Below are positions 1 through 64,000 of a stretch of 64,000 nt of DNA, piece after piece. Source of the DNA: Acanthaster planci (Eukaryota). The stretch spans positions 1 to 64,000 of the forward strand of contig NW_019091362.1 of assembly GCF_001949145.1 (NCBI RefSeq), in the 5' to 3' direction. Below the pieces are notes generated by a model. That model made no database searches. It saw nothing but the letters and a program-made list of their open reading frames with translations, and was not told the origin of the DNA. The position numbers and the translations under genes are program-made. Numbering within the stretch: the first letter of the stretch is position 1; each line of letters starts with the position of its first letter.

Positions 1-67
1 AAGTTTATTGTCGTGGGCGCATCTTAATACATGTATTGTTTGATCTGTGGTTAATTTCAGATTAAAC

Positions 68-649
68 CTAGTTACATTCCACAAGTCTATATGCGTGGAA
101 AGTGTCAATGGCCATGAGTGTGATAGGGCTGACTGCAAACAGGGCAGCAGAATGCGCTACACTGACGGCAAATTTTCTTGGGCAGGTCGCTCTCCAATGG
201 GCAAAGCTGCCACAAATGAAGCAAGATCCCCCTTGGAATTTGGACATTCCGGCAAGGTAGGGGTAAGATTGGGAGGAGCGTCGAAAAGAACTATCGCCAG
301 TAGACGCCCACGAAGAGCTGCTGTCCCATCTGGTCTTCTTCTGTTGCTGAGTAGATGTCGTTGACGCTGCTCTCTTTTGCTTGGCCTTCCTTGCAGCCCT
401 GTTCTCTGCTCTGGTGATCTTGGCGTCGTCATCTTTGTTGTCAGGTAGCTGGTGAGACTTGTACTCAGATACGGTCACCCAACCATACGGACTTGAATCT
501 GCCAGCCTAATCAACTTTTGGCGCTTGTCAATCGCCTCTATGGCCTTCGCCAAACTAGCCTTTATATCAGCTACCTCCAGGTTGCCGTCATCTTCTACTC
601 TCTCTTTGAGTGTCTGGATGATCTCTCTGACTTCTCTGTACAAACACAA
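68..649 (-). mobile_element. Gag-like ORF fragment of a DIRS/tyrosine-recombinase-type retrotransposon, with CCHC zinc knuckle
   Basis: RQKLIRLADSSPYGWVTVSEY...DDDAKITRAENRA resembles invertebrate DIRS-like gag proteins. CFICGSFAHWRATC fits CX2CX4HX4C. No RT is visible in the window. Confidence 0.65.
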
Positions 650-1530
650 TTTACCCCAAACATTAAAGAAAAGGTAAAAAATACAGGGGAATTGTTAATT
701 CTGGAACAGTTAATTAGTTAATAGTTATTTATTATCATTATTGTTATTCCTATTATTATTAAATCATTCCTCAAGATTGATGCGAGTGATGTTTTTGTGG
801 CCTTTGTGGATACTCGTGTAATGTCCTGAAGGACCTTTTTCTGTGGTCATCTTCAGTCTGCTATGCCTTGCAGCGCAGATCTCCAGATACATATAATTTG
901 AATCTTTGACCTTACGCAATGCAACACTTCAATTTTCTGTCCCATAATGTTGATAGAAATCAGTCAGAAGCCACTGCCACAGAAACTGACCGTTATATTT
1001 GTGTGTGTTTGGGTACGTAGATGCATGGTGTCATGAATCTCATTTGACGATATATTGAATATTATCTTTGATCATCTTGAAAACTTAAAGTTGCAGTTCA
1101 AACAGAAGTCCAATCAGAATCCAGAAATTTGTTAACTCCAGGGTCGGAGATTTCTATCAATCAATAAATGAAAAAAGGTTGGGATTACCCGATCCTCTGT
1201 TTGAAACAACGTTTTAGGTTGCTGCGTTCTTGAGTTTGCTCATTATCTGCGCAGGTGACGACTCGGATTTTGAGCCAAGTAGAGAGCGGAAATTCGTATA
1301 AGTAGAACATTAGACATCACAAGCGTTATTTTTCATATAAGGCCCCCCAAAAGAGTGCATCCTATTCACATGAATTAAATGATTTGATTGCAAACTGGAA
1401 ATAATCAGGGAAATGAGACTGGAAAGGAAGAAAAGAACAAAAATAGAAGAAAAAACAATAGAATAAAAGGATCCAGGAATTAATACAAGAAATAAAGAAA
1501 AAAGTATTAAGTGATCTCCAGGTTTCTGAC

Positions 1531-1702
1531 CAGAAACGTGTAGATAGGCCGTGGAGGTCTCGGAGAGTGTCTCTGAAGCACTGTTAAAATTGTGGTAGGC
1601 ACTCGGGATAGAGCTGCCAGGGACAAAGATGTCGATGCATGTCCCGTAGTTTGAAAAGGACGATCTTTTGTCGTACTTATCAGTTGATCCTACGGTGACT
1701 GC
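1531..1702 (-). pseudogene. Isolated exon of a proteinase K-like subtilisin (peptidase S8), degenerate around the catalytic Ser
   Basis: AVTVGSTDKYDKRSSFSNYGTCIDIFVPGSSIPSA...TLSETSTAYLHVSG matches S8 motifs AITVGA...FSNYG.CVDIFAPG...SGTSMA.PHVAG. Bounded by a cag acceptor and a gtcaga donor. Confidence 0.8.
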
Positions 1703-1854
1703 CTGCCATGAGCAAAACATCCAGGATTTAACCCTAACCCTCCTCAATCCTTCACCTGTTGGAGGATTGAGGAGGGTTAGGGTTAATGAGATCTTAAAGA
1801 ATATTTGCAATGCATCAATTCTAGGAACTTAACCCTAAACTACAGAAACAACAC

Positions 1855-2140
1855 CGAACAGAAAAACGAAGAAGAGTCCTAAATCCTGCTTTGCGAACAG
1901 CATTTGAGAAACAAACGATGAAAACCTCAACGGGTCAGAAAAAGGGAAAAGATCAAAGGGCAAAATTAAACGACAAGAGGACAGAAACGAATAAAAACAG
2001 CACAAAACTAAACGATCAAAGAATAAAACCAAATGATCTAAAGACAAAACTAAATGGTCAAAGAGACAGAGCCAAACGATCAAAGGACGGAGTAAACGAT
2101 CAAAGGACAAAACGAAACAAACTAAGTCAAAAACGAACGT
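1855..2140. repeat. Degenerate ~21-bp tandem repeat (aaacgatcaaaggacaaaact-like)
   Basis: Repeated aaa(c/t)gatcaaag units give periodic spurious ORFs on both strands. Confidence 0.6.
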
Positions 2141-3210
2141 TGAGGGCGGCAACTGCTGACGCTATGGCTGAGTTTGGGTGGCCTGTTCTCGTATGTTCAC
2201 AAACAGCTTGATTTGTTGTTCGTCGGTCGGCCGCTCGAAAGCCAGAAACACACATGCGGTTATCACTTGTATAGTTATTTGTGGCAATTAACATGCAAAA
2301 TGGCGGCGACCTTGTGCATTCTTCGAGAGTTAATGTTTGGGTAACTTGGCTAACTTCTTTTCCATTTAAAATATGTCTGTTTTGGAAAAAAATATTCGTT
2401 TTCTGTTTATTCATTTCTGTCGTGGAAAATTATTAATGTTAATGTGAAGGTCGGTAGCCTTTTCAGGAACACCGTAGTGTTGTCTTCGNNNNNNNNNNNN
2501 NNNNNNNNNNNNNNNNNNNNNNNNNNNNNNNNNNNNNNNNNNNNNNNNNNNNNNNNNNNNNNNNNNNNNNNNNNNNNNNNNNNNNNNNNNNNNNNNNNNN
2601 NNNNNNNNNNNNNNNNNNNNNNNNNNNNNNNNNNNNNNNNNNNNNNNNNNNNNNNNNNNNNNNNNNNNNNNNNNNNNNNNNNNNNNNNNNNNNNNNNNNN
2701 NNNNNNNNNNNNNNNNNNNNNNNNNNNNNNNNNNNNNNNNNNNNNNNNNNNNNNNNNNNNNNNNNNNNNNNNNNNNNNNNNNNNNNNNNNNNNNNNNNNN
2801 NNNNNNNNNNNNNNNNNNNNNNNNNNNNNNNNNNNNNNNNNNNNNNNNNNNNNNNNNNNNNNNNNNNNNNNNNNNNNNNNNNNNNNNNNNNNNNNNNNNN
2901 NNNNNNNNNNNNNNNNNNNNNNNNNNNNNNNNNNNNNNNNNNNNNNNNNNNNNNNNNNNNNNNNNNNNNNNNNNNNNNNNNNNNNNNNNNNNNNNNNNNN
3001 NNNNNNNNNNNNNNNNNNNNNNNNNNNNNNNNNNNNNNNNNNNNNNNNNNNNNNNNNNNNNNNNNNNNNNNNNTTTAGATTAGGAACTTACGAAGTCCAT
3101 CACAGTTGTGCGTTTTAAGAGCAGCATCTTACCATGTGATAAAACTCATTATTCCGCTGCAGTCGCACGCACATGACTGAAAATAACGTTGGACAGGTTG
3201 ACGATGGCGA

Positions 3211-3800
3211 GTGAAGGATCCGTGCTTACTCTATCTTCCAAACTTTCTGCTCTTTATTGTTGTAACACCTAAGCTTCACACTTACCCTCAAGAGAACCAA
3301 GTCATTGTACGGATAGCCGCGGGAATAAACGACGTTACAACTTTTGCTTACGACGAAAATCGTGAGAATCGCGTTTTCAAACCATCATATCACAGTGCAG
3401 AAAGTTTGTTTTCAGAACTGCTTAATTTTCAAGGAGGCAATTTTAACTGCACGGCCTGATACTTACCTAGCGTTTAGTTGCAACCATTCCACCCGTGTCG
3501 TTTGTAAAGTTTCAGCGGAGGAAGAAACTCTTATATCCAACCTCGCTTCATACGTTTCAACACGAACTTAATACAACTTCCCTAGATGATGTAAATAATC
3601 AAATCATTAATCACAATTTAATCGAGCAACACGGAGTTACTTTAAAAACACTGTTTAGGCATAATTCTGTTCGGAAGACTGCAAAGAGAACTCGTCGTGG
3701 CAAAACCACACGAGTTGTAAGAAACCATTTTGTACACCTCTATTACGGTCTACATAAAACAAAACAGCGGTGGTTCTTTGAAATGTGTAGATCCTTTGCT
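3211..3800 (+). mobile_element. Frameshifted SGNH/GDSL-esterase-like relic, probably a retrotransposon ORF1-type sequence
   Basis: Joined across frames: VIVRIAAGINDVT (GxND-like block), FKEAIL...TIPPVS, LDDVNNQI, HLYYGLH (DGLH-like block). Confidence 0.4.
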
Positions 3801-5954
3801 TTCGACTGCCAAGTACTGAGAAATAATTCTTCAATGTAAGAATTTAGAAAACTCTTCTGCAGTTTGTAAATACTTTGCATACATTATCCTTTTTTTCATG
3901 ATGGCCAAAGCACCCGATGTAGTTGAACCCTTGTCGGCGGTGAGTCTTAAATTGCCACCGTCCATGGTTTGCACAATAAAGGCGCAATTCCAAACTCGCC
4001 AAATTACGAGCAATTAAATTCGCATATGTAGTGTCCTCACTTCAATAGGAGATAGCCCGAGGTTATGGGTGTGTTAATTAGCCCTCCGATAGTGAATCAG
4101 TACGGCACATTGAAAACCAAGCTAATTAAAGAACATAAGAATCTGAACAAAACCGGTTCCATCAACTGTTAATCTCTTAGGAACTTTGTGATAGAAAGCC
4201 ATCACAGCTTCTTCTTCCCCGTAAGAAGCAACTGCTTGGGCATGCCCCTTGACCCCTCCCCCCTAATTACGACCCACGAAATTATTTTGAATCTGCATTT
4301 ATATTTGTAGTTTTCTAATACAGGGGCGTAGAGAGACATTATTCATGTGTCGACCATCTTGAGTTTAAAGTGAGGTGAAACTTTTCATTTTGTAACCTCA
4401 GAGTAAAATAACTGTGACTAAATAAAAGTCCATACAAAATCCTGCTAATTTTTGTTTGGAGTGATTCAAATTTGATACAAACTACATCTAAATATAGGAA
4501 GTTCGGAACAAATATTAGTTTGGCACCACCTCATTAACAGATTATATTGAATATGACAGATTCAACGAACAGGATCTTTAAAAAATAGCTTCCCATGGTA
4601 CAGTGAAGTAGAAGCAAAGCGAAACGCCTCTGCCCCGACCATAGGTCTGACGACCTTAAGGAGATAAAGACGACGGAAAGAGGTTCGTTATCAATTACAA
4701 CCAATCCAAACGAGTGGACCTAACACCATCCCGTTCCATCCTCAAAGAGAAGGCCCAAAAGGCCTCAAAAGAGAGGCCCGAAGAGTTCTTATTAGATTGC
4801 TATCTGAATACTACAATATTTAACTCATTTTAAGAGCAAGTTAAACTACAAGCGTACTTTTTAAGCGTTTTAATTCACTGCTCAAATTTGGGAAAGTACT
4901 GAAGTTTTTAAGAACAGTTCATAGCAGTTAAAAAGCATTCTGACAGGTTTCTCCAGCTTTTTTTCGAATGGCAAAAAATGGAAAACTCTATAGGCCAAAT
5001 GCGTTAATGGCACGTCATAATTATAGACTAGCTAAATGGTACTACGAGCCTTTTTAACATGGTCCGTATAACTGAAACGTATGTGCATAATTTCCATAGG
5101 TCTGAACTGAGTGAAATTTGAAATCAAGCATTATTGTCATTAAACATTTATTAAGTGTGGAGAGCTACTGTGAATATCCACAAAATGCGAAAGATATCGA
5201 TGTAGTACTGTCTCGTTTTAGTAGGCTACCCAAAGAGAGTCGTTCCGGACTTCTGTCCTCTCAAGTAAAGTGGCTCTGTGATGACTTGCTGGGCACAATA
5301 CTGCTTACGGTCAATCCTCATCCTCCTGCCAAGCAGAGATAAGTTGGGCTGTTTTCTCCTTCAGATAAACCTTCAGTCTTTCCTTCTGGAAATGAAGACG
5401 AGTGGAAAATGCACAGTTTGGTATTATGTATTTATGTATATATGCATATATGTATTATGTATATATTATGTATTTTCTAAAGCACCTTAACCTACCTGTA
5501 TTCAACGACTTATTAATCTCTTTCACTACACTTTCATTGTGTCGTTGTTTCAAAGCATTCTTTCTCATTCTTAATCTTCCACATATTACAAACCCATTCA
5601 TACAATACACATTAGCAGTGTATTTTCTCTTGGGCATAAGCTGCAAAACTATTTCAGATTTATTTCATTCTACTTTTGGGTTGGGGATAGCAAAGAACTG
5701 GGATCTGTTCTGGTTTTAAGGTTTTTGATGTCGCGTTGTACAAGCATACACAACTTGTATACATAACTGAAGTTTCCTCCTTGAAGCTGAACTTCCAAGC
5801 ACCACAAGAACTACCCAGGTATTTTTAAAACCAACCTGACAATGCAAAGCACCTTTCGCAGTTTTAAAAAAGTTGTGCCTGAACACAACCAAAAGAAAGC
5901 TATCGGGCACAATTAAGGGAACAGATATGTGATTGACCTGTTTTACATGTGCGA

Positions 5955-6235
5955 TAGACCTCTTCACAAACAAATCATAATTATGCACGCATGGGCACAA
6001 ATGGCCTTGGCGGCAAGAAGTCTGAGCGGACCACTGAAAATGTACAGGGGTGCGACTTCAATAATCATTTTCTCTCAGTTTTTCTGTTTTGTTCAGTTTT
6101 TTCTCCAGAAAATCCCATTAAACCGTTTTCGCTAATAGCTTCTTATTTACGTGCAATTTTTAGTGCTCTGTAAAAAGAGCTTAAATCGTAAATTTTTCCT
6201 GTGCGCACAAGATCGTTGTTTCTTAGTATTGCTCC
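5955..6235 (+). repeat. Left arm of a ~280-bp inverted repeat pair (partner 7470-7750)
   Basis: tagacctcttcac...cttagtat is the diverged reverse complement of 7470-7750. ORFs 5929+ and 7529- give homologous translations. Confidence 0.85.
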
Positions 6236-6838
6236 TTCCATCATAAGTAGAATAAACTACATTAGTGTTAATGGAGCTAACCTGTGCATTTGTAAAAACA
6301 CGTACCGATGTTCATAGTACACTGTAAGTACATGTACATAGCTTACCATTGGACTTGGTCATAGACTGGAGTACTACCAAAAGAAATGGTATTCAGTTGC
6401 TGTGATTGGGGTTGTATAAGACAAAGAGCAGATTCCAAAGAGAAAGGGATCTGTGTTTTTTTTCAGATTTCCCAAGTGCAGAATCGAATGGGTACACTTA
6501 CGTTACGTGTACATTGAACCATGGAGGTAGACTGAACATCAGGGCGTACTACACAGGTTGGCTCAAAAACACTAATGATGCAGTTTATACTTTATTACCG
6601 TACCACTCAAAGCAAGGCATTGTCAACATATGCATGCAAAAACATACATATACGAACACATACATATACATGTATTTACATACACAAATATACATGTGTA
6701 TAATTATGACAACACAAATAATGCATAGTGAAGAATATTGACAGGCACTGAAGCAATGAGATGAGATATAAAACAATTAACACTTAAACTAAACAGACCA
6801 AAAGGTGATATCAGGTGGAATATCCGGTGCAATAAAAA

Positions 6839-7460
6839 TCAATTAGAAGTGTATGAGTTGAGGAGTAATTTCTTATACTTGCTTTTGAAACTAAACAGAG
6901 TACTCAGGTCTCGAAGAGATTCATCCAATGAGTTCCAGAGTTTTGGCCCCTCATATTTAATATTTTGTTGGGCAAGTCGGGTTCTTGTATATGATAAATG
7001 AAATTGTGAGGCTTGGCGGGTCGAGTGACACTGGAAACAAGAATTCATAGCAGAGTTAAAAAGGAGTTAGGAAGATCCCTTTTGGTTAATTGGAAAATAA
7101 ACATCCCTCGTTGAAAACGGTATATGTCATCAAGTTTCAGGGTTTTGTTATGATAAAATAATCAGTGTGAGCCAAATATGAGAAATGGTTTATAACACTC
7201 ATTGCCCTTTTTTATTTAAAAAAGTCGATTACATAAAGTTTGTAATGCGTTACCCCAATCCAAAATTCCATTAATTGTGTATGACAAAATGAAAGTATTT
7301 GCAATGTAAATACGATATGCTTAGGTATGATAAACTTTAATCTGTTAATCATACCAATATTTCTGGAAATAATTTTACACAGGTAATCCATACGAAGATT
7401 CCAAGACAGTTTGTGATCAATAAATAGTCCAAGAAACTTAGTGCTCTTAGTGCGACGTAT
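6839..7460 (-). mobile_element. 3' fragment of a LINE (CR1/L2-like) ORF2, decayed
   Basis: KFLGLFIDHKLSW...KIISRNIGMINRLK and RTRLAQQNIKYEGPKLWNSLDESLRDLSTLFSFKSKYKKLLL are typical post-RT C-terminal LINE motifs. Confidence 0.8.
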
Positions 7461-7469
7461 AATGGAAGG

Positions 7470-7750
7470 TGGCCATACTAAGAAACGACGATCTCGTGTG
7501 CATAGGAAAGGTATGATTTTAAAATCTTTTACAGAGCACTAAAAATTTCACTTAAATTTAAAACTAATAGCAAAAACGATTTAATGGAATTTTCTAAAGA
7601 AAGAAATGAACAAAGCCAGAAAACCTGAGAGAAAATTATCATCGAAGTCGCACCCCTGTACATTTTCGATGGCCCACTCACACTTGTTGCCGCCAAGGCC
7701 ACTTGTGCGCATGCATGCATGATTACGAATTTATTAGTGAAGAGGTCGAT
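7470..7750 (-). repeat. Right arm of the inverted repeat pair (partner 5955-6235)
   Basis: Ends in gtgaagaggtc, complementary to gacctcttcac at the left arm. Confidence 0.85.
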
Positions 7751-8851
7751 TAGACCGGCTCGGGAGAATGGACCAAATTAATGCCTGAGCAGCAGGTGAG
7801 GGCATTGTGGGTGTTCATTCTCCTGAGTCGGCCTTTAATGTTAGTTTAAGACCGACCAATTCCATTCATTAATGGTATTCATTCATTTTAGAGTAAGTGA
7901 AAGGAACGAATATACAGTAAATTTCAAAGGATTTTGTTCACGAATTTTACTTTCTTTTTCCCAAACACTCCCGTCAATTGATGGTATATTCTTGTGCAAG
8001 TGCATGTAGCCCAGAAGAGTCTCCCATTAATATGAGCCGTTTTCCAATACTCAACTTCTTCTCCGTCTCAGGCTTCGTGGCACTATCAGACTTACTATTG
8101 CGCTTATAACGTCAAATTTAGGAAGGAAAAAACAGTTGAAGGCTCAGACGGGGCCCAAGTCGAGTATGGGAAAACGGCCATGGACTTAGCGCGCGTAGCG
8201 AATTCCACCTGCCGCGTGCATACAGACTCCTGACCAATCGGAAACGATTAAACTGTATCGTATTAAGGTGCCAGCGCGTGCTTTACGTAGTGGCATTACT
8301 AATGTTAAAACATGGTCACTTGACGCCCGGGTATTTATGAATAAGGGAATAAAATGCGTGTCTGGCCTATCTAAAGCGTGCATTTAAGGCGGGTCTAGGA
8401 GAATGGACGTGATGCCCATTCATAAAAACCTTTTTAGTCAAAGAGTCAAAAGAAATTACTATATGACTGATGTTCAAAAGATTTTTTCTAGAATTTCACT
8501 TTCATTTTCACAAATACCCCGTCCATTGTATGGATTAGTCCTTGTACAAGTTGTCAGGAAGAATCTCCATGTATACTATGGGCTTGGCACCTGCGTGGCG
8601 TGTTCAGCGTGCCGCGTTGCACACAGGCTCTTGACCAATTGGGTGGCTTAAACTGTCTTGTATCCAGGTGCCTGAGCGTGTGTTTTTGGGTTTTTTTTTC
8701 AAATTTAGGGGGCATAATCAAATGTTGATACACGGTCACGTTGAGCGTTGTTTCATAGGGAAACTGTCTGAGGTACTTATGAATGTTTGTTTAAATGCTT
8801 AAGACAATAAAGGAATCTGCTGGAATTACAATTAGAATTACAATATTTTAC

Positions 8852-11800
8852 CTTGCGGCGTTCTGACCGGCTGCACTCTTTTATCAAGGCTCTTAGCTCT
8901 CGAACTTGTCTCTCCAGTTCACGTGCTTCCATGCCATCTGATGGGGACACCCTTGTTTTGTTGATTGGCAAAATGTGCTCTGGGTACGCCTGATTAAAGT
9001 TCCACTGAACTGTATCGTGACAAGACTCTTTACCCTTTGGTGTTACATTGTATGCAACTGGCCCATTCCAGCTGAATCCCAGGTAAAACGTCACAGTTTC
9101 TTGGCTGGGAGTGTGTTTCAAGTACGGATATGCCAATTTAACCCTTATCTTCATGCCCTTGGAAAGATGAACCAGAGAGGTATTACTGAGAAGAGTACCT
9201 TCCAAGCGAAGTAGTAATTTCTTTACAGCCTTTGACTGCCAGAAATTGTCATGTTCAAGCTTTCTTTGAGTCGCAAGGATTTCGTGGATGTGAACGAAAC
9301 TCTGGAGATCTTTCCCGTGACCCAAAAAGAAATGGGTTCTTGGTTTCACATCAAAACGTGCGTGACGACTAAACTTGTCTTCGCGCGACGATTGTTGGCC
9401 AAGGTGCTTCTGCCGACCGATCCATCGGTTCTGTAATCTATCTATGTGAGTTGATAAATCTTCCCTATCCCTTCTTTCAGAGATTGCATCAGGTATTGGC
9501 CACAGAAACATCATCATGAAGAAAGGTGGCCAGCAGTCAGTTTTACTATGATCCAGAGTATTTAACGGCCTGACAAATTGCTGATATACCTCGTCAGCTG
9601 ACATTACTTGCTCCCCTGCTGAGGAGAGCGCCAGGTGTATGCATACAAGATGCCTCAAATCAAAAACGTTGTAATGATCTGAATTTGTCAAAAGGAGGTC
9701 CCGTGCTTCTTTCAGATTGGCCCTTTGACATTCTTTTGCCAGATTAAATATGTCACCAAAACTTCTGCACTGCAGTTTTATTACCNTTTCTTCGACGGCA
9801 CTCAGCAAGACTTTCTGGGTCTTGGTCGATGTCACTGCTCTTTTCTAAAGGTGAGGGTTCACCATAGTATTCTTGATATGTCTTTGAGTATGTTCTCATT
9901 TTTTCTCTCATTTCATCCAATTTCTGTCCGGCAACATTTGCAGAAGAGCCGTCCTTGTAAAATGTTAAGTTGTCATCCATGATATGTAGTACAGATTCCA
10001 CTCTCTGTTTCAATTCTCTGATTCTCGAGCTGCAATCCTCATCGAATTTGGGATAACAATCTGGAGGCAGACGTAGATTCAGGAGGTATTTTCGGAGAAT
10101 GTTTATATCACCCTTGGTTCGGAATGGCTCCATAGCACATTGGATGACGTTTAGTAGTCTGAAGGCGACATCCACTTCTGCATATAAACCGGTGTACTCT
10201 GTCTTTGCATGGTTTCTTTGGAGACATCATATGACTTGTGAAAGGCCTCCATGGCTTGGAATGACAGGGAGATAACTTGTTTACACACGTCAGAAGAAAG
10301 GACTTGTTGCTCAACCAAATATTTTTTTGTTATGGCATTGAAATGTGTATTGTACACTCGGCCTTTTGTATCCCAAAAGTATGACTTCTGAGGGTTAAGT
10401 TTCAATGCCTTCTCGGCAAACTCTACGGCCTTTCCGAAATTCTTTTCTTTCAAATGAAGTCTCGCAAGCTGCTGTGCAATGAAGGCATCCTGGAGTATTT
10501 TGAAACCTGTTTGTAGTATTTCAGTGGCCTTTTTTGGTCCTTGCTGGTTGCAATTGTAGACGTCCTGAATGAGACGGGAGAAATCAGTTTTTGTATTATC
10601 ACCAGGATTCAATCTTGTGCGTCTTACAAGTAGATCGCGTGCTATTTTTGCCATGTCTTTTCTGCGGTAGGACCATGACCTCATCAAGTCACTGTTCAAA
10701 TACTCCAGAGCTACGTCCGCAATCGTTTGTCTCTCATCCTTTAAGATCTGTTTTAAAGCTTCTTGAGCTACACTTTCATGCAGAATTTTAATCGTTCGGT
10801 TCTCTGTCATCAACACGATGATTTTGAAAGGGGCTGAAACTGACTTTTCCCAATTAGTCAAAACTCTGCGGTTTAAATATGCCGTCTTTTGGAGTTTCAC
10901 GCCAGCCTCCATGAATGAATCACAACATGAGATAGGGATTTCTGCTTCATGCATGTACGAGTTCAGAAAGGCACACATTTTTATCAAACCTTTCTCAGTT
11001 TTGTTAGCATCACTGTGACGAAGTATCTGAGACACAACATCTTTGATGTAGTCCTTGTTGAATTCCTCTTTCATGACCATAAAGGCGAGCAAGTTCTGAG
11101 GCTTATAATGACCCGTTTTTAGTTTGCTTTCCTTGTCATCAAGCTCAATGTACTTACTCTCGAACCATGCTCTTTCTGCTTCCGTAAGTTTTTGCACCAA
11201 TGGAACATAAAGATCCGAATTGGTTTTAATCTGCTTGATAGTTTCTATTGGATCCATGTTCCGCTTGCAATGAAGAAGAACGCAGACAACCCCTCCCTTC
11301 ATAGGAGTATCCTTTGATGCCTCTTCTAGCTCTACAATTAAATCCAGGACTTCAACGTCATCAAAATCATCGATTAGAACGCACACAGGAGGGATATCAG
11401 CATTGTACTCCGTATATCCGTACCGTCTACACCCCAATATTTGGTTTACCGTATTGGTGGTTATCTTGTCAACTACGATGCAACGGTGATCCTTGTGAAG
11501 TTCCCATAAAATCTGTCGGCCAAAAGTGCTACCTCCAGCGCCAGGTTGGTGCAAAAGAGTAACTGTTACGATTAAGCTGTCTTCGCTCTTTGATCGGTCA
11601 AGTGGTTTCACTACTTTCTGAAGTGTTTTCCCGAATCCATTTCGCTTTAGCACGTGCCCACAAGCATGTGGACGTTTTCTTTCTCTTTCATCTATGACAA
11701 AATTCCACCAGTCAATCTTTGCACCCCGGTAAAAGTTAAGTTCTTTCTTTTCTGCAAACTTTTGATAGCCTTGAATTGATTCATCAACATCGGTGTTTTC

Positions 11801-14800
11801 GCACTCGTTTTTGCAAATAACGGTTATGTCATTCCATTCTTCCTTCTGTTTAGCGGGAAGAAAGCAGGAATTTCCCGGCAAGCAGAAAGGGAGTTCATGC
11901 TGCCCAATTTGGTTTACTGCATGCATTCGCATCATAATACGGTTGATATCTTGCCATTTCAGTCCAACCACACTCCTCTCATCGATTTCAGCCTTGCTAA
12001 ACCACTTTTCCACACCTTTTACAAACTGTGCGTAAACATTCTCATCTTCAGTGATACATGTTATGTTCTGTATGCCTTGGAAAGATGAAGACATTTTTCT
12101 GAAAATGTCACAAACGATTCCCAGGTCCTGATCGGACAGGAGCAAGAACACAATAGCAGCACGTCCTTTTGGTATAACCGAAGAGAAGAAAGAGATTGAT
12201 GCTTCTACATCTCGGCTACGTTCTTTGTTCCATTCTTGCAGATCCATGGGAAGGCTTTCAATGGTTGGGTTGTCCTCTCGCCCGTTAGCGAAAAGCCAAA
12301 GTGTCTTTTCAGGAAATCCGATACTGGTTTGTAGATCTTCTTTTGACTCGATGTTTTTGAACAAATTTGGTTGCTGCAGAGTGACCATTCTATTGTCATG
12401 GTAGAGCTTACACAGTCCATCCGACAGAGACTGTGAATCAAAGTCCAAGACGCTTGCCCATTTGATTGTCTTAATAAATTCAACATTTCGGAAGTATTCA
12501 GTTTTAGAACTCTCCAAGGAAAGAGAGGGAGCTTTGTTTGCAACCAGTAACGGATACGACTGGTCAAGTTCTCCACACTCATCGCCCGTGAGTAAAGTAC
12601 GAAGTCTGGTTTCTCCGTTCTGTGATACTTGACCAATGGACGCTTTGATATCTGACGGAATATCGCGCTGTGTTTGCAAATATGTTGACGTTCCATGATG
12701 TTCTTCGTTATACTTTTTGGACGGCTGGGGCTCTGAAGTCATCTGGTTTCCAGGAAACTCTCCGCTTGTTTTGTGTGACATGGCCTCACTTGGTGAATCC
12801 GGAGAAAATTGAGGTGGTTTTACCCTGCAAACTGAAATACTCTCTCTTGGCACTGGAGAAAATGTTAGCAATGTGGTATCTTGTTTGCTCTTGCTTTCAC
12901 CTTCGTTGGTAGCCAATGGGTTCTGAAATGGTGTTATTCTATCTTCGGGTGGGATAATTATATCTGCCTCTGTGGATTCTTGGCCTCTGTTCTCTCCATA
13001 CAGTGCCCTTTCTTCCTTCTCAGATGCTTTTACAAGGGATGTTTGATGTTGCTCACTTGGTCCAATCTGCTTAATTTTCGTCTTCCTACCCGCCTCATCT
13101 TTCTGTCGAGAGGACGGCATTTTTGGACGGACCACGGGTTGGGATGCTGCCTTGGTATGGAGTTTTTCAGGTTTTTCAACAACTGCATCAGCTAATACCT
13201 GATCAGAATCCTCTTTGCTTTCCCCAGTAGAAGATAGCAACATTTGCTTACTGTTTGAAGGAGAGGTCAATTGACGCTTTTCCGATTTCAACCAGTTATC
13301 TTTATGATGTAAGATGAGTCTTATGTGCCCCTTTCTCATATCAAAATCTTCGTGTAGTTGGTCTTTGTTGTATATTTTTAACTCCTCACCGTTTATCTCT
13401 TCCTCATACAGCTCACGTGCAACAGAATCTGGTACACCAATACCAAGAAGCCACATTTTTACATGCTCCTTAGTCCAATCTGACATACGTACAGGCAACG
13501 TCTCTTGTTTTAGAGTATCTGCAAAAATAGTTTACATGAAATTTGGTTTTCGTGAAGAACATAGCATTCAAGTTATGCAACTTTGAATAATTTTGAAGAT
13601 AATTAAATACGACAGAGCCTAGTTTATGAACTGCTTTCAACCATTTCAATTGTAAGTGTGCGGAAATGACATGAGAAATTTGGCAATTCCTTTTAATTCA
13701 AGCACATTTAAATCACTAAATGACATAAAATTCTGTCGCAATTGTTGCAAGTGTGGACCCCACTCTGTGCATCAGGTATTAATTCTGAATACTTTCATAA
13801 CTTAGATATTTTCAATATGAGCGATTCCTAATACGGTGCGCAAAGAAGCGTTTGCCGCAGACAGGCCACTTTTCAAGTTCATGATCGACTTGCTACCGCG
13901 ATTAAGCGCAATTCATACGTATTTTGGGAATATTTGATTGAGGCGCTCCCTACACAACAAAAAAAAATCATGTTGACTACCTAACACCTATTTGCTATTA
14001 ACAGTTTCCAATTTTCAACCAAGATCAACAAAAATTCAGAAACAATTCAAGTTTTCTGCCCAAAGCGCAGTTAGCGAATGAGTTTTTTGACTATTTGTCT
14101 CACTATGCAATGCAAAAAGGCCTGTCCATGACGACCTCTTGGTTGCGTACTGCATTGTGAATCGCCTTTAGTAATAACATCATATGCTTTTTACCTCGTC
14201 TTTTAACAGTCAAGTAAAACAACTTGTATGAGTGACAATACGTTATTCACCCCTTTCGACATCTTTTCGACTGCAAATTTACCTTTTTGTAACTTTTCAA
14301 AGAATCTGCAACCTTCCTGGTAATCACTTTCAAGTATTGTCACTTTGATGGCCATGTTGCTCTTGTCTTCCGTTGTAAGTTCATCAGTAATCAGAATCTC
14401 GGTGAACGTCTTGGCTAGTTCGCCACTGGTGTACATGTTCCACAGCTTATGCAGACCTTTCTGACTTTTGACGTGCAAAACAAGTTTCACAGACCCCATT
14501 TGAGCATGTGCAACCTCCGCGTCGAATTCAACAAAAGCTTTTGTGAAAAGGGTCATCATGTGGGTCTTGCCATGTTGCCGTAATCCGTGTTTTATCATTT
14601 GCACGATTGTTGCATTGCTTTCTCTGTGGGTCTCTCCATTTTTCATTGCATCGACATCTACTGGTATCTTTGCTGGAAAACGTAATAAGTTAATTAATTC
14701 ACAGTTAGAAATTTGTGATAACGTGAATGCTCCAAAGCAATATTCATTCAATATTCATCAAATGTGTGTTTAATTTGCCATAAACAGCGGTACCGTAGTT

Positions 14801-17800
14801 AATCTGGATATTCGTAGTCGGAAATTGTTATTCAAGGAGGGTTGGCACAGGTTTATGGAGTCGGCAAAAAATTGTCACTAATTGAAACTGATATTAGTAT
14901 ATTTTAGTTTGTTAGTTTAGGTAAACTTACACCTAGATTTGTGAAAAATATACCCACAGTAAACAGAACATCAACAATGTTTGGAAACATATTGGTGAGA
15001 CTGCCAAATATTTCGAAATATCCAGCATGTACCGTAGTTAAACGAAGAAGCAACTGCGGGGCCAAGTATAATAGGGCTATTGGTGACTCCTTTAATGGTC
15101 AAGTTTTGAATTTGAACGCTTGATTGTGTAGGCCTGTTGGGATCAGCAGCATAGCCGCTCGTCGAAGACGATTTCTGAGACAATGAGGGGCTTTCTTCAC
15201 CAGCTGAGACGTCTTCCTGCGTTGGCTTTCGTTCAGGTTCCAGTCGCTTTTCTGTAGAATGCGTGAACCAAGTGAAACATTGAGTGAAAACAACACAACA
15301 ACAGATTTAAATGGCGCAACATGTGACCTTAAAAATAAACTGTTACAGTGAAAGCACATTATAATTTCGATTAACCTACTGCACTCGACATTTCGATTTA
15401 AAAGTTTCTGGGAATGCCTATCAACAGCATGGACACCTGGTGAAGATGATATCTGATATGCTGAGGAGTGTTCTTCAGATGCCCAGGCATCTTCTGACGT
15501 TAGATTTTGTTTAGGTTCCTGTTGCTTTTCTGTGAAACAATAAGAAGGAAAGCAGTGAGTCTTAATTGAAGCTCAGCTTAATATTCAGTAACTCTTAAAA
15601 ATACAAGGATTTTTTGATGCGCGGAGTGTAAGAGAAACTTTGAGTTTCAACAAATTGGTGCGCATATTTTGTGGCCACTTTAAAAAAAAAACAAATTAAA
15701 CCCATACGACATGTTTAGATAATCTAAATTAAAACGCTTTGAGAAATGCTGAGCCGATTTCACAAAGCTGGATGTTACCATGGAGAAGTATCCGGTTTGT
15801 CATTTAAACACATCCCTGAAAGCGCTTCGAAAAAATCTGGATACAAAAAAAGTGTGAACCTGTTGTGCTATTTCCACAGCGTGTAATTTCACAAAATGTG
15901 AATAAAGACTTACATGTAGTTCAGATAAATTCATAGCACAATGTGTTAACATTTAATCAATTTTGTTTTCCTGTTGTCCTAACTTCAGTGGAGTTCATTG
16001 AATATGTCAATGCCATGTTCAGGTAGCGTGGCGTATCTTGGTCTTTAGGCTACGAGGGATATGAGGCAAAACGGGATATTTTTCCCCAAAATAAATTTCC
16101 CATATTTTCACAGTTAAAAGAGCCCTCATCCTCCCCGTGGTAATACTACTTCATATGCTAGCGCTTTCCATTCCGAGAAAAAAGTGGAAGCAAGTCTTCA
16201 GGGGAACTTACCCCACCCCTCTCCTCTGAATATGGGTCATCAATGCATTTCTATTACCGAGTGATTGTTTCTTAGCATGCGATATGAGGCATTAGGCCTA
16301 CCTGATTTTCGTTTCTTTTTTCTCCCACCCATCAATCCAGAAACAAGGCGCAGTTCTATGGTAGCGTCATGTTCAATGCTGTGATCAGCTATGGACAGGG
16401 CATCACAAAGCTGTACATCAACAGAAATGCAATGACAGATAAAACATCAAGCACATGTTCAAAGGTAAGCACAAAGAACGGACTTCATGAAGACATAAAG
16501 CGTTAATTGAAGAAAAATTTTCCACTTTAATGAAAGACTGACATATTTTGCTTGACGTACCTCACAAATTTCTATTCTTCCCCATAGAAAGTTTGCACGG
16601 CTGCCATCTTGCAGGGCAGTTCTTTTGTTCCACAGTGTATGCACAAAAAGAAGTTTCCATGTGGAACAACACACCTGCCCTGCAATATGGCTACCAGGCA
16701 AATCCTCTATAGTGTAGAAAACTCCGGAAAGGAGTACGTGTTTGAGTACATTTGTAATACGATAACGCTAACATACCATGCTTTTTATCACGCCGCCTCA
16801 GGTAATTCTTAGAGGAATATCATTTTAAAATCATCATACAAACTAGATATTTGTCATCACAGAATCCAAATTGCATATTGAGAAAACAGCAACACAAGGA
16901 AAGGTCCTTCGAACAGTGTAAAGAGGAGTCTTTGGTATAAATTAAAAACAAGCCCTGTGTGTAGTGAATGTTGTACACATTATGCATTTCATATTCACCT
17001 CAAGGCCTTTACGGGTGAATAAATGTTGCTTCTCAGAATCGATGCCAAGTCTCTCTTGTAACAATCTCTTAAGATCAGCGACTGAGGTGGACGGACGCAG
17101 TTGCAGACAGATAGAGGATGCCCAAGAAGTGGAAATGAAGATTTGGATCTTCCGTGTTTTGGTGCTTTGACTGGAACTAGTAAGGTGATAGTGGAAACAC
17201 AAAAAAATGAAGGATATACATGTATCTTCTTAAGTTGAAGCTGAATATGCAAACGCATAAATGCACATGTGAAAAATGACGTAAGNNNNNNNNNNNNNNN
17301 NNNNNNNNNNNNNNNNNNNNNNNNNNNNNNNNNNNNNNNNNNNNNNNNNNNNNNNNNNNNNNNNNNNNNNNNNNNNNNNNNNNNNNNNNNNNNNNNNNNN
17401 NNNNNNNNNNNNNNNNNNNNNNNNNNNNNNNNNNNNNNNNNNNNNNNNNNNNNNNNNNNNNNNNNNNNNNNNNNNNNNNNNNNNNNNNNNNNNNNNNNNN
17501 NNNNNNNNNNNNNNNNNNNNNNNNNNNNNNNNNNNNNNNNNNNNNNNNNNNNNNNNNNNNNNNNNNNNNNNNNNNNNNNNNNNNNNNNNNNNNNNNNNNN
17601 NNNNNNNNNNNNNNNNNNNNNNNNNNNNNNNNNNNNNNNNNNNNNNNNNNNNNNNNNNNNNNNNNNNNNNNNNNNNNNNNNNNNNNNNNNNNNNNNNNNN
17701 NNNNNNNNNNNNNNNNNNNNNNNNNNNNNNNNNNNNNNNNNNNNNNNNNNNNNNNNNNNNNNNNNNNNNNNNNNNNNNNNNNNNNNNNNNNNNNNNNNNN

Positions 17801-18864
17801 NNNNNNNNNNNNNNNNNNNNNNNNNNNNNNNNNNNNNNNNNNNNNNNNNNNNNNNNNNNNNNNNNNNNNNNNNNNNNNNNNNNNNNNNNNNNNNNNNNNN
17901 NNNNNNNNNNNNNNNNNNNNNNNNNNNNNNNNNNNNNNNNNNNNNNNNNNNNNNNNNNNNNNNNNNNNNNNNNNNNNNNNNNNNNNNNNNNNNNNNNNNN
18001 NNNNNNNNNNNNNNNNNNNNNNNNNNNNNNNNNNNNNNNNNNNNNNNNNNNNNNNNNNNNNNNNNNNNNNNNNNNNNNNNNNNNNNNNNNNNNNNNNNNN
18101 NNNNNNNNNNNNNNNNNNNNNNNNNNNNNNNNNNNNNNNNNNNNNNNNNNNCCATGAGTTCATGGAAAAAGTATGTATTATGTTCTCCCGCTGAATTGTT
18201 ATAAGTCTTAGTGACTAGACATTTTACTCGCTAAAAATATATATTCCGCGGTGGTTGCAAATACAACTGCATGGCAATGCTTTGATGATGTCAAACGACA
18301 TCGTACTAAAAATAAGTGCTGAGGAATTGCTGTGATCAGAATAAAAACTAATGATGTTGATCCATTTTGCTCTTTGTTTGCAGTCACCAGTTCTTAGAAC
18401 AGCACCTTCTTGCGCTTCTTGCTATATGAAAGTGCATTCGATGGATCAATAGAACTGCACTGAGTGTACCATGCTGAGATGCTGTTTGACTGACACTTCT
18501 GAGAATGGATAGGCTAAATCAAGGGCGATATTTTACTTCAAGTACGAAAACTACGAGCAATTGCAAAAAAGGACTGGTGGCTATATCACCCAATTAACAA
18601 TTGAAGTTAACCTTATTTTATTTACCTGCGTTTAGAATTTAATACTGTTGCTTGTGTATTCTGAGCACCAGGCGACGTTGGAGTTTCAATTTCTGATGAG
18701 GCATTATTAAGAGGGCGTTTCGTTGACAGCACTGAGAGAAAAGCCTTTTGCTTAGACTTCCGAACACCTTTCGTTCCGGTTACCAACTTGGCCTGCGAGT
18801 GGTCATAAGTGACCCGGGCGACCCTCACCGCCTCCTCCCAATCTGCATATGTCTTCAAAGTCAT
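8852..18864 (-). CDS. SAMD9-like: SAMD9-like STAND NTPase gene A. Exons: 18864-18626, 17176-16999, 16410-16302, 15529-15437, 15251-15033, 14672-14283, 13518-8852; terminal exon unresolved. Two apparent frameshifts (~10210 and the n at 9786).
   Basis: SAMD9 motifs: LLTGD..LD..Y.LLVANK, IKWASVLDFD, WLFANGR, ICKNECE, FYRGAKIDWWNF, P-loop HQPGAGGST..QILWEL, Walker B VLIDD, FMVMKEEFNKDYI, AFIAQQLAR, SYFWDTKG, VTFYLGFSWNGPVAYNV. All junctions are GT-AG with compatible phases (2,0,1,1,1,1,0), and every exon except 15529-15437 has a counterpart in gene B. Confidence 0.88.
13300..13498 (-). other. SAM domain of gene A
   Basis: DWTKEHVKMWLLGIGVPDSVARELYEEEINGEELKIYNKDQLHEDFDMRKGHIRLIL fits the SAM pattern W..E.V..WL..IG...EEI.G..L. 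Confidence 0.85.
14283..14672 (-). CDS. Gene A exon encoding a TRADD-N-like domain
   Basis: AEVAHAQMGSVKLVLHVKSQKGLHKLWNMYTSGELAKTFTEILITDEL; phase 1-1 exon homologous to 38165-38551. Confidence 0.65.
16302..17176 (-). CDS. Gene A exons 2-3 (17176-16999, 16410-16302) encoding a ubiquitin-like domain ending LMGG
   Basis: IQIFISTSWASSICLQLRPSTSVADLKRLLQERLGIDSEKQHLFTRKGLE|LCDALSIADHSIEHDATIELRLVSGLMGG-RKKKRKS aligns along ubiquitin. Confidence 0.85.
18626..18864 (-). CDS. Gene A first coding exon
   Basis: MTLKTYADWEEAVRVARVTYDHSQAK... is homologous to 35317-35561; cag|gtaaat donor, phase 2. Confidence 0.8.
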
Positions 18865-19374
18865 GTTGGGTTGACAGGAGCAGACTGATTATTTGTAAGT
18901 TCCTTAAAAAGGAAAAATTCAATACAATTTCAAATTACTACACGCACGATTGCATTCTGGGAGTTTAATAGGTCAAAGATACACTGCTGCTATCTGTTCA
19001 TTGCAGCAAAAAAAAAAGAAAAAAATATGGGCAAGACAATCATACATGCTGAATACAGTCCATTCCCTTTCGTAAGAGAGGCGGGACAGCCTTTGGTCAC
19101 ACATCATGTGATCTGATTGTTTTTCTAAATGCTGCACATGACCCAGCCAAGCCCCCGTGACTTCTCCTGAACCCTCGTGCTGCTACTTTTGGAGGGGGTT
19201 CAATCTTGGGATCACCCCAGGCAGTCCCTGAAGCCAGCCGGAAACATCCCCTGTCCGATTATCTTAGCATGTGTTTGCATACACAATTCCCACTGCACAT
19301 GATTGTGAAGAAAATACCCTCTCCCTTATTGTACATGTACTAGTGAATCAGGCCAGTGAATTGAGACCAATGAG

Positions 19375-19890
19375 GGGTGCACTGAACCAATTCAAGCTCC
19401 ATTGAAAATAATGTAAAATCAACCAAGTTCGGAGCCCCGTGGCGGGCAACAGAAGTCCCGGAAGCCTCTCAAACAAAAAGCAATGTTTTATTTAGTTCTT
19501 CAGATTTCATTTGATTTTCAATTTTTAGTAAGTTAACCAATGAATTTTTTAATTATCCGCCCAAAACAAACTCACCCCCCAAAAAGTGAATGTTCCCAAG
19601 TGTTCTCAGAGGCCATTTTTCAAATGACATCCCTCACCTTCCTGGGGCTCCTCTGACAAATTTTCAATCACAGTTTTGTCTGCATTGCCCCCAGACGGGT
19701 GCCCCTGAATCTACAGAGGTGATTCTGGGCCACACTGACACAATGCCACCATTTCTTGGCCCAAACAGACCCCTCTTTTCGAAAGAATCTGTACGTGGGG
19801 GGTACTTTTTGTGCGCATCTGCCAGGCGGAGAATACACTGCACCCTTCAAGCTAATCCGCTCCGAGCGGAACAAAAGAGGGCGTGATTTT
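19375..19890 (+). repeat. Dispersed repeat, probably a non-autonomous DNA transposon; copies at ~50655-51005 and ~53560-54075
   Basis: gggtgcactgaaccaattcaagctccattgaaaataatgtaaa...gctaatccgctccgagcggaacaaaagagggcgtgat is shared by three loci. Confidence 0.85.
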
Positions 19891-22216
19891 TTTTTTAAAA
19901 TCACCGCATAGGCGCGCCATGAGTTGAGGCGCGCAAGTATAATGCGCGTTTGACGCGGAGCATGCTGAGTACTCCGGCATGTATGGTCTTTGCAGAGGCG
20001 CACAAAAAGTACCCCTCTGCCTGGCGGAGAATTTTCCTTGAATTGGGACACTGCACCATGAGATACTGTTTGGGATCATCAACGTGTCTTGAGCTGCATT
20101 GCTGACGCCACAACAGATAGTTTATTGCCCTCTGTCTGACATTATTATTAGGCCGGCCGGGCCTGGCAGCGCTAAGCTGAGACCACCTTTTGACCTGTTG
20201 AGACATGTGAGAGCGGTTTAGTGGGGAAAAACCAGAATGACCAAACACATATCCTCTGGTGCCTTTTGCCATCCGTTGGCTTGTGTTGTCTTCGGAAAGA
20301 AGCGTGAAAATGTCATTTATGTGTCAAAAAAGGTGCCAAATGCCCCCCTCACCTCAATACGAGCCACGTCCCCAAAAGGACTCCTCCCCCCCCCCCAAGG
20401 CAATAACAGCCTGCCTGAGAGGGTTTCCCTCGGATTTATTCAGAAAAAAAAATTGGGAAACTGTAATTACGAGTCTCCTTTTACTGTAAAATATGTGTGA
20501 CCAAAACATGTCCCGGATGCCATATTTTGTGTTATTTGAAGGAATGTCTAATGCCGAAGAGAATGATCCTTTTGGTTCACACCCTTAAACCAATTTTGCT
20601 AAACTTTCCTGAGTTTAATCCGCCGACGCAAGAAGAGGTATAAAATGGAAAGGTGCCTATTTTAAATACCAGCCAGTGTAATGAACACTTTTTATTCAAA
20701 TATTTCACACGTGGAGGTTTGGAGTTCAGAGCATTAATTTAATAAGCAAACAACAAAATGTGACGGATGGTCCTCGTCAACAGGAAAATTATGAAAAACA
20801 GTCTAAGTCAGTGACAAGTAAATACCCAAACGTTGAAATGACAATTTTTTAAGGTCCATATCACTTGGACTGATTTTCAAGTAAGGTATAATCACATCAT
20901 CTTCTGTTCAATTTCCCAACAACCGCTCACAAAGACAATGCCTCTTTGCGATTAAAGTCCGCAAAATCAGACCCTGCTTTATTGTTGCTATGCTATTGAT
21001 AAGCACAAATCTTGCGCACAGGCACTTCTGTAGTGAACATCATGAACAAATGTTCAAGTGATGCATCATCAATATCATTGCGCTCATCGTAACCTTCAGC
21101 AAGCCGCTCTGTANNNNNNNNNNNNNNNNNNNNNNNNNNNNNNNNNNNNNNNNNNNNNNNNNNNNNNNNNNNNNNNNNNNNNNNNNNNNNNNNNNNNNNN
21201 NNNNNNNNNNNNNNNNNNNNNNNNNNNNNNNNNNNNNNNNNNNNNNNNNNNNNNNNNNNNNNNNNNNNNNNNNNNNNNNNNNNNNNNNNNNNNNNNNNNN
21301 NNNNNNNNNNNNNNNNNNNNNNNNNNNNNNNNNNNNNNNNNNNNNNNNNNNNNNNNNNNNNNNNNNNNNNNNNNNNNNNNNNNNNNNNNNNNNNNNNNNN
21401 NNNNNNNNNNNNNNNNNNNNNNNNNNNNNNNNNNNNNNNNNNNNNNNNNNNNNNNNNNNNNNNNNNNNNNNNNNNNNNNNNNNNNNNNNNNNNNNNNNNN
21501 NNNNNNNNNNNNNNNNNNNNNNNNNNNNNNNNNNNNNNNNNNNNNNNNNNNNNNNNNNNNNNNNNNNNNNNNNNNNNNNNNNNNNNNNNNNNNNNNNNNN
21601 NNNNNNNNNNNNNNNNNNNNNNNNNNNNNNNNNNNNNNNNNNNNNNNNNNNNNNNNNNNNNNNNNNNNNNNNNNNNNNNNNNNNNNNNNNNNNNNNNNNN
21701 NNNNNNNNNNNNNNNNNNNNNNNNNNNNNNNNNNNNNNNNNNNNNNNNNNNNNNNNNNNNNNNNNNNNNNNNNNNNNNNNNNNNNNNNNNNNNCATGTGT
21801 TATGTGCACCAGCACAGCATGCAATGCGTACCGAATATGCAATTTCCGTACTTGCAGAGTAGGACTACACTGTATACAATGTACATATACCCTAAATTTC
21901 CTGCTTTGTCTTTCTCATGAATCATGGGGGGAATTGGTGACAAATTTCCACTTCAAGACAGGATTAAAGGGTCCCCTAAATGGCATCACGAACTTGTGAA
22001 AATCGTGATACAAAAATCAACTAGGCAAAATGCGCGTGGGAAATAGAGTGACCTTTTAAATAAAGTTCTGGCAGGAAATCTTCGGTTACCTTTAGTAAAG
22101 GAAAAGTTGGAAAGATTAAAAGCACACCTCCAGAACAATTCATTGAGACCAAAAAATCTCCTCATTTTCAAGTAGTTCAGAGAAATGGACCTTTACAGAC
22201 AGATGTAAGGACAGCC

Positions 22217-22247
22217 CGACAGACAGACAGACAGACAGACAGACAGA
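22217..22247. repeat. (CAGA)n microsatellite
   Basis: Directly visible. Confidence 0.9.
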
Positions 22248-23653
22248 TAAATGGTTTATTTGTACGACAAGATGTTGCCTTTTAGGCGAAATCGGCATTA
22301 AAGTTTGAAATAGAGCATTTCATTGGTCATTGTGTGACTACTACAGAAGCATTCGCGCCCGTGGACTGAATTTGTTGTCGGGTACAGAAAGAGCTTTGTC
22401 AAACGCTGAACATGACAAAAGTCATTGTACGCAGGTAGGTACATCTTTGGCACATCCATGACATGTATAGGGAATTTCTAAATGGCAGTCAGCTCAGACT
22501 TGATAATCTTGCTTTGTGGTTAAAACCGAATGATGATCAATTTAGGCTTCCAACGGTGAGACTAATCGTACGGCAAAATGACAAAAGGCAATTGTTCTGC
22601 TTCCTGTTACCCAACCAACCCTAATATTATAGCCCAACCTTCATGTTTCGATCAGCAAGTTAAAAAAAAAAATAAAAAGCGAACATGAGAAACAGATCAT
22701 GTAGGCCTACTAAAGTCCTTCTCAATCTCTACACGTTACATATGGGAACATTGTTACTTTCCGTGTGTCTAAATTGTTGGTGATGAATATCAGAGCGAGT
22801 GAAAACTAACTGTGGACACTGTAAACTGACTCCATTTTTCCGAAGTAATACTTAAGCAAGATTCATCTTGACATCTTCCTCCCACACTCAATTAATAAAC
22901 ATGCTTCATGTGGTATGACTTCAATGGTTGTCATCTTTCAGCAGGAACAACAACGAACACGAGGAGCCAGTGGGTCCTCGTAAATATGAACTATATGTAC
23001 TGTATTTTACACGGCCGGTCGAACATACATGTATTAGGCTTAACTTCTGAACCTTCGAATATGAAGGAAGGTATCGAAATCTAAACTTCACCAGGATTTG
23101 TCACTTTAATTCATGGCATTTGACCTTTTTTCAGTATATGTATGTTTACCACTTGCGTGATTTTTATCGAGTTTTCAAAGCTTGTGTACTTTTTATGCAG
23201 TCTGATGAGGGCCGGGTATGGCAGACCGCACACAGTGATACCGAACCTGTTGGTCATTTTCCTGTCACAAACATTTGTGTAAACAGCTTGGCAATGTAAT
23301 TCGTTTCTGTTAAAGCAAACGTTTGTCATGATTTGGGGCAGATTTTGTATTAGTCTAGCTTGTGGGCATGTATCCTACTTTCATTAATGTAAAATATACC
23401 TCGCGGAAGGTAATCAGCATAAAATGCTGCAAACAAATATTTTACTGACCGACTGACTATGTATAGTCGAAATCGGCATGCCATCTGAAGCAGACATATT
23501 CTGTTGGCCAGTTGTTTATTTTTGCAATTATGGTCAATCTCATTGGATTCTAGATTGTCTATCGAAATCCTGTCTACATTAAATTTTCAATCAACGAACT
23601 ACTACTAGCCCAGGTTCATTATCACTTACTGCACATGCATGTCCACGACACCT

Positions 23654-24277
23654 GGGTCATTCCATGAGGTTGGGGTACAATTTGTGACGATGTACTTGTT
23701 ACATGGGTACCTTTTACCGTTTGCCATGACCCGTATAGTAGGTAATTTAATCTGTAAAAATGACACACACCTCTGTATTCAGCCTTGCAAGATGTACAGT
23801 ATAACAATGTAAATAAGACATTTGCGAGTTAAATTTGAATAAAATCTGGTACACTGAGTTCTTTAAATTCACGTGAAAATAACAACTTGAATTCTCCATA
23901 CTAAAAACCACTGTTGATTCGTGATTGGAAGCAAGCTTTTGCTTAGTTACATAAGAGACGCCTTGCAACAATACACTCTTCTCAATGGAGAAGAACGGCA
24001 CAAAGGAATCAGTCCATTCCACTTTCCAGAGATGTTGGTCGCTATGCAATAGCTTGCCCCGAATTACGAGGTACAGCAACAGTGTCTTTAGTCTAAGAAA
24101 TTCAAATTGTTACGTTTCTGTGCAATCAGATAACACAGTGTACCAGACTTTATTCAAATTTAACTCGCAAGTGGCTTATTTGGAATCCACAAGCAGGGAA
24201 ATAGCTGTTCATTTTTGCGGAATCCATGTAACAATTGACATCGTCACAAATTGTGCCCCAACCTCATGGAATGACCC
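23654..24277. mobile_element. Palindromic MITE with long TIRs (GGGTCATTCCATG...CATGGAATGACCC) and ACCT 4-bp TSD; possibly Sola-type
   Basis: Inverted arms of over 200 bp; acct at 23650-23653 and 24278-24281. Confidence 0.85.
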
Positions 24278-24539
24278 ACCTCTCCATCTTTCGACAAATT
24301 ACAATGATTACAAAACAATAATGGTCAGCTGGTTTATTTTAGACTTAATGAGTAAATTTAAGGACAGAATTTCACACCACACTGACATGCATCCATTTCC
24401 ATCCTTTTTTGAAAGATTTTTCTGGGTTTACAGAACTTTGTCCGAAGTAACTGTGAAATCTAAGCCTATATACCTCGTTTCTTACGGAGTATTAATGTTT
24501 TGAATATTGTCTCCTCATCATAATTGATTATATAACTGG

Positions 24540-26480
24540 CATTCAATGGTGACTCGCGTGACAGTTGAACAAATGTTGAGTTTTAATGCATTACTGTTGC
24601 ATTACCATGTAATTAAGACAAGGCATTGTGAATGTATCTCTTAGTTTTTATTTGATAAATTTAAAATTTTAATTGTTTTTTTTATCACACTTTCTTTGAC
24701 GTGACTCGTGTGGCAGCATGGAAAAGGGCATTTTCATATCCCTTGATTCTAAAAGCATTTCCTATGAATCTACAAGTGTGGTAAAGTAAATTTTTACTGA
24801 ACTAAAAACTTAATACTCTGACCTAATCCATGCATGGGTTACATTGTGCCAAATCTCTCTTGTGAGAAATGGCCTGAAGAAAATGTGACTGGCGTGACAC
24901 AAATGCATGACTTGCGTGATGCAGTATAGCCTTTTCACTTTTACATTATAACTGTAATAAGAGTAAAACAAATCCGATTATAATATTCCATTATTAAAAA
25001 TGAAGTACCTGCTATTATCCCTTTACTTTGGCAGATGTTGGGGTGGATATCTATAGGCATTCAAAATTTACTTTTAACAAGCATATTAAATTCATAATAA
25101 CTGCCATAATTACATTGCACTACCTACATGATGCTGAATCTGCTTGGTAGGATGAAACTTCAGGAGAGAACTACCGGCATGTACATGTACATGTATACAG
25201 TAAAGCATGTACTTGTGTATGCATGTGGTATTGTTCTAAACTTTCACATGTGGATTTAGTGAAGATTTCACAGCCTACCTTCCACTTGGTAAAACAATGC
25301 TGTGTTCCAGAATTTTCTAGGAGTTTTCTATGTAGCAAAGGAGGGGTGACCGCATTAAACTAGGATTGGGTGTCTGAATACATGTATATGCTTGCCCATC
25401 TTACCTACATGTACTGTACAAGTACATGTGCCCATCATCATACTTTCATGTACATGTACATGTAATTGAGAGTTTCCAAAGGAAAGAGCTGCAATTAATG
25501 ATGTAGTTGTACAGGAATGTACACGGAGCATCATTTTTTGTTTTTGTTAAAATCTTTAATTTCATTAACCCTAGCCGCCAAGCAGATTGTTTGGCTTACA
25601 GTGCTCAGTACTACAAAATACTAAGTAATACATGTAGCCTGAGCCTGAAGGACCTAGTGCGACATATTTCTACTTCTGGCTAGGTTACTTCTTTTGTTCG
25701 TGCAGAGAACAATAAAGTCATGCATTCATAGTGCCACAGCACTGTATTGTACATTGTCTTTTCTATTGTATTTTATGGCTTCAGAGAAGAATACGGTCAT
25801 ATCCTCTTACAAGCGGCAGCACTGGTTACTACATTTTACTACAAGTAGTAATTTGTAGTACATGTATGATGTAGGGTTAGGATTCAATTTCGTGTTTTCA
25901 CAGTGCTTTTACACTCAAATTCAATTCCTGGTGTGTGACTCCCGTGACATACAGCTCATGTGTGACTCACGTGACACTCTTGAGTTTTTCTACACGGAAT
26001 GCAAAGCAAATAAGAATATTCATGCTTTTATTGATAGACCACTACTACTTGCTTTACAAACATCAAACACTAGCTGAATCCCTGTCTAGTTATTTATTAA
26101 TCTATAAATTTGACAAATTTTGTGACTTGCGTGACATATTTTGAGGGTGTTTTCAAGATGAAAACCTAAATAGATACAAAAAGCATTGGGAAAAATTTTC
26201 AGCGTTTTATCAAATAAACTGGAATAGCTACCTAATGTATGCAGATAAAGTAAAATCATATGAATGAGCTTCAGTTACTTTCTAAGTTTGTGATTTGTAC
26301 CCCTGCCACTCCTTTTTGACCACAAATTTCATCCATATTCAGGAGACTGTAACTTAAAAAAAAAAATTCTTTTCGAGATTTAGATGGTTTCAATATCCCT
26401 CTTATCAAATACAACTTGGAAAAATTTATTCCTTTCACTTCAATTTTTAAGTTTGATGATTAGCCTTCCATGGAATGACT
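24540..26480. repeat. Region with recurrent GTGACT(C/T/G)(G/C/A)CGTGAC motifs ending in a catggaatgac terminus; probable DNA-transposon relic
   Basis: Motif variants near 24549, 24701, 24885, 24907, 25935, 25962 and 26122; terminus resembles the adjacent MITE TIR. Confidence 0.4.
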
Positions 26481-29400
26481 GATAAGAGTCATTGCTCTAA
26501 CTTGTTGTCTCACCAATAATAGAGTATTCAACGATTGAAAGTTATTTACTAACATAGACGAACATCGGTTTATTTTCTATTTGCACTGAAATTGCAGTTA
26601 TGGTTTTGGTGTAGTTTTACTTATCTGGTTTGATCTTTTGAAGTTATATTGGGCAATGCTTTTTAAACATTTTACACAGATTTGGCGGGACAGAAATTCA
26701 ACATTAGTGCACGGACTATGTTCAAGCATTAGAGTCCGAAAAGATAGCCCACGCGTAATCCGACAGTCCCCCTGTTACTTGTTAATGTTACATCGTATCA
26801 CACCACTTCGCTGTGTCAGCCATGTTGGCAGCGACACGACGGGCGAAGCACAAGCGAAGCACACGTAAACCAGGCAGTCGTATTTGAATAATGACACTAA
26901 CCTGCACCGGGAAGGCATGGGTTACGTTCCACGAGACATTCGGGGGTAAACTAGCTGAGGTTAGGACCTGTTTCACCTATGTTTACATTGGATGCCCGTA
27001 TCCATCGCACATCGGCGAAACTAAACTAGAGAATCTCGGCTCAGTATGAATTGAGCTCGTAGAACTTTTCACCGTCAAAATGTGAAGACAAGTGTCACGT
27101 ACAGCATCAAACCCATTATGCAAATAGGAGCTTAAAGTCAAAGTTGAAGCCGATATTTGATCATATCAGTGTACAAAGCCCCGTATGTCCAAATCACGTG
27201 ATGTTAGGTACGAAATAAACTAGACTGGTTCCCATCGTAATGAATCAACTCAAAGCCTTTTTAACATGTGAAATGAAAAATGTTTGCAACGATCACAATC
27301 CAATCCAAACCAAATCTGTGCGATCTAACAAAACTCAGAACAACGCCCAAACTTTCGATTCGAACTACACCCATCAAGAAATTCTCTCCAAACTGCTCCT
27401 TCAACTCACATGCAAATCCCATGTGACACCAAGCTCTTGCTATTGTGGGTGGACGCACATTAGTCGCCCTGTTTAACCATGGAGCTATTTCGTTGTGAGC
27501 CGGGGTCCACAACACAGACAGGTGGGTCACAAGTCTAGCTTTTTTTATCAGACGTTTGTGTCTCAGCACGCACGTATGTAGTTTACGCATGTAATCATTG
27601 TCATGTTGCTCATTGTACTGAAACTATGCATTCTTTGTGACCAAAGTTTGTAGTGGGATTTATACGTGTTACTCTCGATAAAGCCATGGATTCGGATAGA
27701 ACTTCACCCCCACTTATATATTTTATATGGCTGTTTGTAATACATGTATTCAACCAATTTTCCTTTAACATTAACAGTCTTGTGATCGGTGTATTATTTT
27801 GCACTTTTCTCCATGTTTTAATTTTCCACTTAAATGATACAATTGCTCTTTTTCAATTGACAAGAAATGAAACGAAAAATTTAAAATGACCTATATTAGC
27901 ACAACCAGTCAAATATGTAAGATGGCATGCTTTTTCTCTTCTGGGAAGTCAAACCCACTTGTGTACTTGTGTAGTGTTCATGTATGCATGTACCCGTGGT
28001 ATTTTCACCAGTGAGAGAGAGAAAAAAAGAACGCTAAACAAATTGGCTGCTTGTTTGTCCTTTGTGCACCATTGAGAGTGTCAAAGTTCAATATGAGGTG
28101 AACGAATGCAGTTTCATCAGCTTGGTACTTTCCCAAGCCACGCAATTACACATCACTAGAGCCATATCAGTCACACTGCCAAATGCTGCAGTTTCAACTT
28201 GCAACTCGTTGTACTGTTGGCTTCAACTGTTCAAGTTCACGCATGGTCTAATTGATCCTTCATAGTCAGGGATACTGACGGGAAAACTGGTGTCATTCCT
28301 CACGAATAATTGTGTCGTTTCGAGCCAATCTTATTTTGTTTTCTGACGTTCAAGAACTTCCTACGGAATTCACACCCCAAAACATTTATTTTCAAAACTG
28401 AAGTTCCTTGCATCAAACCATGCATTATAATGTGTGAAAACGTAAATACACACTGCGGTGTGCTTCACTGCCACAATTCCACCATTATCGGGACAATGTA
28501 AGTTTGATATAGCTAGAAAAAATCTGAAATGCACAACATCGACAGAAGTATAGCAAGGCACGACCACTTTATGATAGTACCAGAAATACTATAATTTAAA
28601 TTTAAACCAACTAAATGAAAATATTACAAAATTTACAAGTTACATTAGAAAAGGAAGTAAACAATATAAGTAACCTTCACGAACTTAAAACCGTACCGGA
28701 ACAGAGACGAACAGGGGCATCGTGCATGCACAGGGGTGATGACAGCGGCCTCCCGTGGGGGACATCAGGTCCACGAGAATTATGGCGTTGGTGCAACACT
28801 CCCGGCTGACGGGGAAAGGTGTGAAAATTTAACATATTTGTTACAATAAATATGTGCCATTCATCTAGTTTTCTGGCCACAAGATTGGTTCTTCATTACA
28901 CTGTTAAGGATCAATAAACAGACCAGCAATCCTTGGAAAATAAATGTTTACTTGTTGCGAGATATTGACAGAATCAATTTGCTAATTTTGTCCATGCAAG
29001 CCGTATAAACCATGAACATTTCAAGGTTACAAGCAATTCAAGTTTCACAGGTTTTCAACATTGATTTGTTATTATTATTTATTTATTTGGCACAACACAA
29101 AACAAACAAAACAAAACGGAAATGCAATACAGAACGATACAATACACAGGACAAATGGTTAAACTAGGCACATGCCAAGAGTTGAAAATTTTTACTTAAA
29201 AACTGTTACCTAAGGACCTCCAACTCCGTGGATTTATAAATAAATGAATCACACAGAATAAATCTGGCTTTTACTTTTTTTAGGCTTCGTGACTCAACGG
29301 CGTATCTAGCTCGGCAAACCCCTTAGCCAAACGGGTATCCACAATCATCGGCATCATCCATACTCATGCCCAAAAGTTCAGTGGGCGTAAAAGCTCTAAC

Positions 29401-31519
29401 AAAAGGGAGTTTACACTCGAGTACACATGGTTTGAAGTAGCAACTCAAAAACAAAGCTTCCTATTTCATTTAAAGTTACATTCGATTCATAACCAAACAT
29501 CAATTCGTCCATTCCGCAGGCTGTTTTATACAATCAAAATAGAATACGGTAACTCATACAATCATATAACCTCTAATTCATACAGTAATAAACGATAAAC
29601 GTATCTAGTCCTGATTCTTAATTTATATAGTCATAAAGAATCCAGGTATACAATGTAATTATCGTGGTTTTGTTTCCCATAAGCATGGACTCCTGAAACC
29701 TCCAAAACAAATCACTGTTTGTTACAATGAGTAATATTGTAACGTCGCCGTTTTTGTGGATTTCGCACACGTCTGAAAAAGGGCACAAACGCTTGTCCTC
29801 CGGTGCAGTGGCTTGTGGCCTTTAATACTCCTCAAAACCGGTCTGTATCTCCTCTCGTATTCGCACCGAAACGAATCACACCAAAACACGTCTGCCAGAA
29901 GTGGCGCGAAAGCTGGGTTAAAACCCCTTGCTGCCACGTGGATTTTTCTTGAGCAAGACAAGATGCCGGCTCATTTTCAAGATTTTCCATTTTCAAAATT
30001 CTTCAAAAATTCATCATTTCATTTAATGGTCGTTTATACCAAAATGAAGGACTCTTTGGGTGCTACTCTAAAGCTGACAGGTAAATTCATTGACTCCTGA
30101 ATATTTCAACCGTATACCCAGCAAGAAATGAGACCGAGGGGTACCCCCCAACATGTCCAATCCCTATACACATTCCAGACTATTGTTACGTAACACATCC
30201 CCCCTGTGATATCCTAAGGCGTTTAGCTTAGAATGAGAGTGAGACATACACGCTGTTTTAGGTGGCTGTACTGCAGTCACGAGGAGTGCGTGACCCTTGA
30301 CCTTTAATGCTTTCCAAAGTATACGTACGGTGTCACAGTTTGGACATGTTTTAAGAATACTACACCCCCCCCCGATGTCTGAAAGGAATTCCCCAGATCA
30401 TACTGTCTCATACCTTGCTGCATATGTTCAGCCAAGCCTGCAGCCTTGGAAAAAGAGCCCAAATTGTGCGGCGTTACGTAAGATTCTTTTGTTCCCGAAA
30501 CCGGCACAGTGCACTGCTGATCTCTTTTCAATAGGGGCCAGATTAGCGTGCAGTGGTGCTGTGCGGCTCATCGCTGCGGTGGTGGAGAGCTTTTGTCCCC
30601 AGTGGTAATCCGCTCGCTCTAAATGCCTCTAACCGTGGTATGCTGTTTCAAAACGAGGTTGGATTATCTCCTCTATTCAGAGCGAAAAAATGTCGGTAAT
30701 GCCCAGCAGCTCAGTCTTTTGTGCTGAGCACGGTCTTTTGTTATAAGGTCCAACTCTTTTGTCCCAGTTCCCTGGCTCCCGGCTCTGCATATAAAGCCTA
30801 TGTACCTGAAAACGGGTCGCCCGGCAGGGAGTGGTTTTAAATTAACCCTATAAGCCCAAAGACCTCTTTGGTCGTTCATGGGACCTTTATTTACCAGGCA
30901 CAATTTAGCCACTTTTAGTGTATAGCACCCTCACCAGTCGAGATCATGAAAGGCCACTCTTGCAATGCCACTCCATTGACTAATAGTAATGATATCCAAA
31001 GAAGGAGAATATTACTTAAGCTGTTTTGGTAAAAATCGGGGGAAATAGTTACATACATGAAGTTTATTTTACATGTACATCACGTGTACAAACCCTCTTG
31101 AGACTGGTCCGAAATATTACATTTTCCTTTGTCTGGTCCCTGCAACTTTGTTACAACGAGAGTCGACTGTACCCTGTCGCTGCTAAAATTGACTTTCCTG
31201 ACCTCTGTCACAGGTTGGCTCTCGATTGTCATAGTCGAGACCTGTACCCGGTCCAATAATTTGTGTTACAAGGAAAATCTGCTCGAAAGAATCCAAACGG
31301 ACAGCTTCTTATGTTGATCCTCAAATAATCTTATTGCTAGAATACACTACAAATACAATCACTCAAAGTACATGGCGATATGCAAGAAATACCAACAATG
31401 GATGGACAGGCAATTAAAGACATACACTTAAATCGAGAACACAGGATTCAAAGCAATCCAATCAATAACTGGAAAAGGAACCAAAATGACTTATACAGAA
31501 AAAATGCAATCCCTTATAC

Positions 31520-31790
31520 AATCAAGAAATTAACAAAATAACTAAATCAGGCTTAGCTGTGATCTTGATCTTGCTTGATCCAACTTGACCATTGGACATG
31601 GGTGCCGCTCCAAATCCTTGGTAGTCCTTCGCTAGGTCAAGAGACTCACAGATCCAGCGTGGTGAAGGGGAAAAGGGTCTAAGTGAAGACGGTAGAGAGA
31701 CGAACCGGGTCGGCTCCCGAAAGCGACATGACCTATGGGCAAATACCCTGCACCAACAGAGCACACAGGTCTGNTGGTCGGGGGGGCATC
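31520..31790 (-). mobile_element. Possible decayed DIRS-type tyrosine recombinase fragment
   Basis: Across frames, RPVCSVGAGYL...GSRPGS and LDLAKDYQGFGAAP weakly recall CPV.AL..YL..RG..PGPLF and Y.GHSFRIGAAT. Confidence 0.25.
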
Positions 31791-31899
31791 CAATGTTGCA
31801 TTAAAGGCTGGTGCACGGCGAGGGCAAACCATTGCAACATTGGAATGGGGGGGTGGTCGATGGGGGGGGGCAAACTACCCAAGTCTGTGTTAACACTCA

Positions 31900-33061
31900 C
31901 TGTGAAATGTTTCAAAACATGGCATTAGACACATTGGTTTCTGGCAATTCTTACAAATCATACGAGTCTGCTTACAACACAGTTTCGTTTTTGGCCTTGC
32001 CTACTTCTTCCGGGATAATGTCCATTTGAAAGGAGTGCAGTTTCAGGGACATATGGTGTTGAGTTGCTCGTCCTGCAGGCGGACAACAGTTCAGCGATGA
32101 CCTGGACCCGGAAATCCAAGCTAGTGAGCAGGCGCTTTGTGGGGATGCTGTTGAACACGATGGTAGCTCTCACCAAACAGATTTGCAAAGAAAACGCGTT
32201 TCCACCATTTCAGGGATCTATGATGATACGTGTAGTACTGACACATTTTGTGAATCTAAGTCACTTCCGGCCATGTACTCATTATAATCGTTGACGACGG
32301 CAGGTCTTTGGATTGTACGACGTCCAGTGGAACTTGTTTTGCAATAAATGTCTTCAGCGTCACTTTTGCAGTCGTCATAATTAGTCAGAACTGTTACACG
32401 TTTTTTGGCATCCTGCCAAACAACGCATAGTTGCCCCGCTTTGAAGAAAAACTGGGGTGGATCATGTCGGTTCATTGGGACCTTCTTAGGTCTACTGTTT
32501 GGAATGCCTTGTGTAGTATAGTGCAGTTCCACGAGCTCCAAAGCCTAGCTGGGACAACTTGTGCACAAGAGCGGGGCTAGTGTAACAGTTGCCCATGAAA
32601 ACAACACGTCCCTTGCTTTCCAGTCCTTTCAGTAGGTCGATGACAACTTGGCCTGATGCTGTAAGGTTGGATGGATGGCTGGCTTCAGCATACGCAACAG
32701 AGTGGGGGATAATATGGTCCGATGGAGCCTTGGATCCAGTAGACACCTTCCAGTCACATGTATAACCGGTTGCAGACTCGATCAAGGAAAAATATTTCAA
32801 GCCATATTTGGCCGACTTGCTTGGTATGTACTGTTTAAAACCGAGTCGACCATTAAACTTTATCATAGTCTCATCCGGTGAGAGGTTTCGTCCGGTCTTA
32901 TAGATGCTACGAAACAACGGAACTACAATGTCCAGTAGCGGACGAAATTTAGACAGTTTGTCACGGGAAGATTCGTCTGCTGTGTTGTCAGCAAGGTGGA
33001 GAAATCGAAGGAGTGCCATAAATCGGTTGCGAGACATTGTCAACGGATACAAATGCTCCAT
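31900..33061 (-). mobile_element. Degenerate piggyBac (PGBD-type) transposase
   Basis: MSRNRFMALLRFLHLADN, DKLSKFRPLLD, LSPDETMIKFNGRLGFKQYIPSKSAKYGLK, VFMGNCYTS (catalytic D replaced by G), WQDAKKRVTVLTN, PAVVNDYNEYMAGSD, SLKWWKRVF and a Cys-rich tail; several frameshifts. Confidence 0.9.
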
Positions 33062-33444
33062 ATTTTTGGTAGCCTTGTATTTCTGACCAACAATTCATAA
33101 ATTGACTTTAAATTATAGGTTCGTTCTATTGGAAGCTTTACTCAAAACTAGAGCAAGTTCAAAAATACCTGCCGTGTTGGGATACAATTGTGACTCCTGC
33201 AATTTTCTTTATAATTTCCGTATATATATATCAAGGAATGAGGTTTGAGACACATAAACTGGATTTGATGTGATTATAAGAATTCTTATTTATTAAACCT
33301 CCGATTCAAACAATCCCTTTCAAGTTAGTCTTTGCGGATGATTGTTTTGTTTGTAACACAACCGTGTTTAGCAGTACTACCGCGGGATACTCCTACTCCC
33401 TCCCGCTTGTGCTCCTTCATTACACGATTTTTACATTCCCGTTG

Positions 33445-33848
33445 CTGGGTGCATTCCACCAAATGGTTGTATTTCTGCGTGCGAGCTCATTAGTATTTTG
33501 TGATCCCACGAGATTTTATAGTAAGACACGCCATAATCAGGAGGCATCATAGAAATATTTCTATAAATCCCGAATTTGGGACTGATAGATTCCAGTTCGG
33601 GGTATTTCTTTCACAAAAAGCCACAAATTGCGGGCCTCTTTTGGATAGAGCCTGGCGGCTACATTCAGAAATGAGCGCTTAGTTTTACTGCTGTTTTGGG
33701 GGTATCTTCCTTGAAAGAGGAATAAAAAAATTTTCGTGACTAACTCCCATGAAACTAAAACGAAAAGTGATCTTCTGGCCATAATCTTGAATTTCCAATT
33801 AAAAAAACGGGGGCCAACCTCTTCATGAGAGTCAACAGGCGGCGCTTA
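33445..33848 (-). repeat. Dispersed repeat, inverted copy of ~54130-54535
   Basis: catcatagaaatatttctataaatccc...ggccaacctcttca is reverse-complementary to 54130-54535. Confidence 0.85.
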
Positions 33849-34104
33849 TTTGGTGTATAGTGCAACCTGCTGGCATTTTGGTCTATGTGCCAATGAGGAA
33901 CATTGGTAACAAAGTGACACTGAAATTGTAGCCTTAGAAATGTCCGCTACATAATAGGATTTGATCCCATTGTGAATGCACCACGATTAATTGAAGTTAT
34001 AATAACATGAGACAGACATTAATTTATTCAGTTTAATGATTGATGACAAGCACAGATGAGTTTGATGATATGCACAGAGATGAAGTTGTGAACTATTGCT
34101 GGTA

Positions 34105-35260
34105 TCCATCCATCCCATCCCTCCCTCCCCTCCCATCCCTCCCATCCCTCCCCTCCCNNNNNNNNNNNNNNNNNNNNNNNNNNNNNNNNNNNNNNNNNNN
34201 NNNNNNNNNNNNNNNNNNNNNNNNNNNNNNNNNNNNNNNNNNNNNNNNNNNNNNNNNNNNNNNNNNNNNNNNNNNNNNNNNNNNNNNNNNNNNNNNNNNN
34301 NNNNNNNNNNNNNNNNNNNNNNNNNNNNNNNNNNNNNNNNNNNNNNNNNNNNNNNNNNNNNNNNNNNNNNNNNNNNNNNNNNNNNNNNNNNNNNNNNNNN
34401 NNNNNNNNNNNNNNNNNNNNNNNNNNNNNNNNNNNNNNNNNNNNNNNNNNNNNNNNNNNNNNNNNNNNNNNNNNNNNNNNNNNNNNNNNNNNNNNNNNNN
34501 NNNNNNNNNNNNNNNNNNNNNNNNNNNNNNNNNNNNNNNNNNNNNNNNNNNNNNNNNNNNNNNNNNNNNNNNNNNNNNNNNNNNNNNNNNNNNNNNNNNN
34601 NNNNNNNNNNNNNNNNNNNNNNNNNNNNNNNNNNNNNNNNNNNNNNNNNNNNNNNNNNNNNNNNNNNNNNNNNNNNNNNNNNNNNNNNNNNNNNNNNNNN
34701 NNNNNNNNNNNNNNNNNNNNNNNNNNNNNNNNNNNNNNNNNNNNNNNNNNNNNNNNNNNNNNNNNNNNNNNNNNNNNNNNNNNNNNNNNNNNNNNNNNNN
34801 NNNNNNNNNNNNNNNNNNNNNNNNNNNNNNNNNNNNNNNNNNNNNNNNNNNNNNNNNNNNNNNNNNNNNNNNNNNNNNNNNNNNNNNNNNNNNNNNNNNN
34901 NNNNNNNNNNNNNNNNNNNNNNNNNNNNNNNNNNNNNNNNNNNNNNNNNNNNNNNNNNNNNNNNNNNNNNNNNNNNNNNNNNNNNNNNNNNNNNNNNNNN
35001 NNNNNNNNNNNNNNNNNNNNNNNNNCCCCTCCCTCTCTCCCATCCCATCCCTCCATCACTTCCATTCCATTCCATCCCTCCTATTCCATCCCTTTCATTC
35101 CATCCCTTCCATTCCATCCCTTCCATTCCATCCCTTCCATTCCATCCCATCCATTCCATCCCATCCATTCCATCCCATCTATTCCATCCCATCCATTCCA
35201 TCCCATCCATTCCATCCCATCCATTCCATCCCATCCATTCCATTCCATTCATTCATTCAT
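34105..35260. repeat. (CCATC/CCATT)n pentamer satellite spanning an assembly gap, just upstream of gene B's first coding exon
   Basis: Directly visible on both sides of gap 34158-35025. Confidence 0.9.
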
Positions 35261-35316
35261 TCACACACACCACATGCTGCAAAAATTTACTGATATTAAG
35301 AATCCATCATTGCAGT

Positions 35317-38300
35317 ATGGCTTTAAAGACGTATGCAGACTGGGAGGATGCTGTGAGAGTCGCCCAGGTCACCTATGACCACTCGCAGGCTAAGATGGTC
35401 ACAAAAACAAAGACGGTACGGAAGTCGAGGAAAATGGCTTTCCTCTCCGTGCTCTCACTGACCAAGGGTGGCGTTTCATCAAAGCAAAGCATCAACAAGC
35501 ACCCCACTTCTCCGCCAAAGAGGATAAAACAAAGAGTGAACAAATCCGCAGGAAAGATGTGGTATGTGTATATTTATTAAGGTGATATTATGAGGAAAAG
35601 AACCCCGAATGTTTTACAAGCATCGTGAAAAATTGTAATAGACGTCCTCTATGATATTTAATCTTCCCTTGGTGAACAGATCTATGACGCCGATCGTCAA
35701 CAGATTTTCCTGTGCTCTTAGCACAAAAGTCATTAAAGTGAATACTTGCTTTTGCAACTTTAACTGGCTTAATATTAAATTGTGCGCACGGTTGGGCATT
35801 AAATGTGTTGGTTTCTTACCTTTTCCTGTCCAGTGTGAAACAGGGAAGTGCGTGCTGCATACAGATAATAATTGATACTCCACTCGTGTCAACAGTTTGC
35901 CTGCAACTTCCTTCTTCAACCTCGATTCTAGCTGTGAAAGAACTACTTCAAGATAGGCTTGGAATCAGTCCTGAAAAACAACATCTTTGTACGAAGAGAG
36001 GATTTGAGGTCAGTGACAAAAACACAGTATACCATGCAATTAGTGCAGTTAGCAAATAATTTCGGTTTAGATCACTTTGAGTTTCTATTTTCAATAACTT
36101 CAGTATTTCCTATGCAAGCTGCACGAATTAGATGGGGTGTTATGTCAGTGGATTGAATATTTTTTGACTTAATACAATCAATTCTATTCAAACTGAAGTA
36201 GGCCTTTGGCTTCTAACAGCTGTTGCCATTGTGTAGCGGGTGCTCTATATCACCTGTGCATAAATCACATCTTCAATAAATCTTTAAATATCTTGCCGTC
36301 CCTATTTATTCAATGTTATCATGGCCTACGTGACAGTTGGTCTTTTTCGTGTGAACTGTCTTTTTCGACGGTGGTCTTGCAATCCCGCTACTGTTTATTG
36401 TTCTAAATGCACCCTCAACCCATTAAATTTTATTCGCAAAGAAACCACAGGAAAAGGTAGTAAGCTTGTACCCAATTGCTGGTCTAGACTTATACCCTAC
36501 TCTGCTGCCAAGGCCTTCTCACGCGCGTATATAAAAAAAAAAATTGGACTTGCAGTGCCTTGAATCAGCTTTTCGAGATCACTGAATCCAGTTACGGTCA
36601 CTTTACCTAGCCGAATACAAGGCTTGCCCGGCAATGCCCGCCTTTGTTCTCCCTTGCGTCAATAGAAGCGAGCCAACCCGCACATTCGTATTCGGCTCGG
36701 TAAAGTGGCCGCTTTTTCATACAAAGGCGTAGCAAGTCCAGGTTTTTATATACGTCCATGGGCTATCTAGAATTACCCAGTAACGTGCCTTCTGGAAAGC
36801 CACAAAGCTTCAAAGAAGTCCAACAGCATTTACAGGGTCGTTTATGGGTCACAGGCAGGGTCTGGGCAAGCTAGGCAGCGCTTGTGTGAACAACCTTGAT
36901 GACTGCCATCTGGAAGATGTTTGTACACATTCCCATGGGAATTGGCCAGACCCCAGCTCGGTTATATTTTTTCTGGCTAAGGGGAAGCCCCTATGTTTAC
37001 GGTGACTAAACCAGGCAGTTCGGCATGAAGGTAGGATATGAAAGGAGGTGATCATAGTTGGCCGTAAAATTTTCTTTCATCAAGTAATTAGCAGAAACTC
37101 CGTCTAAAAAAAGACGGTGGGCGCTCCACGCAGGGTTTCAAAAGTAATAATAATAGCTACATATATTTGTTATTTCTGGAACCAGCTCTGTGACGCACTT
37201 TCACTAGCGGATCACAGTATTCAGCAAAATGCCAACATAGAATTGCGCCTTGTCTCCGGCTTGATGGGTGGAACACGTTAGTATCCATTTACATTTTTTC
37301 AGTGTTTGCTTTAAATTGACTTTTAATGATTAATTTTGCTGTCAGGATACAAATTAGTTGTATTTTGAAGAGTAAGGGCACATCTCTTGCTTCAGAATAT
37401 GCAGACATCAGACGTAATATGTTCAGCCTCCCCTGGAAAAGATGTTGTGTATAATTTAGTTGTTGATCAATGTGACAATGCAGGGAAGCAAAAAGACAAA
37501 GCAGAGCAGCGGTCACCAGATTTTTCGAGTAAAGAAAGAATCCCTGATCATGGAAGACAAGATGATACTCAGCAAGACCCAACTGCACCTGATGAACAAC
37601 CATCATCCTGTACCAGCAACACATGGGAAAACACCGTCATGCAGGGCCACTCAGAAGGCATCACATTTGGGGAAGTACACTCACGTACCAATGTCTATGG
37701 TATGTATGTAGGGCCTATGTGTGCTTAAATTTAAAGATCTAAATTTACATAAGATGTAATACAGGAGAAATTATCGTTCACTAATTGATAGAGTTCGTCC
37801 GACATTTGAATTATTGCAACTGTCAAGTGCACTATTTCGATATCCAAAATAGGAGCTATCTGACGTATAATATGACCATAAAAATGTGGAGAAACTGAAA
37901 GGCATTTTCCGGTAAAATAATTTCAACGGCCAGTTTCCTTTGTACAGTAAGCAATAAATGTGCCTCTAAAATAAGCATGAAGCTTTATGATTATGACCAC
38001 GTGTTGGCTACTTATTCAAGAAAAGTTATATCTGTTTCTGAACCACACGATTTTGTGGTCGCACATCGGGAGGAAACAAAAAATTAATTTTATACAATTC
38101 TTCAACCTCAGAGCAACACTCTTTTGCACAGATTACTGAAGCTAAATAACTATTATTTCAACAGCATTACCAATTACTGCATGCGTTTCAAGAGATGACA
38201 GGATCGATGATTATTTGACAACAGCCGTAATCGATACCCTGAAACTACTGGCAAGTCAGTCTGGAGTGAATGATGTGAAAAAAATGTTCAACGACGTTTT

Positions 38301-41300
38301 GGAGGCATGTGCCGGAGAAATGTATCGAGTAGAGTTTGGGCCCTTGAGGTTTATTACGCATGTCGAAAGTCGTGCCGGCCTTGAAAAACTGTGGGCTATG
38401 TTCTCCACCGGGGAGCTCGCGCAGAAGCTAACTAAGGTCCTAATAACAGATGAACTTACAACAGAGGAGAAAAGTAGTATCGTCATTCAGGTAGAAATAC
38501 TTCGAGAACATTACGAGGAGGGATGCCAATTCTTTGAAGAATTACCAGAAGGTACAAACATATATTTTGCATTACGCGTGTGTTGCAACATTTTAGGACA
38601 AGTGACATTGGTTATTAGTATCAATTGAAAACAGAACCTTTGATTCAGAAGGAGATGAGTCAAATGGCATTGGAAATTTCGTCCCAGTATGTTAGACTTT
38701 CCAATTTAATTTGCGTTTCGAGTTCTGTTTTTCAAGCTCTAATTTGTTTCCATTTTAGAGACTACTTCGGCGGATCAACCGGTGCATATGTCTGAGTGGT
38801 CCAAATACGACGTGAAACACTGGCTAAAAACTATTGGTGTATCAGATGTGGTCATTGATAAAGTATTCGACGAGGCAATTGACGGGAGGGTGTTAATCTT
38901 GTATACATCAAATGATCTGCAAGAAGATTTCAACATGAACAAGCGAGACTTACGTCTCATTTTGTACAAACGGGAAGCCTTAAAACGCCAACCCAAGTTG
39001 AGTCCAAACCCAAAAGAGAAAGAAGTTGTTGAGTACAAAGCAGAACGTGCACTGGTTCAAGTACATCCGATTCAGACATCCCCAAGCCCATCTGACACAA
39101 AAACAAATCAAACTGTAACCGATATGCCAGAACTGTCAGTTCGGCCTAAAATACCAAAATCCAAAGCGATATCTTTACTAAAGAGGGGGCATCTGGAGAC
39201 AAAACACACTCAACCAGTTCAACGTCTTCATCAGAATATCGCTAAGGTACCCAACGTTCAAGATGACCCCTTAAACCCTGCAAAAGGATTTGAACTTTCT
39301 TTAGATTTACCTTCTGAATATAAAGGAGCCCATGTTTCACCACAAAGACTATTGACAGCCAAAAGTGGGCAAGATCCTCTTGAGGTGACTCAAAAGATGA
39401 TGGAATTAATTTCACTAGCTCCTCAACCATCTACAGACAACCAACAACAAGATGTTGCATTCATGATACTTGGCAAATCTCGAGCCCAAGAACAGGGGTC
39501 AAATCCTTCCTTACAGGTCAATTACCCAGAACAATATCGCGACGAAAATGGAAAATTGACGCCAGGGGATCATGAAGCAAGCTCAATTTCGCCTACTACA
39601 CTGGATGCATCACCGAGAACAAATGTGGAATTTGACGATGCACAAATTCATGATGACAAAAACTCTGACAAGGTAAAAGAGCAAGCTCGTGATCAGGGAA
39701 CACCATCACAAGCGTGTCGAAACGCAGCATCGTCCAGCAAATTTGCTTTGCCTGTAACAAAGTTCAGTCAAAGTGACGAAGCTAAGGTTCGCTTACTTCT
39801 TACAGGAGATGAACGTGGAGAGCTTTCCCAATCGTTATACTCCGTTCTCGTAGCAAATAAGCTGGACGCCCCAAGTGAACCTACTGAATCTAGAATTGAC
39901 ATCATTGCCCAACAGTTTGAATTCATCAAGTCCATCAAATGGACAAGCGTCTTGGACTTTGATTCACAGTCTCTGTCGGATGGACTGTGTAAGCTCTACC
40001 ATGAGAATAGAATGGTCACTCTTCAACAACCGGACTTGTTCAAAAACATCGAGTCAGAAGAAGATCTGCGAACCAGTATCGGATTTCCTGAAAAGACACT
40101 TTGGCTTTTCGCTAACGGTCGAGAGGACAACCCAACCATCGAGAGCCCTCCCATGGATCTGCAAGAATGGAACAAAGAACGTAGCCGAGATGTAGAAGCA
40201 TCAATCTCTTTCTTCTCTCAGCCTTCGGTTATACCAAAAGGACGTGCTGCTATTGTGTTCTTGCTCCTGTCCGATCAGGACCTGGGAATCGTCTGTGACA
40301 TTTTCAGAAAAATGTCTTCATCTTTTCAAGGCATACAAAATATCACATGTATCGCTGAAGATGAGAGTGTTTATGCACAGTTTGTAAAAGGTGTGGAAAA
40401 GTGGTTTAGCAAGGCTGAAATCGATGAGAGGAGTGTGGTTGGACTGAAATGGCAAGATATCAACCGCATTGTCATGCGAATGAACGGTGTGAACAAAATC
40501 GAAGCCTACGAACTCCCTACACACATTCCAGAAAAGTGTTTCCTTTCTGAGAAACAAAAGGACGAATGGAATGATATAACCGTTGTTTGCAAAAATGAGT
40601 GCGAAAACACCGATATGAACGAATCTAACCCGGGTTATCGACGGTTTGCAGAAAAGAAAGAATTGAACTTTTATCGCGGTGCCAAAGTTGACTGGTGGAA
40701 TTTTGCCATCGGAGAAAAAGAAATGAATCTTCATAGACGTTGCGGCCACGTGCTGAAGCGAAAAGGATTCGGAGACGTACTAAGGAAAGTCCGTAAACCC
40801 CTGGACAGTTCAAATACTGAGGACAGTTTAATTGTCACTGTGACACTCCTTCATCAGCCAGGTGCCGGGGGTAGCACGTTAGCACGCCATATTTTGTGGG
40901 AGCTCCGCCAAGAATTCCGTTGTATTGTCGTCAACACGGTCACTGGCAATACTGCAAGTCAGATAATGGAGGTGAGACGGCATGGATATGAAAAAGGTTG
41001 CAATCAGAAAATCCCTGCTGTATGTGTACTCGTGGATGACCTCGATGATGTTGAGCTTCTAGACTTGATTGATGAGGTGAAGGAAGTTTCTAGAGATATC
41101 CAGCTCGATGGTGGGGCAGTTTGTGTCGTCCTGCGCTGTAAGCGTTGTGCGGAGCCAGAAACGTTAACAGACGGTGAAAGGAGAGAGTTGTACATTGCTT
41201 TGACTCAAAAGCTTGACGCCCGAGAAAAGGAATGGCTGGAGCGAAAGTACCGTGAATTACAATTAAAGGAGAAAGAATTACAATCTACCGAGTACAAACC

Positions 41301-44035
41301 TGAACATCTCCTCGCATTTATGGTGATGCTGAAAGAATTCGACAAGGACTATATAACTCATGTTGTGTCGGAGATTCTTGGTGGAATCTCTGAGAACGAA
41401 TTCAAGTTGATAAAGCTATGTGCGTTTCTGAATTCCTACAGACCAGAGGCCGCCATTCCTATTTCCTGTTGCGACTCAATGATGGACAGAAAGATACTAG
41501 TCAGTGGCAGAACGCGTGTACACTCGAGACCCTGGGAAGGTTCAGTGTCCTCCTCGTTCAAGATCATGGTGGTCGTGGAAAACAACGAACTTAGGATCTT
41601 CCATGAGAGAATAGCAAAAGAAACTTTGGAGCAGATCCAGATGGTTACAAATCAGTCCCTTACAGAGGTTGCACTGGAGTTTTTGAATTGTGAACTGTTT
41701 AGTTCGTGGTCATATTCCAAAGAAACCCTCGTTAAAGCAACGCATGACCTACTTGTCAGGAGAAAAAGGATCCGATTCGGTGATGACACCGAGACAGACT
41801 TTGCGGTTATCATTCAAGATATTTACGAGAATCATGGACCTGAAAAAGCAATCGAGATCCTCCAAGTAGGCTTTGAGAAGCTGGAAGATGCATTCATCGC
41901 TCAGCAGCTTGCGCGACTTTGTCTTAAGGAGCACAACATTGGGATGGCACATATCTATGCTGACAAAGCAGTGACGCTTGAACCCCAAAACTGCTACTTC
42001 GTTGATACTAAGGGCAGAATTTACAAAACAGAGATGTGGGATATCGTGTCAAAGCGTATGGAAGAACAGCAAGTTATCGATGATAAAGAATGCGATAAGT
42101 TACTTTCCCTTGCATACCATGCAATGGACGCCTTCCACAAAACATACGACGTTTCTAAAAAAGGAAGGGAGATCGAGTACACGGGTTTGTATGCCGAAGT
42201 AGATGTTGCCTTCAGATTACTGCAGGTCATTTACACTTGTGTAGAGCCCTTCAGAACAAAAGGTGGACAAAAATATTTGCAGGAATACCTTCTGCAATTG
42301 ATCAACCCTTCAGATCCAAGCTATCCAAAACTGAGTGAAGACTGTCATGGCCGCATCATGACTTTGAAAAACCGAATAGACTCTGTGCTAAACTTACTTG
42401 ATGACACCTCAACATTCTGCAAGGGAGATCCCACAAATGAGCAACAGAAACTTGATGAGATGAAAGATCGCTTGAAGGAGTACTTCAGAATATACGAAAG
42501 ATACTATGGAGAACCAAAGCCGATACAACAAAATCGGTATCGAAATCCTAGAAGTCTTGCCGAATCTCGACGTCGGCAAGTCAAGCAAGCCAGTTGTGGT
42601 ACCTTTCGTGAAATATTTGACCTTGCTCGAAATAAGGGATTGCAGAAGCTCAAAGAATCTTACAAACTGCTGTTAGAGAACTCAGATCAGTACAACTTTT
42701 TCGACTTGAAGCATCTTGTTTGCATACACTTGGCGCTCTCCTCAGCTGGGGAGCAATTATTGCCAGCTGATGAGGTGTATCAGCAGTTTGTTCGGCCGTT
42801 GAATGCCAAAGATCACCGCAAAACAGACTGCTGGCCACCTTTCTTCATGATGATGTTTCTGTGGCCAATAGAGGATGTTACCTCTGAAAGACGAGATAGC
42901 TGTGATTTGACCTTTTACATTGATGAACTAAGAGAGAGATTTTCAGGTGCTGAGAATTTCAGGAAAGGTTTGACTAGCGAAAAGCGACCCCCGCGATTTC
43001 AGACAAGAGCACGAACACACTTTTTCTTGGGACAAGGCACAGATCTTCAAGTATTTGCCCATATCAATGAGCTCCACACTACTCCAGGTAAAATCGACGG
43101 AGCAGACAGCGAAGATGATTTTTGGTCGTCTGATCTTGTAAGAAGTCGATTAGCTCGCTTGGAAGGAACTTTACTGAATCCTACATCCCTGGTGCACCTC
43201 TCTAAGAAGGGAAAAATCAACATCAAACTGGCAGCGCCGTTTAAACGTCAAGTGCCAAGCCAAGAGATCGTCACGTTCTACCTCGGATTCACCTGGGATG
43301 GCCCAGTTGCGTATGATATTAAGGTAAAGGGGAAAGAATCTCGTGACGGTACAGCACCACGCTTTCACCAAGCTTACCCAAGTTTGAACGTACCTTCTGA
43401 AAAATCCAAGACTTCACTTTCCCGTAAGTTATCCAAGATTGATAAGCTTCGGGAGGAATGCCAAAAGCTGCGAGGCAAACTGGAGGGCGTAAAAGCTTCT
43501 TCTAAACACCATGTGAAAGTCAAAACCAAAGAGGTACCGGTAAATATTTTTCTATTATTAATCAGTCTATTTATAACTGGGATTTACTGTATGTCCAGTT
43601 CCGCACCATTTCCACCTCTCGACCATCGAACGTTGCTTGACTTGAATGTAGTGCACCTTCGGGTACCAAAGTGATAATCAATTAGCCTTATCTGTGGGAC
43701 TTCACGAACGGAAATCAGTGAATTCCTTCACTTTTTATATTTGGTAAAGACCTTATGAAACATTTCATTTCTTAATTTATTAATATAACACTGTCAAAAG
43801 AGATAGGCACGATACTTGTGTGTAAAAGCATTCGATAGATACACTGATCTTGTATACATTATACTCCATTACACAATGCCAAGCAAGAACATGATTTACT
43901 TACATCGTTTGGCAGGGATGTGTTTGGAAACCCACGAAAGACGCGATTCAGTTGTACAAGCGCCAGTTGGAGGAAAAAAACGATGAACTTCGTCGTGCTT
44001 TAATGGAAGACACGTCATCAACGGAGGACTTTTAA
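35317..44035 (+). CDS. SAMD9-like: SAMD9-like STAND NTPase gene B (~2000 aa). Exons: 35317-35561, 35834-36008, 37186-37276, ~37484-37699, 38165-38551, 38759-~43539, 43916-44035.
   Basis: Uninterrupted 1630-aa ORF with SAM (EWSKYDVKHWLKTIGV), IKWTSVLDFD, FYRGAKVDWWNF, HQPGAGGSTLARHILWEL, VLVDD, AFIAQQLAR and FYLGFTWDGPVAYDI. The exons join in frame (6015 nt, GT-AG). The exon 4 acceptor and the large-exon donor each have in-frame alternatives. Confidence 0.92.
35834..37276 (+). CDS. Gene B exons 2-3 (35834-36008, 37186-37276) encoding a ubiquitin-like domain ending LMGG
   Basis: IQIIIDTPLVSTVCLQLPSSTSILAVKELLQDRLGISPEKQHLCTKRGFE|LCDALSLADHSIQQNANIELRLVSGLMGG-T. Confidence 0.85.
38165..38551 (+). 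CDS. Gene B exon encoding a TRADD-N-like domain
   Basis: GEMYRVEFGPLRFITHVESRAGLEKLWAMFSTGELAQKLTKVLITDEL; phase 1-1 exon. Confidence 0.65.
43916..44035 (+). CDS. Probable terminal exon of gene B (GCVWKPTKDAIQLYKRQLEEKNDELRRALMEDTSSTEDF*)
   Basis: tttggcag acceptor; phase 0 matches the upstream donor; 40 open codons with coiled-coil-like composition. Confidence 0.6.
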   Translation, partial: GCVWKPTKDAIQLYKRQLEEKNDELRRALMEDTSSTEDF

Positions 44036-47000
44036 ACTCATCAATGGACAGCTACCTTCAACCACTAGTTGGTTCCGTCTTAATTGCACTTATTGCAAAT
44101 TCACCAGCCGTCGTGAATTACAAGCTGAAGGTAAAATACATGTAATACAGATCTAAGGCGGAGGTCATGGTGCGGCTCTAACTACTTCATGCGCGAGCGC
44201 AAAAAAATTTTTAAAAATCATTCCATCTAAAGTTTTTTTTTACAAGTTGAACATTTTTATTTAGCTTAAAAATATGTTCTGATCATAGACCTTTCTAAAG
44301 AATCGGTAGTGTCTGTATTATACCCAAATGTCATTAACAACAGAAATGTATTTGTCTTCCTGTCAGAAAGGGTGCGCTAACCTTACATACCTAGTGTGGA
44401 CTTGTGAATAAAAGATGTCCACACGATGCAGGAAAGGAAGACGTGTTGTGGACTTACACACGTCCACAGGACGTTTCCCCTTCTCTGAAAAAGAAGGTTA
44501 GAGGCATTTTGGGGTGGGGGTCATCCGTCGTAAAAGGAAGAGGAATAGTCAAGGAAAACTTGTACAAAAAGCCAGCTGAAAATCGTGTTCCTAGTTCAAG
44601 AAAAATGAGTATTTTCACTGAGTTTTCTTAACTGCAAGAAAAGAAAGGAATGTCCACACTAGGTATGTAAGGTTACCTGGGTGTGTGTGTGTGTCAAATG
44701 TGATACTACTTTCAGTCCTTTATTGCTAGTTGAGAAAGACTCGGAAATATAACCTGGCTATATTTCAAAAGAAATTACTGAAAAGATTACTCGAAATGAA
44801 TGCAGCTTTTTTCTTGTAAAAAAAGTAAAACTAAGAGTGTATACACGTAGTTCTGTCCTCAAAACTGCTAATTATTGAACAATTTTTCGACCGCTTACTT
44901 AAATATACAGGTACATGTAATAGGCCTACTTCATCAGTCACTAGTTTATTACTAGAATTACAATGTGACACACCAAAGTTGACAATAATAACATAGTCTT
45001 ATTGGCTAATAACTAGTTTTTAATTATTTTTAAGTTTTGTAAACACCCACTACTATTGCAGTCACTACTTAAGTACTTTTGAAGGAATGGATTATGCTTC
45101 CAGTCGGTTGACTAGTCCTGGTCTGTTCCATTTACATGCATGGAACATTTTTGTGCATGCGTGTGCAGCACTTGATACCTGTAAAATCATATGAGTATCT
45201 GTTGCGTATGGAAGTTGTACAATTTATTATAAAATGTTCTGTATTTTTACTGCTGTCATTTTCATTTTTGCCATTGATCATGTTTCAAACATTTATCTAC
45301 TCCTGACAAAACTGTTTTCATGTGAAACCATTAATGAAACCTTTCATAACTGAAAAAGCAACCCGAAAGCCTTTGTAAAAAGAATATAACCACGGCTGGG
45401 CTGTGAACCACAATCGGGCTAAACACAAAAATATGGTGTATTGAACTGAGGAACCATTTGGTCAGTGTGGAGCTTCCTGTTAATTTAAAGACGCTATAAA
45501 CTACTCAACAAATATGTCTAAAGGGGAATTTTTAAACATCATATCGTTAGCTCTAAAAAATTTTTGTCCATGTGTGTTTATCACAGGTATTTGTGTTCTG
45601 TTTATTTTACTTTTATCGTCTTTCTCTTAAAATTATTTTTTAAACCACACTTTCAGACCCTGAAGAAACTTGTTTCCATTTGTGATATATATCTGGAGTG
45701 ATAGATGTTTATGCTTGCCATCTCACAAAACAAATTACCAAATAACTATCCATATGCTCTGATATCCCCCTAAATGTCTCACAAGTTCATCCCTACTTGA
45801 GGTTAAAACCTCTTACCCTCTCTCAGTGTCATTACCAGGTCTTATTTTTGGCGGGAACATGCAAAATTGTTTTTTACAAAACACGCTGGGGGTGACCCGA
45901 CTTGAATAAGGGCTTTTATTGTGGCTGTGGAGGATATTCGTTTTTCAAAGGGCCGGGAGTTCGACATTTCAACGGGGGAAGCTTTCACGAGAGGCTTGAA
46001 GACTAGTCTCCTCTCAAGAACGATTTTCACACACACATGTACAGAGTCACACTCTTTTGCGGGTCTGTTATTCCCGGTCCAGGTAGGTAGGCTAGCTGTT
46101 GAACGTAAACTTCCGTATCCTAATGGCAGCTGTTGGTCCTACAATATTTTACTTTATGCATTGAAATCGAAGGTCGCCTTGGCCATAATTCCAGGTGAAA
46201 TGCAGAATATAACTGTCTTTGACCAATGCAGGCTCTGTGCATGAAACATGCTCTCGGTGGGGATACACTTGCAGTATTGCCCATTGGATAAGTGAAAAGC
46301 CTCATTTTTGAGATGTTGCCACTAATGAAATTGAAAACATCCGGGCTCTCAACGTCTGACCCCGGACCATTTATATCCATGGGTGCTTCCTGGCGTAATT
46401 TTTTTTTTATCAAGAGTTGTCAGGGAATCTTTGGGTAGGGAACCAGACTAGGCTTTTTATGGAGTGACAGAGGTTTATGCTTCAACTTTACAAAACATAT
46501 TCCAAATAATCTATGTATTCTTATATCCCCTCGATCTTGAAGACTAAAACCTCTTACTCTCTCCAACAGTGCCGTTACTAAGGACTAATTCTTGGGAGGA
46601 GCACACATCATACACTTATTTTAGGAGGCAAAACTCTAGAAAAGTAGTCAATTACAATTTCAAATGGGAGGCTTCAAGGGTGGCATAGTTGACCACAGTT
46701 AAGGTGTAGCTGCAATGAATTTTTATTAGACACAATTTTTCTGCTTCTTTGTACTCTTCTTAGTTGTATGAAACTCTTTTACACTCCTATTTGGTTAAAT
46801 GCATTGAAAATGGCACGTTTTTAACCCTGGGGGCATCGACGCCCCAAAACGAAGACTGTTGTCACCACATGGAGACTCTCGTCATCGGTCAGTTCCCGGT
46901 CATTCCTGAACCGGTACGACTGTTTTATGGTAGCTAATACCATCATTCAAGTCCCTGCATTTCTTTATGCTGCTGTGGAAGTACAAGTAATAAAGTCACA

Positions 47001-48599
47001 AGCGTATTGATAACAACAAAATATAAACGTAATATTAATATACATAAACATAATATAAACACAAAACATAATAACAAAAGTAATAAGTCACAAACATAAC
47101 AGCCGTGACTAGTCAGCACATGCTTGTAAACAAATGAGCAGCCACGCCCCCAAATCACATCAATTTTCTATGAGGTGATTTTTGTCTCCAGGTCAGTTTC
47201 CGGTCATGCCTGAACCTGTACAACCTGTACGACTGTTTTATGGTAGCTAATACGTCCCTGAGGTCCACTCTAACTACATCCCATTATTCTGCTGTGGAAG
47301 TACAAGTAAAACCAGGTCACAACCCAAACAGCCGTGACCAGTAAGCACAAGTCTGTAAACAAAGAGATCCAGTTCCTGATAAAGACCATATCGCCTCCTT
47401 GGGGTGACTGATCTTTCAAGAATTTTAACTCGGCAGTGTATGGGGTCTGGCCAATGGGTGATTAAGGCTTGTTGGGTATGTCTGGGGTGAGGATTACAAA
47501 AAAAATCTCCGCCAAATTGGCCTATTGACGAAAATGTTATGACCATATTCGGTGATATTTGTCGATCTCCATCACCGCGCCGTTGAGCCCAGGGTACAAT
47601 TAAAATTATCCATGCAACTGAGGGCGCTATTGCTGTGAATGGTTCAGTGCACAGGTGTTTCTGTTCAAATTGGGAACCCAGAATTTACCCACTGAAATCA
47701 TTTCTGAGAGATATTAATGTTTTCCTATTGCTATGCACATGAACACCAATGAATCAGCTAAGAAGAGAAAACTGAGTCCAGAAAAATATACAAAAGTGCA
47801 GGACCTTTTTTGTGTATAGACCAATGTAACATTGAGGATTCTTCCTTTCCTGATATGACATCATAGTTTTGCTCATGAATGTGGGAATCTCATTAGCATA
47901 AAACCAAAAAGGCGTTAAAATACCCTTTGAAATAATGAAACAAAAGTTGAAATAATGAAACAGAAGTTGAGAATAAGGTTACCTAACTGAGGCACAAAGG
48001 TGCATTTTGGGGGGTTGTGATCACAAAAAAATCTATTGTAGCGACCCTTTCATTCACTTCTCTCCATATGCCTTGGAATTCATACATCAGAGTTCACAAT
48101 ACACTTGTAGAATAGAGGAGCTCGTCAAATGCTAGGCTACCAGTACCATCATGGCTACAGTCTCAAAACACATTTAAAGAANTATTTAAGATAGGCGGAT
48201 TCCTCCAAGTGATTGCAAGCAACCATCAAAAGTAGGGTTCAGGGGATTTAGTGAACCATGGTTTTTATCGATAGTTTGTCAAACTTAACACGTTTGGAAA
48301 GACGTTTATGTAATAATGGCCAATATGGGCACCTCGAAACCGTAATGAAAATCGTGGGCAATCAGCGGTGGGTTGAGGGTGGTTGAGGGGTGTGCGTTTT
48401 CGCGCACATCGCAATCACAATACGCGTTTACCGTATCTGCATACATCCAAACACATAAGTCTTGGTTACCAGACCTTCCAGTAGTTATTCCTCGAAAAGA
48501 ATCATCACACGTACACTGTTAGAGGGCGCTATCACCACAGGAATGGTTATCACAGGAATGTCTTCGATGTTTATTTTCATATCTTATGTTATCATAGTT

Positions 48600-49370
48600 C
48601 AGACACTGGTTGTTCTGCGACAGTCTGTACAAATCTGGCCGCTCGTCGTTGGACTGCTTCCAGCCAATTTTTATGGTTAAAGGAGATATAGATCCAATAT
48701 GCTGGCGCAGTATTCCAGTTTGGGTCTAACCAAGGTCTGCTGAATGAGCGCAGCTATACAGGTCTCTGCGAAGGAATCCAAGAACCTTGTTCGCCTTTGA
48801 AGTTGTGTTGTTTTAATCAGCCCAGTTCTCCCCCCCTCCCCCGATTAGTATGACTTTTGAACATTTTAAGGGGTTTCTTGTTCATACAATAAATTAATTG
48901 AAGTGGCTGTAATTGTGAGAAATGCCATGGTGTAGTACTTGGCAGTATTAAACTTCACTTGCCAGCGGGACTCCCATTTGCAGAGGATAACAATATCTTT
49001 CTGCAGTCCTTGTTAATCCTTATCGAAGAATATCTAACGGTATAATATGTCATCTGCCAGGATCCTCACTTCTTGTGAAATTCCTTCTGGTAGGTTATTT
49101 AGATATAAGATGAAAAACGGCGGCCAGTACAGTATCTTGGAGAACCCCAGAAGTAACACTTATGGATGACGATGACACTCCTTCCAAAACAACTTGCTGA
49201 GAACGCTTCGCCGACCCCCTTGTGTAGTGATCCAGTGATCCCCGCTTGCTTTAGCTTCAGCCAGAGTCTTTGGTGAGGAACAAGATCAAAAGCCTTGTTA
49301 AAATCCATAATCATTACGTCAGCTTGGACTTGGTTATAAAGAATTTTGTAAAGATCACGCACGGAAAGGG
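48600..49370 (-). mobile_element. Decayed LINE (CR1/L2-like) reverse transcriptase fragment, copy 1
   Basis: VQADVMIMDFNKAFDLVPHQRLWLKLKQAGITG; LVRPKLEYCASILD. Confidence 0.85.
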
Positions 49371-49853
49371 CTAAATGCCGTCTTTAGGTGGTTGTAAAAT
49401 GCCTTCAAGATACGCCAACAGATTGTTTTGAAAGGAACTTTCTGTTTTCAGATATTAGTTGATAATTTACCTTATAAATTTCCAGGTTTGGGAAAATTCG
49501 CGGTGCTAAAGAGTAGGGACATTATAGGCCTACATCGTGACCGTACCGTGGTGATGAGACATCGCAAATATTGAAAATGGCTCGATTTCTTTGGTTATAG
49601 GCGCTCATGGCAACCTCTTGGCTGCTGCCCCGGGCCATAGAAGGATATTTTGTGAGTGCTTAGCTATGAGCATCCGAGAAAACATGTTCACCATGACGTT
49701 GGCCCTTGTTTTAATAAGAAAACGTAGTTCGTGAACACGAAGCATTTGAAAGTAATTTGCGTAACTTCTGTCGATCACAACTCACGTGATATGAATAAAG
49801 CATATCCAACCTTTATTTCCATATCTGTTGCCGCCCAAGACCTTACAAAATAT

Positions 49854-50135
49854 TGTAGCGCCGGCGGGTCCGGCCGGTGGGGGCGCCAGCTCGGACCCGC
49901 ATGGAGTTGGCTGGCTGCCCGCGCTGGTTGCGAACGGCTTGCGGTTTTCCCGCCTCGCGCCAGCGCAGTCCCTGCCGTCAGGCGCATGATGTTGTGAAAA
50001 AGATTGTCGGAAGAGGACATTGTGGTGCTGTCAGATTGCGACAGAATAAAGCAGAGATTTTTGTGACCAGAACAGTGAGTTGCACCAGCGTGTCGTTCTT
50101 ACAGCGTCGAACCCTGTGCAGCGGGACACGCTACA
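49854..50135. mobile_element. Solo LTR (282 bp, TGTAGCG...CGCTACA) with ATAT TSD
   Basis: TG...CA ends with a 7-bp inverted terminus, internal AATAAA, atat on both sides; the empty site caaaatatccaagg is present in copy 2 (~53073-53087). Confidence 0.9.
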
Positions 50136-51499
50136 ATATCCAAGGCTTTCCTGTGATAACAGTTCGTGAGGTGACAGCACCATGTACATGTACATGTACA
50201 TGTAGGCCTACATAATGTACAGTATGTGTGATGGTTTGTGTCGTGAAACTGCGTGTACCAGAAGGCCTTGGAACCAAGACTACCAAACACTTCCCTAAAA
50301 AGTCAAACCTCCATTTCTTGAAAGTTTCAAATTTAATGCGAGTGTCTCTGCGGACTTCATGAATGAAAAGGGACGAAAGTGTAAAAAAGTAAAAAAAAAA
50401 TTGCCCACGAACTTGTACTCGGGTGTTGTCGGCATTAGACAATCCTAGTTTTTCATGAAATTCCATGCGTTTAAATGCCTGGAATATTATTCCCGCGTAT
50501 AGCCTTGTTAAGACCTATTCAAACCATCGACCTGTTTAGACTAGAAGCCGTTTAATCGATGCCTCTAAATAATGCAGAGTTAGTGGTCGCACGCGGTAGC
50601 GCCCTCTTTCGATCGTCAAAACATCAGAAGCGTCATTCGTTCATTGCCACGCAAGGGTGCACTGAACCAATTCAAGCTCCATTGAAAATAATGTAAATTT
50701 AAACAAAGTTTAAAGCCCCATGGCAGGCAACTGGAGTCCCTGAGGCCTCTCAAACAAAAAACCAATGTGTTGTTTGGTCCTTCAGATTTCAGATGCTATG
50801 CCCCAAGATGGGTGTCCCCGAATCTACAGAGATGATCCTGGGCCATACTGACACAATCCCACCATTTCTTGGCCCAAACAGACCCCTCTTTTCGAAAGAA
50901 TCTGTGTGTGTGGGGGGGGTACTTTTCGTGCGCGTCCGCCAGGCGGAGAATACACTGCACCCTTCAAGCTAATCCGCTCCGAGCGGAACAAAAGAGGGCG
51001 TGATATTTTGGTTGTACTACACCAAATACGCGCCCATAGGGCACNAATTTAAGATAGGCGTTTACCGTATCTGCATACATCCAAACACATAAGTCTTGGT
51101 TACCAGACCTTCCAGTAGTTATTCCTCGACAAGAATCATCACACGTACACTGTTAGAGGGCGCTATCACCACAGGAATCGTTATCACAGGAATGTCTTCG
51201 ATGTTTCTTTTCATATCTTATGTTTTTCCTTGCTTTCCCTCGAATTTCGGGAGCCCACCAATAGCCTCGTTTGAGCCTTATATTGCATTATTCATATAAG
51301 TTCATGACGTCACTTATCTGAGAATTCAAAACAGAAATGGCGTCCCGATCTCGAAGTCTGAAAATTTCCGCAGAAAGTGCTTCTGCTTATTACTGCAACA
51401 AACTCCACACTGGAATATTCACTAGTTGCTGGTGCGTAGTGGCTAGCAAACGAAAAATTAATTGTTGTGAGCCCCCTCAAAAATGATAACTCCATGTTG

Positions 51500-52600
51500 T
51501 TTAGGTTGGACTTAATTAAAGGCATCGACGGATGCACTGTCTCTGATGTTACTGGGGAGTCGGTTCCATTCAGTGGTGGTTCTCAAGATGGAGGAGCACT
51601 TGAAACAATCATTTTTTGAATTTGGATGATTGAATGAAATTGTAGATGATTTGCGTGTTGTAATCCCCATTTCAACTTGGTTCGGAGCTAACCGATGTCA
51701 ATGGTAACAATACGGTGAATAGACTTTGAGAGTGAAGTGAGTCTGGAGGTGGCTCGTCGTTCCTCCAAAGACTTCCAGCCTAAGTTAGTTATCATAGTTC
51801 AGACACTGGTTGTTCTGCGACAGTCTGTACAAATCTGGCCGCTCGACGTTGGACTGCTTCCAGCCAATTTTTATGGTTAAAGGGAATATATATCCCATAT
51901 GCTGGCGCAGTATTCCAGTTTGGGTCTAACCAAGGTCTGCTGAATGAGCACAGCTATACAGGTCTCTACGAAGGAATCCAAGAACCTTGTTCGCCTTTGA
52001 AGTTGTGTTGTTATAATCAGCCCTGTCCAGTTTATTACTAAGTTCCCCCCTCCCCTGATTAGTATGACTTTTGACCAGGGGGTTTCTTGTTCATACGATA
52101 AATTAATTGAAGTGGCTGTAATTGTGAGTAACGCCATGGTGTAGTACTTGGCAGTATTAAACTTCACTTGCCAGCGGGATTCCCATTTGCAGAGGATAAC
52201 AATATCTTTCTGCAGTCCTTGTTAGTCCTTATCAACGAATATCTAACGGTATAATATGTCATCTGCCAGGATCCTCACTTCTTGTGAAATTCCTTCTGGT
52301 AGGTTATTGAGATATAAGATGAAAAACAGCGGCCAGTACAGTCTCTTGGAGAACGTCAGAAGTAACATTTATGGATGACGATGACACTCCTTCCAGAACA
52401 ACTTGCTGAGAACGTTTCGTTAGGAAATTGCCGACCCCCTTGTGTAGGCCTAGTGATCCGGTGATCCCCACTTGCTTTAGCTTCAGCCAGAGTCTTTGGT
52501 GAGGAACAAGACCAAAAGCCTTGATAAAATCCATAATCATTACGTCAGCTTGGACTTGGTTATAAAGAATTTTGTAAAGATCACGCACGGAAAGGGCTAA
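51500..52600 (-). mobile_element. Decayed LINE RT fragment, copy 2, retaining the 3' end
   Basis: DFIKAFGLVPHQRL...RSQQVVLEG; KFNTAK; LVRPKLEYCASIWD; LGWKSLEERRATSRL. Confidence 0.85.
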
Positions 52601-54954
52601 ATGCCGTCTTCAAGTGGTTGTAAAATGCCTTCAAGATATGCCAACAGATTGTTTTGAAAGGAACTTTCCGTTTTCAGATATTAGTTGATAATTTACCTTA
52701 TAAATTTCCAGGTTTGGGAAAATTCGCGGTGCTAAAGAGCAGAGACATTATAGGCCTACATCGTGACCGTACCGTGGTGATGAGACATCACAAATATTGA
52801 AAATGGCTCGATTTCTTTAGTTATAGGCGCTCATGGCAACCTCTTGGCTGCTGCCCCGGGCCATAGAAGGATATTTTGTGAGTGTTTAGCTATGAGCATC
52901 CGAGAAAACATGTTCACCATGACGTTGGCCCTTGTTTTAATAAGAAAACGTAGTTCGTGAACACGAAGCATTTTGAAAGTAATTTGCGTAACTTCTGCCG
53001 ATCACAACTCACGTGATATGAATAAAGCATATCCAACCTTTATTTCCATATCTGTTGCCGCCCAAGACCTTACAAAATATCCAAGGCCTTCCTGTGATAA
53101 CAGTTCGTGAGGTGACAGCGCCAAGTACATGTAGGCCTACATAATGTACAGTATGTGTGATGGTTTGTGTCGTGAAACTACGTATACCGGAAGGTCTTGG
53201 AACCAAGACTACCAAACACTTCCCTAAAAAGTCAAACCTCCATTTCTTGAAAGTTTCAAATTTAATGCGAGTGTCTCTGCAGACTTCATGAATGAAAAGG
53301 GACGAAAGTGTAAAAAAACGAACTTGTAGTCGGGTGTTGTCGGCATTACACAATCCTAGTTTTTCATGAAATTCCATGCGTTTAAATGCCTGGAATATTA
53401 TTCCCGCGTATAGCCTTGTTAAGACCTATTCAAACCATCGACCTTTTTAGAAGCCGTTTAATCGATGCCTCTAAAATAATGCGGAGATTAGTGGTCGCAC
53501 GGGTAGCGCCCTTTTTCGATCGTCAAAACATCAGAAGCGTCATTCTTTCATTGCCACTCAAGGGTGCACTGAACCAATTCAAGCTCCATTGAAAATAATG
53601 TAAATTCAAACAAAGTTTGGAGCCCCATGGCAGGCAACTGGAGTCCCTGAGGCCTCTCAAACAAAAAAACAATGTGTTGTTTGGTCCTTCAGATTTCATT
53701 TGATTTTCAGTTTTAGTAGGTTAACCAATGAATTTTTTAATTATCGTCCAAAAACAAACTCACCCCCAAAACGTGAATGTTCCCAAGTCTTCTCAGCGGC
53801 CATATTTCAAATGACATCCCTCACCTTCTCAGGGCTCTTCTCACAAATTTTCAATCACACCTTTGTCTGCTATGCCCCAAGATGGGTGTCCCCGAATCTA
53901 CAGAGATGATCCTGGGCCATACTGACACAATTCCACCATTTCTTGGCCCAAACAGACCCCTCTTTACGAAAGAGTCTGTGAGGGGTGGTACTTTTCGTGC
54001 GCGTCCGCCAGGCGGAGAATACACTGCACCCTTCAAGCTAATCCGCTCCGAGCGGAACAAAAGAGGGCGTGATATTTTGGTTGCACTACACCAAATACGC
54101 GCTCATAGAAAACTGCAAAATCGGACCGAAATGGCGCCGCCTATTGACTCTCGTGAAGAGGTTGGCCTCCGTTTTTTTACTGGAAATTCAAGATTATTGC
54201 CAGAAGATCACTTTTCGTTTCAATTTCATGGGGGTTAACCACGAAAATCTTTTTTATTCGCCTTTCAAGGAAGATACCCCCAAAACAGCAGTAAAACTAA
54301 ACGCTCATTTCTGAATGTAGCCGCCCGCCTCTCTCCAAAATAGGCCCGTAATCTGGGGCTTTATGTGAAAGAAATACCCCGAACTGGAAACTGTCAGTCC
54401 CAAATTTGGGATTTATAGAAATATTTCTATGATGCGGCCTCCTGATTATGGCAGGTCATATTGTAAAAACCCCGTGGGATCACAAAATTAATGAGCTCAT
54501 GAGAAGAAATACATCCATTTGGAGGAATGCACCCTCATGCAGCAAGCATTACAGTAAACTGGCGCCATTTACTTTGCAAGGACTGACACGTACTGGACAG
54601 TATAGGTTTAAATGCGTCATGACTTGGATACTACATGTATACGCAAAGTCTAATTATCGTAAGCTTGTGCTTGGAACAAGGCGTGATTTACGTGCCTAGC
54701 CTAAGCGTAAACACAGTGTGTGACTAGTATGGCATCCAGTTAAAGATTATTTAAACAAATACCAGTAAACAAACTCATACGTAATTATATAGACAATAGT
54801 TGAATCTCTCAATGAAATGTATATTTTGGTCTGAATTTTGAAATTTTTCAAGATTTCTGGATTTTCAGATTTTTTTTTTAAAGTTTTCAAGATGGGTCTT
54901 GATTTTTCAAGATCTTGAAAAATTGTTAACGAGCAACCACGCCACAGACATAAA

Positions 54955-55580
54955 CGCATAGACCGCCAAGCCCTATTCAAAACAACAGGAATTTTGATCG
55001 ATCTGCGCGGCGCCCGACTAAAATCAAAACTATGGACAAATTCAACCCTCCGTATGGGGAATTTACGCACAGTTGAAGAATTCCAGCGATGCAATTCTAT
55101 GAAGCCATTTTTTCGATTGTAAAACAATCCTCCATTTACTCAAACTGGCCCATAGGGATTCAAAACAATGGGGTTACAACATTTGAAAACAAGGGATAGC
55201 AGTGCGAAAGAGCAAAGAAGGTGAACGTATTTTGAAACACATGTAAACCTTATATGCAATGTAAATGCGTTGTGCGTGATGCGCACTGAACGCGCTTTCG
55301 CCCGTCGCTTCGCTCATTGCCCATACTGACGGTCTATGGGTATGTCCGTGGGTGGCAATACACACACGTAAACCCATAGACGGACAGCTCTTATTCAAAA
55401 CAACGGCGGGGTACCGTAGCCGAGAGGGAAGCGTGGGCAAATTCACCCTACGGTATAGGGAATAAAGTTGAAGAATTCCGGCCATAAAATGCTATGAAGC
55501 CATTTTCCGATTGTGAAAAAATCCTCTGTTTACTCAATCTGGCCCATGCAGATTCAAAACAGTGAGGTTGCAACATACGC
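54955..55580 (+). repeat. Two diverged direct copies of a ~200-bp unit (~54957-55181 and ~55376-55576)
   Basis: Shared catagac...tattcaaaacaac...gttgaagaattcc...ctatgaagccatttt...tttactcaa.ctggcccat...gattcaaaaca. Confidence 0.7.
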
Positions 55581-55654
55581 GCAAGACTGGTGGTCTAAGT
55601 GGTTATTACGTATGGTGGCAATGCTGACGGTGAGCAACAACAGCCCGCCTCCAA

Positions 55655-56625
55655 CAGTTTGTAACGCATTAGCCAATCACAATGCGCAAAATTTGTCGAC
55701 CCATCCGGTTCGTAAGTGTGACGTCACTTCAGTTTAAACCACACCCACTGCATATGCACTGCACATAGAGTTACAAGCATTGATCGCCGTTTACATGGAA
55801 CCATGGAACCGGAAGTTAACGCGCAACTTTAATGATCGTCCAATAGGAGCCTGCAAATCGTGGCGCGTCCGCCTTTGTGACGAAATCGGTTAAAACCTGA
55901 AAGCAAAAGGTCACGCAGCGAGCTTCCGGAACCCCCGCGTTGTCTGCCTATGGGGATTTTACATTGGGCCGTCCAATCACACGTTCGATGATTTTGGAAG
56001 AATAATCCCTAACTGAAACCACTCCATGAAACATTCATGTTGGAATTTTACCTTTGTCTTCCTCAAGAAATATTTAGGAAAAGTCACCTGTAGATGGGTA
56101 AAAACGAAAGTTGTTGTCAGCAAAGGTTAGATGAAATATCAGAGTCTGTCATAAAAAGAGAATATTGCTTTAGGTTTATTACCTTGTAAATTATAAAAGT
56201 GTGTAAAATATTTTGAGTTGTTTTACTTCAGCTTTTACTGACAGACAACCATAAAATCTCAAACCCCAAATGTTCAACTGCGTACGCGCGTACGCGACTG
56301 CCGTATTGGACTGTTCTTCGTGTATTTTAGATTTTCGGGAGTGATGGGTCAATTTTTGGCAGGATTCTCTTTTAGGTCAGGTGATTTTTCAGTTTCTATA
56401 AATTGATATACTAGCAAATATTTTCAAAAGCCCGTCTCCTGAGTAGAATGTTTAAAGAAGTAACTGAACGAAAAAGAAATTACAAATTCTAAAATCTTTG
56501 CATGTATGTTTTCCTATCCAGGGGTACCGGAAGCTCGCCATCAAGGGTCAACTTTCAGGCTCTATACGCGTTTGGAAAGGGTCGACAGATTTCCTGCATT
56601 GTGATTGGCCAACGCCTTTCAAACT
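55655..56625. repeat. Diverged inverted repeat, MITE-like
   Basis: gccaatcacaatgc...tgtcgaccc vs gggtcgaca...gcattgtgattggc; gcgagcttccggaacccc vs ggggtaccggaagctcgc. Confidence 0.65.
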
Positions 56626-59600
56626 CTTGAAGTATTAAGTCGGATTGTGAAGAAATTTTTAGACTGCCAACAACTAAAATGCATTAAATATCACTCAAAA
56701 AAAAAGGAAAACAGGTTTTAAAAGCCACAAATATTCCGTTCATCAATATCATGAACCTCAACCTTTATATGCTGCCCCCCCCCGCTTTTCAAAATTTTTC
56801 CCCATCCCCCATTTCCGGCACAAATTTACGCCACTCTGCAAGCGAGATTACATATGAGATTACGTGCGATGTTTACATATTGAATAATACTTTTAAAGAG
56901 AAAAAATAATAAGAAAATGGTAATAATGGGGTTGTCACTTTTCAAGTATCAACATAATTTCGTGATTGCCCACGTCTTTCTTCACAAAGTGTTCCTTTCC
57001 AAACCAAAGTTGGGCATGCTCAACTGTATCGACTAATAAGTTAGGTATGCCAGTTGACAAAGTTGGGGGTGTAACACAATTTTGTTTTGCGACTACAAGT
57101 ACATGTACGTATACATGCACACGTACGTATGATGTCAAGCGGCTTGTCGATATCAGAATGAAATATTACGTTAATTACAGACGTTTACAAGGAGTGATTC
57201 AAATAGGGATGGGCATAGAACGTGAAATATTATATTCTTAAAGAACCTGAAATTAGATATCAAAATAAACGGGAATTTTATAGGGATTATTTGGAAAGTA
57301 AGAATACAAATAAAAGGAAGTGATAATCAAAGATTCTGTTAATGATAATTTGTCTTGAATAATACAATGTACTTTTGACACACCTATGCAAATAGTGGTT
57401 GCTCCCGCAATCATGATCAACACGGCGTGTACACACTCGGGCATTTCACTGGAGAACAGGGTCTCCCGAAGTATTCGTACGGAAAAAGTCTTCAAAACCG
57501 TAAAACGGCGAAATCATGCAACTGCTAACTTGAGCACCTATTAAAACAATGTCCATCGGCTAGAAATCTGGACAAATTTCTGCACAAGGAGGACATTTGA
57601 GGTGGGAATCATGCCGCTGCCTTTTGACTTAGACAAGCGATGGGGCTCAGATCGAAGGTAGGCGAGGTGGTTTGTTGTGACATCAGTGCGATGTGTACAC
57701 GGTAGTGCACCACACACTGACACGTCAGGCGGCAGGGTGTTGTGTCATAAAGCTACCGTACATGTACATGTACATTGTACTACTACAACTTACAAGGCCT
57801 TGAATGAGTTGAAATAGTCAACTCAGCGCTAGTTGTAGGCATTTGTAGGCCTACACTCGTTGAACCTTACCATGTACACAGAATTAGAAAGCCGTTGGTG
57901 TCCAACTAAATCAGAAATACACTTATGGGCATATAAAGCAAGGAAATGATATAGGTGTGCATGTAGCAAACGCAAACGGGCAGCAAGTGTTGTTGGGGGG
58001 GGCAAATAATTCTCGAAGTCTGAGGTTGTACCTTTTATTGCACTCACGTCTGGGCATAGGGGCAACTCTCCATTTACTTTGTACAGGGATTCACATGTTT
58101 TCCTCTTTTTTGCTGCAACATGATAGAATAACTGAAACCTTTTCGGTACAGTGTGGGATAATTCACCATGTTCACTGCACATAAATAGTGAAATTTTGGA
58201 CATGCCTTTGATGTGAAGGTTAAAAGTTTAATCAATAAATCAGATTTTCCCCATAGACCGCAACACTATTTTTGCCCCTTTGAGTTTCGAGTGTAAAATA
58301 TGGAATAGCCACCAATTGACCAATCAGAGAGAAGAATCAAGATTCACTGACCTCATCTTGAGTGCGAGAATCTACGTTTTGGTCAGGTGTAGGAGAATGT
58401 CAATGTTGTTTTCATTTTGGTCTTTGTCGCTCAAAATGTCATAATCATTTGGGATATTTCCAAATGGCATTTAGGAAATTTTGAGATATTAAAGTACAAT
58501 CAAACAAAAGTGACCGATGTACACTGTATTGAATATGAGACTAGTAAGGTCACTTTGATTGGGAATAGACATAAAAGGGACTGTATGCACTCAGCATCTG
58601 TGTTTAGTAGGCAGAGATTTTTCCATCTATCACATGACCTCCACAGTTTGGGGGTCATGCTATTTAGTGTCAACAAGCGTAAACAAACTACTTTTTATAC
58701 AAAAAAATGTATTTTGATGTTAATGAGGCTCCAATTTATCACATTTAATGCATCACATTTACATACTTGTACCTGTATCTAAAATGATTAATTTGGGCGA
58801 CAAATGAATGTATGGCCCTGCTCGTGCAACCTGACCGGCTACCATCTTGTTTTTGCATGGATGGCAGAGGAAAGAATGATGGCGGCCCCCACACATTGCG
58901 GAAATATAAATTTGTTTTCCTGCAATAATCTGGAAGTATCTGTAGGCTACATTCGTCATTTTCTTACACATTGGTAGATGTTAGAGTCTTTCTAGTATGA
59001 TAATACCACTTTTGAAACTTTAGAGGGTATTTTCAAGTTATTAACGCTGTAATTGTGTGTGTTGACACTTGTTGACGCTACATGTAAATAGGACGACAGC
59101 AAAATCATGGAGAGAGAAGGGAAGAGGCTTAACACTGTCTTATGCTGTAAGTACCTGTATTGGTATGTATTATGTACATAATTGGACAATTAAGTATTGA
59201 ATACCGCTACTTCTAAGGGGGTTTCTGCATGGTATAGAAAGTGGTTCTTTTCATGGCAGTGCAAATCGCGTCCATGACTTCTCAACAGGTGGCAGAAGGG
59301 ATTGTCTTACATTANNNNNNNNNNNNNNNNNNNNNNNNNNNNNNNNNNNNNNNNNNNNNNNNNNNNNNNNNNNNNNNNNNNNNNNNNNNNNNNNNNNNNN
59401 NNNNNNNNNNNNNNNNNNNNNNNNNNNNNNNNNNNNNNNNNNNNNNNNNNNNNNNNNNNNNNNNNNNNNNNNNNNNNNNNNNNNNNNNNNNNNNNNNNNN
59501 NNNNNNNNNNNNNNNNNNNNNNNNNNNNNNNNNNNNNNNNNNNNNNNNNNNNNNNNNNNNNNNNNNNNNNNNNNNNNNNNNNNNNNNNNNNNNNNNNNNN

Positions 59601-60291
59601 NNNNNNNNNNNNNNNNNNNNNNNNNNNNNNNNNNNNNNNNNNNNNNNNNNNNNNNNNNNNNNNNNNNNNNNNNNNNNNNNNNNNNNNNNNNNNNNNNNNN
59701 NNNNNNNNNNNNNNNNNNNNNNNNNNNNNNNNNNNNNNNNNNNNNNNNNNNNNNNNNNNNNNNNNNNNNNNNNNNNNNNNNNNNNNNNNNNNNNNNNNNN
59801 NNNNNNNNNNNNNNNNNNNNNNNNNNNNNNNNNNNNNNNNNNNNNNNNNNNNNNNNNNNNNNNNNNNNNNNNNNNNNNNNNNNNNNNNNNNNNNNNNNNN
59901 NNNNNNNNNNNNNNNNNNNNNNNNNNNNNNNNNNNNNNNNNNNNNNNNNNNNNNNNNNNNNNNNNNNNNNNNNNNNNNNNNNNNNNNNNNNNNNNNNNNN
60001 NNNNNNNNNNNNNNNNNNNNNNNNNNNNNNNNNNNNNNNNNNNNNNNNNNNNNNNNNNNNNNNNNNNNNNNNNNNNNNNNNNNNNNNNNNNNNNNNNNNN
60101 NNNNNNNNNNNNNNNNNNNNNNNNNNNNNNNNNNNNNNNNNNNNNNNNNNNNNNNNNNNNNNNNNNNNNNNNNNNNNNNNNNNNNNNNNNNNNNNNNNNN
60201 NNNNNNNNNNNNNNNNNNNNNNNNNNNNNNNNNNNNNNNNNNNNNNNNNNNNNNNNNNNNNNNNNNNNNNNNNNNNNNNNNNNNNNNNNNN

Positions 60292-60488
60292 CATGTAAGA
60301 CAATCTGTCACATTTGTCATACACATTTACATACGTGTACATGTGAGACAATCTGTCACATTTGTCATACACATTTACATGTAAGACAATCTGTCACATT
60401 TGTCATACACATGTACATGTAAGACAATCTGTCACATTTGTCATACACATTTACATGTACATGTAAGACAATCTGTCACATTTGTTAT
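60292..60488. repeat. ~34-46-bp minisatellite (catgtaagacaatctgtcacatttgtcatacacattta) next to a gap
   Basis: About five copies directly visible. Confidence 0.9.
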
Positions 60489-61894
60489 CACTTCTGTCAA
60501 ACTGTTTTCTTCTGACATTTTTCACTGCAGTAGAAAATTAGACTTGGCAACACAGCATTTAACATCTGTGGTATACACCAAGAAATCCCTCTGAGTGTTT
60601 GTTTACATTGTGTGATGGGATGTACATTGTACATGTGAATTTCTCTGTGTACTTGTCCTTTTCACCTCAGTATTCTCCGTGGTGAAGTTCATCATTTCAT
60701 TTGCACCTGCCTTACCATGCTACTGTACATTAACCCCCACCCATGCCAGTGCGGTTCCCTTGGTAGCTATAACAGCCCAATTACTTACCCCTGTCACCCA
60801 TATGATTGGGTGCTATTCAAGTGGTATTGCACCCTAATCACATGGTCACCCAAGCAAGAAATAATCCTCCCCCCTTGTATTGTTACTCAAGGTATTGAGG
60901 TAGGCAATCGTACCACATGCAGTCTGGCCTGTCTTTCTTTGGTAGGGGATATGCTACTGGTACATATGTGTACATACTTGTACAGTGTATGTACCAAGCA
61001 GTCTGACTGTGAGGGAGTAGCGCAGGCTCTTGAATCGAGGTCAAGTCAGTTTGCTTCCTCTGTGTTAGTGTCAAAAATGGAAAGCCCAATATAAATAGAA
61101 ACCATGGAGATCAGAAAGCTGCAGTTTCTTTGTACTATGATTTAAGAAAAATGAAGACAACCTTTAAAGTCTTTGAACCTGTGGGTTCTTTGTGATTGCA
61201 GTTAAATCTGATTTTCAAAGTTGGAAATACATGTAACTTTGTAAGTACGCTCACTTCTGTGTCTTGCATGGTTACATTGTACCTGAAAATCAAACAAATA
61301 CTATACCCATAGGATCAAGAAGTGGATTGGAACATCAGACTAGATGTTCCCTTCAATTTGAAATTTATCTGTACCGGTACCATGAATCAAACTCAAGTAG
61401 TGTGAACTGTAAATACTCCTGCCACACATGAGCAAATTAAAAATGCAGCAAGGTCGTGGGTTTCAGTCTCACCCAAGTAAACTTAAGATTTTTTGTGAAC
61501 TCTTTGACAAACACTGAAAATGCAGGGTTAACTTATACAAGTCAGTGTAAGGGCAAAATCTGTAATAAGAAATTAACCTCTCCTGATGCCAAGTACCAGT
61601 ATGTCTTGAAATGACTCGCAGCAGTGCTGTACAGAGAAAAATAAAATGAGGTACTGGCTCCTACAAAAAAAGAAAGTGAAGCGCCAGGTCAATTTTGTAT
61701 TCTGTACGCACAGTGAAGGTAGACAACCAATGAGCACAAATCATGGTCGCCATTGACAATTAGAATTCAAATTTGGTTGCATACTGCTATGATCATTTTT
61801 ACTCGCAAATGCGACTGTTTTGGTCACACCGTACAGCACTGATTTGCAGTGCCTGCTGCTACATCGACTCAACCAGCCTGCCACCCAACCCCAG

Positions 61895-62065
61895 CAAGCT
61901 CAATGGTCAAGTGGTTAAGACATCTGCACTAGTAAGCAGGTCATGGGTTCAAGTCCAACCCAAGTAAGCTTGAGATTTTTTCACAAACTCTCGGACAAGC
62001 ACTAAGAATACAATGTTAAGTGATACAATGTATGTATGTCAGTGTAAGGGGAAACCAGTAATTAA
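61895..62065 (+). mobile_element. tRNA-derived SINE; more degenerate copy at ~61430-61570
   Basis: A-box-like TGGTCAAGTGG, B-box GGTTCAAGTCC, then a non-tRNA body (acccaagtaa...gtcagtgtaaggg) shared with 61450-61560. Confidence 0.7.
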
Positions 62066-64000
62066 AAATTGATTGCTTTTATTGCCATACAAACATTTAA
62101 AACATACCTGGTACATGTTTTGATTGGTGTGGCTGCTGCATCAACATTCGTTTGTTTTTTTGTATTAAGAATACTACATCTACATGCAGGTGAAAATATT
62201 GTCTTTCTTGAAATACATGTACATCTGTGAACACTGTTCTGAGCTGAATTTTTGTTGATGGCTTCCAAATAGTTCCCCTCACTTTTGCAAGGAATAACTT
62301 TAACCTCAATTAAACCTCCTTTTCAGAGAGAAATCTTGTGTGGATGTGGGCAAGTCCACACAATATTTTCATTTCCTTCTTTGTATGGACATCTTTTGTT
62401 CACAGGTCCGCACAATGAGAGGCATGCCTCTACATGCGTGCACACACATCTGTTCATGATCAGTGCCAGAAATTGTTGATTTCCAGTCACAGCTGTGGGC
62501 AAAGTATAGGTGTAGGCCCAAATTGTCCAAACTCAAAGATACACATGCACACCTACCGCTATGTACCTCATATTTTTACTGTGACTATTCACAAGATCGG
62601 TCTGTTTTGTTGCCCAAAGCACCTGAAGGAGGGCCTCCTCCCTGACCTTTGCCCAAGGCAAAATTGCATCCTTGTTCAGATCTCCACAAGGTGCCCTCTT
62701 ACATGTCTTATGCTGTGTGTGTTGCATAAAATATGCTCAAGACACAATGTACATGTGCATGTATGCACAAGAGTTTTAGTGTACAAGAGAAATAAAAATA
62801 AAGAAAGCTTACTGTGACACTGAACCAATAATACAAATTAAGGTTGAAATTTTGAAACACTAAATTTTTACTTTAAATTTGACATTGTGATGTCAGTGTT
62901 TTACATTTACACAATTATGCGGTATGTGCGAGTACAGTGTATCTTAAATTATTCAGTTTTGAACGAATTTTGTGGTACTTGTACATGTACATAATCCTGT
63001 ATTTTTGTAACAAAGTAGGAAAACATCAAGTTTCTTTGATTTGATTGAGTTTTCTTTGCTGATAGAGAATTTCATCATTAGGCTCTTCTTGCAGCCTGCA
63101 AGTGAAACAATCCTAGAAAACCCCTTCTCTAATTAATTGCAGACAAGGTGTTCCAACTTCTATTTCTTCAAGTACCGATATATATAAAAATGGGCACGAA
63201 TGACCTTGTTGATTCACTTCGTAGGTTGTCTTGGTGTTTTTTCACTAAGGCTGAGGTAGTACATGTATCCTAACTCAAGTAATCCTGCATTCTGTTTTAT
63301 CATTTCGTTTTGTTTGTTTTTTGGGTTTTTTTATTTACACTTGACACAGCTGTCTTTCATCACCCATGACCCAGAATCGTTGATTTAACCCAGTTTATAG
63401 GTTTAGCAAACTGCCATTCAGTTTTCAGTACAGGATTGCTTATTAACATGCCTGACTTCGAAAGAGTGTAGATTGAATCCAAGCCTTTGAAGGTTTCATA
63501 CATGTACGTGTAGTTAAGTGCCTTTTTGTTGGGTTGTCAGTCTTCAAGTACTCCGTAAATTTCATTTCCCCCCTAAACCAGGCCAGTATGTTACCTTACT
63601 GGGGGAAGGGGTCTTATTTTAGTTGGACGGACCCATCATTTATTGGATTGAGATGTCAGCCTTAGACACTAAGTCAGCTGCCAAGCAAATGGTTGGTAAA
63701 TTTCCTAGCATTCAAATTTGAGTTGCTTCTTTTTAAAAATTACCCCGGTACATGTACTGGTACATGTTCTTCCCTTGTCATTTTCCCTGAGGATCTTGCA
63801 GGCTTCACCAAAATCAATAATTGGGATACAGTATAGGCCACGTGGCCATCACTATACGTGTAGAATGGTGGAAGTGCTATCCTGCCTTTGAGTTTGAAAA
63901 ATAAGAAAGGATGTGGGAGACAGCTCGTGATCATCAGGACTTGACTATCAGCTGATCTTACAAGTTACAGTGAGCTCTGCACAGACTTCACACGTGGTGA

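Follow-up and report, generated by a model that had tools for sequence, protein, structure and literature searches.

SAMD9-family STAND genes with a ubiquitin-like and TRADD-N front end and no detectable AlbA tRNase in the sea star Acanthaster planci

The window analysed here is a 64,000-nucleotide stretch of the Acanthaster planci genome (contig NW_019091362.1, positions 1 to 64,000). It carries two head-to-head genes, A on the minus strand and B on the plus strand, with start codons 16,453 bases apart and a transposase remnant between them (Table 1). Genes A and B share one design, further paralogs are found elsewhere, and the Patiria orthologs (P0003 and P0004) lie on different records of 21.75 and 28.6 Mb, as inferred from record lengths rather than synteny. 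On these grounds the pair does not qualify as a conserved sensor/helper unit, and the proposal in an earlier note on this DNA that the genes form a paired system is weak.

Gene B corresponds to XP_022110147.1 and consists of seven coding exons (35317..44035). Its six introns are all of the GT..AG type, with phases 2,0,1,1,1,0, and its spliced translation (2002 aa) matches P0001 letter for letter. A single 2255-nt contig (run X1, presumed RNA) runs from exon 1 to the SAM exon and joins across all five 5' introns. Five of the six introns are present in raw RNA-seq reads of runs X13, X16 and X17 (1-7 reads each), with zero reads from these runs spanning intron 1; the last joint (43531-43914) is present in both reads and contig. 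The exons found for gene A run from 18864 to 8852, with intron phases 2,0,1,1,1,1. All six 5' introns are backed by RNA reads and contigs, five of the joints reading as CT..AC. For the TRADD-N-to-SAM joint, four X13 reads and one X5 contig show a skip of 764 nt, as long as predicted. Because this skip is 4 nt off in position and its neighbouring letters differ, its source may be an allele or close paralog rather than gene A itself. A last exon past 8852 was looked for and not found, so that gene A has at least seven coding exons. The earlier note had both genes splicing in frame, with matching exon phases, from 5' exons into the SAM exon. Both do splice, and the 5' exons do join the SAM exon; the frame of gene A is broken in the window, and gene A has an additional phase 1-1 exon.

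Table 1. Features of genes A and B in the window
Feature	Position	Strand	Evidence or remark
Gene B exon 1: 48-aa sea-star head motif and basic linker	35317..35561	+	Transcript joints, translation
Gene B exon 2: Ubl, first half	35834..36008	+	Pfam ubiquitin E 7e-4; joints
Gene B exon 3: Ubl, second half, ends LMGG (37261-37272)	37186..37276	+	Fold matches ubiquitin; joints
Gene B exon 4: beta-arch stretch resembling RHIM (37633-37671), with polar linker	37484..37699	+	Joints, pattern test
Gene B exon 5: TRADD-N, GP replacing conserved uS turn	38165..38551	+	Pfam PF20694 E 0.0037 (under cut-off), structure match, alignment
Gene B large exon: SAM, low-complexity linker (AlbA undetected), SIR2-like, STAND NTPase, TPR, OB	38759..43533	+	SAMD9 cryo-EM chain match
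Gene B HQPGAGGST P-loop	40852-40878	+	STAND NTPase in large exon
Gene B final coding exon, carrying the stop	43916..44035	+	Joint in reads and contig
Gene B gene-conversion tract, SIR2-like domain	39944..40466	+	Nucleotide identity to gene A
Gene A exon 1: head motif and basic linker	18626..18864	-	Transcript joints
Gene A exon 2: Ubl, first half	16999..17176	-	Pfam ubiquitin E 6e-4; joints
Gene A exon 3: Ubl, second half, ends LMGG (16324-16335), then RKKKRK	16302..16410	-	Joints
Gene A exon 4: additional phase 1-1 linker exon, lacking in gene B	15437..15529	-	X1 and X5 contigs
Gene A exon 5: linker, with stretch resembling RHIM (15061-15102)	15033..15251	-	Joints, pattern test
Gene A exon 6: TRADD-N with conserved GS turn	14283..14672	-	Pfam PF20694 E 4e-4 (under cut-off), alignment
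Gene A large exon: SAM, linker, SIR2-like, STAND, TPR, OB	8852..13518	-	Frame broken near 10204 and at 9786
Gene A HQPGAGGST P-loop	11525-11551	-	STAND in large exon
Gene A gene-conversion tract, SIR2-like domain	11940..12456	-	Nucleotide identity to gene B, trees

Genes A and B encode SAMD9-family STAND proteins in which an AlbA tRNase is undetected. Residues 692-1894 of gene B align as one collinear stretch with residues 233-1449 of the 1450-residue SAMD9 chain 9zjr_A (E-value: 5e-98), a match that starts where the AlbA region ends and continues to the C-terminus; chain residues 1-232 are unmatched by gene B. In the Walker A motif, GG(T/S) replaces GK(T/S) and a His lies upstream (HQPGAGGST in both genes), a pattern present in 11 of 11 aligned proteins. 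The gene B SAM domain is under the Pfam cut-off (SAM_2, E-value: 0.007-0.009), while that of P0008 passes it. The order SAM, linker, SIR2-like, P-loop NTPase, TPR, OB holds as first read, as does the earlier note's view of an adaptor-headed SAMD9-type STAND protein in which the nuclease is undetected. The linkers between SAM and SIR2 in both genes have zero PDB matches at E 10 and zero matches to AlbA families in Pfam. Their hydrophobic share is low (0.15-0.23, against 0.35-0.38 in the core) in 12 of 12 proteins whose linker could be measured, out of 13 examined, and A/B identity there is 16%. Searches and composition together support the view that both genes lack a detectable AlbA tRNase. The added module had been described as standing instead of the nuclease; the nuclease is indeed undetected, but the module precedes SAM, and a low-complexity linker occupies the AlbA position.

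Vertebrate SAMD9/9L have their ORF in one large exon, whereas the coding sequence here is divided among seven exons in gene B and at least seven in gene A. Human SAMD9 and SAMD9L (9zjr, 9zjw, 37id) have in common with the sea-star proteins the collinear core of about 1200 aa and a SAM domain before a disordered segment. The sea-star genes differ in having no detectable AlbA tRNase and in adding about 380 N-terminal residues from 5-6 additional exons.

The head motif exon has no Pfam or Atlas match. It is under purifying selection, with 79% amino acid identity between genes B and A (dN 0.13, dS 0.75). The Ubl that follows scores 24.7 bits against Pfam ubiquitin in P0001 (cut-off 25.4), 29.2 in P0003 and 26.0 in P0007. 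The top Foldseek match of its fold model is a ubiquitin variant (E-value: 7e-9, rmsd 1.4, 34% identity). The same 48-aa motif and Ubl also head sea-star NACHT-LRR NLRs and Death+TRADD-N adaptors, and in the literature searched we met no report of a motif and Ubl-LxGG head common to SAMD9-like, NLR and Death-TRADD-N proteins. LxGG ends 20 of 27 Ubl domains, and of 19 proteins that bear a Ubl, from three genera and with three architectures, 18 have it. P4 is Leu in all 20 of these domains, and six of eight two-Ubl proteins have LxGG only in the second copy. Unlike LxGG, the linkers flanking the Ubl diverge freely between genes A and B. This retention suggests that LxGG is a candidate cleavage site at which a protease probably clips off the head. 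The Ubl tail (VSGLMGG after the last strand) is longer than that of ubiquitin.

It is possible, though we lean against it, that the Ubl is never cut and serves as a permanent interaction or proteasome-targeting domain, the di-glycine being a relic of a ubiquitin ancestor. The Ubl is internal, with 88 aa ahead of it (169 aa up to and including LxGG), and GG is lost in 7 of 27 copies. Ubiquitin-S27a fusions are among the best single-domain PDB matches and reach into the basic stretch, which fits descent of the Ubl from such a gene. However, GG loss is almost confined to the first of two copies, and the constancy of the P4 Leu across genera and architectures, while the flanking linkers diverge, argues for the candidate cleavage site. 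SDE2 (cut by USP5), FUBI-eS30 and ubiquitin-eS31 are reported to be Ubl-fusion precursors cleaved after a di-glycine. As in the sea-star proteins, their Ubl ends in LxGG within a longer chain, and basic residues come next. The sea-star proteins differ in the 88-aa N-terminal extension of the Ubl, in a C-terminal part that is a 200-kDa immune-type NTPase, and in that their cleavage is only predicted.

The TRADD-N model has TRADD-N itself (1f2h) as its top VIA structure match among 48,161 chains (Z 7.2, rmsd 3.4, 99 aligned residues), a Z in the range graded "possibly common" by the structure-search tool; the next unrelated structure has Z 6.0, and one of five TRADD-N models is confident. PF20694 is under cut-off in both gene A (E-value: 4e-4) and gene B (4e-3), while P0011 passes. 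The beta2-beta3 turn, site of the uS motif, is GS in gene A and most paralogs and GP in gene B. TRADD-N is missing from two Ubl-bearing relatives, P0003 and P0007; either these proteins can do without it or their gene models skip it. Kaur et al. (2021; PMC8195603) assign TRADD-N independently. Both the Ubl(LMGG) and the TRADD-N-like calls are supported by Pfam, folding and structure search.

The RHIM-like call holds only as a resemblance. The RHIM core consensus is (I/V)Q(I/V/L/C)G, and this core occurs in none of 10 segments upstream of TRADD-N; the literature quotes GIQIGA and GVQVGD as examples. The stretch has no Pfam RHIM match and no PDB match, and genes A and B share 5 of its 26 residues. 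Two beta-arch patterns, written post hoc, are found in 5 and 6 of the 10 segments (shuffle rates 0.3-15%) and in 0 of 45 linker windows. Like the RHIM/cRHIM amyloid motifs of invertebrate immune proteins (Kajava et al. 2014, PMC4262963), it appears to be a short run of alternating hydrophobic residues that closes with Gly, in many cases with Asn-x-apolar next, and it lies in disordered sequence adjoining an adaptor domain; unlike them, it is without the core in 10 of 10 segments. The resemblance is a loose one only.

Gene conversion has homogenised the SIR2-like domain between the Acanthaster paralogs. Nucleotide identity between genes A and B is 92-96% in this tract (gene B aa 766-940), against mostly 45-75% elsewhere, and same-residue codons are identical in 144 of 157 cases. 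Paralogs cluster by species in the SIR2 tree but by ortholog in the NOD-OB tree (AU p 2e-4 and 7e-7). The same homogenisation apparently happened separately in Patiria. The literature searched yielded no report of SIR2-like homogenisation between these paralogs. The tract covers four positions aligned to Q514, R522, Q565 and R593 of the human SIR2/SIR2 interface; the sea-star proteins have E and W in place of the human interface arginines R522 and R593.

Genes A and B probably encode immune sensors that oligomerise and signal by clustering their front end rather than by cutting tRNA. The model we propose runs as follows. By analogy with human SAMD9, the resting protein would be closed and ATP-bound, an infection cue would open it, and assembly would proceed through SIR2/SIR2 and OB/SIR2 contacts. 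Clustered TRADD-N and SAM domains, perhaps aided by the beta-arch stretch, would then recruit downstream death or immune partners, as TRADD and the proteins of Kaur et al. suggest. A deubiquitinase-type protease would probably clip after LxGG and remove the 169-aa head, a step predicted from conservation; losing the head would control how much sensor there is, where it lies or how ready it is to act. For human SAMD9, dsDNA binding without AlbA and a requirement of OB for oligomers and interferon induction are reported (PMC12015307). Set against this main reading are the E and W at R522/R593, the GP for uS in gene B, TRADD-N Pfam scores under cut-off, the Z of 7.2 with one confident model in five, the two relatives in which TRADD-N is missing, and the longer Ubl tail.

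A broader reading, which we regard as unlikely, joins these features into a shared, protease-removable "immune head" on SAMD9-like STANDs, NLRs and Death-TRADD-N adaptors. A cut after GG would arm the sensor and expose the beta-arch and TRADD-N, the freed head might act as an ISG15-like modifier, and SIR2 concerted evolution would keep paralogs with different TPR sensing halves co-assembling. The cutter in this joint reading would be a host deubiquitinase, or a pathogen ubiquitin protease with the head as bait.

Alternatively, the proteins might be sensors or regulators with no effector of their own. The homogenised SIR2-like surface would then serve co-assembly with another SAMD9-like paralog, or with a separate effector, and the partner would supply the output. 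The span of the conversion tract over the interface positions and the tree pattern fit this, but we give it low probability. Pfam finds an enzyme head in 0 of 11 sea-star relatives, and of five aligned interface positions that were checked, three show no variation across the 11 paralogs in any case. Conservation is also highest in the SIR2 core, which makes it the part most readily converted.

There is only a slim chance that gene A is a decaying pseudogene and gene B alone is functional. In the window, the gene A frame is shifted near 10204 by two extra bases and at 9786 by a single N, and a stop comes after 1531 aa. We regard these as assembly breaks in the window sequence. The N is missing from 4 of 4 runs, the two bases are missing from X1 and X9 contigs, and without these three bases gene A has 1964 open codons. 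On the other side, 0 of 3 X13 reads lack the two bases (X5 gives no depth there). The X1 contig without them departs from the window sequence at 91 of 2468 letters and may come from another allele or paralog. However, gene A is spliced with a read depth of 5-20, its dN is well below dS in all folded domains, and it has a Patiria ortholog (tree support 98/98). Least probable of all is that the SIR2-like domain is the effector, depleting NAD as in bacterial Avs5, with a regulatory front end: apart from the NTPase it is the only enzyme-derived domain left, and Avs proteins use SIR2 as effector (PMC12680541), but by sequence alignment it appears collinear, with no large insertion, with the human domain, described in PMC13600222 as having no NAD-binding lid and judged an unlikely NAD binder.

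The earlier note suggested that the architecture might be undescribed, but it is already in print, and the finding as first written is a rediscovery. Kaur et al. (eLife, Fig. 4-source data 1) tabulate XP_022110147.1 itself as UBI+TRADDN+SAM+STAND+TPRs. Their table of echinoderm TRADD-N (DEDD2 clade) + SAM + STAND proteins leaves the SIR2-like domain, OB, head motif and di-glycine unnamed, and "SAMD9", "RHIM" and "SAM domain" each have 0 occurrences in the main text. Mekhedov, Makarova and Koonin (2017; PMC5445408) describe the loss of AlbA_2 in some SAMD9s and the presence of Death-type adaptors, and propose an apoptosome-like model. Their family has the same SIR2-like domain, STAND NTPase with GG(T/S) P-loop, TPR and OB, it includes fish and invertebrate members with Death, CARD, PYRIN and FIIND, and the urchin protein XP_003727489 is given SAM and SIR2 rows only. 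TRADD-N is unrecognised there, and the three supplements contain no ubiquitin term or Acanthaster entry.

SAMD9s that naturally lack AlbA allow one to ask what the core does without its nuclease, a question that bears on the reported interferon-inducing role of human SAMD9. Repeated homogenisation falls on a domain which, in human SAMD9, dimerises. Disease events affect crown-of-thorns and other sea stars, whose intracellular sensors are, to our knowledge, little studied. A lineage-wide LxGG head in three sea-star immune protein classes would tie ubiquitin-type processing to NLR/STAND control.

The two head-to-head SAMD9-family genes of the window, gene B on the forward strand and gene A on the reverse strand, are real and expressed, and their domain dissection (head motif, Ubl ending in LMGG, TRADD-N, SAM, linker, SIR2-like, STAND NTPase, TPR and OB) is correct. 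Their large frames point away from each other in a six-frame reading. Gene B has seven coding exons, its introns are all GT..AG (phases 2, 0, 1, 1, 1 and 0) and its translation is exactly P0001 (2002 aa; XP_022110147.1, source title 'SAMD9-like isoform X2 [Acanthaster planci]'). Exon 1 is joined to the SAM exon in one 2255-nt contig of sequencing run X1, and five of the six introns are seen in raw RNA-seq reads from three runs (1-7 reads each). The reads come from raw RNA runs carrying the same species label; X1 is RNA by guess. Because contig and reads span the joints, splicing of the 5' exons to the SAM exon, as proposed in the earlier note, stands for gene B.

Gene A has the exon plan of gene B plus one additional phase 1-1 exon. 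Here the proposed splicing holds at five clean joints and less cleanly at the sixth, where the skip has the predicted length of 764 nt but lies 4 nt from the expected place. The last exon of gene A was not found. A variant joint in this gene (see table) points to an allele or a close paralog with a different linker exon. The earlier note had also read gene A as in frame. Its frame is in fact broken in the window, by an N at 9786 and two bases near 10204, and the protein as assembled ends after 1531 aa. The N is missing from all four runs. The two bases are missing from contigs of X1 (only about 96% alike to the window) and X9, and from none of three reads of X13, a raw RNA-seq run. When the three offending bases are left out, gene A has 1964 open codons. 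Assembly error is a likelier cause of the breaks than a null allele. A pseudogene would fit the shortened protein, and is quite improbable for an expressed gene with so long a restored frame.

Features located in the window
Feature	Position	Strand	Remarks
Open frame, 208 codons	71-694	-	C-x2-C-x4-H-x4-C knuckle-like stretch; no Pfam match
Subtilase (Peptidase_S8) exon fragment	1313-1828	-	E-value: 2e-5
Gene A large SAMD9-like region	13531 down to 8780	-	Six-frame reading; spread over three frames
Gene A alternative joint	15251-15437	-	In 7 X13 reads and one X5 contig: 15251 joined to 15425, with 9 other letters
Broken DDE transposase remnant	32221-33094	-	Between genes A and B; PF13843, E-value: 1e-34
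Gly-Pro at TRADD-N family Gly-Ser site, gene B	38336-38344	+	That Ser touches TRAF2 in TRADD
Gene B large SAMD9-like frame	38743-43671	+	Six-frame reading
Conversion tract, SIR2-like domain	39944-40466 and 11940-12456	+ and -	Genes B and A
Second, weaker tract, TPR region	near 42694-42870 / 9494-9670		83-85%
1.3-kb duplication	48588-49853 and 51788-53080		94% identity

Outside the two genes, the frames of the 1.3-kb duplication resemble reverse-transcriptase remnants by eye; two of its reading frames have no Pfam match. The 208-codon frame is probably a retroelement gag remnant.

Amino acids 692-1894 match human SAMD9 (chain 9zjr_A, 233-1449; E-value: 5e-98), and the AlbA part of the chain is unmatched. 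The P-loop, HQPGAGGST, has the SAMD9-family GG(T/S) signature. Because the stretch between SAM and SIR2 has no PDB match at E 10 in either gene, has low hydrophobicity and shows 16% identity between A and B, AlbA is judged from sequence to be absent from both genes. The nuclease-less SAMD9 core described in the earlier note is thus supported by a collinear human match that leaves AlbA out.

The domains proposed for the front end fared differently. The Ubl of P0001 scores 24.7 bits against a Pfam cut-off of 25.4, which two Patiria relatives pass. When aa 1-179 are modelled, residues 90-162 or so fold confidently into a beta-grasp, whose best match is a ubiquitin variant (E-value: 7e-9, rmsd 1.4), in agreement with the Ubl call. 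PF20694 (TRADD-N) is below cut-off in both window exons and above it in the relative P0011. The gene B TRADD-N exon reached pLDDT 83 in one of five models, and the top match of that model among 48,161 chains is TRADD-N 1f2h (Z 7.2; next unrelated chain, 6.0), which sustains this call as well. By sequence, a TRADD-N profile retrieved no TRADD from the PDB and three chance matches. The GS turn of the TRADD-N family is kept in gene A and is GP in gene B. The RHIM-like exons have no Pfam match, and that of gene A has no PDB match at E 10. A canonical RHIM core is found in none of 10 segments; two patterns written after viewing the sequences are found in 5 and 6 of the 10, and in 0 of 45 linker windows. 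A Gly-ended alternating stretch recurs directly ahead of TRADD-N, often followed by Asn-x-apolar, similar to the motifs of Kajava et al., in which Asn-x-apolar stands behind a Gly-ended stretch. The putative RHIM is thereby reduced to a resemblance: the stretch looks like RHIM and does not appear to belong to it.

Genes A and B share 79% identity over their first 48 residues (dN 0.13, dS 0.75), and the 40 residues after these cannot be aligned. The exon-1 motif has no Pfam family and no Atlas match, and its model (confidence 48-66) contains one short helix. Its consensus contains HS..k and AFLS. Word-index searches with aa 1-175 yielded four proteins from 184 candidates; 393 shorter candidates yielded none. 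A motif and Ubl profile searched against 1.84 billion representatives gave, in its best 150, at least 11 further proteins, hand-picked for their match to the motif or the sea-star Ubl; because multi-ubiquitin proteins crowd these 150, motif carriers outside sea stars could be missed. A motif-only HMM matches 25 of the 179 proteins of the collected set. Carriers of the motif or Ubl include NACHT-LRR NLRs, Death+TRADD-N adaptors and short stand-alone models, and motif and Ubl stand together at the start of P0094, P0095, P0101, P0108, P0112, P0153, P0028, P0080 and P0156. Each of the ten carriers whose records were consulted belongs to Acanthaster, Patiria or Asterias.

A Ubl is present in 19 of 24 proteins, each representing a different gene. 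LxGG ends 20 of the 27 Ubl copies, at least one being kept in 18 of the 19 Ubl-bearing proteins, and six of the eight two-Ubl proteins keep it in the second copy only. Clipping of the head would be expected to leave this pattern, by analogy with SDE2, whose Ubl is cut off by USP5 (PMC13572447). The head is probably cleaved off at LxGG. A Ubl that stays uncut, which would bear on the head only and would suit the copies without LxGG, is the less probable outcome given such retention. More doubtful is a cleavable immune head common to sea-star STANDs, NLRs and adaptors, which would arm the sensor or yield a modifier.

The start codons of the two genes are 16,453 bases apart, and the transposase remnant between the genes is presumably of the piggyBac type. 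In a NOD-OB tree, gene A groups with the Patiria ortholog P0004 (98/98) and gene B with the third Acanthaster paralog, P0002, and the Patiria ortholog P0003 (100/100). In a SIR2 tree, A and B form one group with P0002 (92/91), and P0003 pairs with P0004 (87/85, unstarred). The two partitions reject each other's groupings, with AU p values of 7e-7 and 2e-4 (two long outgroup rows being left out). In the SIR2-like domain, the DNA identity of A and B reaches 92-96% over some 520 nt (21 differences). Same-residue codons are identical at 144 of 157 positions in this tract and at 32-73% elsewhere, and the variant letters on each gene are the other gene's letters at 11/11 and 13/13 listed places. Assembly collapse was set aside as the cause because both versions of the tract occur in reads. 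The tract is the product of gene conversion between A and B. P0002 (XP_022081709.1) is a mosaic of gene A-like TRADD-N, SAM and linker and gene B-like NOD-TPR-OB (77-90%), with its switch point in or near the tract. The tract spans the positions that correspond in the alignment to the human SIR2/SIR2 interface, which is needed for SAMD9 activation (PMC13600222); the human arginines are not kept. Conversion may keep the paralogs able to co-assemble, or may only mark the most convertible region. Head-to-head linkage does not look conserved, because the records that carry P0003 and P0004 differ in length (paralog number and synteny being taken from protein records alone), and the idea of a paired system loses ground accordingly.

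The model that we moderately favor is as follows. The resting protein would be a closed STAND switch that opens upon an infection cue. It would assemble through SIR2 and OB contacts, in the manner of human SAMD9, and the clustered SAM, TRADD-N and perhaps beta-arch stretch would recruit death or immune partners. The head would be cut away at LxGG. A nuclease-free core could plausibly still sense, because dsDNA binding by human SAMD9 does not need AlbA, and the protein depends on OB to form oligomers and to induce interferon (PMC12015307). That the effector comes from a partner protein is improbable, and NADase activity of the SIR2-like domain is very improbable.

The earlier note took this architecture to be undescribed. 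It is already tabulated by Kaur et al. (2021; PMC8195603), and the accessible sections of Mekhedov et al. (2017; PMC5445408) report loss of AlbA_2 in some SAMD9-family members and DEATH-superfamily adaptors on fish and invertebrate members, and predict apoptosome-like particles; the central idea of that note is therefore already in print. Among the matches listed in an open-literature search covering part of the Kaur supplements, none deals with sea-star SAMD9-like function, the head motif or its di-glycine, or with SAMD9 gene conversion. The same sections of PMC5445408 place AlbA in hemichordate, oyster and brachiopod members and list none for the urchin member. Loss of AlbA and the TRADD-N-SAM front are therefore likely older than sea stars, and the Ubl is likely an asteroid addition.

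What the first reader, a model, noticed from the sequence alone, without database searches (positions are those of the whole stretch)
35834..37276. Internal ubiquitin-like domain with a conserved di-glycine end (ELRLVSGLMGG)
The Ubl is split over two exons in both genes. Its last 11 residues are identical in A and B although flanking regions diverge strongly. Known: Ub/Ubl precursors are cut by DUB/ULP proteases right after GG. Inference: the sensor could be cleaved here, exposing a conjugatable Ubl or a new N-terminus, or GG could be a tripwire for viral deubiquitinases. The Ubl is preceded by ~85 aa, so it is not at the N-terminus.
Basis: partly seen in the sequence, partly recalled or inferred. 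Interest (0 to 1): 0.75.

Follow-up and report, generated by a model that had tools for sequence, protein, structure and literature searches.

The report
Ubiquitin-like GG leader on starfish sensors
Two neighbouring crown-of-thorns starfish SAMD9-like immune genes begin with a ubiquitin-derived domain whose Leu-x-Gly-Gly end is kept unchanged across starfish SAMD9-like and NLR receptors, which likely marks a protease cutting site that would control these sensors.

Summary
The window is Acanthaster planci. It carries two head-to-head SAMD9-like genes, A on the minus strand and B on the plus strand. Each opens with a conserved about 45-residue N-terminal motif, a variable linker, and a ubiquitin-like domain split over two exons that ends ...IELRLVSGLMGG. 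RNA contigs and reads confirm the splicing of both genes. The domain descends from ubiquitin itself: it aligns end to end with Ub 1-76, GG falls on G75-G76, and the model is a beta-grasp with TM 0.87-0.91. Between A and B the 12 tail codons carry 5 synonymous and 0 replacement changes, so the identity reflects selection and not recent gene conversion.

The new result is that the same leader heads other starfish SAMD9-like proteins and many NACHT-LRR/Death-domain receptors, in four species of two superorders. Of 34 such domains, 26 end G-L-x-G-G. L73, G75 and G76 equivalents are 3 of only 8 invariant columns. A tail-less sister subfamily shows that the fold does not need GG.

Cleavage after GG by a deubiquitinase-type protease is my best inference (about 0.45) but is untested. 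An uncleaved adaptor domain and a pathogen-protease tripwire remain open. The domain annotation already exists in databases. I found no paper describing the conserved leader or its LxGG end.

The parts
35317..35561 (+). Gene B exon 1. It holds the start codon, the conserved N-terminal motif (predicted helix plus a basic ...VRKS.K.AFLS stretch) and the start of the variable linker.
   Evidence: tblastn of P0001 at 100% identity. RNA joint 35560|35833 with cut +1. The motif is conserved in relatives.
35834..36008 (+). Gene B exon 2. It holds the end of the linker and the first part of the ubiquitin-like domain, roughly Ub residues 1-49.
   Evidence: Pfam ubiquitin E 3.3e-4 on this exon alone. 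RNA joints on both sides.
37186..37276 (+). Gene B exon 3. It holds the second part of the ubiquitin-like domain, ending ...IELRLVSGLMGG-T. The donor site follows one base later.
   Evidence: RNA joints 36006|37184 (+2) and 37276|37484.
37267..37272 (+). The Gly-Gly codons of gene B (GGT GGA). They align with ubiquitin G75-G76.
   Evidence: Sequence read directly. Profile alignment to ubiquitin.
37484..37698 (+). Gene B exon 4. It holds the basic stretch right after GG (R-KQKDK...) and a low-complexity linker.
   Evidence: P0001 sequence. RNA joints 37276|37484 and 37698|38164.
38164..38551 (+). Gene B exon 5, a TRADD-N-like domain.
   Evidence: Pfam TRADD-like_N E 0.0037, which is below the curated cutoff. 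RNA joints.
38757..43533 (+). Gene B large exon. It holds the SAM domain and the SAMD9-family core with its P-loop (...HQPGAGGST...).
   Evidence: Open frame of 1643 aa. Homology to SAMD9-like proteins of echinoderms, molluscs and fishes. tblastn.
18626..18864 (-). Gene A exon 1, holding the start codon, the N-terminal motif and linker.
   Evidence: RNA joint 17176|18626.
16999..17176 (-). Gene A exon 2, holding the end of the linker and the first part of the ubiquitin-like domain.
   Evidence: RNA joints 17176|18626 and 16410|16999.
16302..16410 (-). Gene A exon 3, holding the second part of the ubiquitin-like domain and ending ...IELRLVSGLMGG-RKKKRKS. The GG codons are 16329-16324.
   Evidence: RNA joints 16410|16999 and 15529|16302.
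14290..14672 (-). Gene A TRADD-N-like exon.
   Evidence: Pfam TRADD-like_N E 4.1e-4, below the cutoff. tblastn. RNA joint 14672|15033.
8867..13525 (-). Gene A large exon with the SAM domain and SAMD9 core. In the window it has two frame breaks, near 10204 and at the N at 9786.
   Evidence: tblastn frames -1/-3/-1. Three-frame view. Both extra letters are absent from other runs.

Best explanation
The region encodes a genuine ubiquitin-derived domain inside the N-terminal leader of a SAMD9-like STAND protein, and its invariant Leu-x-Gly-Gly tail is most likely a recognition site at which a deubiquitinase-type host protease would cut the leader from the receptor body.

Shown directly:
- The domain, its split over two exons and its expression on one mRNA with the receptor.
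- Its descent from ubiquitin.
- Purifying selection on the tail.
- Reuse of the same leader (N-terminal helix/basic motif, linker, Ub-like domain with G-L-x-G-G) on SAMD9-like and NACHT-LRR/Death receptors of four starfish species.

Inferred:
- The tail is kept because a Ub-tail-reading cysteine protease binds it, as in ubiquitin-ribosomal fusions and in SDE2, which USP5 cuts after its Ubl.
- Cutting would release the part N-motif+Ubl and leave a receptor that starts with a small residue followed by a Lys/Arg-rich stretch.
- This step would act as a maturation or licensing switch.

Whether cutting is constitutive or induced, and whether the freed leader stays bound, is degraded or is conjugated, is not resolved.
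For: 1. It is a ubiquitin homologue.
- The profile of 8 leaders aligns positions 91-169 with Ub 1-76, at about 45 bits and i-E about 1e-10 per unit. Ubiquitin and polyubiquitin entries lead the PDB list of 300 matches.
- phmmer gives 39% identity to polyubiquitin units.
- AlphaFold2 gives a beta-grasp at residues 90-162 with pLDDT 85-93 and a lower-confidence tail near 60.
- The top-ranked Foldseek hits are ubiquitin or engineered ubiquitin variants, with TMt 0.87-0.91 and rmsd 1.1-1.6 A for single-unit chains.

2. The tail is selected.
- A versus B shows 12/12 identical residues with 5.0 synonymous and 0 replacement changes.
- In 26 domains whose pairwise identity goes down to 33%, only 8 columns are invariant. 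Three of them are the L73, G75 and G76 equivalents.

3. There is an internal control. Six 'first Ubl' domains of double-Ubl NLR/Death proteins lack the tail entirely, so the fold does not need GG.

4. The tail is conserved across two superorders: Valvatacea (Acanthaster, Patiria) and Forcipulatacea (Asterias).

5. The residue after GG is small or variable (G9, T7, A5, R2, D, V, C in 26 domains) and never Pro. The next 12 residues are 36% Lys/Arg against 14% background.

6. There is precedent. The SDE2 Ubl is a diverged N-terminal Ub-like domain cut after GG by USP5, and the GG and tail residues are needed for that cut (PMC13572447, passages read).
Against: - No cleavage data exist, and nothing here measures protein.
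- The R72 and R74 equivalents are Gly (25/26) and Met/Leu/Arg. The tail is 2-4 residues longer than ubiquitin's. General DUBs may therefore not accept it.
- The N-terminal motif is itself under strong constraint (dN/dS 0.12) and always sits in cis with a receptor. That fits a permanent receptor part as well as a cleaved one.
- Two Patiria proteins carry two internal Ubl-GG units each. Cutting at every GG would chop them into pieces.
- Two of 28 tail-type domains have lost GG (P0104, and the first unit of P0044).
- The absence of Pro after GG is not significant. The chance of none in 26 at 4.1% Pro is about 0.34, my arithmetic.
- The 26 domains are not independent. Several are isoforms or close paralogues, with identity up to 99%.
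Confidence: 0.45

Rival explanations
1. The Ub-like domain is a permanent, uncleaved part of the receptor. On this reading the N-motif plus Ubl act as the signalling or regulatory adaptor at the position where other STAND receptors carry Death, CARD or Pyrin domains. For example, receptor oligomerisation could present an array of Ub-like surfaces to ubiquitin-binding partners or to the proteasome. The G-L-x-G-G segment would then be a conserved hinge or binding epitope.
For: - The leader sits exactly where effector or adaptor domains sit. Several NLRs (P0170, P0107; also P0200 and P0201 by precomputed Pfam) show no Death or CARD hit.
- The N-motif is strongly conserved in cis.
- The R72/R74 equivalents and the lysines are lost.
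- Kaur et al. 2021 list Ub domains among modules fused to TRADD-N proteins of marine invertebrates, without invoking cleavage (PMC8195603, passages read).
- Internal repeated Ubl-GG units occur in P0050 and P0054.
Against: - By established knowledge (recalled, not tested here), integral Ub-like domains generally lose the GG.
- Within this same family, the tail-less first Ubl shows that the fold and an internal position do not require GG.
- The L73, G75 and G76 equivalents are as invariant as the fold core, which a mere hinge would not explain.
Confidence: 0.3
2. The tail is a bait, in the sense of an integrated decoy or tripwire. Host deubiquitinases would ignore the altered tail, which lacks R72 and R74. 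Pathogen LXGG-type proteases or deubiquitinases would cut it, removing an inhibitory leader and switching on the SAMD9-like or NLR receptor.
For: - The same bait-like module sits on two unrelated classes of innate immune STAND receptors.
- What is kept is exactly the minimal L-x-G-G, while the Arg residues used by many host enzymes are replaced.
- Protease tripwires exist in NLRP1 and CARD8 (PMC7857732 and PMC10249858, search listing and abstracts only).
Against: - No FIIND or other self-cleaving domain was found in the 14 proteins scanned, so NLRP1-style release by N-terminal degradation cannot apply as such.
- NLRP1-type baits evolve fast, whereas this tail is frozen.
- No starfish pathogen protease is known to me.
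- Nothing here tests cleavage.
Confidence: 0.15
3. The GG is an inherited relic of the ubiquitin-fusion gene from which the cassette arose and has no present function.
For: The domain clearly descends from ubiquitin. For Ub-S27a/eS31 fusion entries, the profile alignment runs 7-8 positions past GG into their basic extension. That would fit an origin from such a fusion gene.
Against: - Synonymous sites between A and B are near saturation, yet the tail has no replacement change.
- The tail is retained across two starfish superorders and across receptor classes.
- A sister subfamily has lost it.
Confidence: 0.05

Closest known systems
SDE2 (N-terminal Ub-like domain cut after GG by USP5)
   Same: Both have a diverged ubiquitin-like domain placed in front of a functional protein, a conserved GG, and tail residues that matter for recognition. 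In SDE2 the cut releases the active C-terminal part (PMC13572447, passages).
   Different: - Here the Ubl is preceded by about 90 residues that include a conserved motif.
- The host proteins are immune STAND receptors.
- The Pfam Sde2_N_Ubi hit is weak (E 0.0027, 18.6 bits against a cutoff of 26.4, on one exon).
- The residue after GG is not the Lys used by SDE2.
- Cleavage is untested.
Ubiquitin fusion precursors (polyubiquitin, Ub-eL40, Ub-eS31/S27a, FUBI-eS30)
   Same: The domain is homologous to ubiquitin over its full length, with GG on G75-G76. A Lys/Arg-rich stretch follows GG, as in Ub-eS31.
   Different: - It is only 29-38% identical to ubiquitin.
- The R72 and R74 equivalents and 6 of the 7 lysines are replaced.
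- It carries an N-terminal extension.
- The partner is a 1,800-residue receptor, not a ribosomal protein.
NLRP1/CARD8 protease tripwires and plant NLR integrated decoys
   Same: A protease-recognisable element sits N-terminal to a STAND immune receptor. The idea that cleavage reports pathogen activity could apply here.
   Different: - No FIIND was detected.
- The element is a folded Ub-like domain with a frozen tail, not a fast-evolving linker.
- No pathogen enzyme is known.
SAMD9/SAMD9L family
   Same: The body of both genes is homologous to SAMD9-like proteins. E is 0 to starfish relatives, 3e-178 to sea urchins, and 1e-104 to 1e-74 to molluscs and fishes. It has a SAM domain and a P-loop.
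   Different: Vertebrate members start with SAM. Mekhedov et al. 2017 list SAM, CARD, Death, Pyrin and FIIND as N-terminal variants, and the word 'ubiquitin' does not occur in their text (PMC5445408, term search). These starfish members add the N-motif, the Ubl and a TRADD-N-like domain in front.

Membership tests
Ubiquitin family (Pfam PF00240, beta-grasp) | Significant sequence match to the ubiquitin profile | tested here: met
   - P0001 scores E 2e-5 and 24.7 bits, just under Pfam's 25.4 cutoff.
- Relatives score above it: P0054 48.6, P0103 56.8 and P0128 31.1 bits.
- The profile of 8 leaders against PDB gives about 45 bits per ubiquitin unit, i-E about 1e-10.
Ubiquitin family (Pfam PF00240, beta-grasp) | Beta-grasp fold | tested here: met
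   The AlphaFold2 model has residues 90-162 at pLDDT 85-93. Foldseek finds ubiquitin chains at TMt 0.87-0.91, rmsd 1.1-1.6 A and probability 1.00. This is a prediction, not a solved structure.
Processed ubiquitin-type precursors / type-I modifiers | C-terminal Gly-Gly in register with G75-G76 and followed by further polypeptide | tested here: met
   This holds in 26 of 34 family domains.
Processed ubiquitin-type precursors / type-I modifiers | Ubiquitin-like tail residues L71-R72-L73-R74 | tested here: not met
   L73 is invariant (26/26). The R72 position is Gly in 25/26. The R74 position is Met 16, Leu 4, Arg 3, Ile 1, Lys 1. The tail is 2-4 residues longer.
Processed ubiquitin-type precursors / type-I modifiers | Actual cleavage after GG by a DUB/ULP, and conjugation through E1/E2 | not testable with these tools
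   This needs protein work. No stand-alone gene ending at GG appeared among the 150 listed hits or the 10.
SAMD9/SAMD9L family | Homology over the AlbA-SIR2-P-loop-TPR-OB core | tested here: met
   One search found 43 hits. Fish SAMD9L-like proteins score E 1e-97 to 1e-74 over 69-76% of the 1643-aa exon. The Walker A-like GAGGST is read directly. The sub-domains were not tested one by one.
NLRP1/CARD8-type tripwire sensors | FIIND/ZU5-UPA self-cleaving domain that lets the C-terminal part be freed | tested here: not met
   There was no FIIND, ZU5 or UPA hit in the 14 proteins scanned at E up to 0.01.
NLRP1/CARD8-type tripwire sensors | Fast-evolving bait region | tested here: not met
   The tail shows 0 replacement against 5 synonymous changes between A and B. 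It is invariant for L, G and G in 26 domains.
SDE2 family | Match to the Sde2 N-terminal Ubl profile and an SDE2 C-terminal part | tested here: not met
   There is only a sub-threshold hit on one exon (E 0.0027, 18.6 bits against a cutoff of 26.4). No Sde2 hit appeared in full-length scans.

The most novel reading that the evidence does not exclude
Starfish have turned a ubiquitin copy into an integrated decoy. An L-x-G-G bait is mounted on the front of both SAMD9-like and NLR receptors. The bait is blind to host deubiquitinases because R72 and R74 are gone. It is cut by pathogen LXGG proteases or deubiquitinases, so that removal of the leader arms the receptor. This would be a DUB-sensing tripwire shared by two unrelated immune receptor families.
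Probability: 0.13. Interest if true: 0.9.

Novelty: new variant of a known kind. Interest (0 to 1): 0.62.

Why it matters
SAMD9/SAMD9L and NLRs are central innate immune switches, and how they are held off and released is an open question. This starfish cassette puts a ubiquitin-type L-x-G-G end in front of both receptor classes. It offers a concrete and easily tested hypothesis of proteolytic control by ubiquitin-tail-reading proteases, whether host licensing or pathogen sensing. Patiria miniata embryos can be injected (my knowledge, not checked here), so the GG-to-AA test is practical.

The finding would also add a case to the short list of diverged Ub-like domains that direct cleavage of their own protein, such as SDE2 and FUBI. 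It documents exon-cassette reuse between immune gene families.

Tried and rejected
- The genome search 'own': no genome is held for this window, so cassette copies in the A. planci genome could not be counted and intron phases in the NLR genes could not be compared.
- The search of earlier findings by place and by words gave nothing.
- ESM Atlas with residues 1-176: the best scores were 0.85-0.87, below the 0.9 level the tool treats as meaningful, and the hits were only generic ubiquitin-like clusters.
- The look-up of sequencing runs: no RNA holder is listed on record. I laid guessed-RNA contig runs and 2026 raw RNA reads instead.
- Pfam on exon 3 alone (30 aa) and on exon 4 gave no family.
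- N-degron idea: the residue after GG varies (G, T, A, R, D, V, C), so no single N-end rule class fits.
- Caspase-site idea: an x-x-T-D|G motif precedes the tail only in the double-Ubl NLR subgroup and not in the SAMD9-like genes.
- 'No proline after GG' as evidence: it is not significant, at about 0.34 by chance.
- Literature: no description of a Ub-like leader on SAMD9-like proteins or on starfish NLRs was found.
  - Term look-ups inside PMC5445408, PMC12680541, PMC8195603 and PMC8662601 were.
  - Supplementary tables of these papers were not read and may list the architecture.
- Complex prediction was not used. No binding claim is made.
Full report
WHAT THE WINDOW IS

The window is eukaryotic, with introns and assembly gaps. 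The 1643-aa open frame at 38743-43674 is 100% identical to 'sterile alpha motif domain-containing protein 9-like isoform X2 [Acanthaster planci]' (P0001, 2002 aa, accession). tblastn of P0001 against the window shows two paralogous genes placed head to head. Gene B lies on the plus strand from 35317 to about 44035. Gene A lies on the minus strand from 18864 down to about 8867. Their large exons are about 51% identical.

CHECK OF THE OBSERVATION

In gene B the ubiquitin-like domain lies on exon 2 (35834-36008) and exon 3 (37186-37276). The frame reads ...IELRLVSGLMGG-T and is followed by a GT donor.

RNA-type contigs and raw RNA-seq reads give the joints 35560|35833, 36006|37184, 37276|37484, 37698|38164 and 38549|38757, each with GT..AG ends. 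One 2255-nt contig runs from exon 1 into the large exon. The Ub-like domain and the receptor are therefore translated as one protein.

In gene A the corresponding exons are 17176-16999 and 16410-16302. The joints are 17176|18626, 16410|16999 and 15529|16302, and a single 1114-nt contig crosses them.

A degenerate pattern for the 11 residues matches exactly twice in 64 kb against 0.00 expected.

Between A and B:
- The tail is identical for 12 residues, with 5.0 synonymous and 0 replacement differences.
- The first 62 domain residues are 40/62 identical.
- The linker is not alignable.
- Synonymous divergence elsewhere is near saturation (pS 0.53-0.84).

The identity is therefore maintained by selection and not by recent gene conversion.

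WHAT THE DOMAIN IS

Pfam finds 'ubiquitin' on P0001 at E 2e-5 and 24.7 bits, just below the 25.4 cutoff. Relatives score clearly above the cutoff, up to 56.8 bits.

A profile of eight leaders aligns positions 91-169 with ubiquitin 1-76, GG on G75-G76, at about 45 bits per unit. Ubiquitin itself, rather than another Ub-like protein, leads the PDB list. An exhaustive phmmer search gives 39% identity to polyubiquitin units.

AlphaFold2 was run with 8 sequences and gave a mean pLDDT of 66.9. It predicts a helix at residues 6-25, a disordered stretch at 42-80, a beta-grasp at 90-162 with pLDDT 85-93, and a lower-confidence tail. Foldseek returns ubiquitin chains at TMt 0.87-0.91.

Compared with ubiquitin:
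- The Q2, K27, Q41, L43, L50, L73, G75 and G76 equivalents are kept.
- The R72 position is Gly.
- The R74 position is mostly Met.
- The lysines at 6, 11, 29, 48 and 63 are mostly replaced. K33 is Lys or Arg.
- The tail is 2-4 residues longer.

THE WIDER FAMILY (THE MAIN NEW RESULT)

The first 176 residues of P0001 recover more than its orthologues. Beyond the polyubiquitins that fill most of the 150 listed hits, they recover a set of starfish proteins that share the whole leader. That leader has a conserved N-terminal motif (...LKT..D.E.A...A...YDHS.AK.V....VRKS.K.AFLS...), a variable linker and the Ub-like domain.

By their source names and Pfam content these proteins are:
- SAMD9-like proteins of A. 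planci, Patiria miniata and Asterias amurensis.
- NACHT-LRR proteins named NLRC3-, NLRC4- or NLRC5-like, or uncharacterised, from A. planci, P. miniata, A. rubens and A. amurensis.
- Death-domain proteins.
- One protein with a hydrophobic stretch that looks like a membrane span by eye; this was not tested.

I hand-picked 25 such proteins: 24 from the database plus my gene A reading. Some are isoforms or close paralogues. I did not pass the other 190 stored proteins, nearly all polyubiquitin-like, to the domain search. hmmsearch finds 34 domains in the 25 proteins:
- 26 end G-L-x-G-G.
- 2 have a decayed tail.
- 6 have no tail at all. These are the first Ubl of proteins with two Ubls, each followed by a Death domain.

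In the 26 tailed domains, pairwise identity runs from 33% to 99%. Only 8 columns are invariant, and three of them are the Leu and the two Gly of the tail. The residue after GG is G9, T7, A5, R2, D, V, C. The next 12 residues are 36% Lys/Arg against 14% overall.

All named carriers are Asteroidea, from two superorders. The sea-urchin SAMD9-like hits (P0012, P0013) lack the leader in their current models. Hits beyond the 150 listed could not be seen, so absence elsewhere is not shown.

HOW IT MOST LIKELY WORKS

The only established reasons for keeping an L-x-G-G end on a ubiquitin-fold domain are recognition by a tail-reading protease and, after that, activation for conjugation. This is established knowledge of ubiquitin, NEDD8, ISG15, Ub-ribosomal fusions and FUBI, and it is recalled here. 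For SDE2 I read passages of PMC13572447. They show that USP5 cuts after the GG of a diverged N-terminal Ubl and that the GG and tail residues are required.

The tail here is selected as strongly as the fold core. A sister subfamily in the same proteins has dropped it. On these grounds I consider cleavage after GG by a deubiquitinase-type host protease the best single explanation, at confidence 0.45.

It would separate the N-motif+Ubl from a receptor that then begins with a small residue and a basic stretch. That stretch looks like a nuclear-localisation or nucleic-acid-binding patch, which is inference only.

What speaks against it:
- The Arg residues used by many enzymes are gone.
- The N-motif is itself highly constrained and always in cis.
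- Some proteins carry two internal units.
- Nothing here measures protein.

RIVALS

(a) An uncleaved adaptor or regulatory domain occupying the slot of Death or CARD domains (0.30).
(b) A bait for pathogen LXGG proteases or deubiquitinases (0.15). This is attractive because the minimal L-x-G-G is kept while host-type Arg residues are lost, and because two receptor classes share it. However, there is no FIIND and the tail is frozen, unlike NLRP1 baits (listing and abstracts only).
(c) A functionless relic (0.05), which the selection pattern contradicts.

COMPARISON WITH PRINT

Mekhedov et al. 2017 describe SAM, CARD, Death, Pyrin and FIIND at the N-termini of SAMD9 family proteins. A term search finds 'ubiquitin' 0 times in that paper. 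A 2025 evolutionary study of SAMD9/9L has none of six terms, including ubiquitin, echinoderm, starfish and invertebrate. Kaur et al. 2021 mention Ub and Ub-ligase domains among modules fused to TRADD-N proteins in marine invertebrates and cite starfish expansions, but 'SAMD9' occurs 0 times. A survey of invertebrate NLRs mentions ubiquitin only in its reference list.

The domain is flagged automatically in databases: PF00240 and the UniRef name 'Ubiquitin-like domain-containing protein'. The presence of the domain is therefore known in that sense. The conserved leader cassette, its L-x-G-G end and its sharing between SAMD9-like and NLR receptors were not found in print by searches. Supplements were not read.

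SIDE RESULT ON GENE A

In the window its large exon changes frame near 10204 and at the single N at 9786. The N is left out in 16 of 16 raw RNA reads of X23, which otherwise match the window, and in DNA contigs of X3 and X5. Two letters at 10204 are left out in contigs of X3, X5 and X15, which belong to a variant differing at 91 of 2468 positions. X23 does not cover that place.

Gene A is expressed and spliced and is probably intact, at least in that variant. No database protein matching gene A at near-identity appeared.

VERDICT

I rate it a new variant of a known kind (UBL-directed processing, or an integrated decoy) in an unexpected place, with interest 0.62.

Noticed in passing
window 9786 and 10204 (gene A large exon, minus strand): The window has two apparent frame breaks in gene A. 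The single N at 9786 is absent from 16/16 RNA reads and from two DNA runs. Two extra letters at 10204 are absent from contigs of three runs that carry a variant differing at 91 of 2468 positions. These are probably assembly errors or an allele difference, not a dead gene.
   Followed up: yes
window 17170-17176 (minus strand): There are tandem acceptors (..ctag|ttccag|..) at the start of gene A exon 2. The RNA joint uses the upstream one (17176), which adds two Ser residues relative to the downstream site.
   Followed up: partly
window 36597-36850 and 16268-16955: Introns inside the Ubl of both genes hold repeats with very high depth in all runs. Short contigs reach depth 850-960 and show 'opposite strands' joints and many loose ends. 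This looks like a multi-copy inverted-repeat transposable element that is also transcribed elsewhere.
   Followed up: no
window 35920: A C>T difference in one RNA-type run (X15, one contig, depth 9) would change the Thr of the P-S-S-T stretch of the Ubl to Ile. That position is invariant in the 8-sequence alignment A1.
   Followed up: no
window 37273-37276 plus 37484-37520; gene A 16323-16302: A Lys/Arg-rich stretch directly follows GG (36% K/R in 26 domains). For Ub-S27a/eS31 fusion entries in PDB, the profile alignment runs 7-8 positions past GG into their basic extension. This hints that the cassette may descend from a Ub-S27a-type fusion gene.
   Followed up: partly
P0010 (Asterias amurensis SAMD9-like isoform X3), residues 1-10: An annotated isoform starts at the Met of the ...LMGG tail and so lacks the whole leader. 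P0089 (A. rubens, 208 aa) is an annotated isoform consisting of the leader plus 19 residues. Both are predictions of the annotation pipeline.
   Followed up: no
window 35313: One RNA-type contig carries 40 unmatched letters just upstream of 35313, four bases before the gene B start codon. This suggests a separate 5' untranslated exon further upstream.
   Followed up: no
window 15251|15425 versus 15251|15437 (gene A): Two alternative joints occur in RNA reads for one gene A intron. One of them has 9 unmatched letters between its sides.
   Followed up: no
window 32492-33094 (-), 49099-49383 (-), 52304-52609 (-), 68-694 (-): These open frames look by eye like transposase- or reverse-transcriptase/gag-derived sequences, in the 16-kb spacer between the two genes and downstream of gene B. 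They were not tested against any library.
   Followed up: no
P0050 and P0054 (Patiria miniata), residues 55-134 and 452-642: Each of these proteins carries two complete Ubl-LxGG units separated by several hundred Lys/Arg/Ser-rich residues, ahead of a NACHT-LRR body in P0054. This is a polyprotein-like arrangement.
   Followed up: partly

Follow-up and report, generated by a model that had tools for sequence, protein, structure and literature searches.

Starfish SAMD9-family proteins without a detectable AlbA_2 domain carry a candidate adaptor module

Relatives of SAMD9 and the Acanthaster locus

Human SAMD9 and SAMD9L have been studied almost entirely as tRNase-based inhibitors of translation, and their layout runs from a SAM domain through a disordered segment, the AlbA_2 tRNase, and a SIR2-like domain to the NOD, TPR, and OB regions. 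The excerpted text of a study of human SAMD9 (PMC13600222) places a disordered segment after the SAM domain, describes a SIR2-like domain that has no NAD-binding lid, probably does not bind NAD and forms a dimerization surface, and states that activity requires the SIR2/SIR2 and OB/SIR2 interfaces. Not every relative retains the nuclease. Mekhedov, Makarova and Koonin (2017; PMC5445408) noted that AlbA_2 has been lost in some family members, and their Additional file 1 has just two rows for the sea urchin protein XP_003727489.1, SAM and SIR2_2, and gives a Saccoglossus AlbA_2 at Pr 98.06. That paper, the sole relevant match in the literature on SAMD9 and echinoderms, contains 0 occurrences each of TRADD-N and ubiquitin and limits SAM to vertebrates, which the starfish proteins contradict.

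The domain order of the starfish proteins has itself been catalogued. In the excerpted rows of supplement file 4 of Kaur, Iyer, Burroughs & Aravind (2021, eLife, PMC8195603), the gene under study is given as UBI+TRADDN-DEDD2+SAM+STAND+TPRs, and its paralogs XP_022081709.1 and XP_022107081.1 are given in the same way. The table names neither SIR2-like nor OB, and SAMD9 has 0 occurrences in the main text, so neither the tie to SAMD9 nor the exchange of a nuclease for an adaptor was noted there. The A. planci protein that does appear in that main text, XP_022106408.1, was considered as one of the present genes and discarded; it is a 383-aa TRADDN-Bac+TM protein.

Related arrangements are found in bacteria and in teleosts. 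Avs5, an antiphage protein of the SIR2-STAND-sensor type, resembles the starfish proteins in having a SIR2-type domain followed directly by a STAND NTPase and helical repeats, with no AlbA_2 (Legrand 2025, in excerpt), and the SIR2 domain of Avs5 is described as the effector in the consulted portion of PMC11897194. Unlike Avs5, SAMD9-type SIR2-like domains are without the NAD lid in the human excerpts (PMC13600222), and the starfish proteins have eukaryotic adaptor domains as well. The teleost PYD-bearing SAMD9 proteins P0043 and P0045 carry PF02758 and have no AlbA_2 match; here AlbA_2 was lost independently a second time, again in company with an adaptor, P0043 nesting within AlbA_2-bearing vertebrates. 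They differ from the starfish case in that the adaptor is Pyrin rather than TRADD-N and the event is recent, within vertebrates.

The window analyzed here is a stretch of 64,000 nt from Acanthaster planci that contains two neighboring SAMD9-like immune genes, gene B on the + strand and gene A on the − strand. The gene B open reading frame (38782-43674, +) encodes SAM at aa 3-66, a linker at aa 67-333 and the SIR2-like domain from aa 334; the NCBI model P0003 is 100% identical to it and has ~380 aa extra upstream. The upstream exons of P0003 map onto the window by tblastn, and GT..AG junctions join them in A. planci RNA reads. The first coding exon (35317..35559, +; P0003 aa 1-81 at 100% in tblastn), for which 35317 is not necessarily the 5' limit, encodes a conserved N-terminal ~80 aa without an assigned fold. 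The ubiquitin-like domain is divided between 35835..36006 (tblastn; RNA joint 36006>37184) and 37184..37276, the latter with an internal ...LRLVSGLMGG and then a basic run. Exon 4 (37484..37698; tblastn, RNA) encodes a polar spacer, and exon 5 (38164..38549; RNA joints 37698>38164 and 38549>38757) the TRADD-N-like domain, assigned from AF2 and structure matches. The large exon (38757..43531; GT..AG joints 38549>38757 and 43531>43914) then covers SAM, linker, SIR2-like, P-loop NTPase, TPR, and OB, and the last coding exon (43914..44032; tblastn, RNA) the end of a coiled-coil tail, all on the + strand.

Gene A has a corresponding series of exons on the − strand: a first coding exon (18626..18864) and the first part of the ubiquitin-like domain (16999..17176), both placed by tblastn and RNA, the end of that domain (16302..16410; ...LRLVSGLMGG plus basic run, RNA), a TRADD-N-like exon (14283..14672; RNA), and a large exon (8816..13518). 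Both genes are spliced and expressed, as RNA reads attest. The window sequence has two frame changes in the large exon of gene A, near 10204 and 9785/9786, and these sites were checked in RNA reads from three studies (X13, X16, X17). The 1 nt extra in the window at 9785/9786 is absent from 10/10 reads (X13), from 8/9 reads at 9785 (X17) and from 4/5 at 9786 (X16), and the 2 nt extra at 10204 are absent from 19/20 reads (X17); the frame of the gene A transcript is therefore continuous.

In a phmmer search of the PDB with gene B, six human SAMD9 chain sequences were matched in one stretch with a best E of 9.6e-99, the best stretch pairing query 312-1515 with chain residues 216-1433. At the level of sequence, this comparison establishes homology to human SAMD9 across ~1,200 residues, from the SIR2-like domain through OB, and marks this stretch as a SAMD9/SAMD9L core. 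The SIR2-like domain (39781..40580, +, the end being approximate) is collinear with the human SAMD9 chains; its start, '...VRLLLTGDE...VLVANK' from aa 334 on, aligns with the human 'lltg...lvtnk', and 296 query residues stand against 290 chain residues without a lid-sized insertion. The starfish and human proteins share collinearity from the end of AlbA_2 to OB, a single large core exon, an arrangement as tandem paralogs and, probably, an N-terminal SAM; the starfish proteins differ in being without AlbA_2, in having additional N-terminal exons (~380 aa) that encode ubiquitin-like (Ubl) and TRADD-N-like domains, and in a C-terminal coiled-coil tail. The gene B SAM domain (38788..38979, +, ORF aa 3-66) scores below the Pfam cut-off (SAM_2, E 0.0066, 17 bits against 20.5) and is modeled by AF2 as a five-helix bundle at pLDDT 75-81.

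AlbA_2 and the linker that occupies its place

The original prediction held that AlbA_2 is missing in both paralogs, and Pfam, a family HMM, hhalign and a six-frame scan all failed to match it there. At E<=10, Pfam finds no PF04326 (AlbA_2) in the linker or in P0001 and P0002; seven asteroid and ten other echinoderm proteins are likewise without a match, in a scan that did match 7/25 proteins, mammal, amphioxus and Glandiceps controls among them. Pfam on its own was not accepted as a test, since it overlooks the domain in SAMD9s of gar, bird, Saccoglossus and molluscs; an HMM specific for SAMD9 AlbA_2, built from 16 tetrapod sequences and run with --max, recovers the domain in those proteins at 1e-12 to 1e-119. 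Across 78 proteins this HMM matched 45 (E 9.6e-12 to 1.3e-129), among them hemichordates (1e-54 to 1e-57), amphioxus and molluscs, and none from the 13 asteroid rows or from the remaining echinoderms. Alignment of the linker profile to two AlbA_2 profiles with hhalign gave a probability of 0.0 (E 0.91 and 0.84), against 100 (E 9.6e-52) for the positive control, and the phmmer alignment to human SAMD9 begins only at gene B query residue 312. A six-frame scan of the 64-kb window for AlbA_2 reached a best E of 1.4-1.7 at <5 bits. AlbA_2 is undetectable in gene A, in gene B, or elsewhere in the window.

The segment separating SAM from the SIR2-like domain lies at 38980..39780 (+, ORF aa 67-333) in gene B and at 12611..13300 (−, P0002 aa 67-296) in gene A, where ~12610-13290 had been proposed. 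It had been described as P/S/Q/E/K-rich, poorly conserved between the paralogs apart from V.PK.P, and disordered in appearance; the first two descriptions are borne out, and disorder is predicted. The residues P/S/Q/E/K/T make up 49% of the gene B linker and 56% of that of gene A (36% in the rest of B), and hydrophobic residues 22% and 20%, respectively (35% in the rest of B). Identity between A and B is 44% in SAM, 20% in the linker, and 82% in the SIR2-like domain, which is the best-conserved part and holds most of the invariant columns. The sole conserved island between the two linkers is V-R-P-K (39139..39150, + in gene B; 13121..13132, − in gene A, located by comparing A with B), which is followed in gene B by a basic patch and lies in a lysine-rich surrounding. 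This motif is present in the linker of 10/12 distinct asteroid genes versus 0/14 other members of the clade described below.

Both linkers are coding. RNA contigs span that of gene B (38757-39973, with no joint inside) and that of gene A (12427-13518, unbroken), so each is unspliced in the mature mRNA, and frames as open as these arose in 0/20,000 shuffles, the other two frames of each containing 9-16 stops; the linkers are open beyond chance and have been kept so. Their length varies from ~100 to 270 aa across asteroid paralogs, with large indels. The 140 aa before SIR2 have a hydrophobic content of 0.14-0.27 in 23 members of the AlbA_2-less clade, whereas the same segment in 75 AlbA_2-bearing proteins has a mean of 0.34 (range 0.26-0.42). 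An AF2 model of SAM plus linker, from 12 sequences, has pLDDT 31-45 over aa 73-333, with no strands, one short helix and no confidently folded domain, against the 75-81 of SAM in the same model; the truncated SIR2-like piece at aa 334-420 is also <50 there, which weakens the argument from low confidence. The linker is predicted to be disordered, and composition and indels agree, a prediction from 12 sequences being unable to prove disorder. At E<=0.001 Foldseek found nothing for this model, a result that is uninformative on a linker of pLDDT <50, and its weak matches (E 0.011 and weaker) were to SAM domains only. A search of the linker against 1.84 billion representatives had a single match, P0078 (E 7e-6), which was dismissed as compositional and at chance level, since by BLAST it matched none of the other 191 proteins in the set.

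Upstream domains and their distribution in the family

The ubiquitin-like domain of P0003 (gene B) matches Pfam ubiquitin (PF00240) at E 2e-5 and 24.7 bits, just under the cut-off of 25.4, and that of the ortholog-like P0004 exceeds the cut-off at 29.2 bits. The exon-5 domain was modeled by AF2 at pLDDT 91.3 from a 15-sequence alignment, and TRADD-N was its top Foldseek match (E 0.045). Superposition on TRADD-N 1f3v_A (VIA) gave Z 8.5 and rmsd 3.2 over 110/131 residues, the next unrelated chain reaching 6.2, and among 48,161 chains TRADD-N 1f2h_A came first at Z 6.7 versus 5.5, values of 6.7-8.5 lying in the range reachable by unrelated models. The nearest Atlas clusters are PF20694 (0.95). 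Pfam TRADD-like_N has no match in the gene B product at E<=1; it gives sub-threshold matches in 4/7 asteroid relatives (P0005, P0007, P0008 and P0009; E 0.027 to 1.4e-4), the best at 22.1 bits against a gathering cut-off of 23.7, and in Amphiura (P0016), and P0010 has a precomputed PF20694 annotation. The model points to a two-layer alpha+beta, RRM-like fold that can be superposed on TRADD-N, whose superfamily comprises PF20694 and PF09034.

Among 192 family members, AlbA_2 is present in 159 and the TRADD-N-like domain in 18, and none has both; the two are mutually exclusive across this set. The starfish architecture is conserved in asteroids, echinoids, ophiuroids, crinoids, and one hemichordate. 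In the tree, an AlbA_2-less clade of 24 rows (SH-aLRT 99) comprises all sampled echinoderm SAMD9-like proteins together with one Ptychodera lineage, and the AlbA_2-bearing hemichordates are placed elsewhere, outside this ambulacrarian clade, so that hemichordates hold both kinds of SAMD9 lineage. Seven of the 24 members have neither AlbA_2 nor the TRADD-N-like domain in their gene models, which may be truncated or real. On the sequence tree, the loss of AlbA_2 is clade-wide and ancient, and is not private to genes A and B: the original prediction was right that both paralogs lack the domain, but the loss is far broader and was already known in principle. The finding is correct but modest, the architecture having been catalogued before; what is new here is the exclusivity of AlbA_2 and the TRADD-N-like domain, the age of the clade, and the asteroid-specific V-R-P-K linker motif.

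Candidate output of the starfish proteins

The proposal that these proteins must act through another output is reasonable as an inference, and the ubiquitin-like and TRADD-N-like domains of the upstream exons provide a concrete candidate. AlbA_2 is absent and the TRADD-N-like domain never occurs together with it among the 192 family members; the likely output is therefore adaptor-mediated signaling. We consider it somewhat probable that both genes encode expressed SAMD9-family STAND NTPases without AlbA_2, with a predicted-disordered linker instead, that signal through a module of ubiquitin-like, TRADD-N-like and SAM domains and do not cut tRNA. By analogy with human SAMD9, a ligand would trigger opening of the starfish proteins, and assembly driven by SIR2/SIR2 and SAM contacts could cluster the N-terminal TRADD-N-like domains. 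Once clustered, these domains might bring in a downstream partner through induced proximity, in the way that TRADD-N engages the TRAF2 MATH domain, and so lead to ubiquitin/NF-kB-type or cell-death signaling. The flexible linker would serve as a tether, and V-R-P-K as a docking or regulatory site.

The SIR2-like domain might instead be the effector, consuming NAD+ as in bacterial Avs5, with the N-terminal modules serving only to regulate or localize. The AlbA_2-less core of SIR2-like, STAND NTPase and TPR does resemble Avs5, which the excerpted text of Legrand (2025) describes as structurally similar to SAMD9 and without AlbA_2, and no part of the starfish proteins is better conserved than the SIR2-like domain. 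Such conservation is equally expected of an oligomerization interface, though, and the starfish domain is, on alignment, collinear with a human domain that the excerpts of PMC13600222 describe as lid-less and dimer-forming, which makes this reading improbable. Also doubtful is a nuclease acting in trans, in which case SAM-SAM contacts, the TRADD-N-like domain or V-R-P-K would recruit a separate effector, AlbA_2/Schlafen-like or of another kind. SAM and TRADD-N are protein-recruitment modules, as the consulted part of Kaur et al. (2021; PMC8195603) has it, and the two kinds of SAMD9 lineage coexist in hemichordates; against this, no echinoderm name occurs among the 120 listed of 153 proteins (1,113-3,544 aa) matching the hemichordate SAMD9 AlbA_2, and the six-frame scan of the 64-kb window is empty, both of them weak tests of the idea.

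It is very unlikely that the linker is a degenerate or cryptic AlbA_2 remnant that folds on RNA and keeps some nucleic-acid function. It does sit at the AlbA_2 position, is lysine-rich near V-R-P-K and, in gene B, has about the length of the human SAM-to-SIR2 interval, but the null hhalign result, the indels, a hydrophobic content of 14-27% where real AlbA_2 segments average 34%, and the near-complete lack of secondary structure in the AF2 model all speak against a remnant, and the disordered post-SAM segment that the human excerpts describe (PMC13600222) could simply have been retained. That the genes are decaying relics or artefacts of gene models, so that the missing domain is meaningless, is suggested by the two frame changes in gene A and by the absence of its protein from the protein-search results; it is largely refuted, and has the least probability of all, given the continuous transcript frame, splicing and expression of both genes, open linkers, and an architecture conserved from asteroids to a hemichordate.

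Returning to the adaptor as output, a broader and more speculative scheme, to which we give a minor share of credence, is that Ambulacraria possess two SAMD9 lineages, the second of which predates the divergence of echinoderms and hemichordates and has traded the effector that cuts tRNA for a TRADD-N adaptor. The output of its sensor core would be a TRAF/ubiquitin-type signalosome or a death complex and not translational shut-off, the linker with its asteroid-specific V-R-P-K might be a site of regulated docking or cleavage, such as a tripwire for pathogen proteases, and the internal di-glycine ubiquitin-like domain could be released or conjugated on activation.

The sampled AlbA_2-less clade keeps the sensor and oligomerization core, and the adaptor is present wherever any N-terminal domain is seen, which suggests a multipurpose STAND platform whose outputs can be exchanged, as they are among the Avs proteins of bacteria. 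The starfish proteins offer a natural system in which sensing and activation are separated from the nuclease output, and could help to show what cores of the SAMD9 type sense in invertebrates. Their practical use is limited, the architecture being already in the literature and any function a prediction.

The two paralogs differ at one residue of the TRADD-N-like turn motif. TRADD, an adaptor composed of TRADD-N and a Death domain, is the best structural match of the exon-5 domain, whereas the starfish proteins have 12-14% sequence identity to it, no Death domain, and a fusion to a STAND sensor. The turn between beta2 and beta3 carries a small residue followed by Ser, which the excerpted text of Kaur et al. 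(2021; PMC8195603) calls the key determinant of TRAF2 contact. Because gene B has Pro in place of this Ser (G-P, at 38341-38343), its product may not bind a TRAF-type partner; gene A retains G-S. Ser is found at the position in 13 of the 15 aligned relatives, with Cys in one and Pro in gene B.

AlbA_2 in the two starfish paralogs

The large open reading frame of gene B, at 38782–43674 on the plus strand, encodes a protein 100% identical to P0003, the 2002-residue NCBI model titled 'sterile alpha motif domain-containing protein 9-like isoform X2 [Acanthaster planci]'. The second copy, gene A, lies in divergent orientation on the minus strand (10151–13498 plus 8777–9835). Both paralogs had been predicted to lack the AlbA_2 domain, and the searches agree. 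Pfam PF04326 at E ≤ 10 gave zero matches in the two large-ORF proteins (P0001 and P0002 for genes B and A) and in the isolated linker between SAM and the SIR2-like domain, and none in the 7 asteroid and 10 other echinoderm proteins scanned. Because this model is insensitive for AlbA_2 (7/25 matched; gar, bird, Saccoglossus, and mollusc SAMD9s were missed), a SAMD9-specific HMM was made from 16 tetrapod sequences and run with all filters off on 78 proteins. It matched 45 of them at E values of 9.6e-12 to 1.3e-129, two molluscs among them, with amphioxus at 1e-41 to 1e-45 and the hemichordates Saccoglossus and Glandiceps at 1e-54 to 1e-57. For 28 proteins, including all 13 asteroid rows, nothing was returned, and five gave chance-level values (E above 1); every remaining echinoderm row was a no-match or at chance level. 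Profile–profile comparison of the asteroid linker with tetrapod and invertebrate AlbA_2 afforded a probability of 0.0 (E 0.91 and 0.84), versus 100 (E 9.6e-52) for the control comparison of invertebrate with tetrapod AlbA_2.

We take the limits of the tRNase domain in human SAMD9 to be 156–385, such that residue ~371 would fall in its tail. In a phmmer search of the PDB, gene B aligns to near-full-length human SAMD9 only from query residue 312, equivalent to chain position 216/1434; this is about residue 371 if the chain extends to residue 1589, the SAMD9 length stated by Legrand 2025. A six-frame scan of the 64 kb with both AlbA_2 HMMs yielded chance rows only (best E 1.4–1.7, <5 bits); the TRADD-N-like exon was picked up in both genes in this way. 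Thus, an AlbA_2 exon is absent from the introns and from between the genes. Five assembly gaps (N runs at 2489–3073, 17286–18151, 21114–21793, 34158–35025, and 59315–60291) account for odd overlapping multi-frame 'ORFs' and low-GC bins. One is inside the first intron of gene A and another just upstream of the first coding exon of gene B; the large exons of both genes are untouched by any of them.

The linker between SAM and the SIR2-like domain

In gene B, SAM comprises ORF residues 3–66 and the linker residues 67–333, which match exactly the predicted interval of 38980–39780 (+); the gene A linker is at 12611–13300 (−). The start of the gene B SIR2-like domain, '...VRLLLTGDE...VLVANK', aligns with 'lltg...lvtnk' of human SAMD9. 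The original prediction described this interval as P/S/Q/E/K-rich, poorly conserved between the paralogs apart from V.PK.P, and apparently disordered, and the measurements agree with that description. The residues P/S/Q/E/K/T make up 49% of linker B and 56% of linker A, compared to 36% of the rest of gene B, and hydrophobic residues 22% and 20%, compared to 35%. Identity between the paralogs is 20% in the linker, 44% in SAM, and 82% in the SIR2-like domain, and among 12 asteroid sequences the linker varies from ~100 to ~270 residues with large indels. None of 20,000 composition-preserving shuffles of either linker was open and the other two frames hold 9–16 stops, so both are maintained as coding sequence. 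A search against 1.84 billion representatives produced a single match, which was rejected as a relative since it does not match the other 191 family proteins; the linker is thus without relatives elsewhere.

An AlphaFold2 model of ORF residues 1–420, computed from a 12-sequence asteroid alignment, has pLDDT values of 75–81 for SAM and 31–45 for residues 73–333, where one short helix and zero strands are predicted; the truncated SIR2-like piece in this model is also low. To control for alignment depth, a second model was computed: the domain encoded by exon 5 (see below) reaches a pLDDT of 91.3 from 15 sequences. The last 140 residues before the SIR2-like domain are 14–27% hydrophobic in 23 AlbA_2-less members of the clade described below, versus a mean of 34% (range 26–42%) in 75 AlbA_2-bearing proteins. 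Given the low pLDDT and low hydrophobic content, the linker is very probably intrinsically disordered. Human SAMD9 is likewise described in PMC13600222 as having a disordered segment after SAM.

The sole conserved island of the linker is V-R-P-K followed by basic residues (39139–39150 (+) in gene B; 13121–13132 (−) in gene A). Of 12 distinct asteroid genes, 10 carry it in the linker, and the remaining two have VRAK and VRPE. All 14 other members of the clade lack it, and the 285,594 residues of family proteins from outside the asteroids contain it just twice. Judged from these sequences, the motif is asteroid-specific, and it could serve for docking, localisation, or cleavage.

Upstream exons and a candidate output

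P0003 extends ~380 residues upstream of the large ORF, and five exons per gene in the window match it by tblastn. Reads from three RNA-seq studies under the same species label and one assembled run were aligned to both genes. GT..AG junctions in gene B are 36006>37184, 37276>37484, 37698>38164, 38549>38757, and 43531>43914 (+), and a single RNA contig carries exons 4 and 5 spliced onto the large exon, unbroken over 38757–39973 and covering the whole linker. Gene A junctions are 13518>14283, 14672>15033, 15251>15437, 15529>16302, 16410>16999, and 17176>18626 (−), with a contig unbroken across 12427–13518; they define two extra exons missed by tblastn, 15033–15251 and 15437–15529 (−). One gene A contig omits 15437–15529 and 16302–16410, which suggests alternative splicing of the N-terminal module. 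At two short intronic stretches, 16581–16927 (gene A) and 36705–37005 (gene B), RNA depth is very high, loose ends are numerous, and joints are of the 'opposite strands' kind. This pattern suggests a dispersed repeat that forms hairpins, possibly a MITE-like one, with transcription from many loci.

The upstream exons encode a conserved N-terminal segment, a ubiquitin-like domain, and a TRADD-N-like domain. The ubiquitin-like domain (Pfam E 2e-5) is just below the cut-off in P0003 and above it in the Patiria protein P0004. It ends in ...LRLVSGLMGG, after which comes a basic run (B 37184–37276 (+); A 16302–16410 (−)), a feature common to both genes and all five relatives checked that bear the domain. 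The di-glycine preserved inside a larger protein recalls ubiquitin-fusion precursors and could, by analogy, be a cleavage site.

The best structural match of the 130-residue exon-5 domain is the TRADD N-terminal domain, ranked first by Foldseek (E 0.045), in VIA-align (Z 8.5, rmsd 3.2 Å, 110 residues aligned; next unrelated chain 6.2), and among 48,161 representative chains (Z 6.7, the runner-up reaching 5.5 over just 73 aligned residues). Pfam TRADD-like_N recurs below threshold in 4/7 asteroid relatives and Amphiura, and the nearest ESM Atlas clusters correspond to PF20694 (score 0.95). The assignment is supported by supplement file 4 of Kaur 2021 (PMC8195603), where the architecture of this very gene is catalogued. 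The turn motif, a small residue and Ser, is kept in gene A; gene B has Pro at the Ser position (38341–38343 (+)). Across 15 aligned relatives, Ser occupies this position in 13, gene A included, and Cys in one. Kaur 2021 (PMC8195603) attributes the contact with TRAF2 to this Ser.

The sensor and assembly core are conserved in these proteins and the nuclease is absent. We consider it probable that activation-driven assembly would cluster the N-terminal Ubl/TRADD-N-like/SAM module, whose induced proximity may then bring in downstream factors, much as TRADD-N does with TRAF2, with the disordered linker serving as tether. The expectation of another output was judged correct, and the candidate is located in exons outside the large ORF originally considered; it is plausible and testable. 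An NADase output from the SIR2-like domain, of the kind seen in Avs5, would make use of the most conserved part of the starfish protein, but seems improbable: published structures of human SAMD9 (PMC13600222) indicate that the human SIR2-like domain is without an NAD lid and unlikely to bind NAD, and that its SIR2/SIR2 and OB/SIR2 contacts are required for antiviral activity. By phmmer, the starfish domain is collinear with the human one and has no lid-sized insertion; these observations together favor the assembly model. Recruitment of a nuclease in trans would also supply the missing activity and is equally improbable.

That the linker is a cryptic AlbA_2 remnant, as its position might suggest, is very unlikely given its predicted disorder and the null profile comparisons. 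Decay of the genes, which the two frame changes in the large exon of gene A (at 10204 and 9785/9786) might indicate, is more unlikely still. At 9785/9786, one base is absent from 10/10 reads of RNA source X13, from 8/9 at 9785 in X17, and from 4/5 at 9786 in X16; at 10204, two bases are absent from 19/20 X17 reads and the X1 contig, with zero depth in X13 and X16. Exactly the extra bases are missing from RNA at both sites; the frame is therefore continuous and intact in transcripts, and the frameshifts likely arose in the assembly or belong to the reference animal alone. At 40217 in gene B, the X1 contig and one X16 read lack 6 bases that the window has, with the frame kept. Numerous single-base differences between RNA runs in both genes suggest high polymorphism.

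Distribution of the AlbA_2-less form

Both the lack of AlbA_2 and the list of domains have been published already, separately. In the accessible portions of Mekhedov 2017 (PMC5445408), loss of AlbA_2 from some family members is stated, the sea urchin protein is in two rows only of Additional file 1, SAM and SIR2_2, the Saccoglossus AlbA_2 is tabulated at Pr 98.06, and TRADD and ubiquitin are unmentioned. The main text of Kaur 2021 (PMC8195603), as available, never uses the word SAMD9, and that of Legrand 2025 is silent on echinoderms, hemichordates, and invertebrates. A full-text search for 'SAMD9' and 'echinoderm' returned Mekhedov 2017 as the only relevant paper, and an explicit link between the two observations was not found in the literature searched. 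That link has four parts: the TRADD-N-like domain and the tRNase exclude each other, the AlbA_2-less proteins form a single ancient clade of ambulacrarians, the linker is probably disordered and carries the motif, and both paralogs are expressed. The finding holds but is modest, as it concerns a member of an already known SAMD9 variant type.

By iterated search, the exon-5 domain is found in SAMD9-like proteins of asteroids, ophiuroids, echinoids, crinoids, and one Ptychodera lineage. Among 192 family members, 159 have AlbA_2, 18 the TRADD-N-like domain, 15 neither, and 0 both. In a tree of 41 rows (620 residues of SIR2-like and NTPase; IQ-TREE quick search, SH-aLRT support alone, and a long-branched mollusc outgroup), Ptychodera P0014/P0015 and all echinoderm rows form one clade of 24 (support 99). 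AlbA_2 is absent in 24/24 of these rows; 7/24 have neither domain, possibly reflecting truncated gene models. The five hemichordate proteins that bear AlbA_2 fall in a group of their own (100) adjoining amphioxus (83). A search seeded with a Saccoglossus AlbA_2 domain, covering proteins of 1,113–3,544 residues, gave 153 matches; among the 120 of these that were listed, some of them unnamed, there is no echinoderm name. The simplest reading of these sequences is that a duplication preceded the echinoderm–hemichordate split and AlbA_2 was exchanged for TRADD-N in one copy; hemichordates would have kept both lineages and echinoderms, as far as sampled, the adaptor lineage alone.

Two changes suffice for the AlbA_2 label on the tree, the other being the Pyrin-bearing teleost form. 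P0043 and P0045 are such teleost SAMD9 forms without AlbA_2, and P0043 is nested in AlbA_2-bearing vertebrates; judged by domain content, this form is a second, independent nuclease-for-adaptor exchange. Two further arrangements, both duplications of domains in the N-terminal module, were observed in starfish: P0010 of Patiria has two TRADD-N-like copies, and in P0005, from another Acanthaster contig, TRADD-N is flanked by SAM on both sides.
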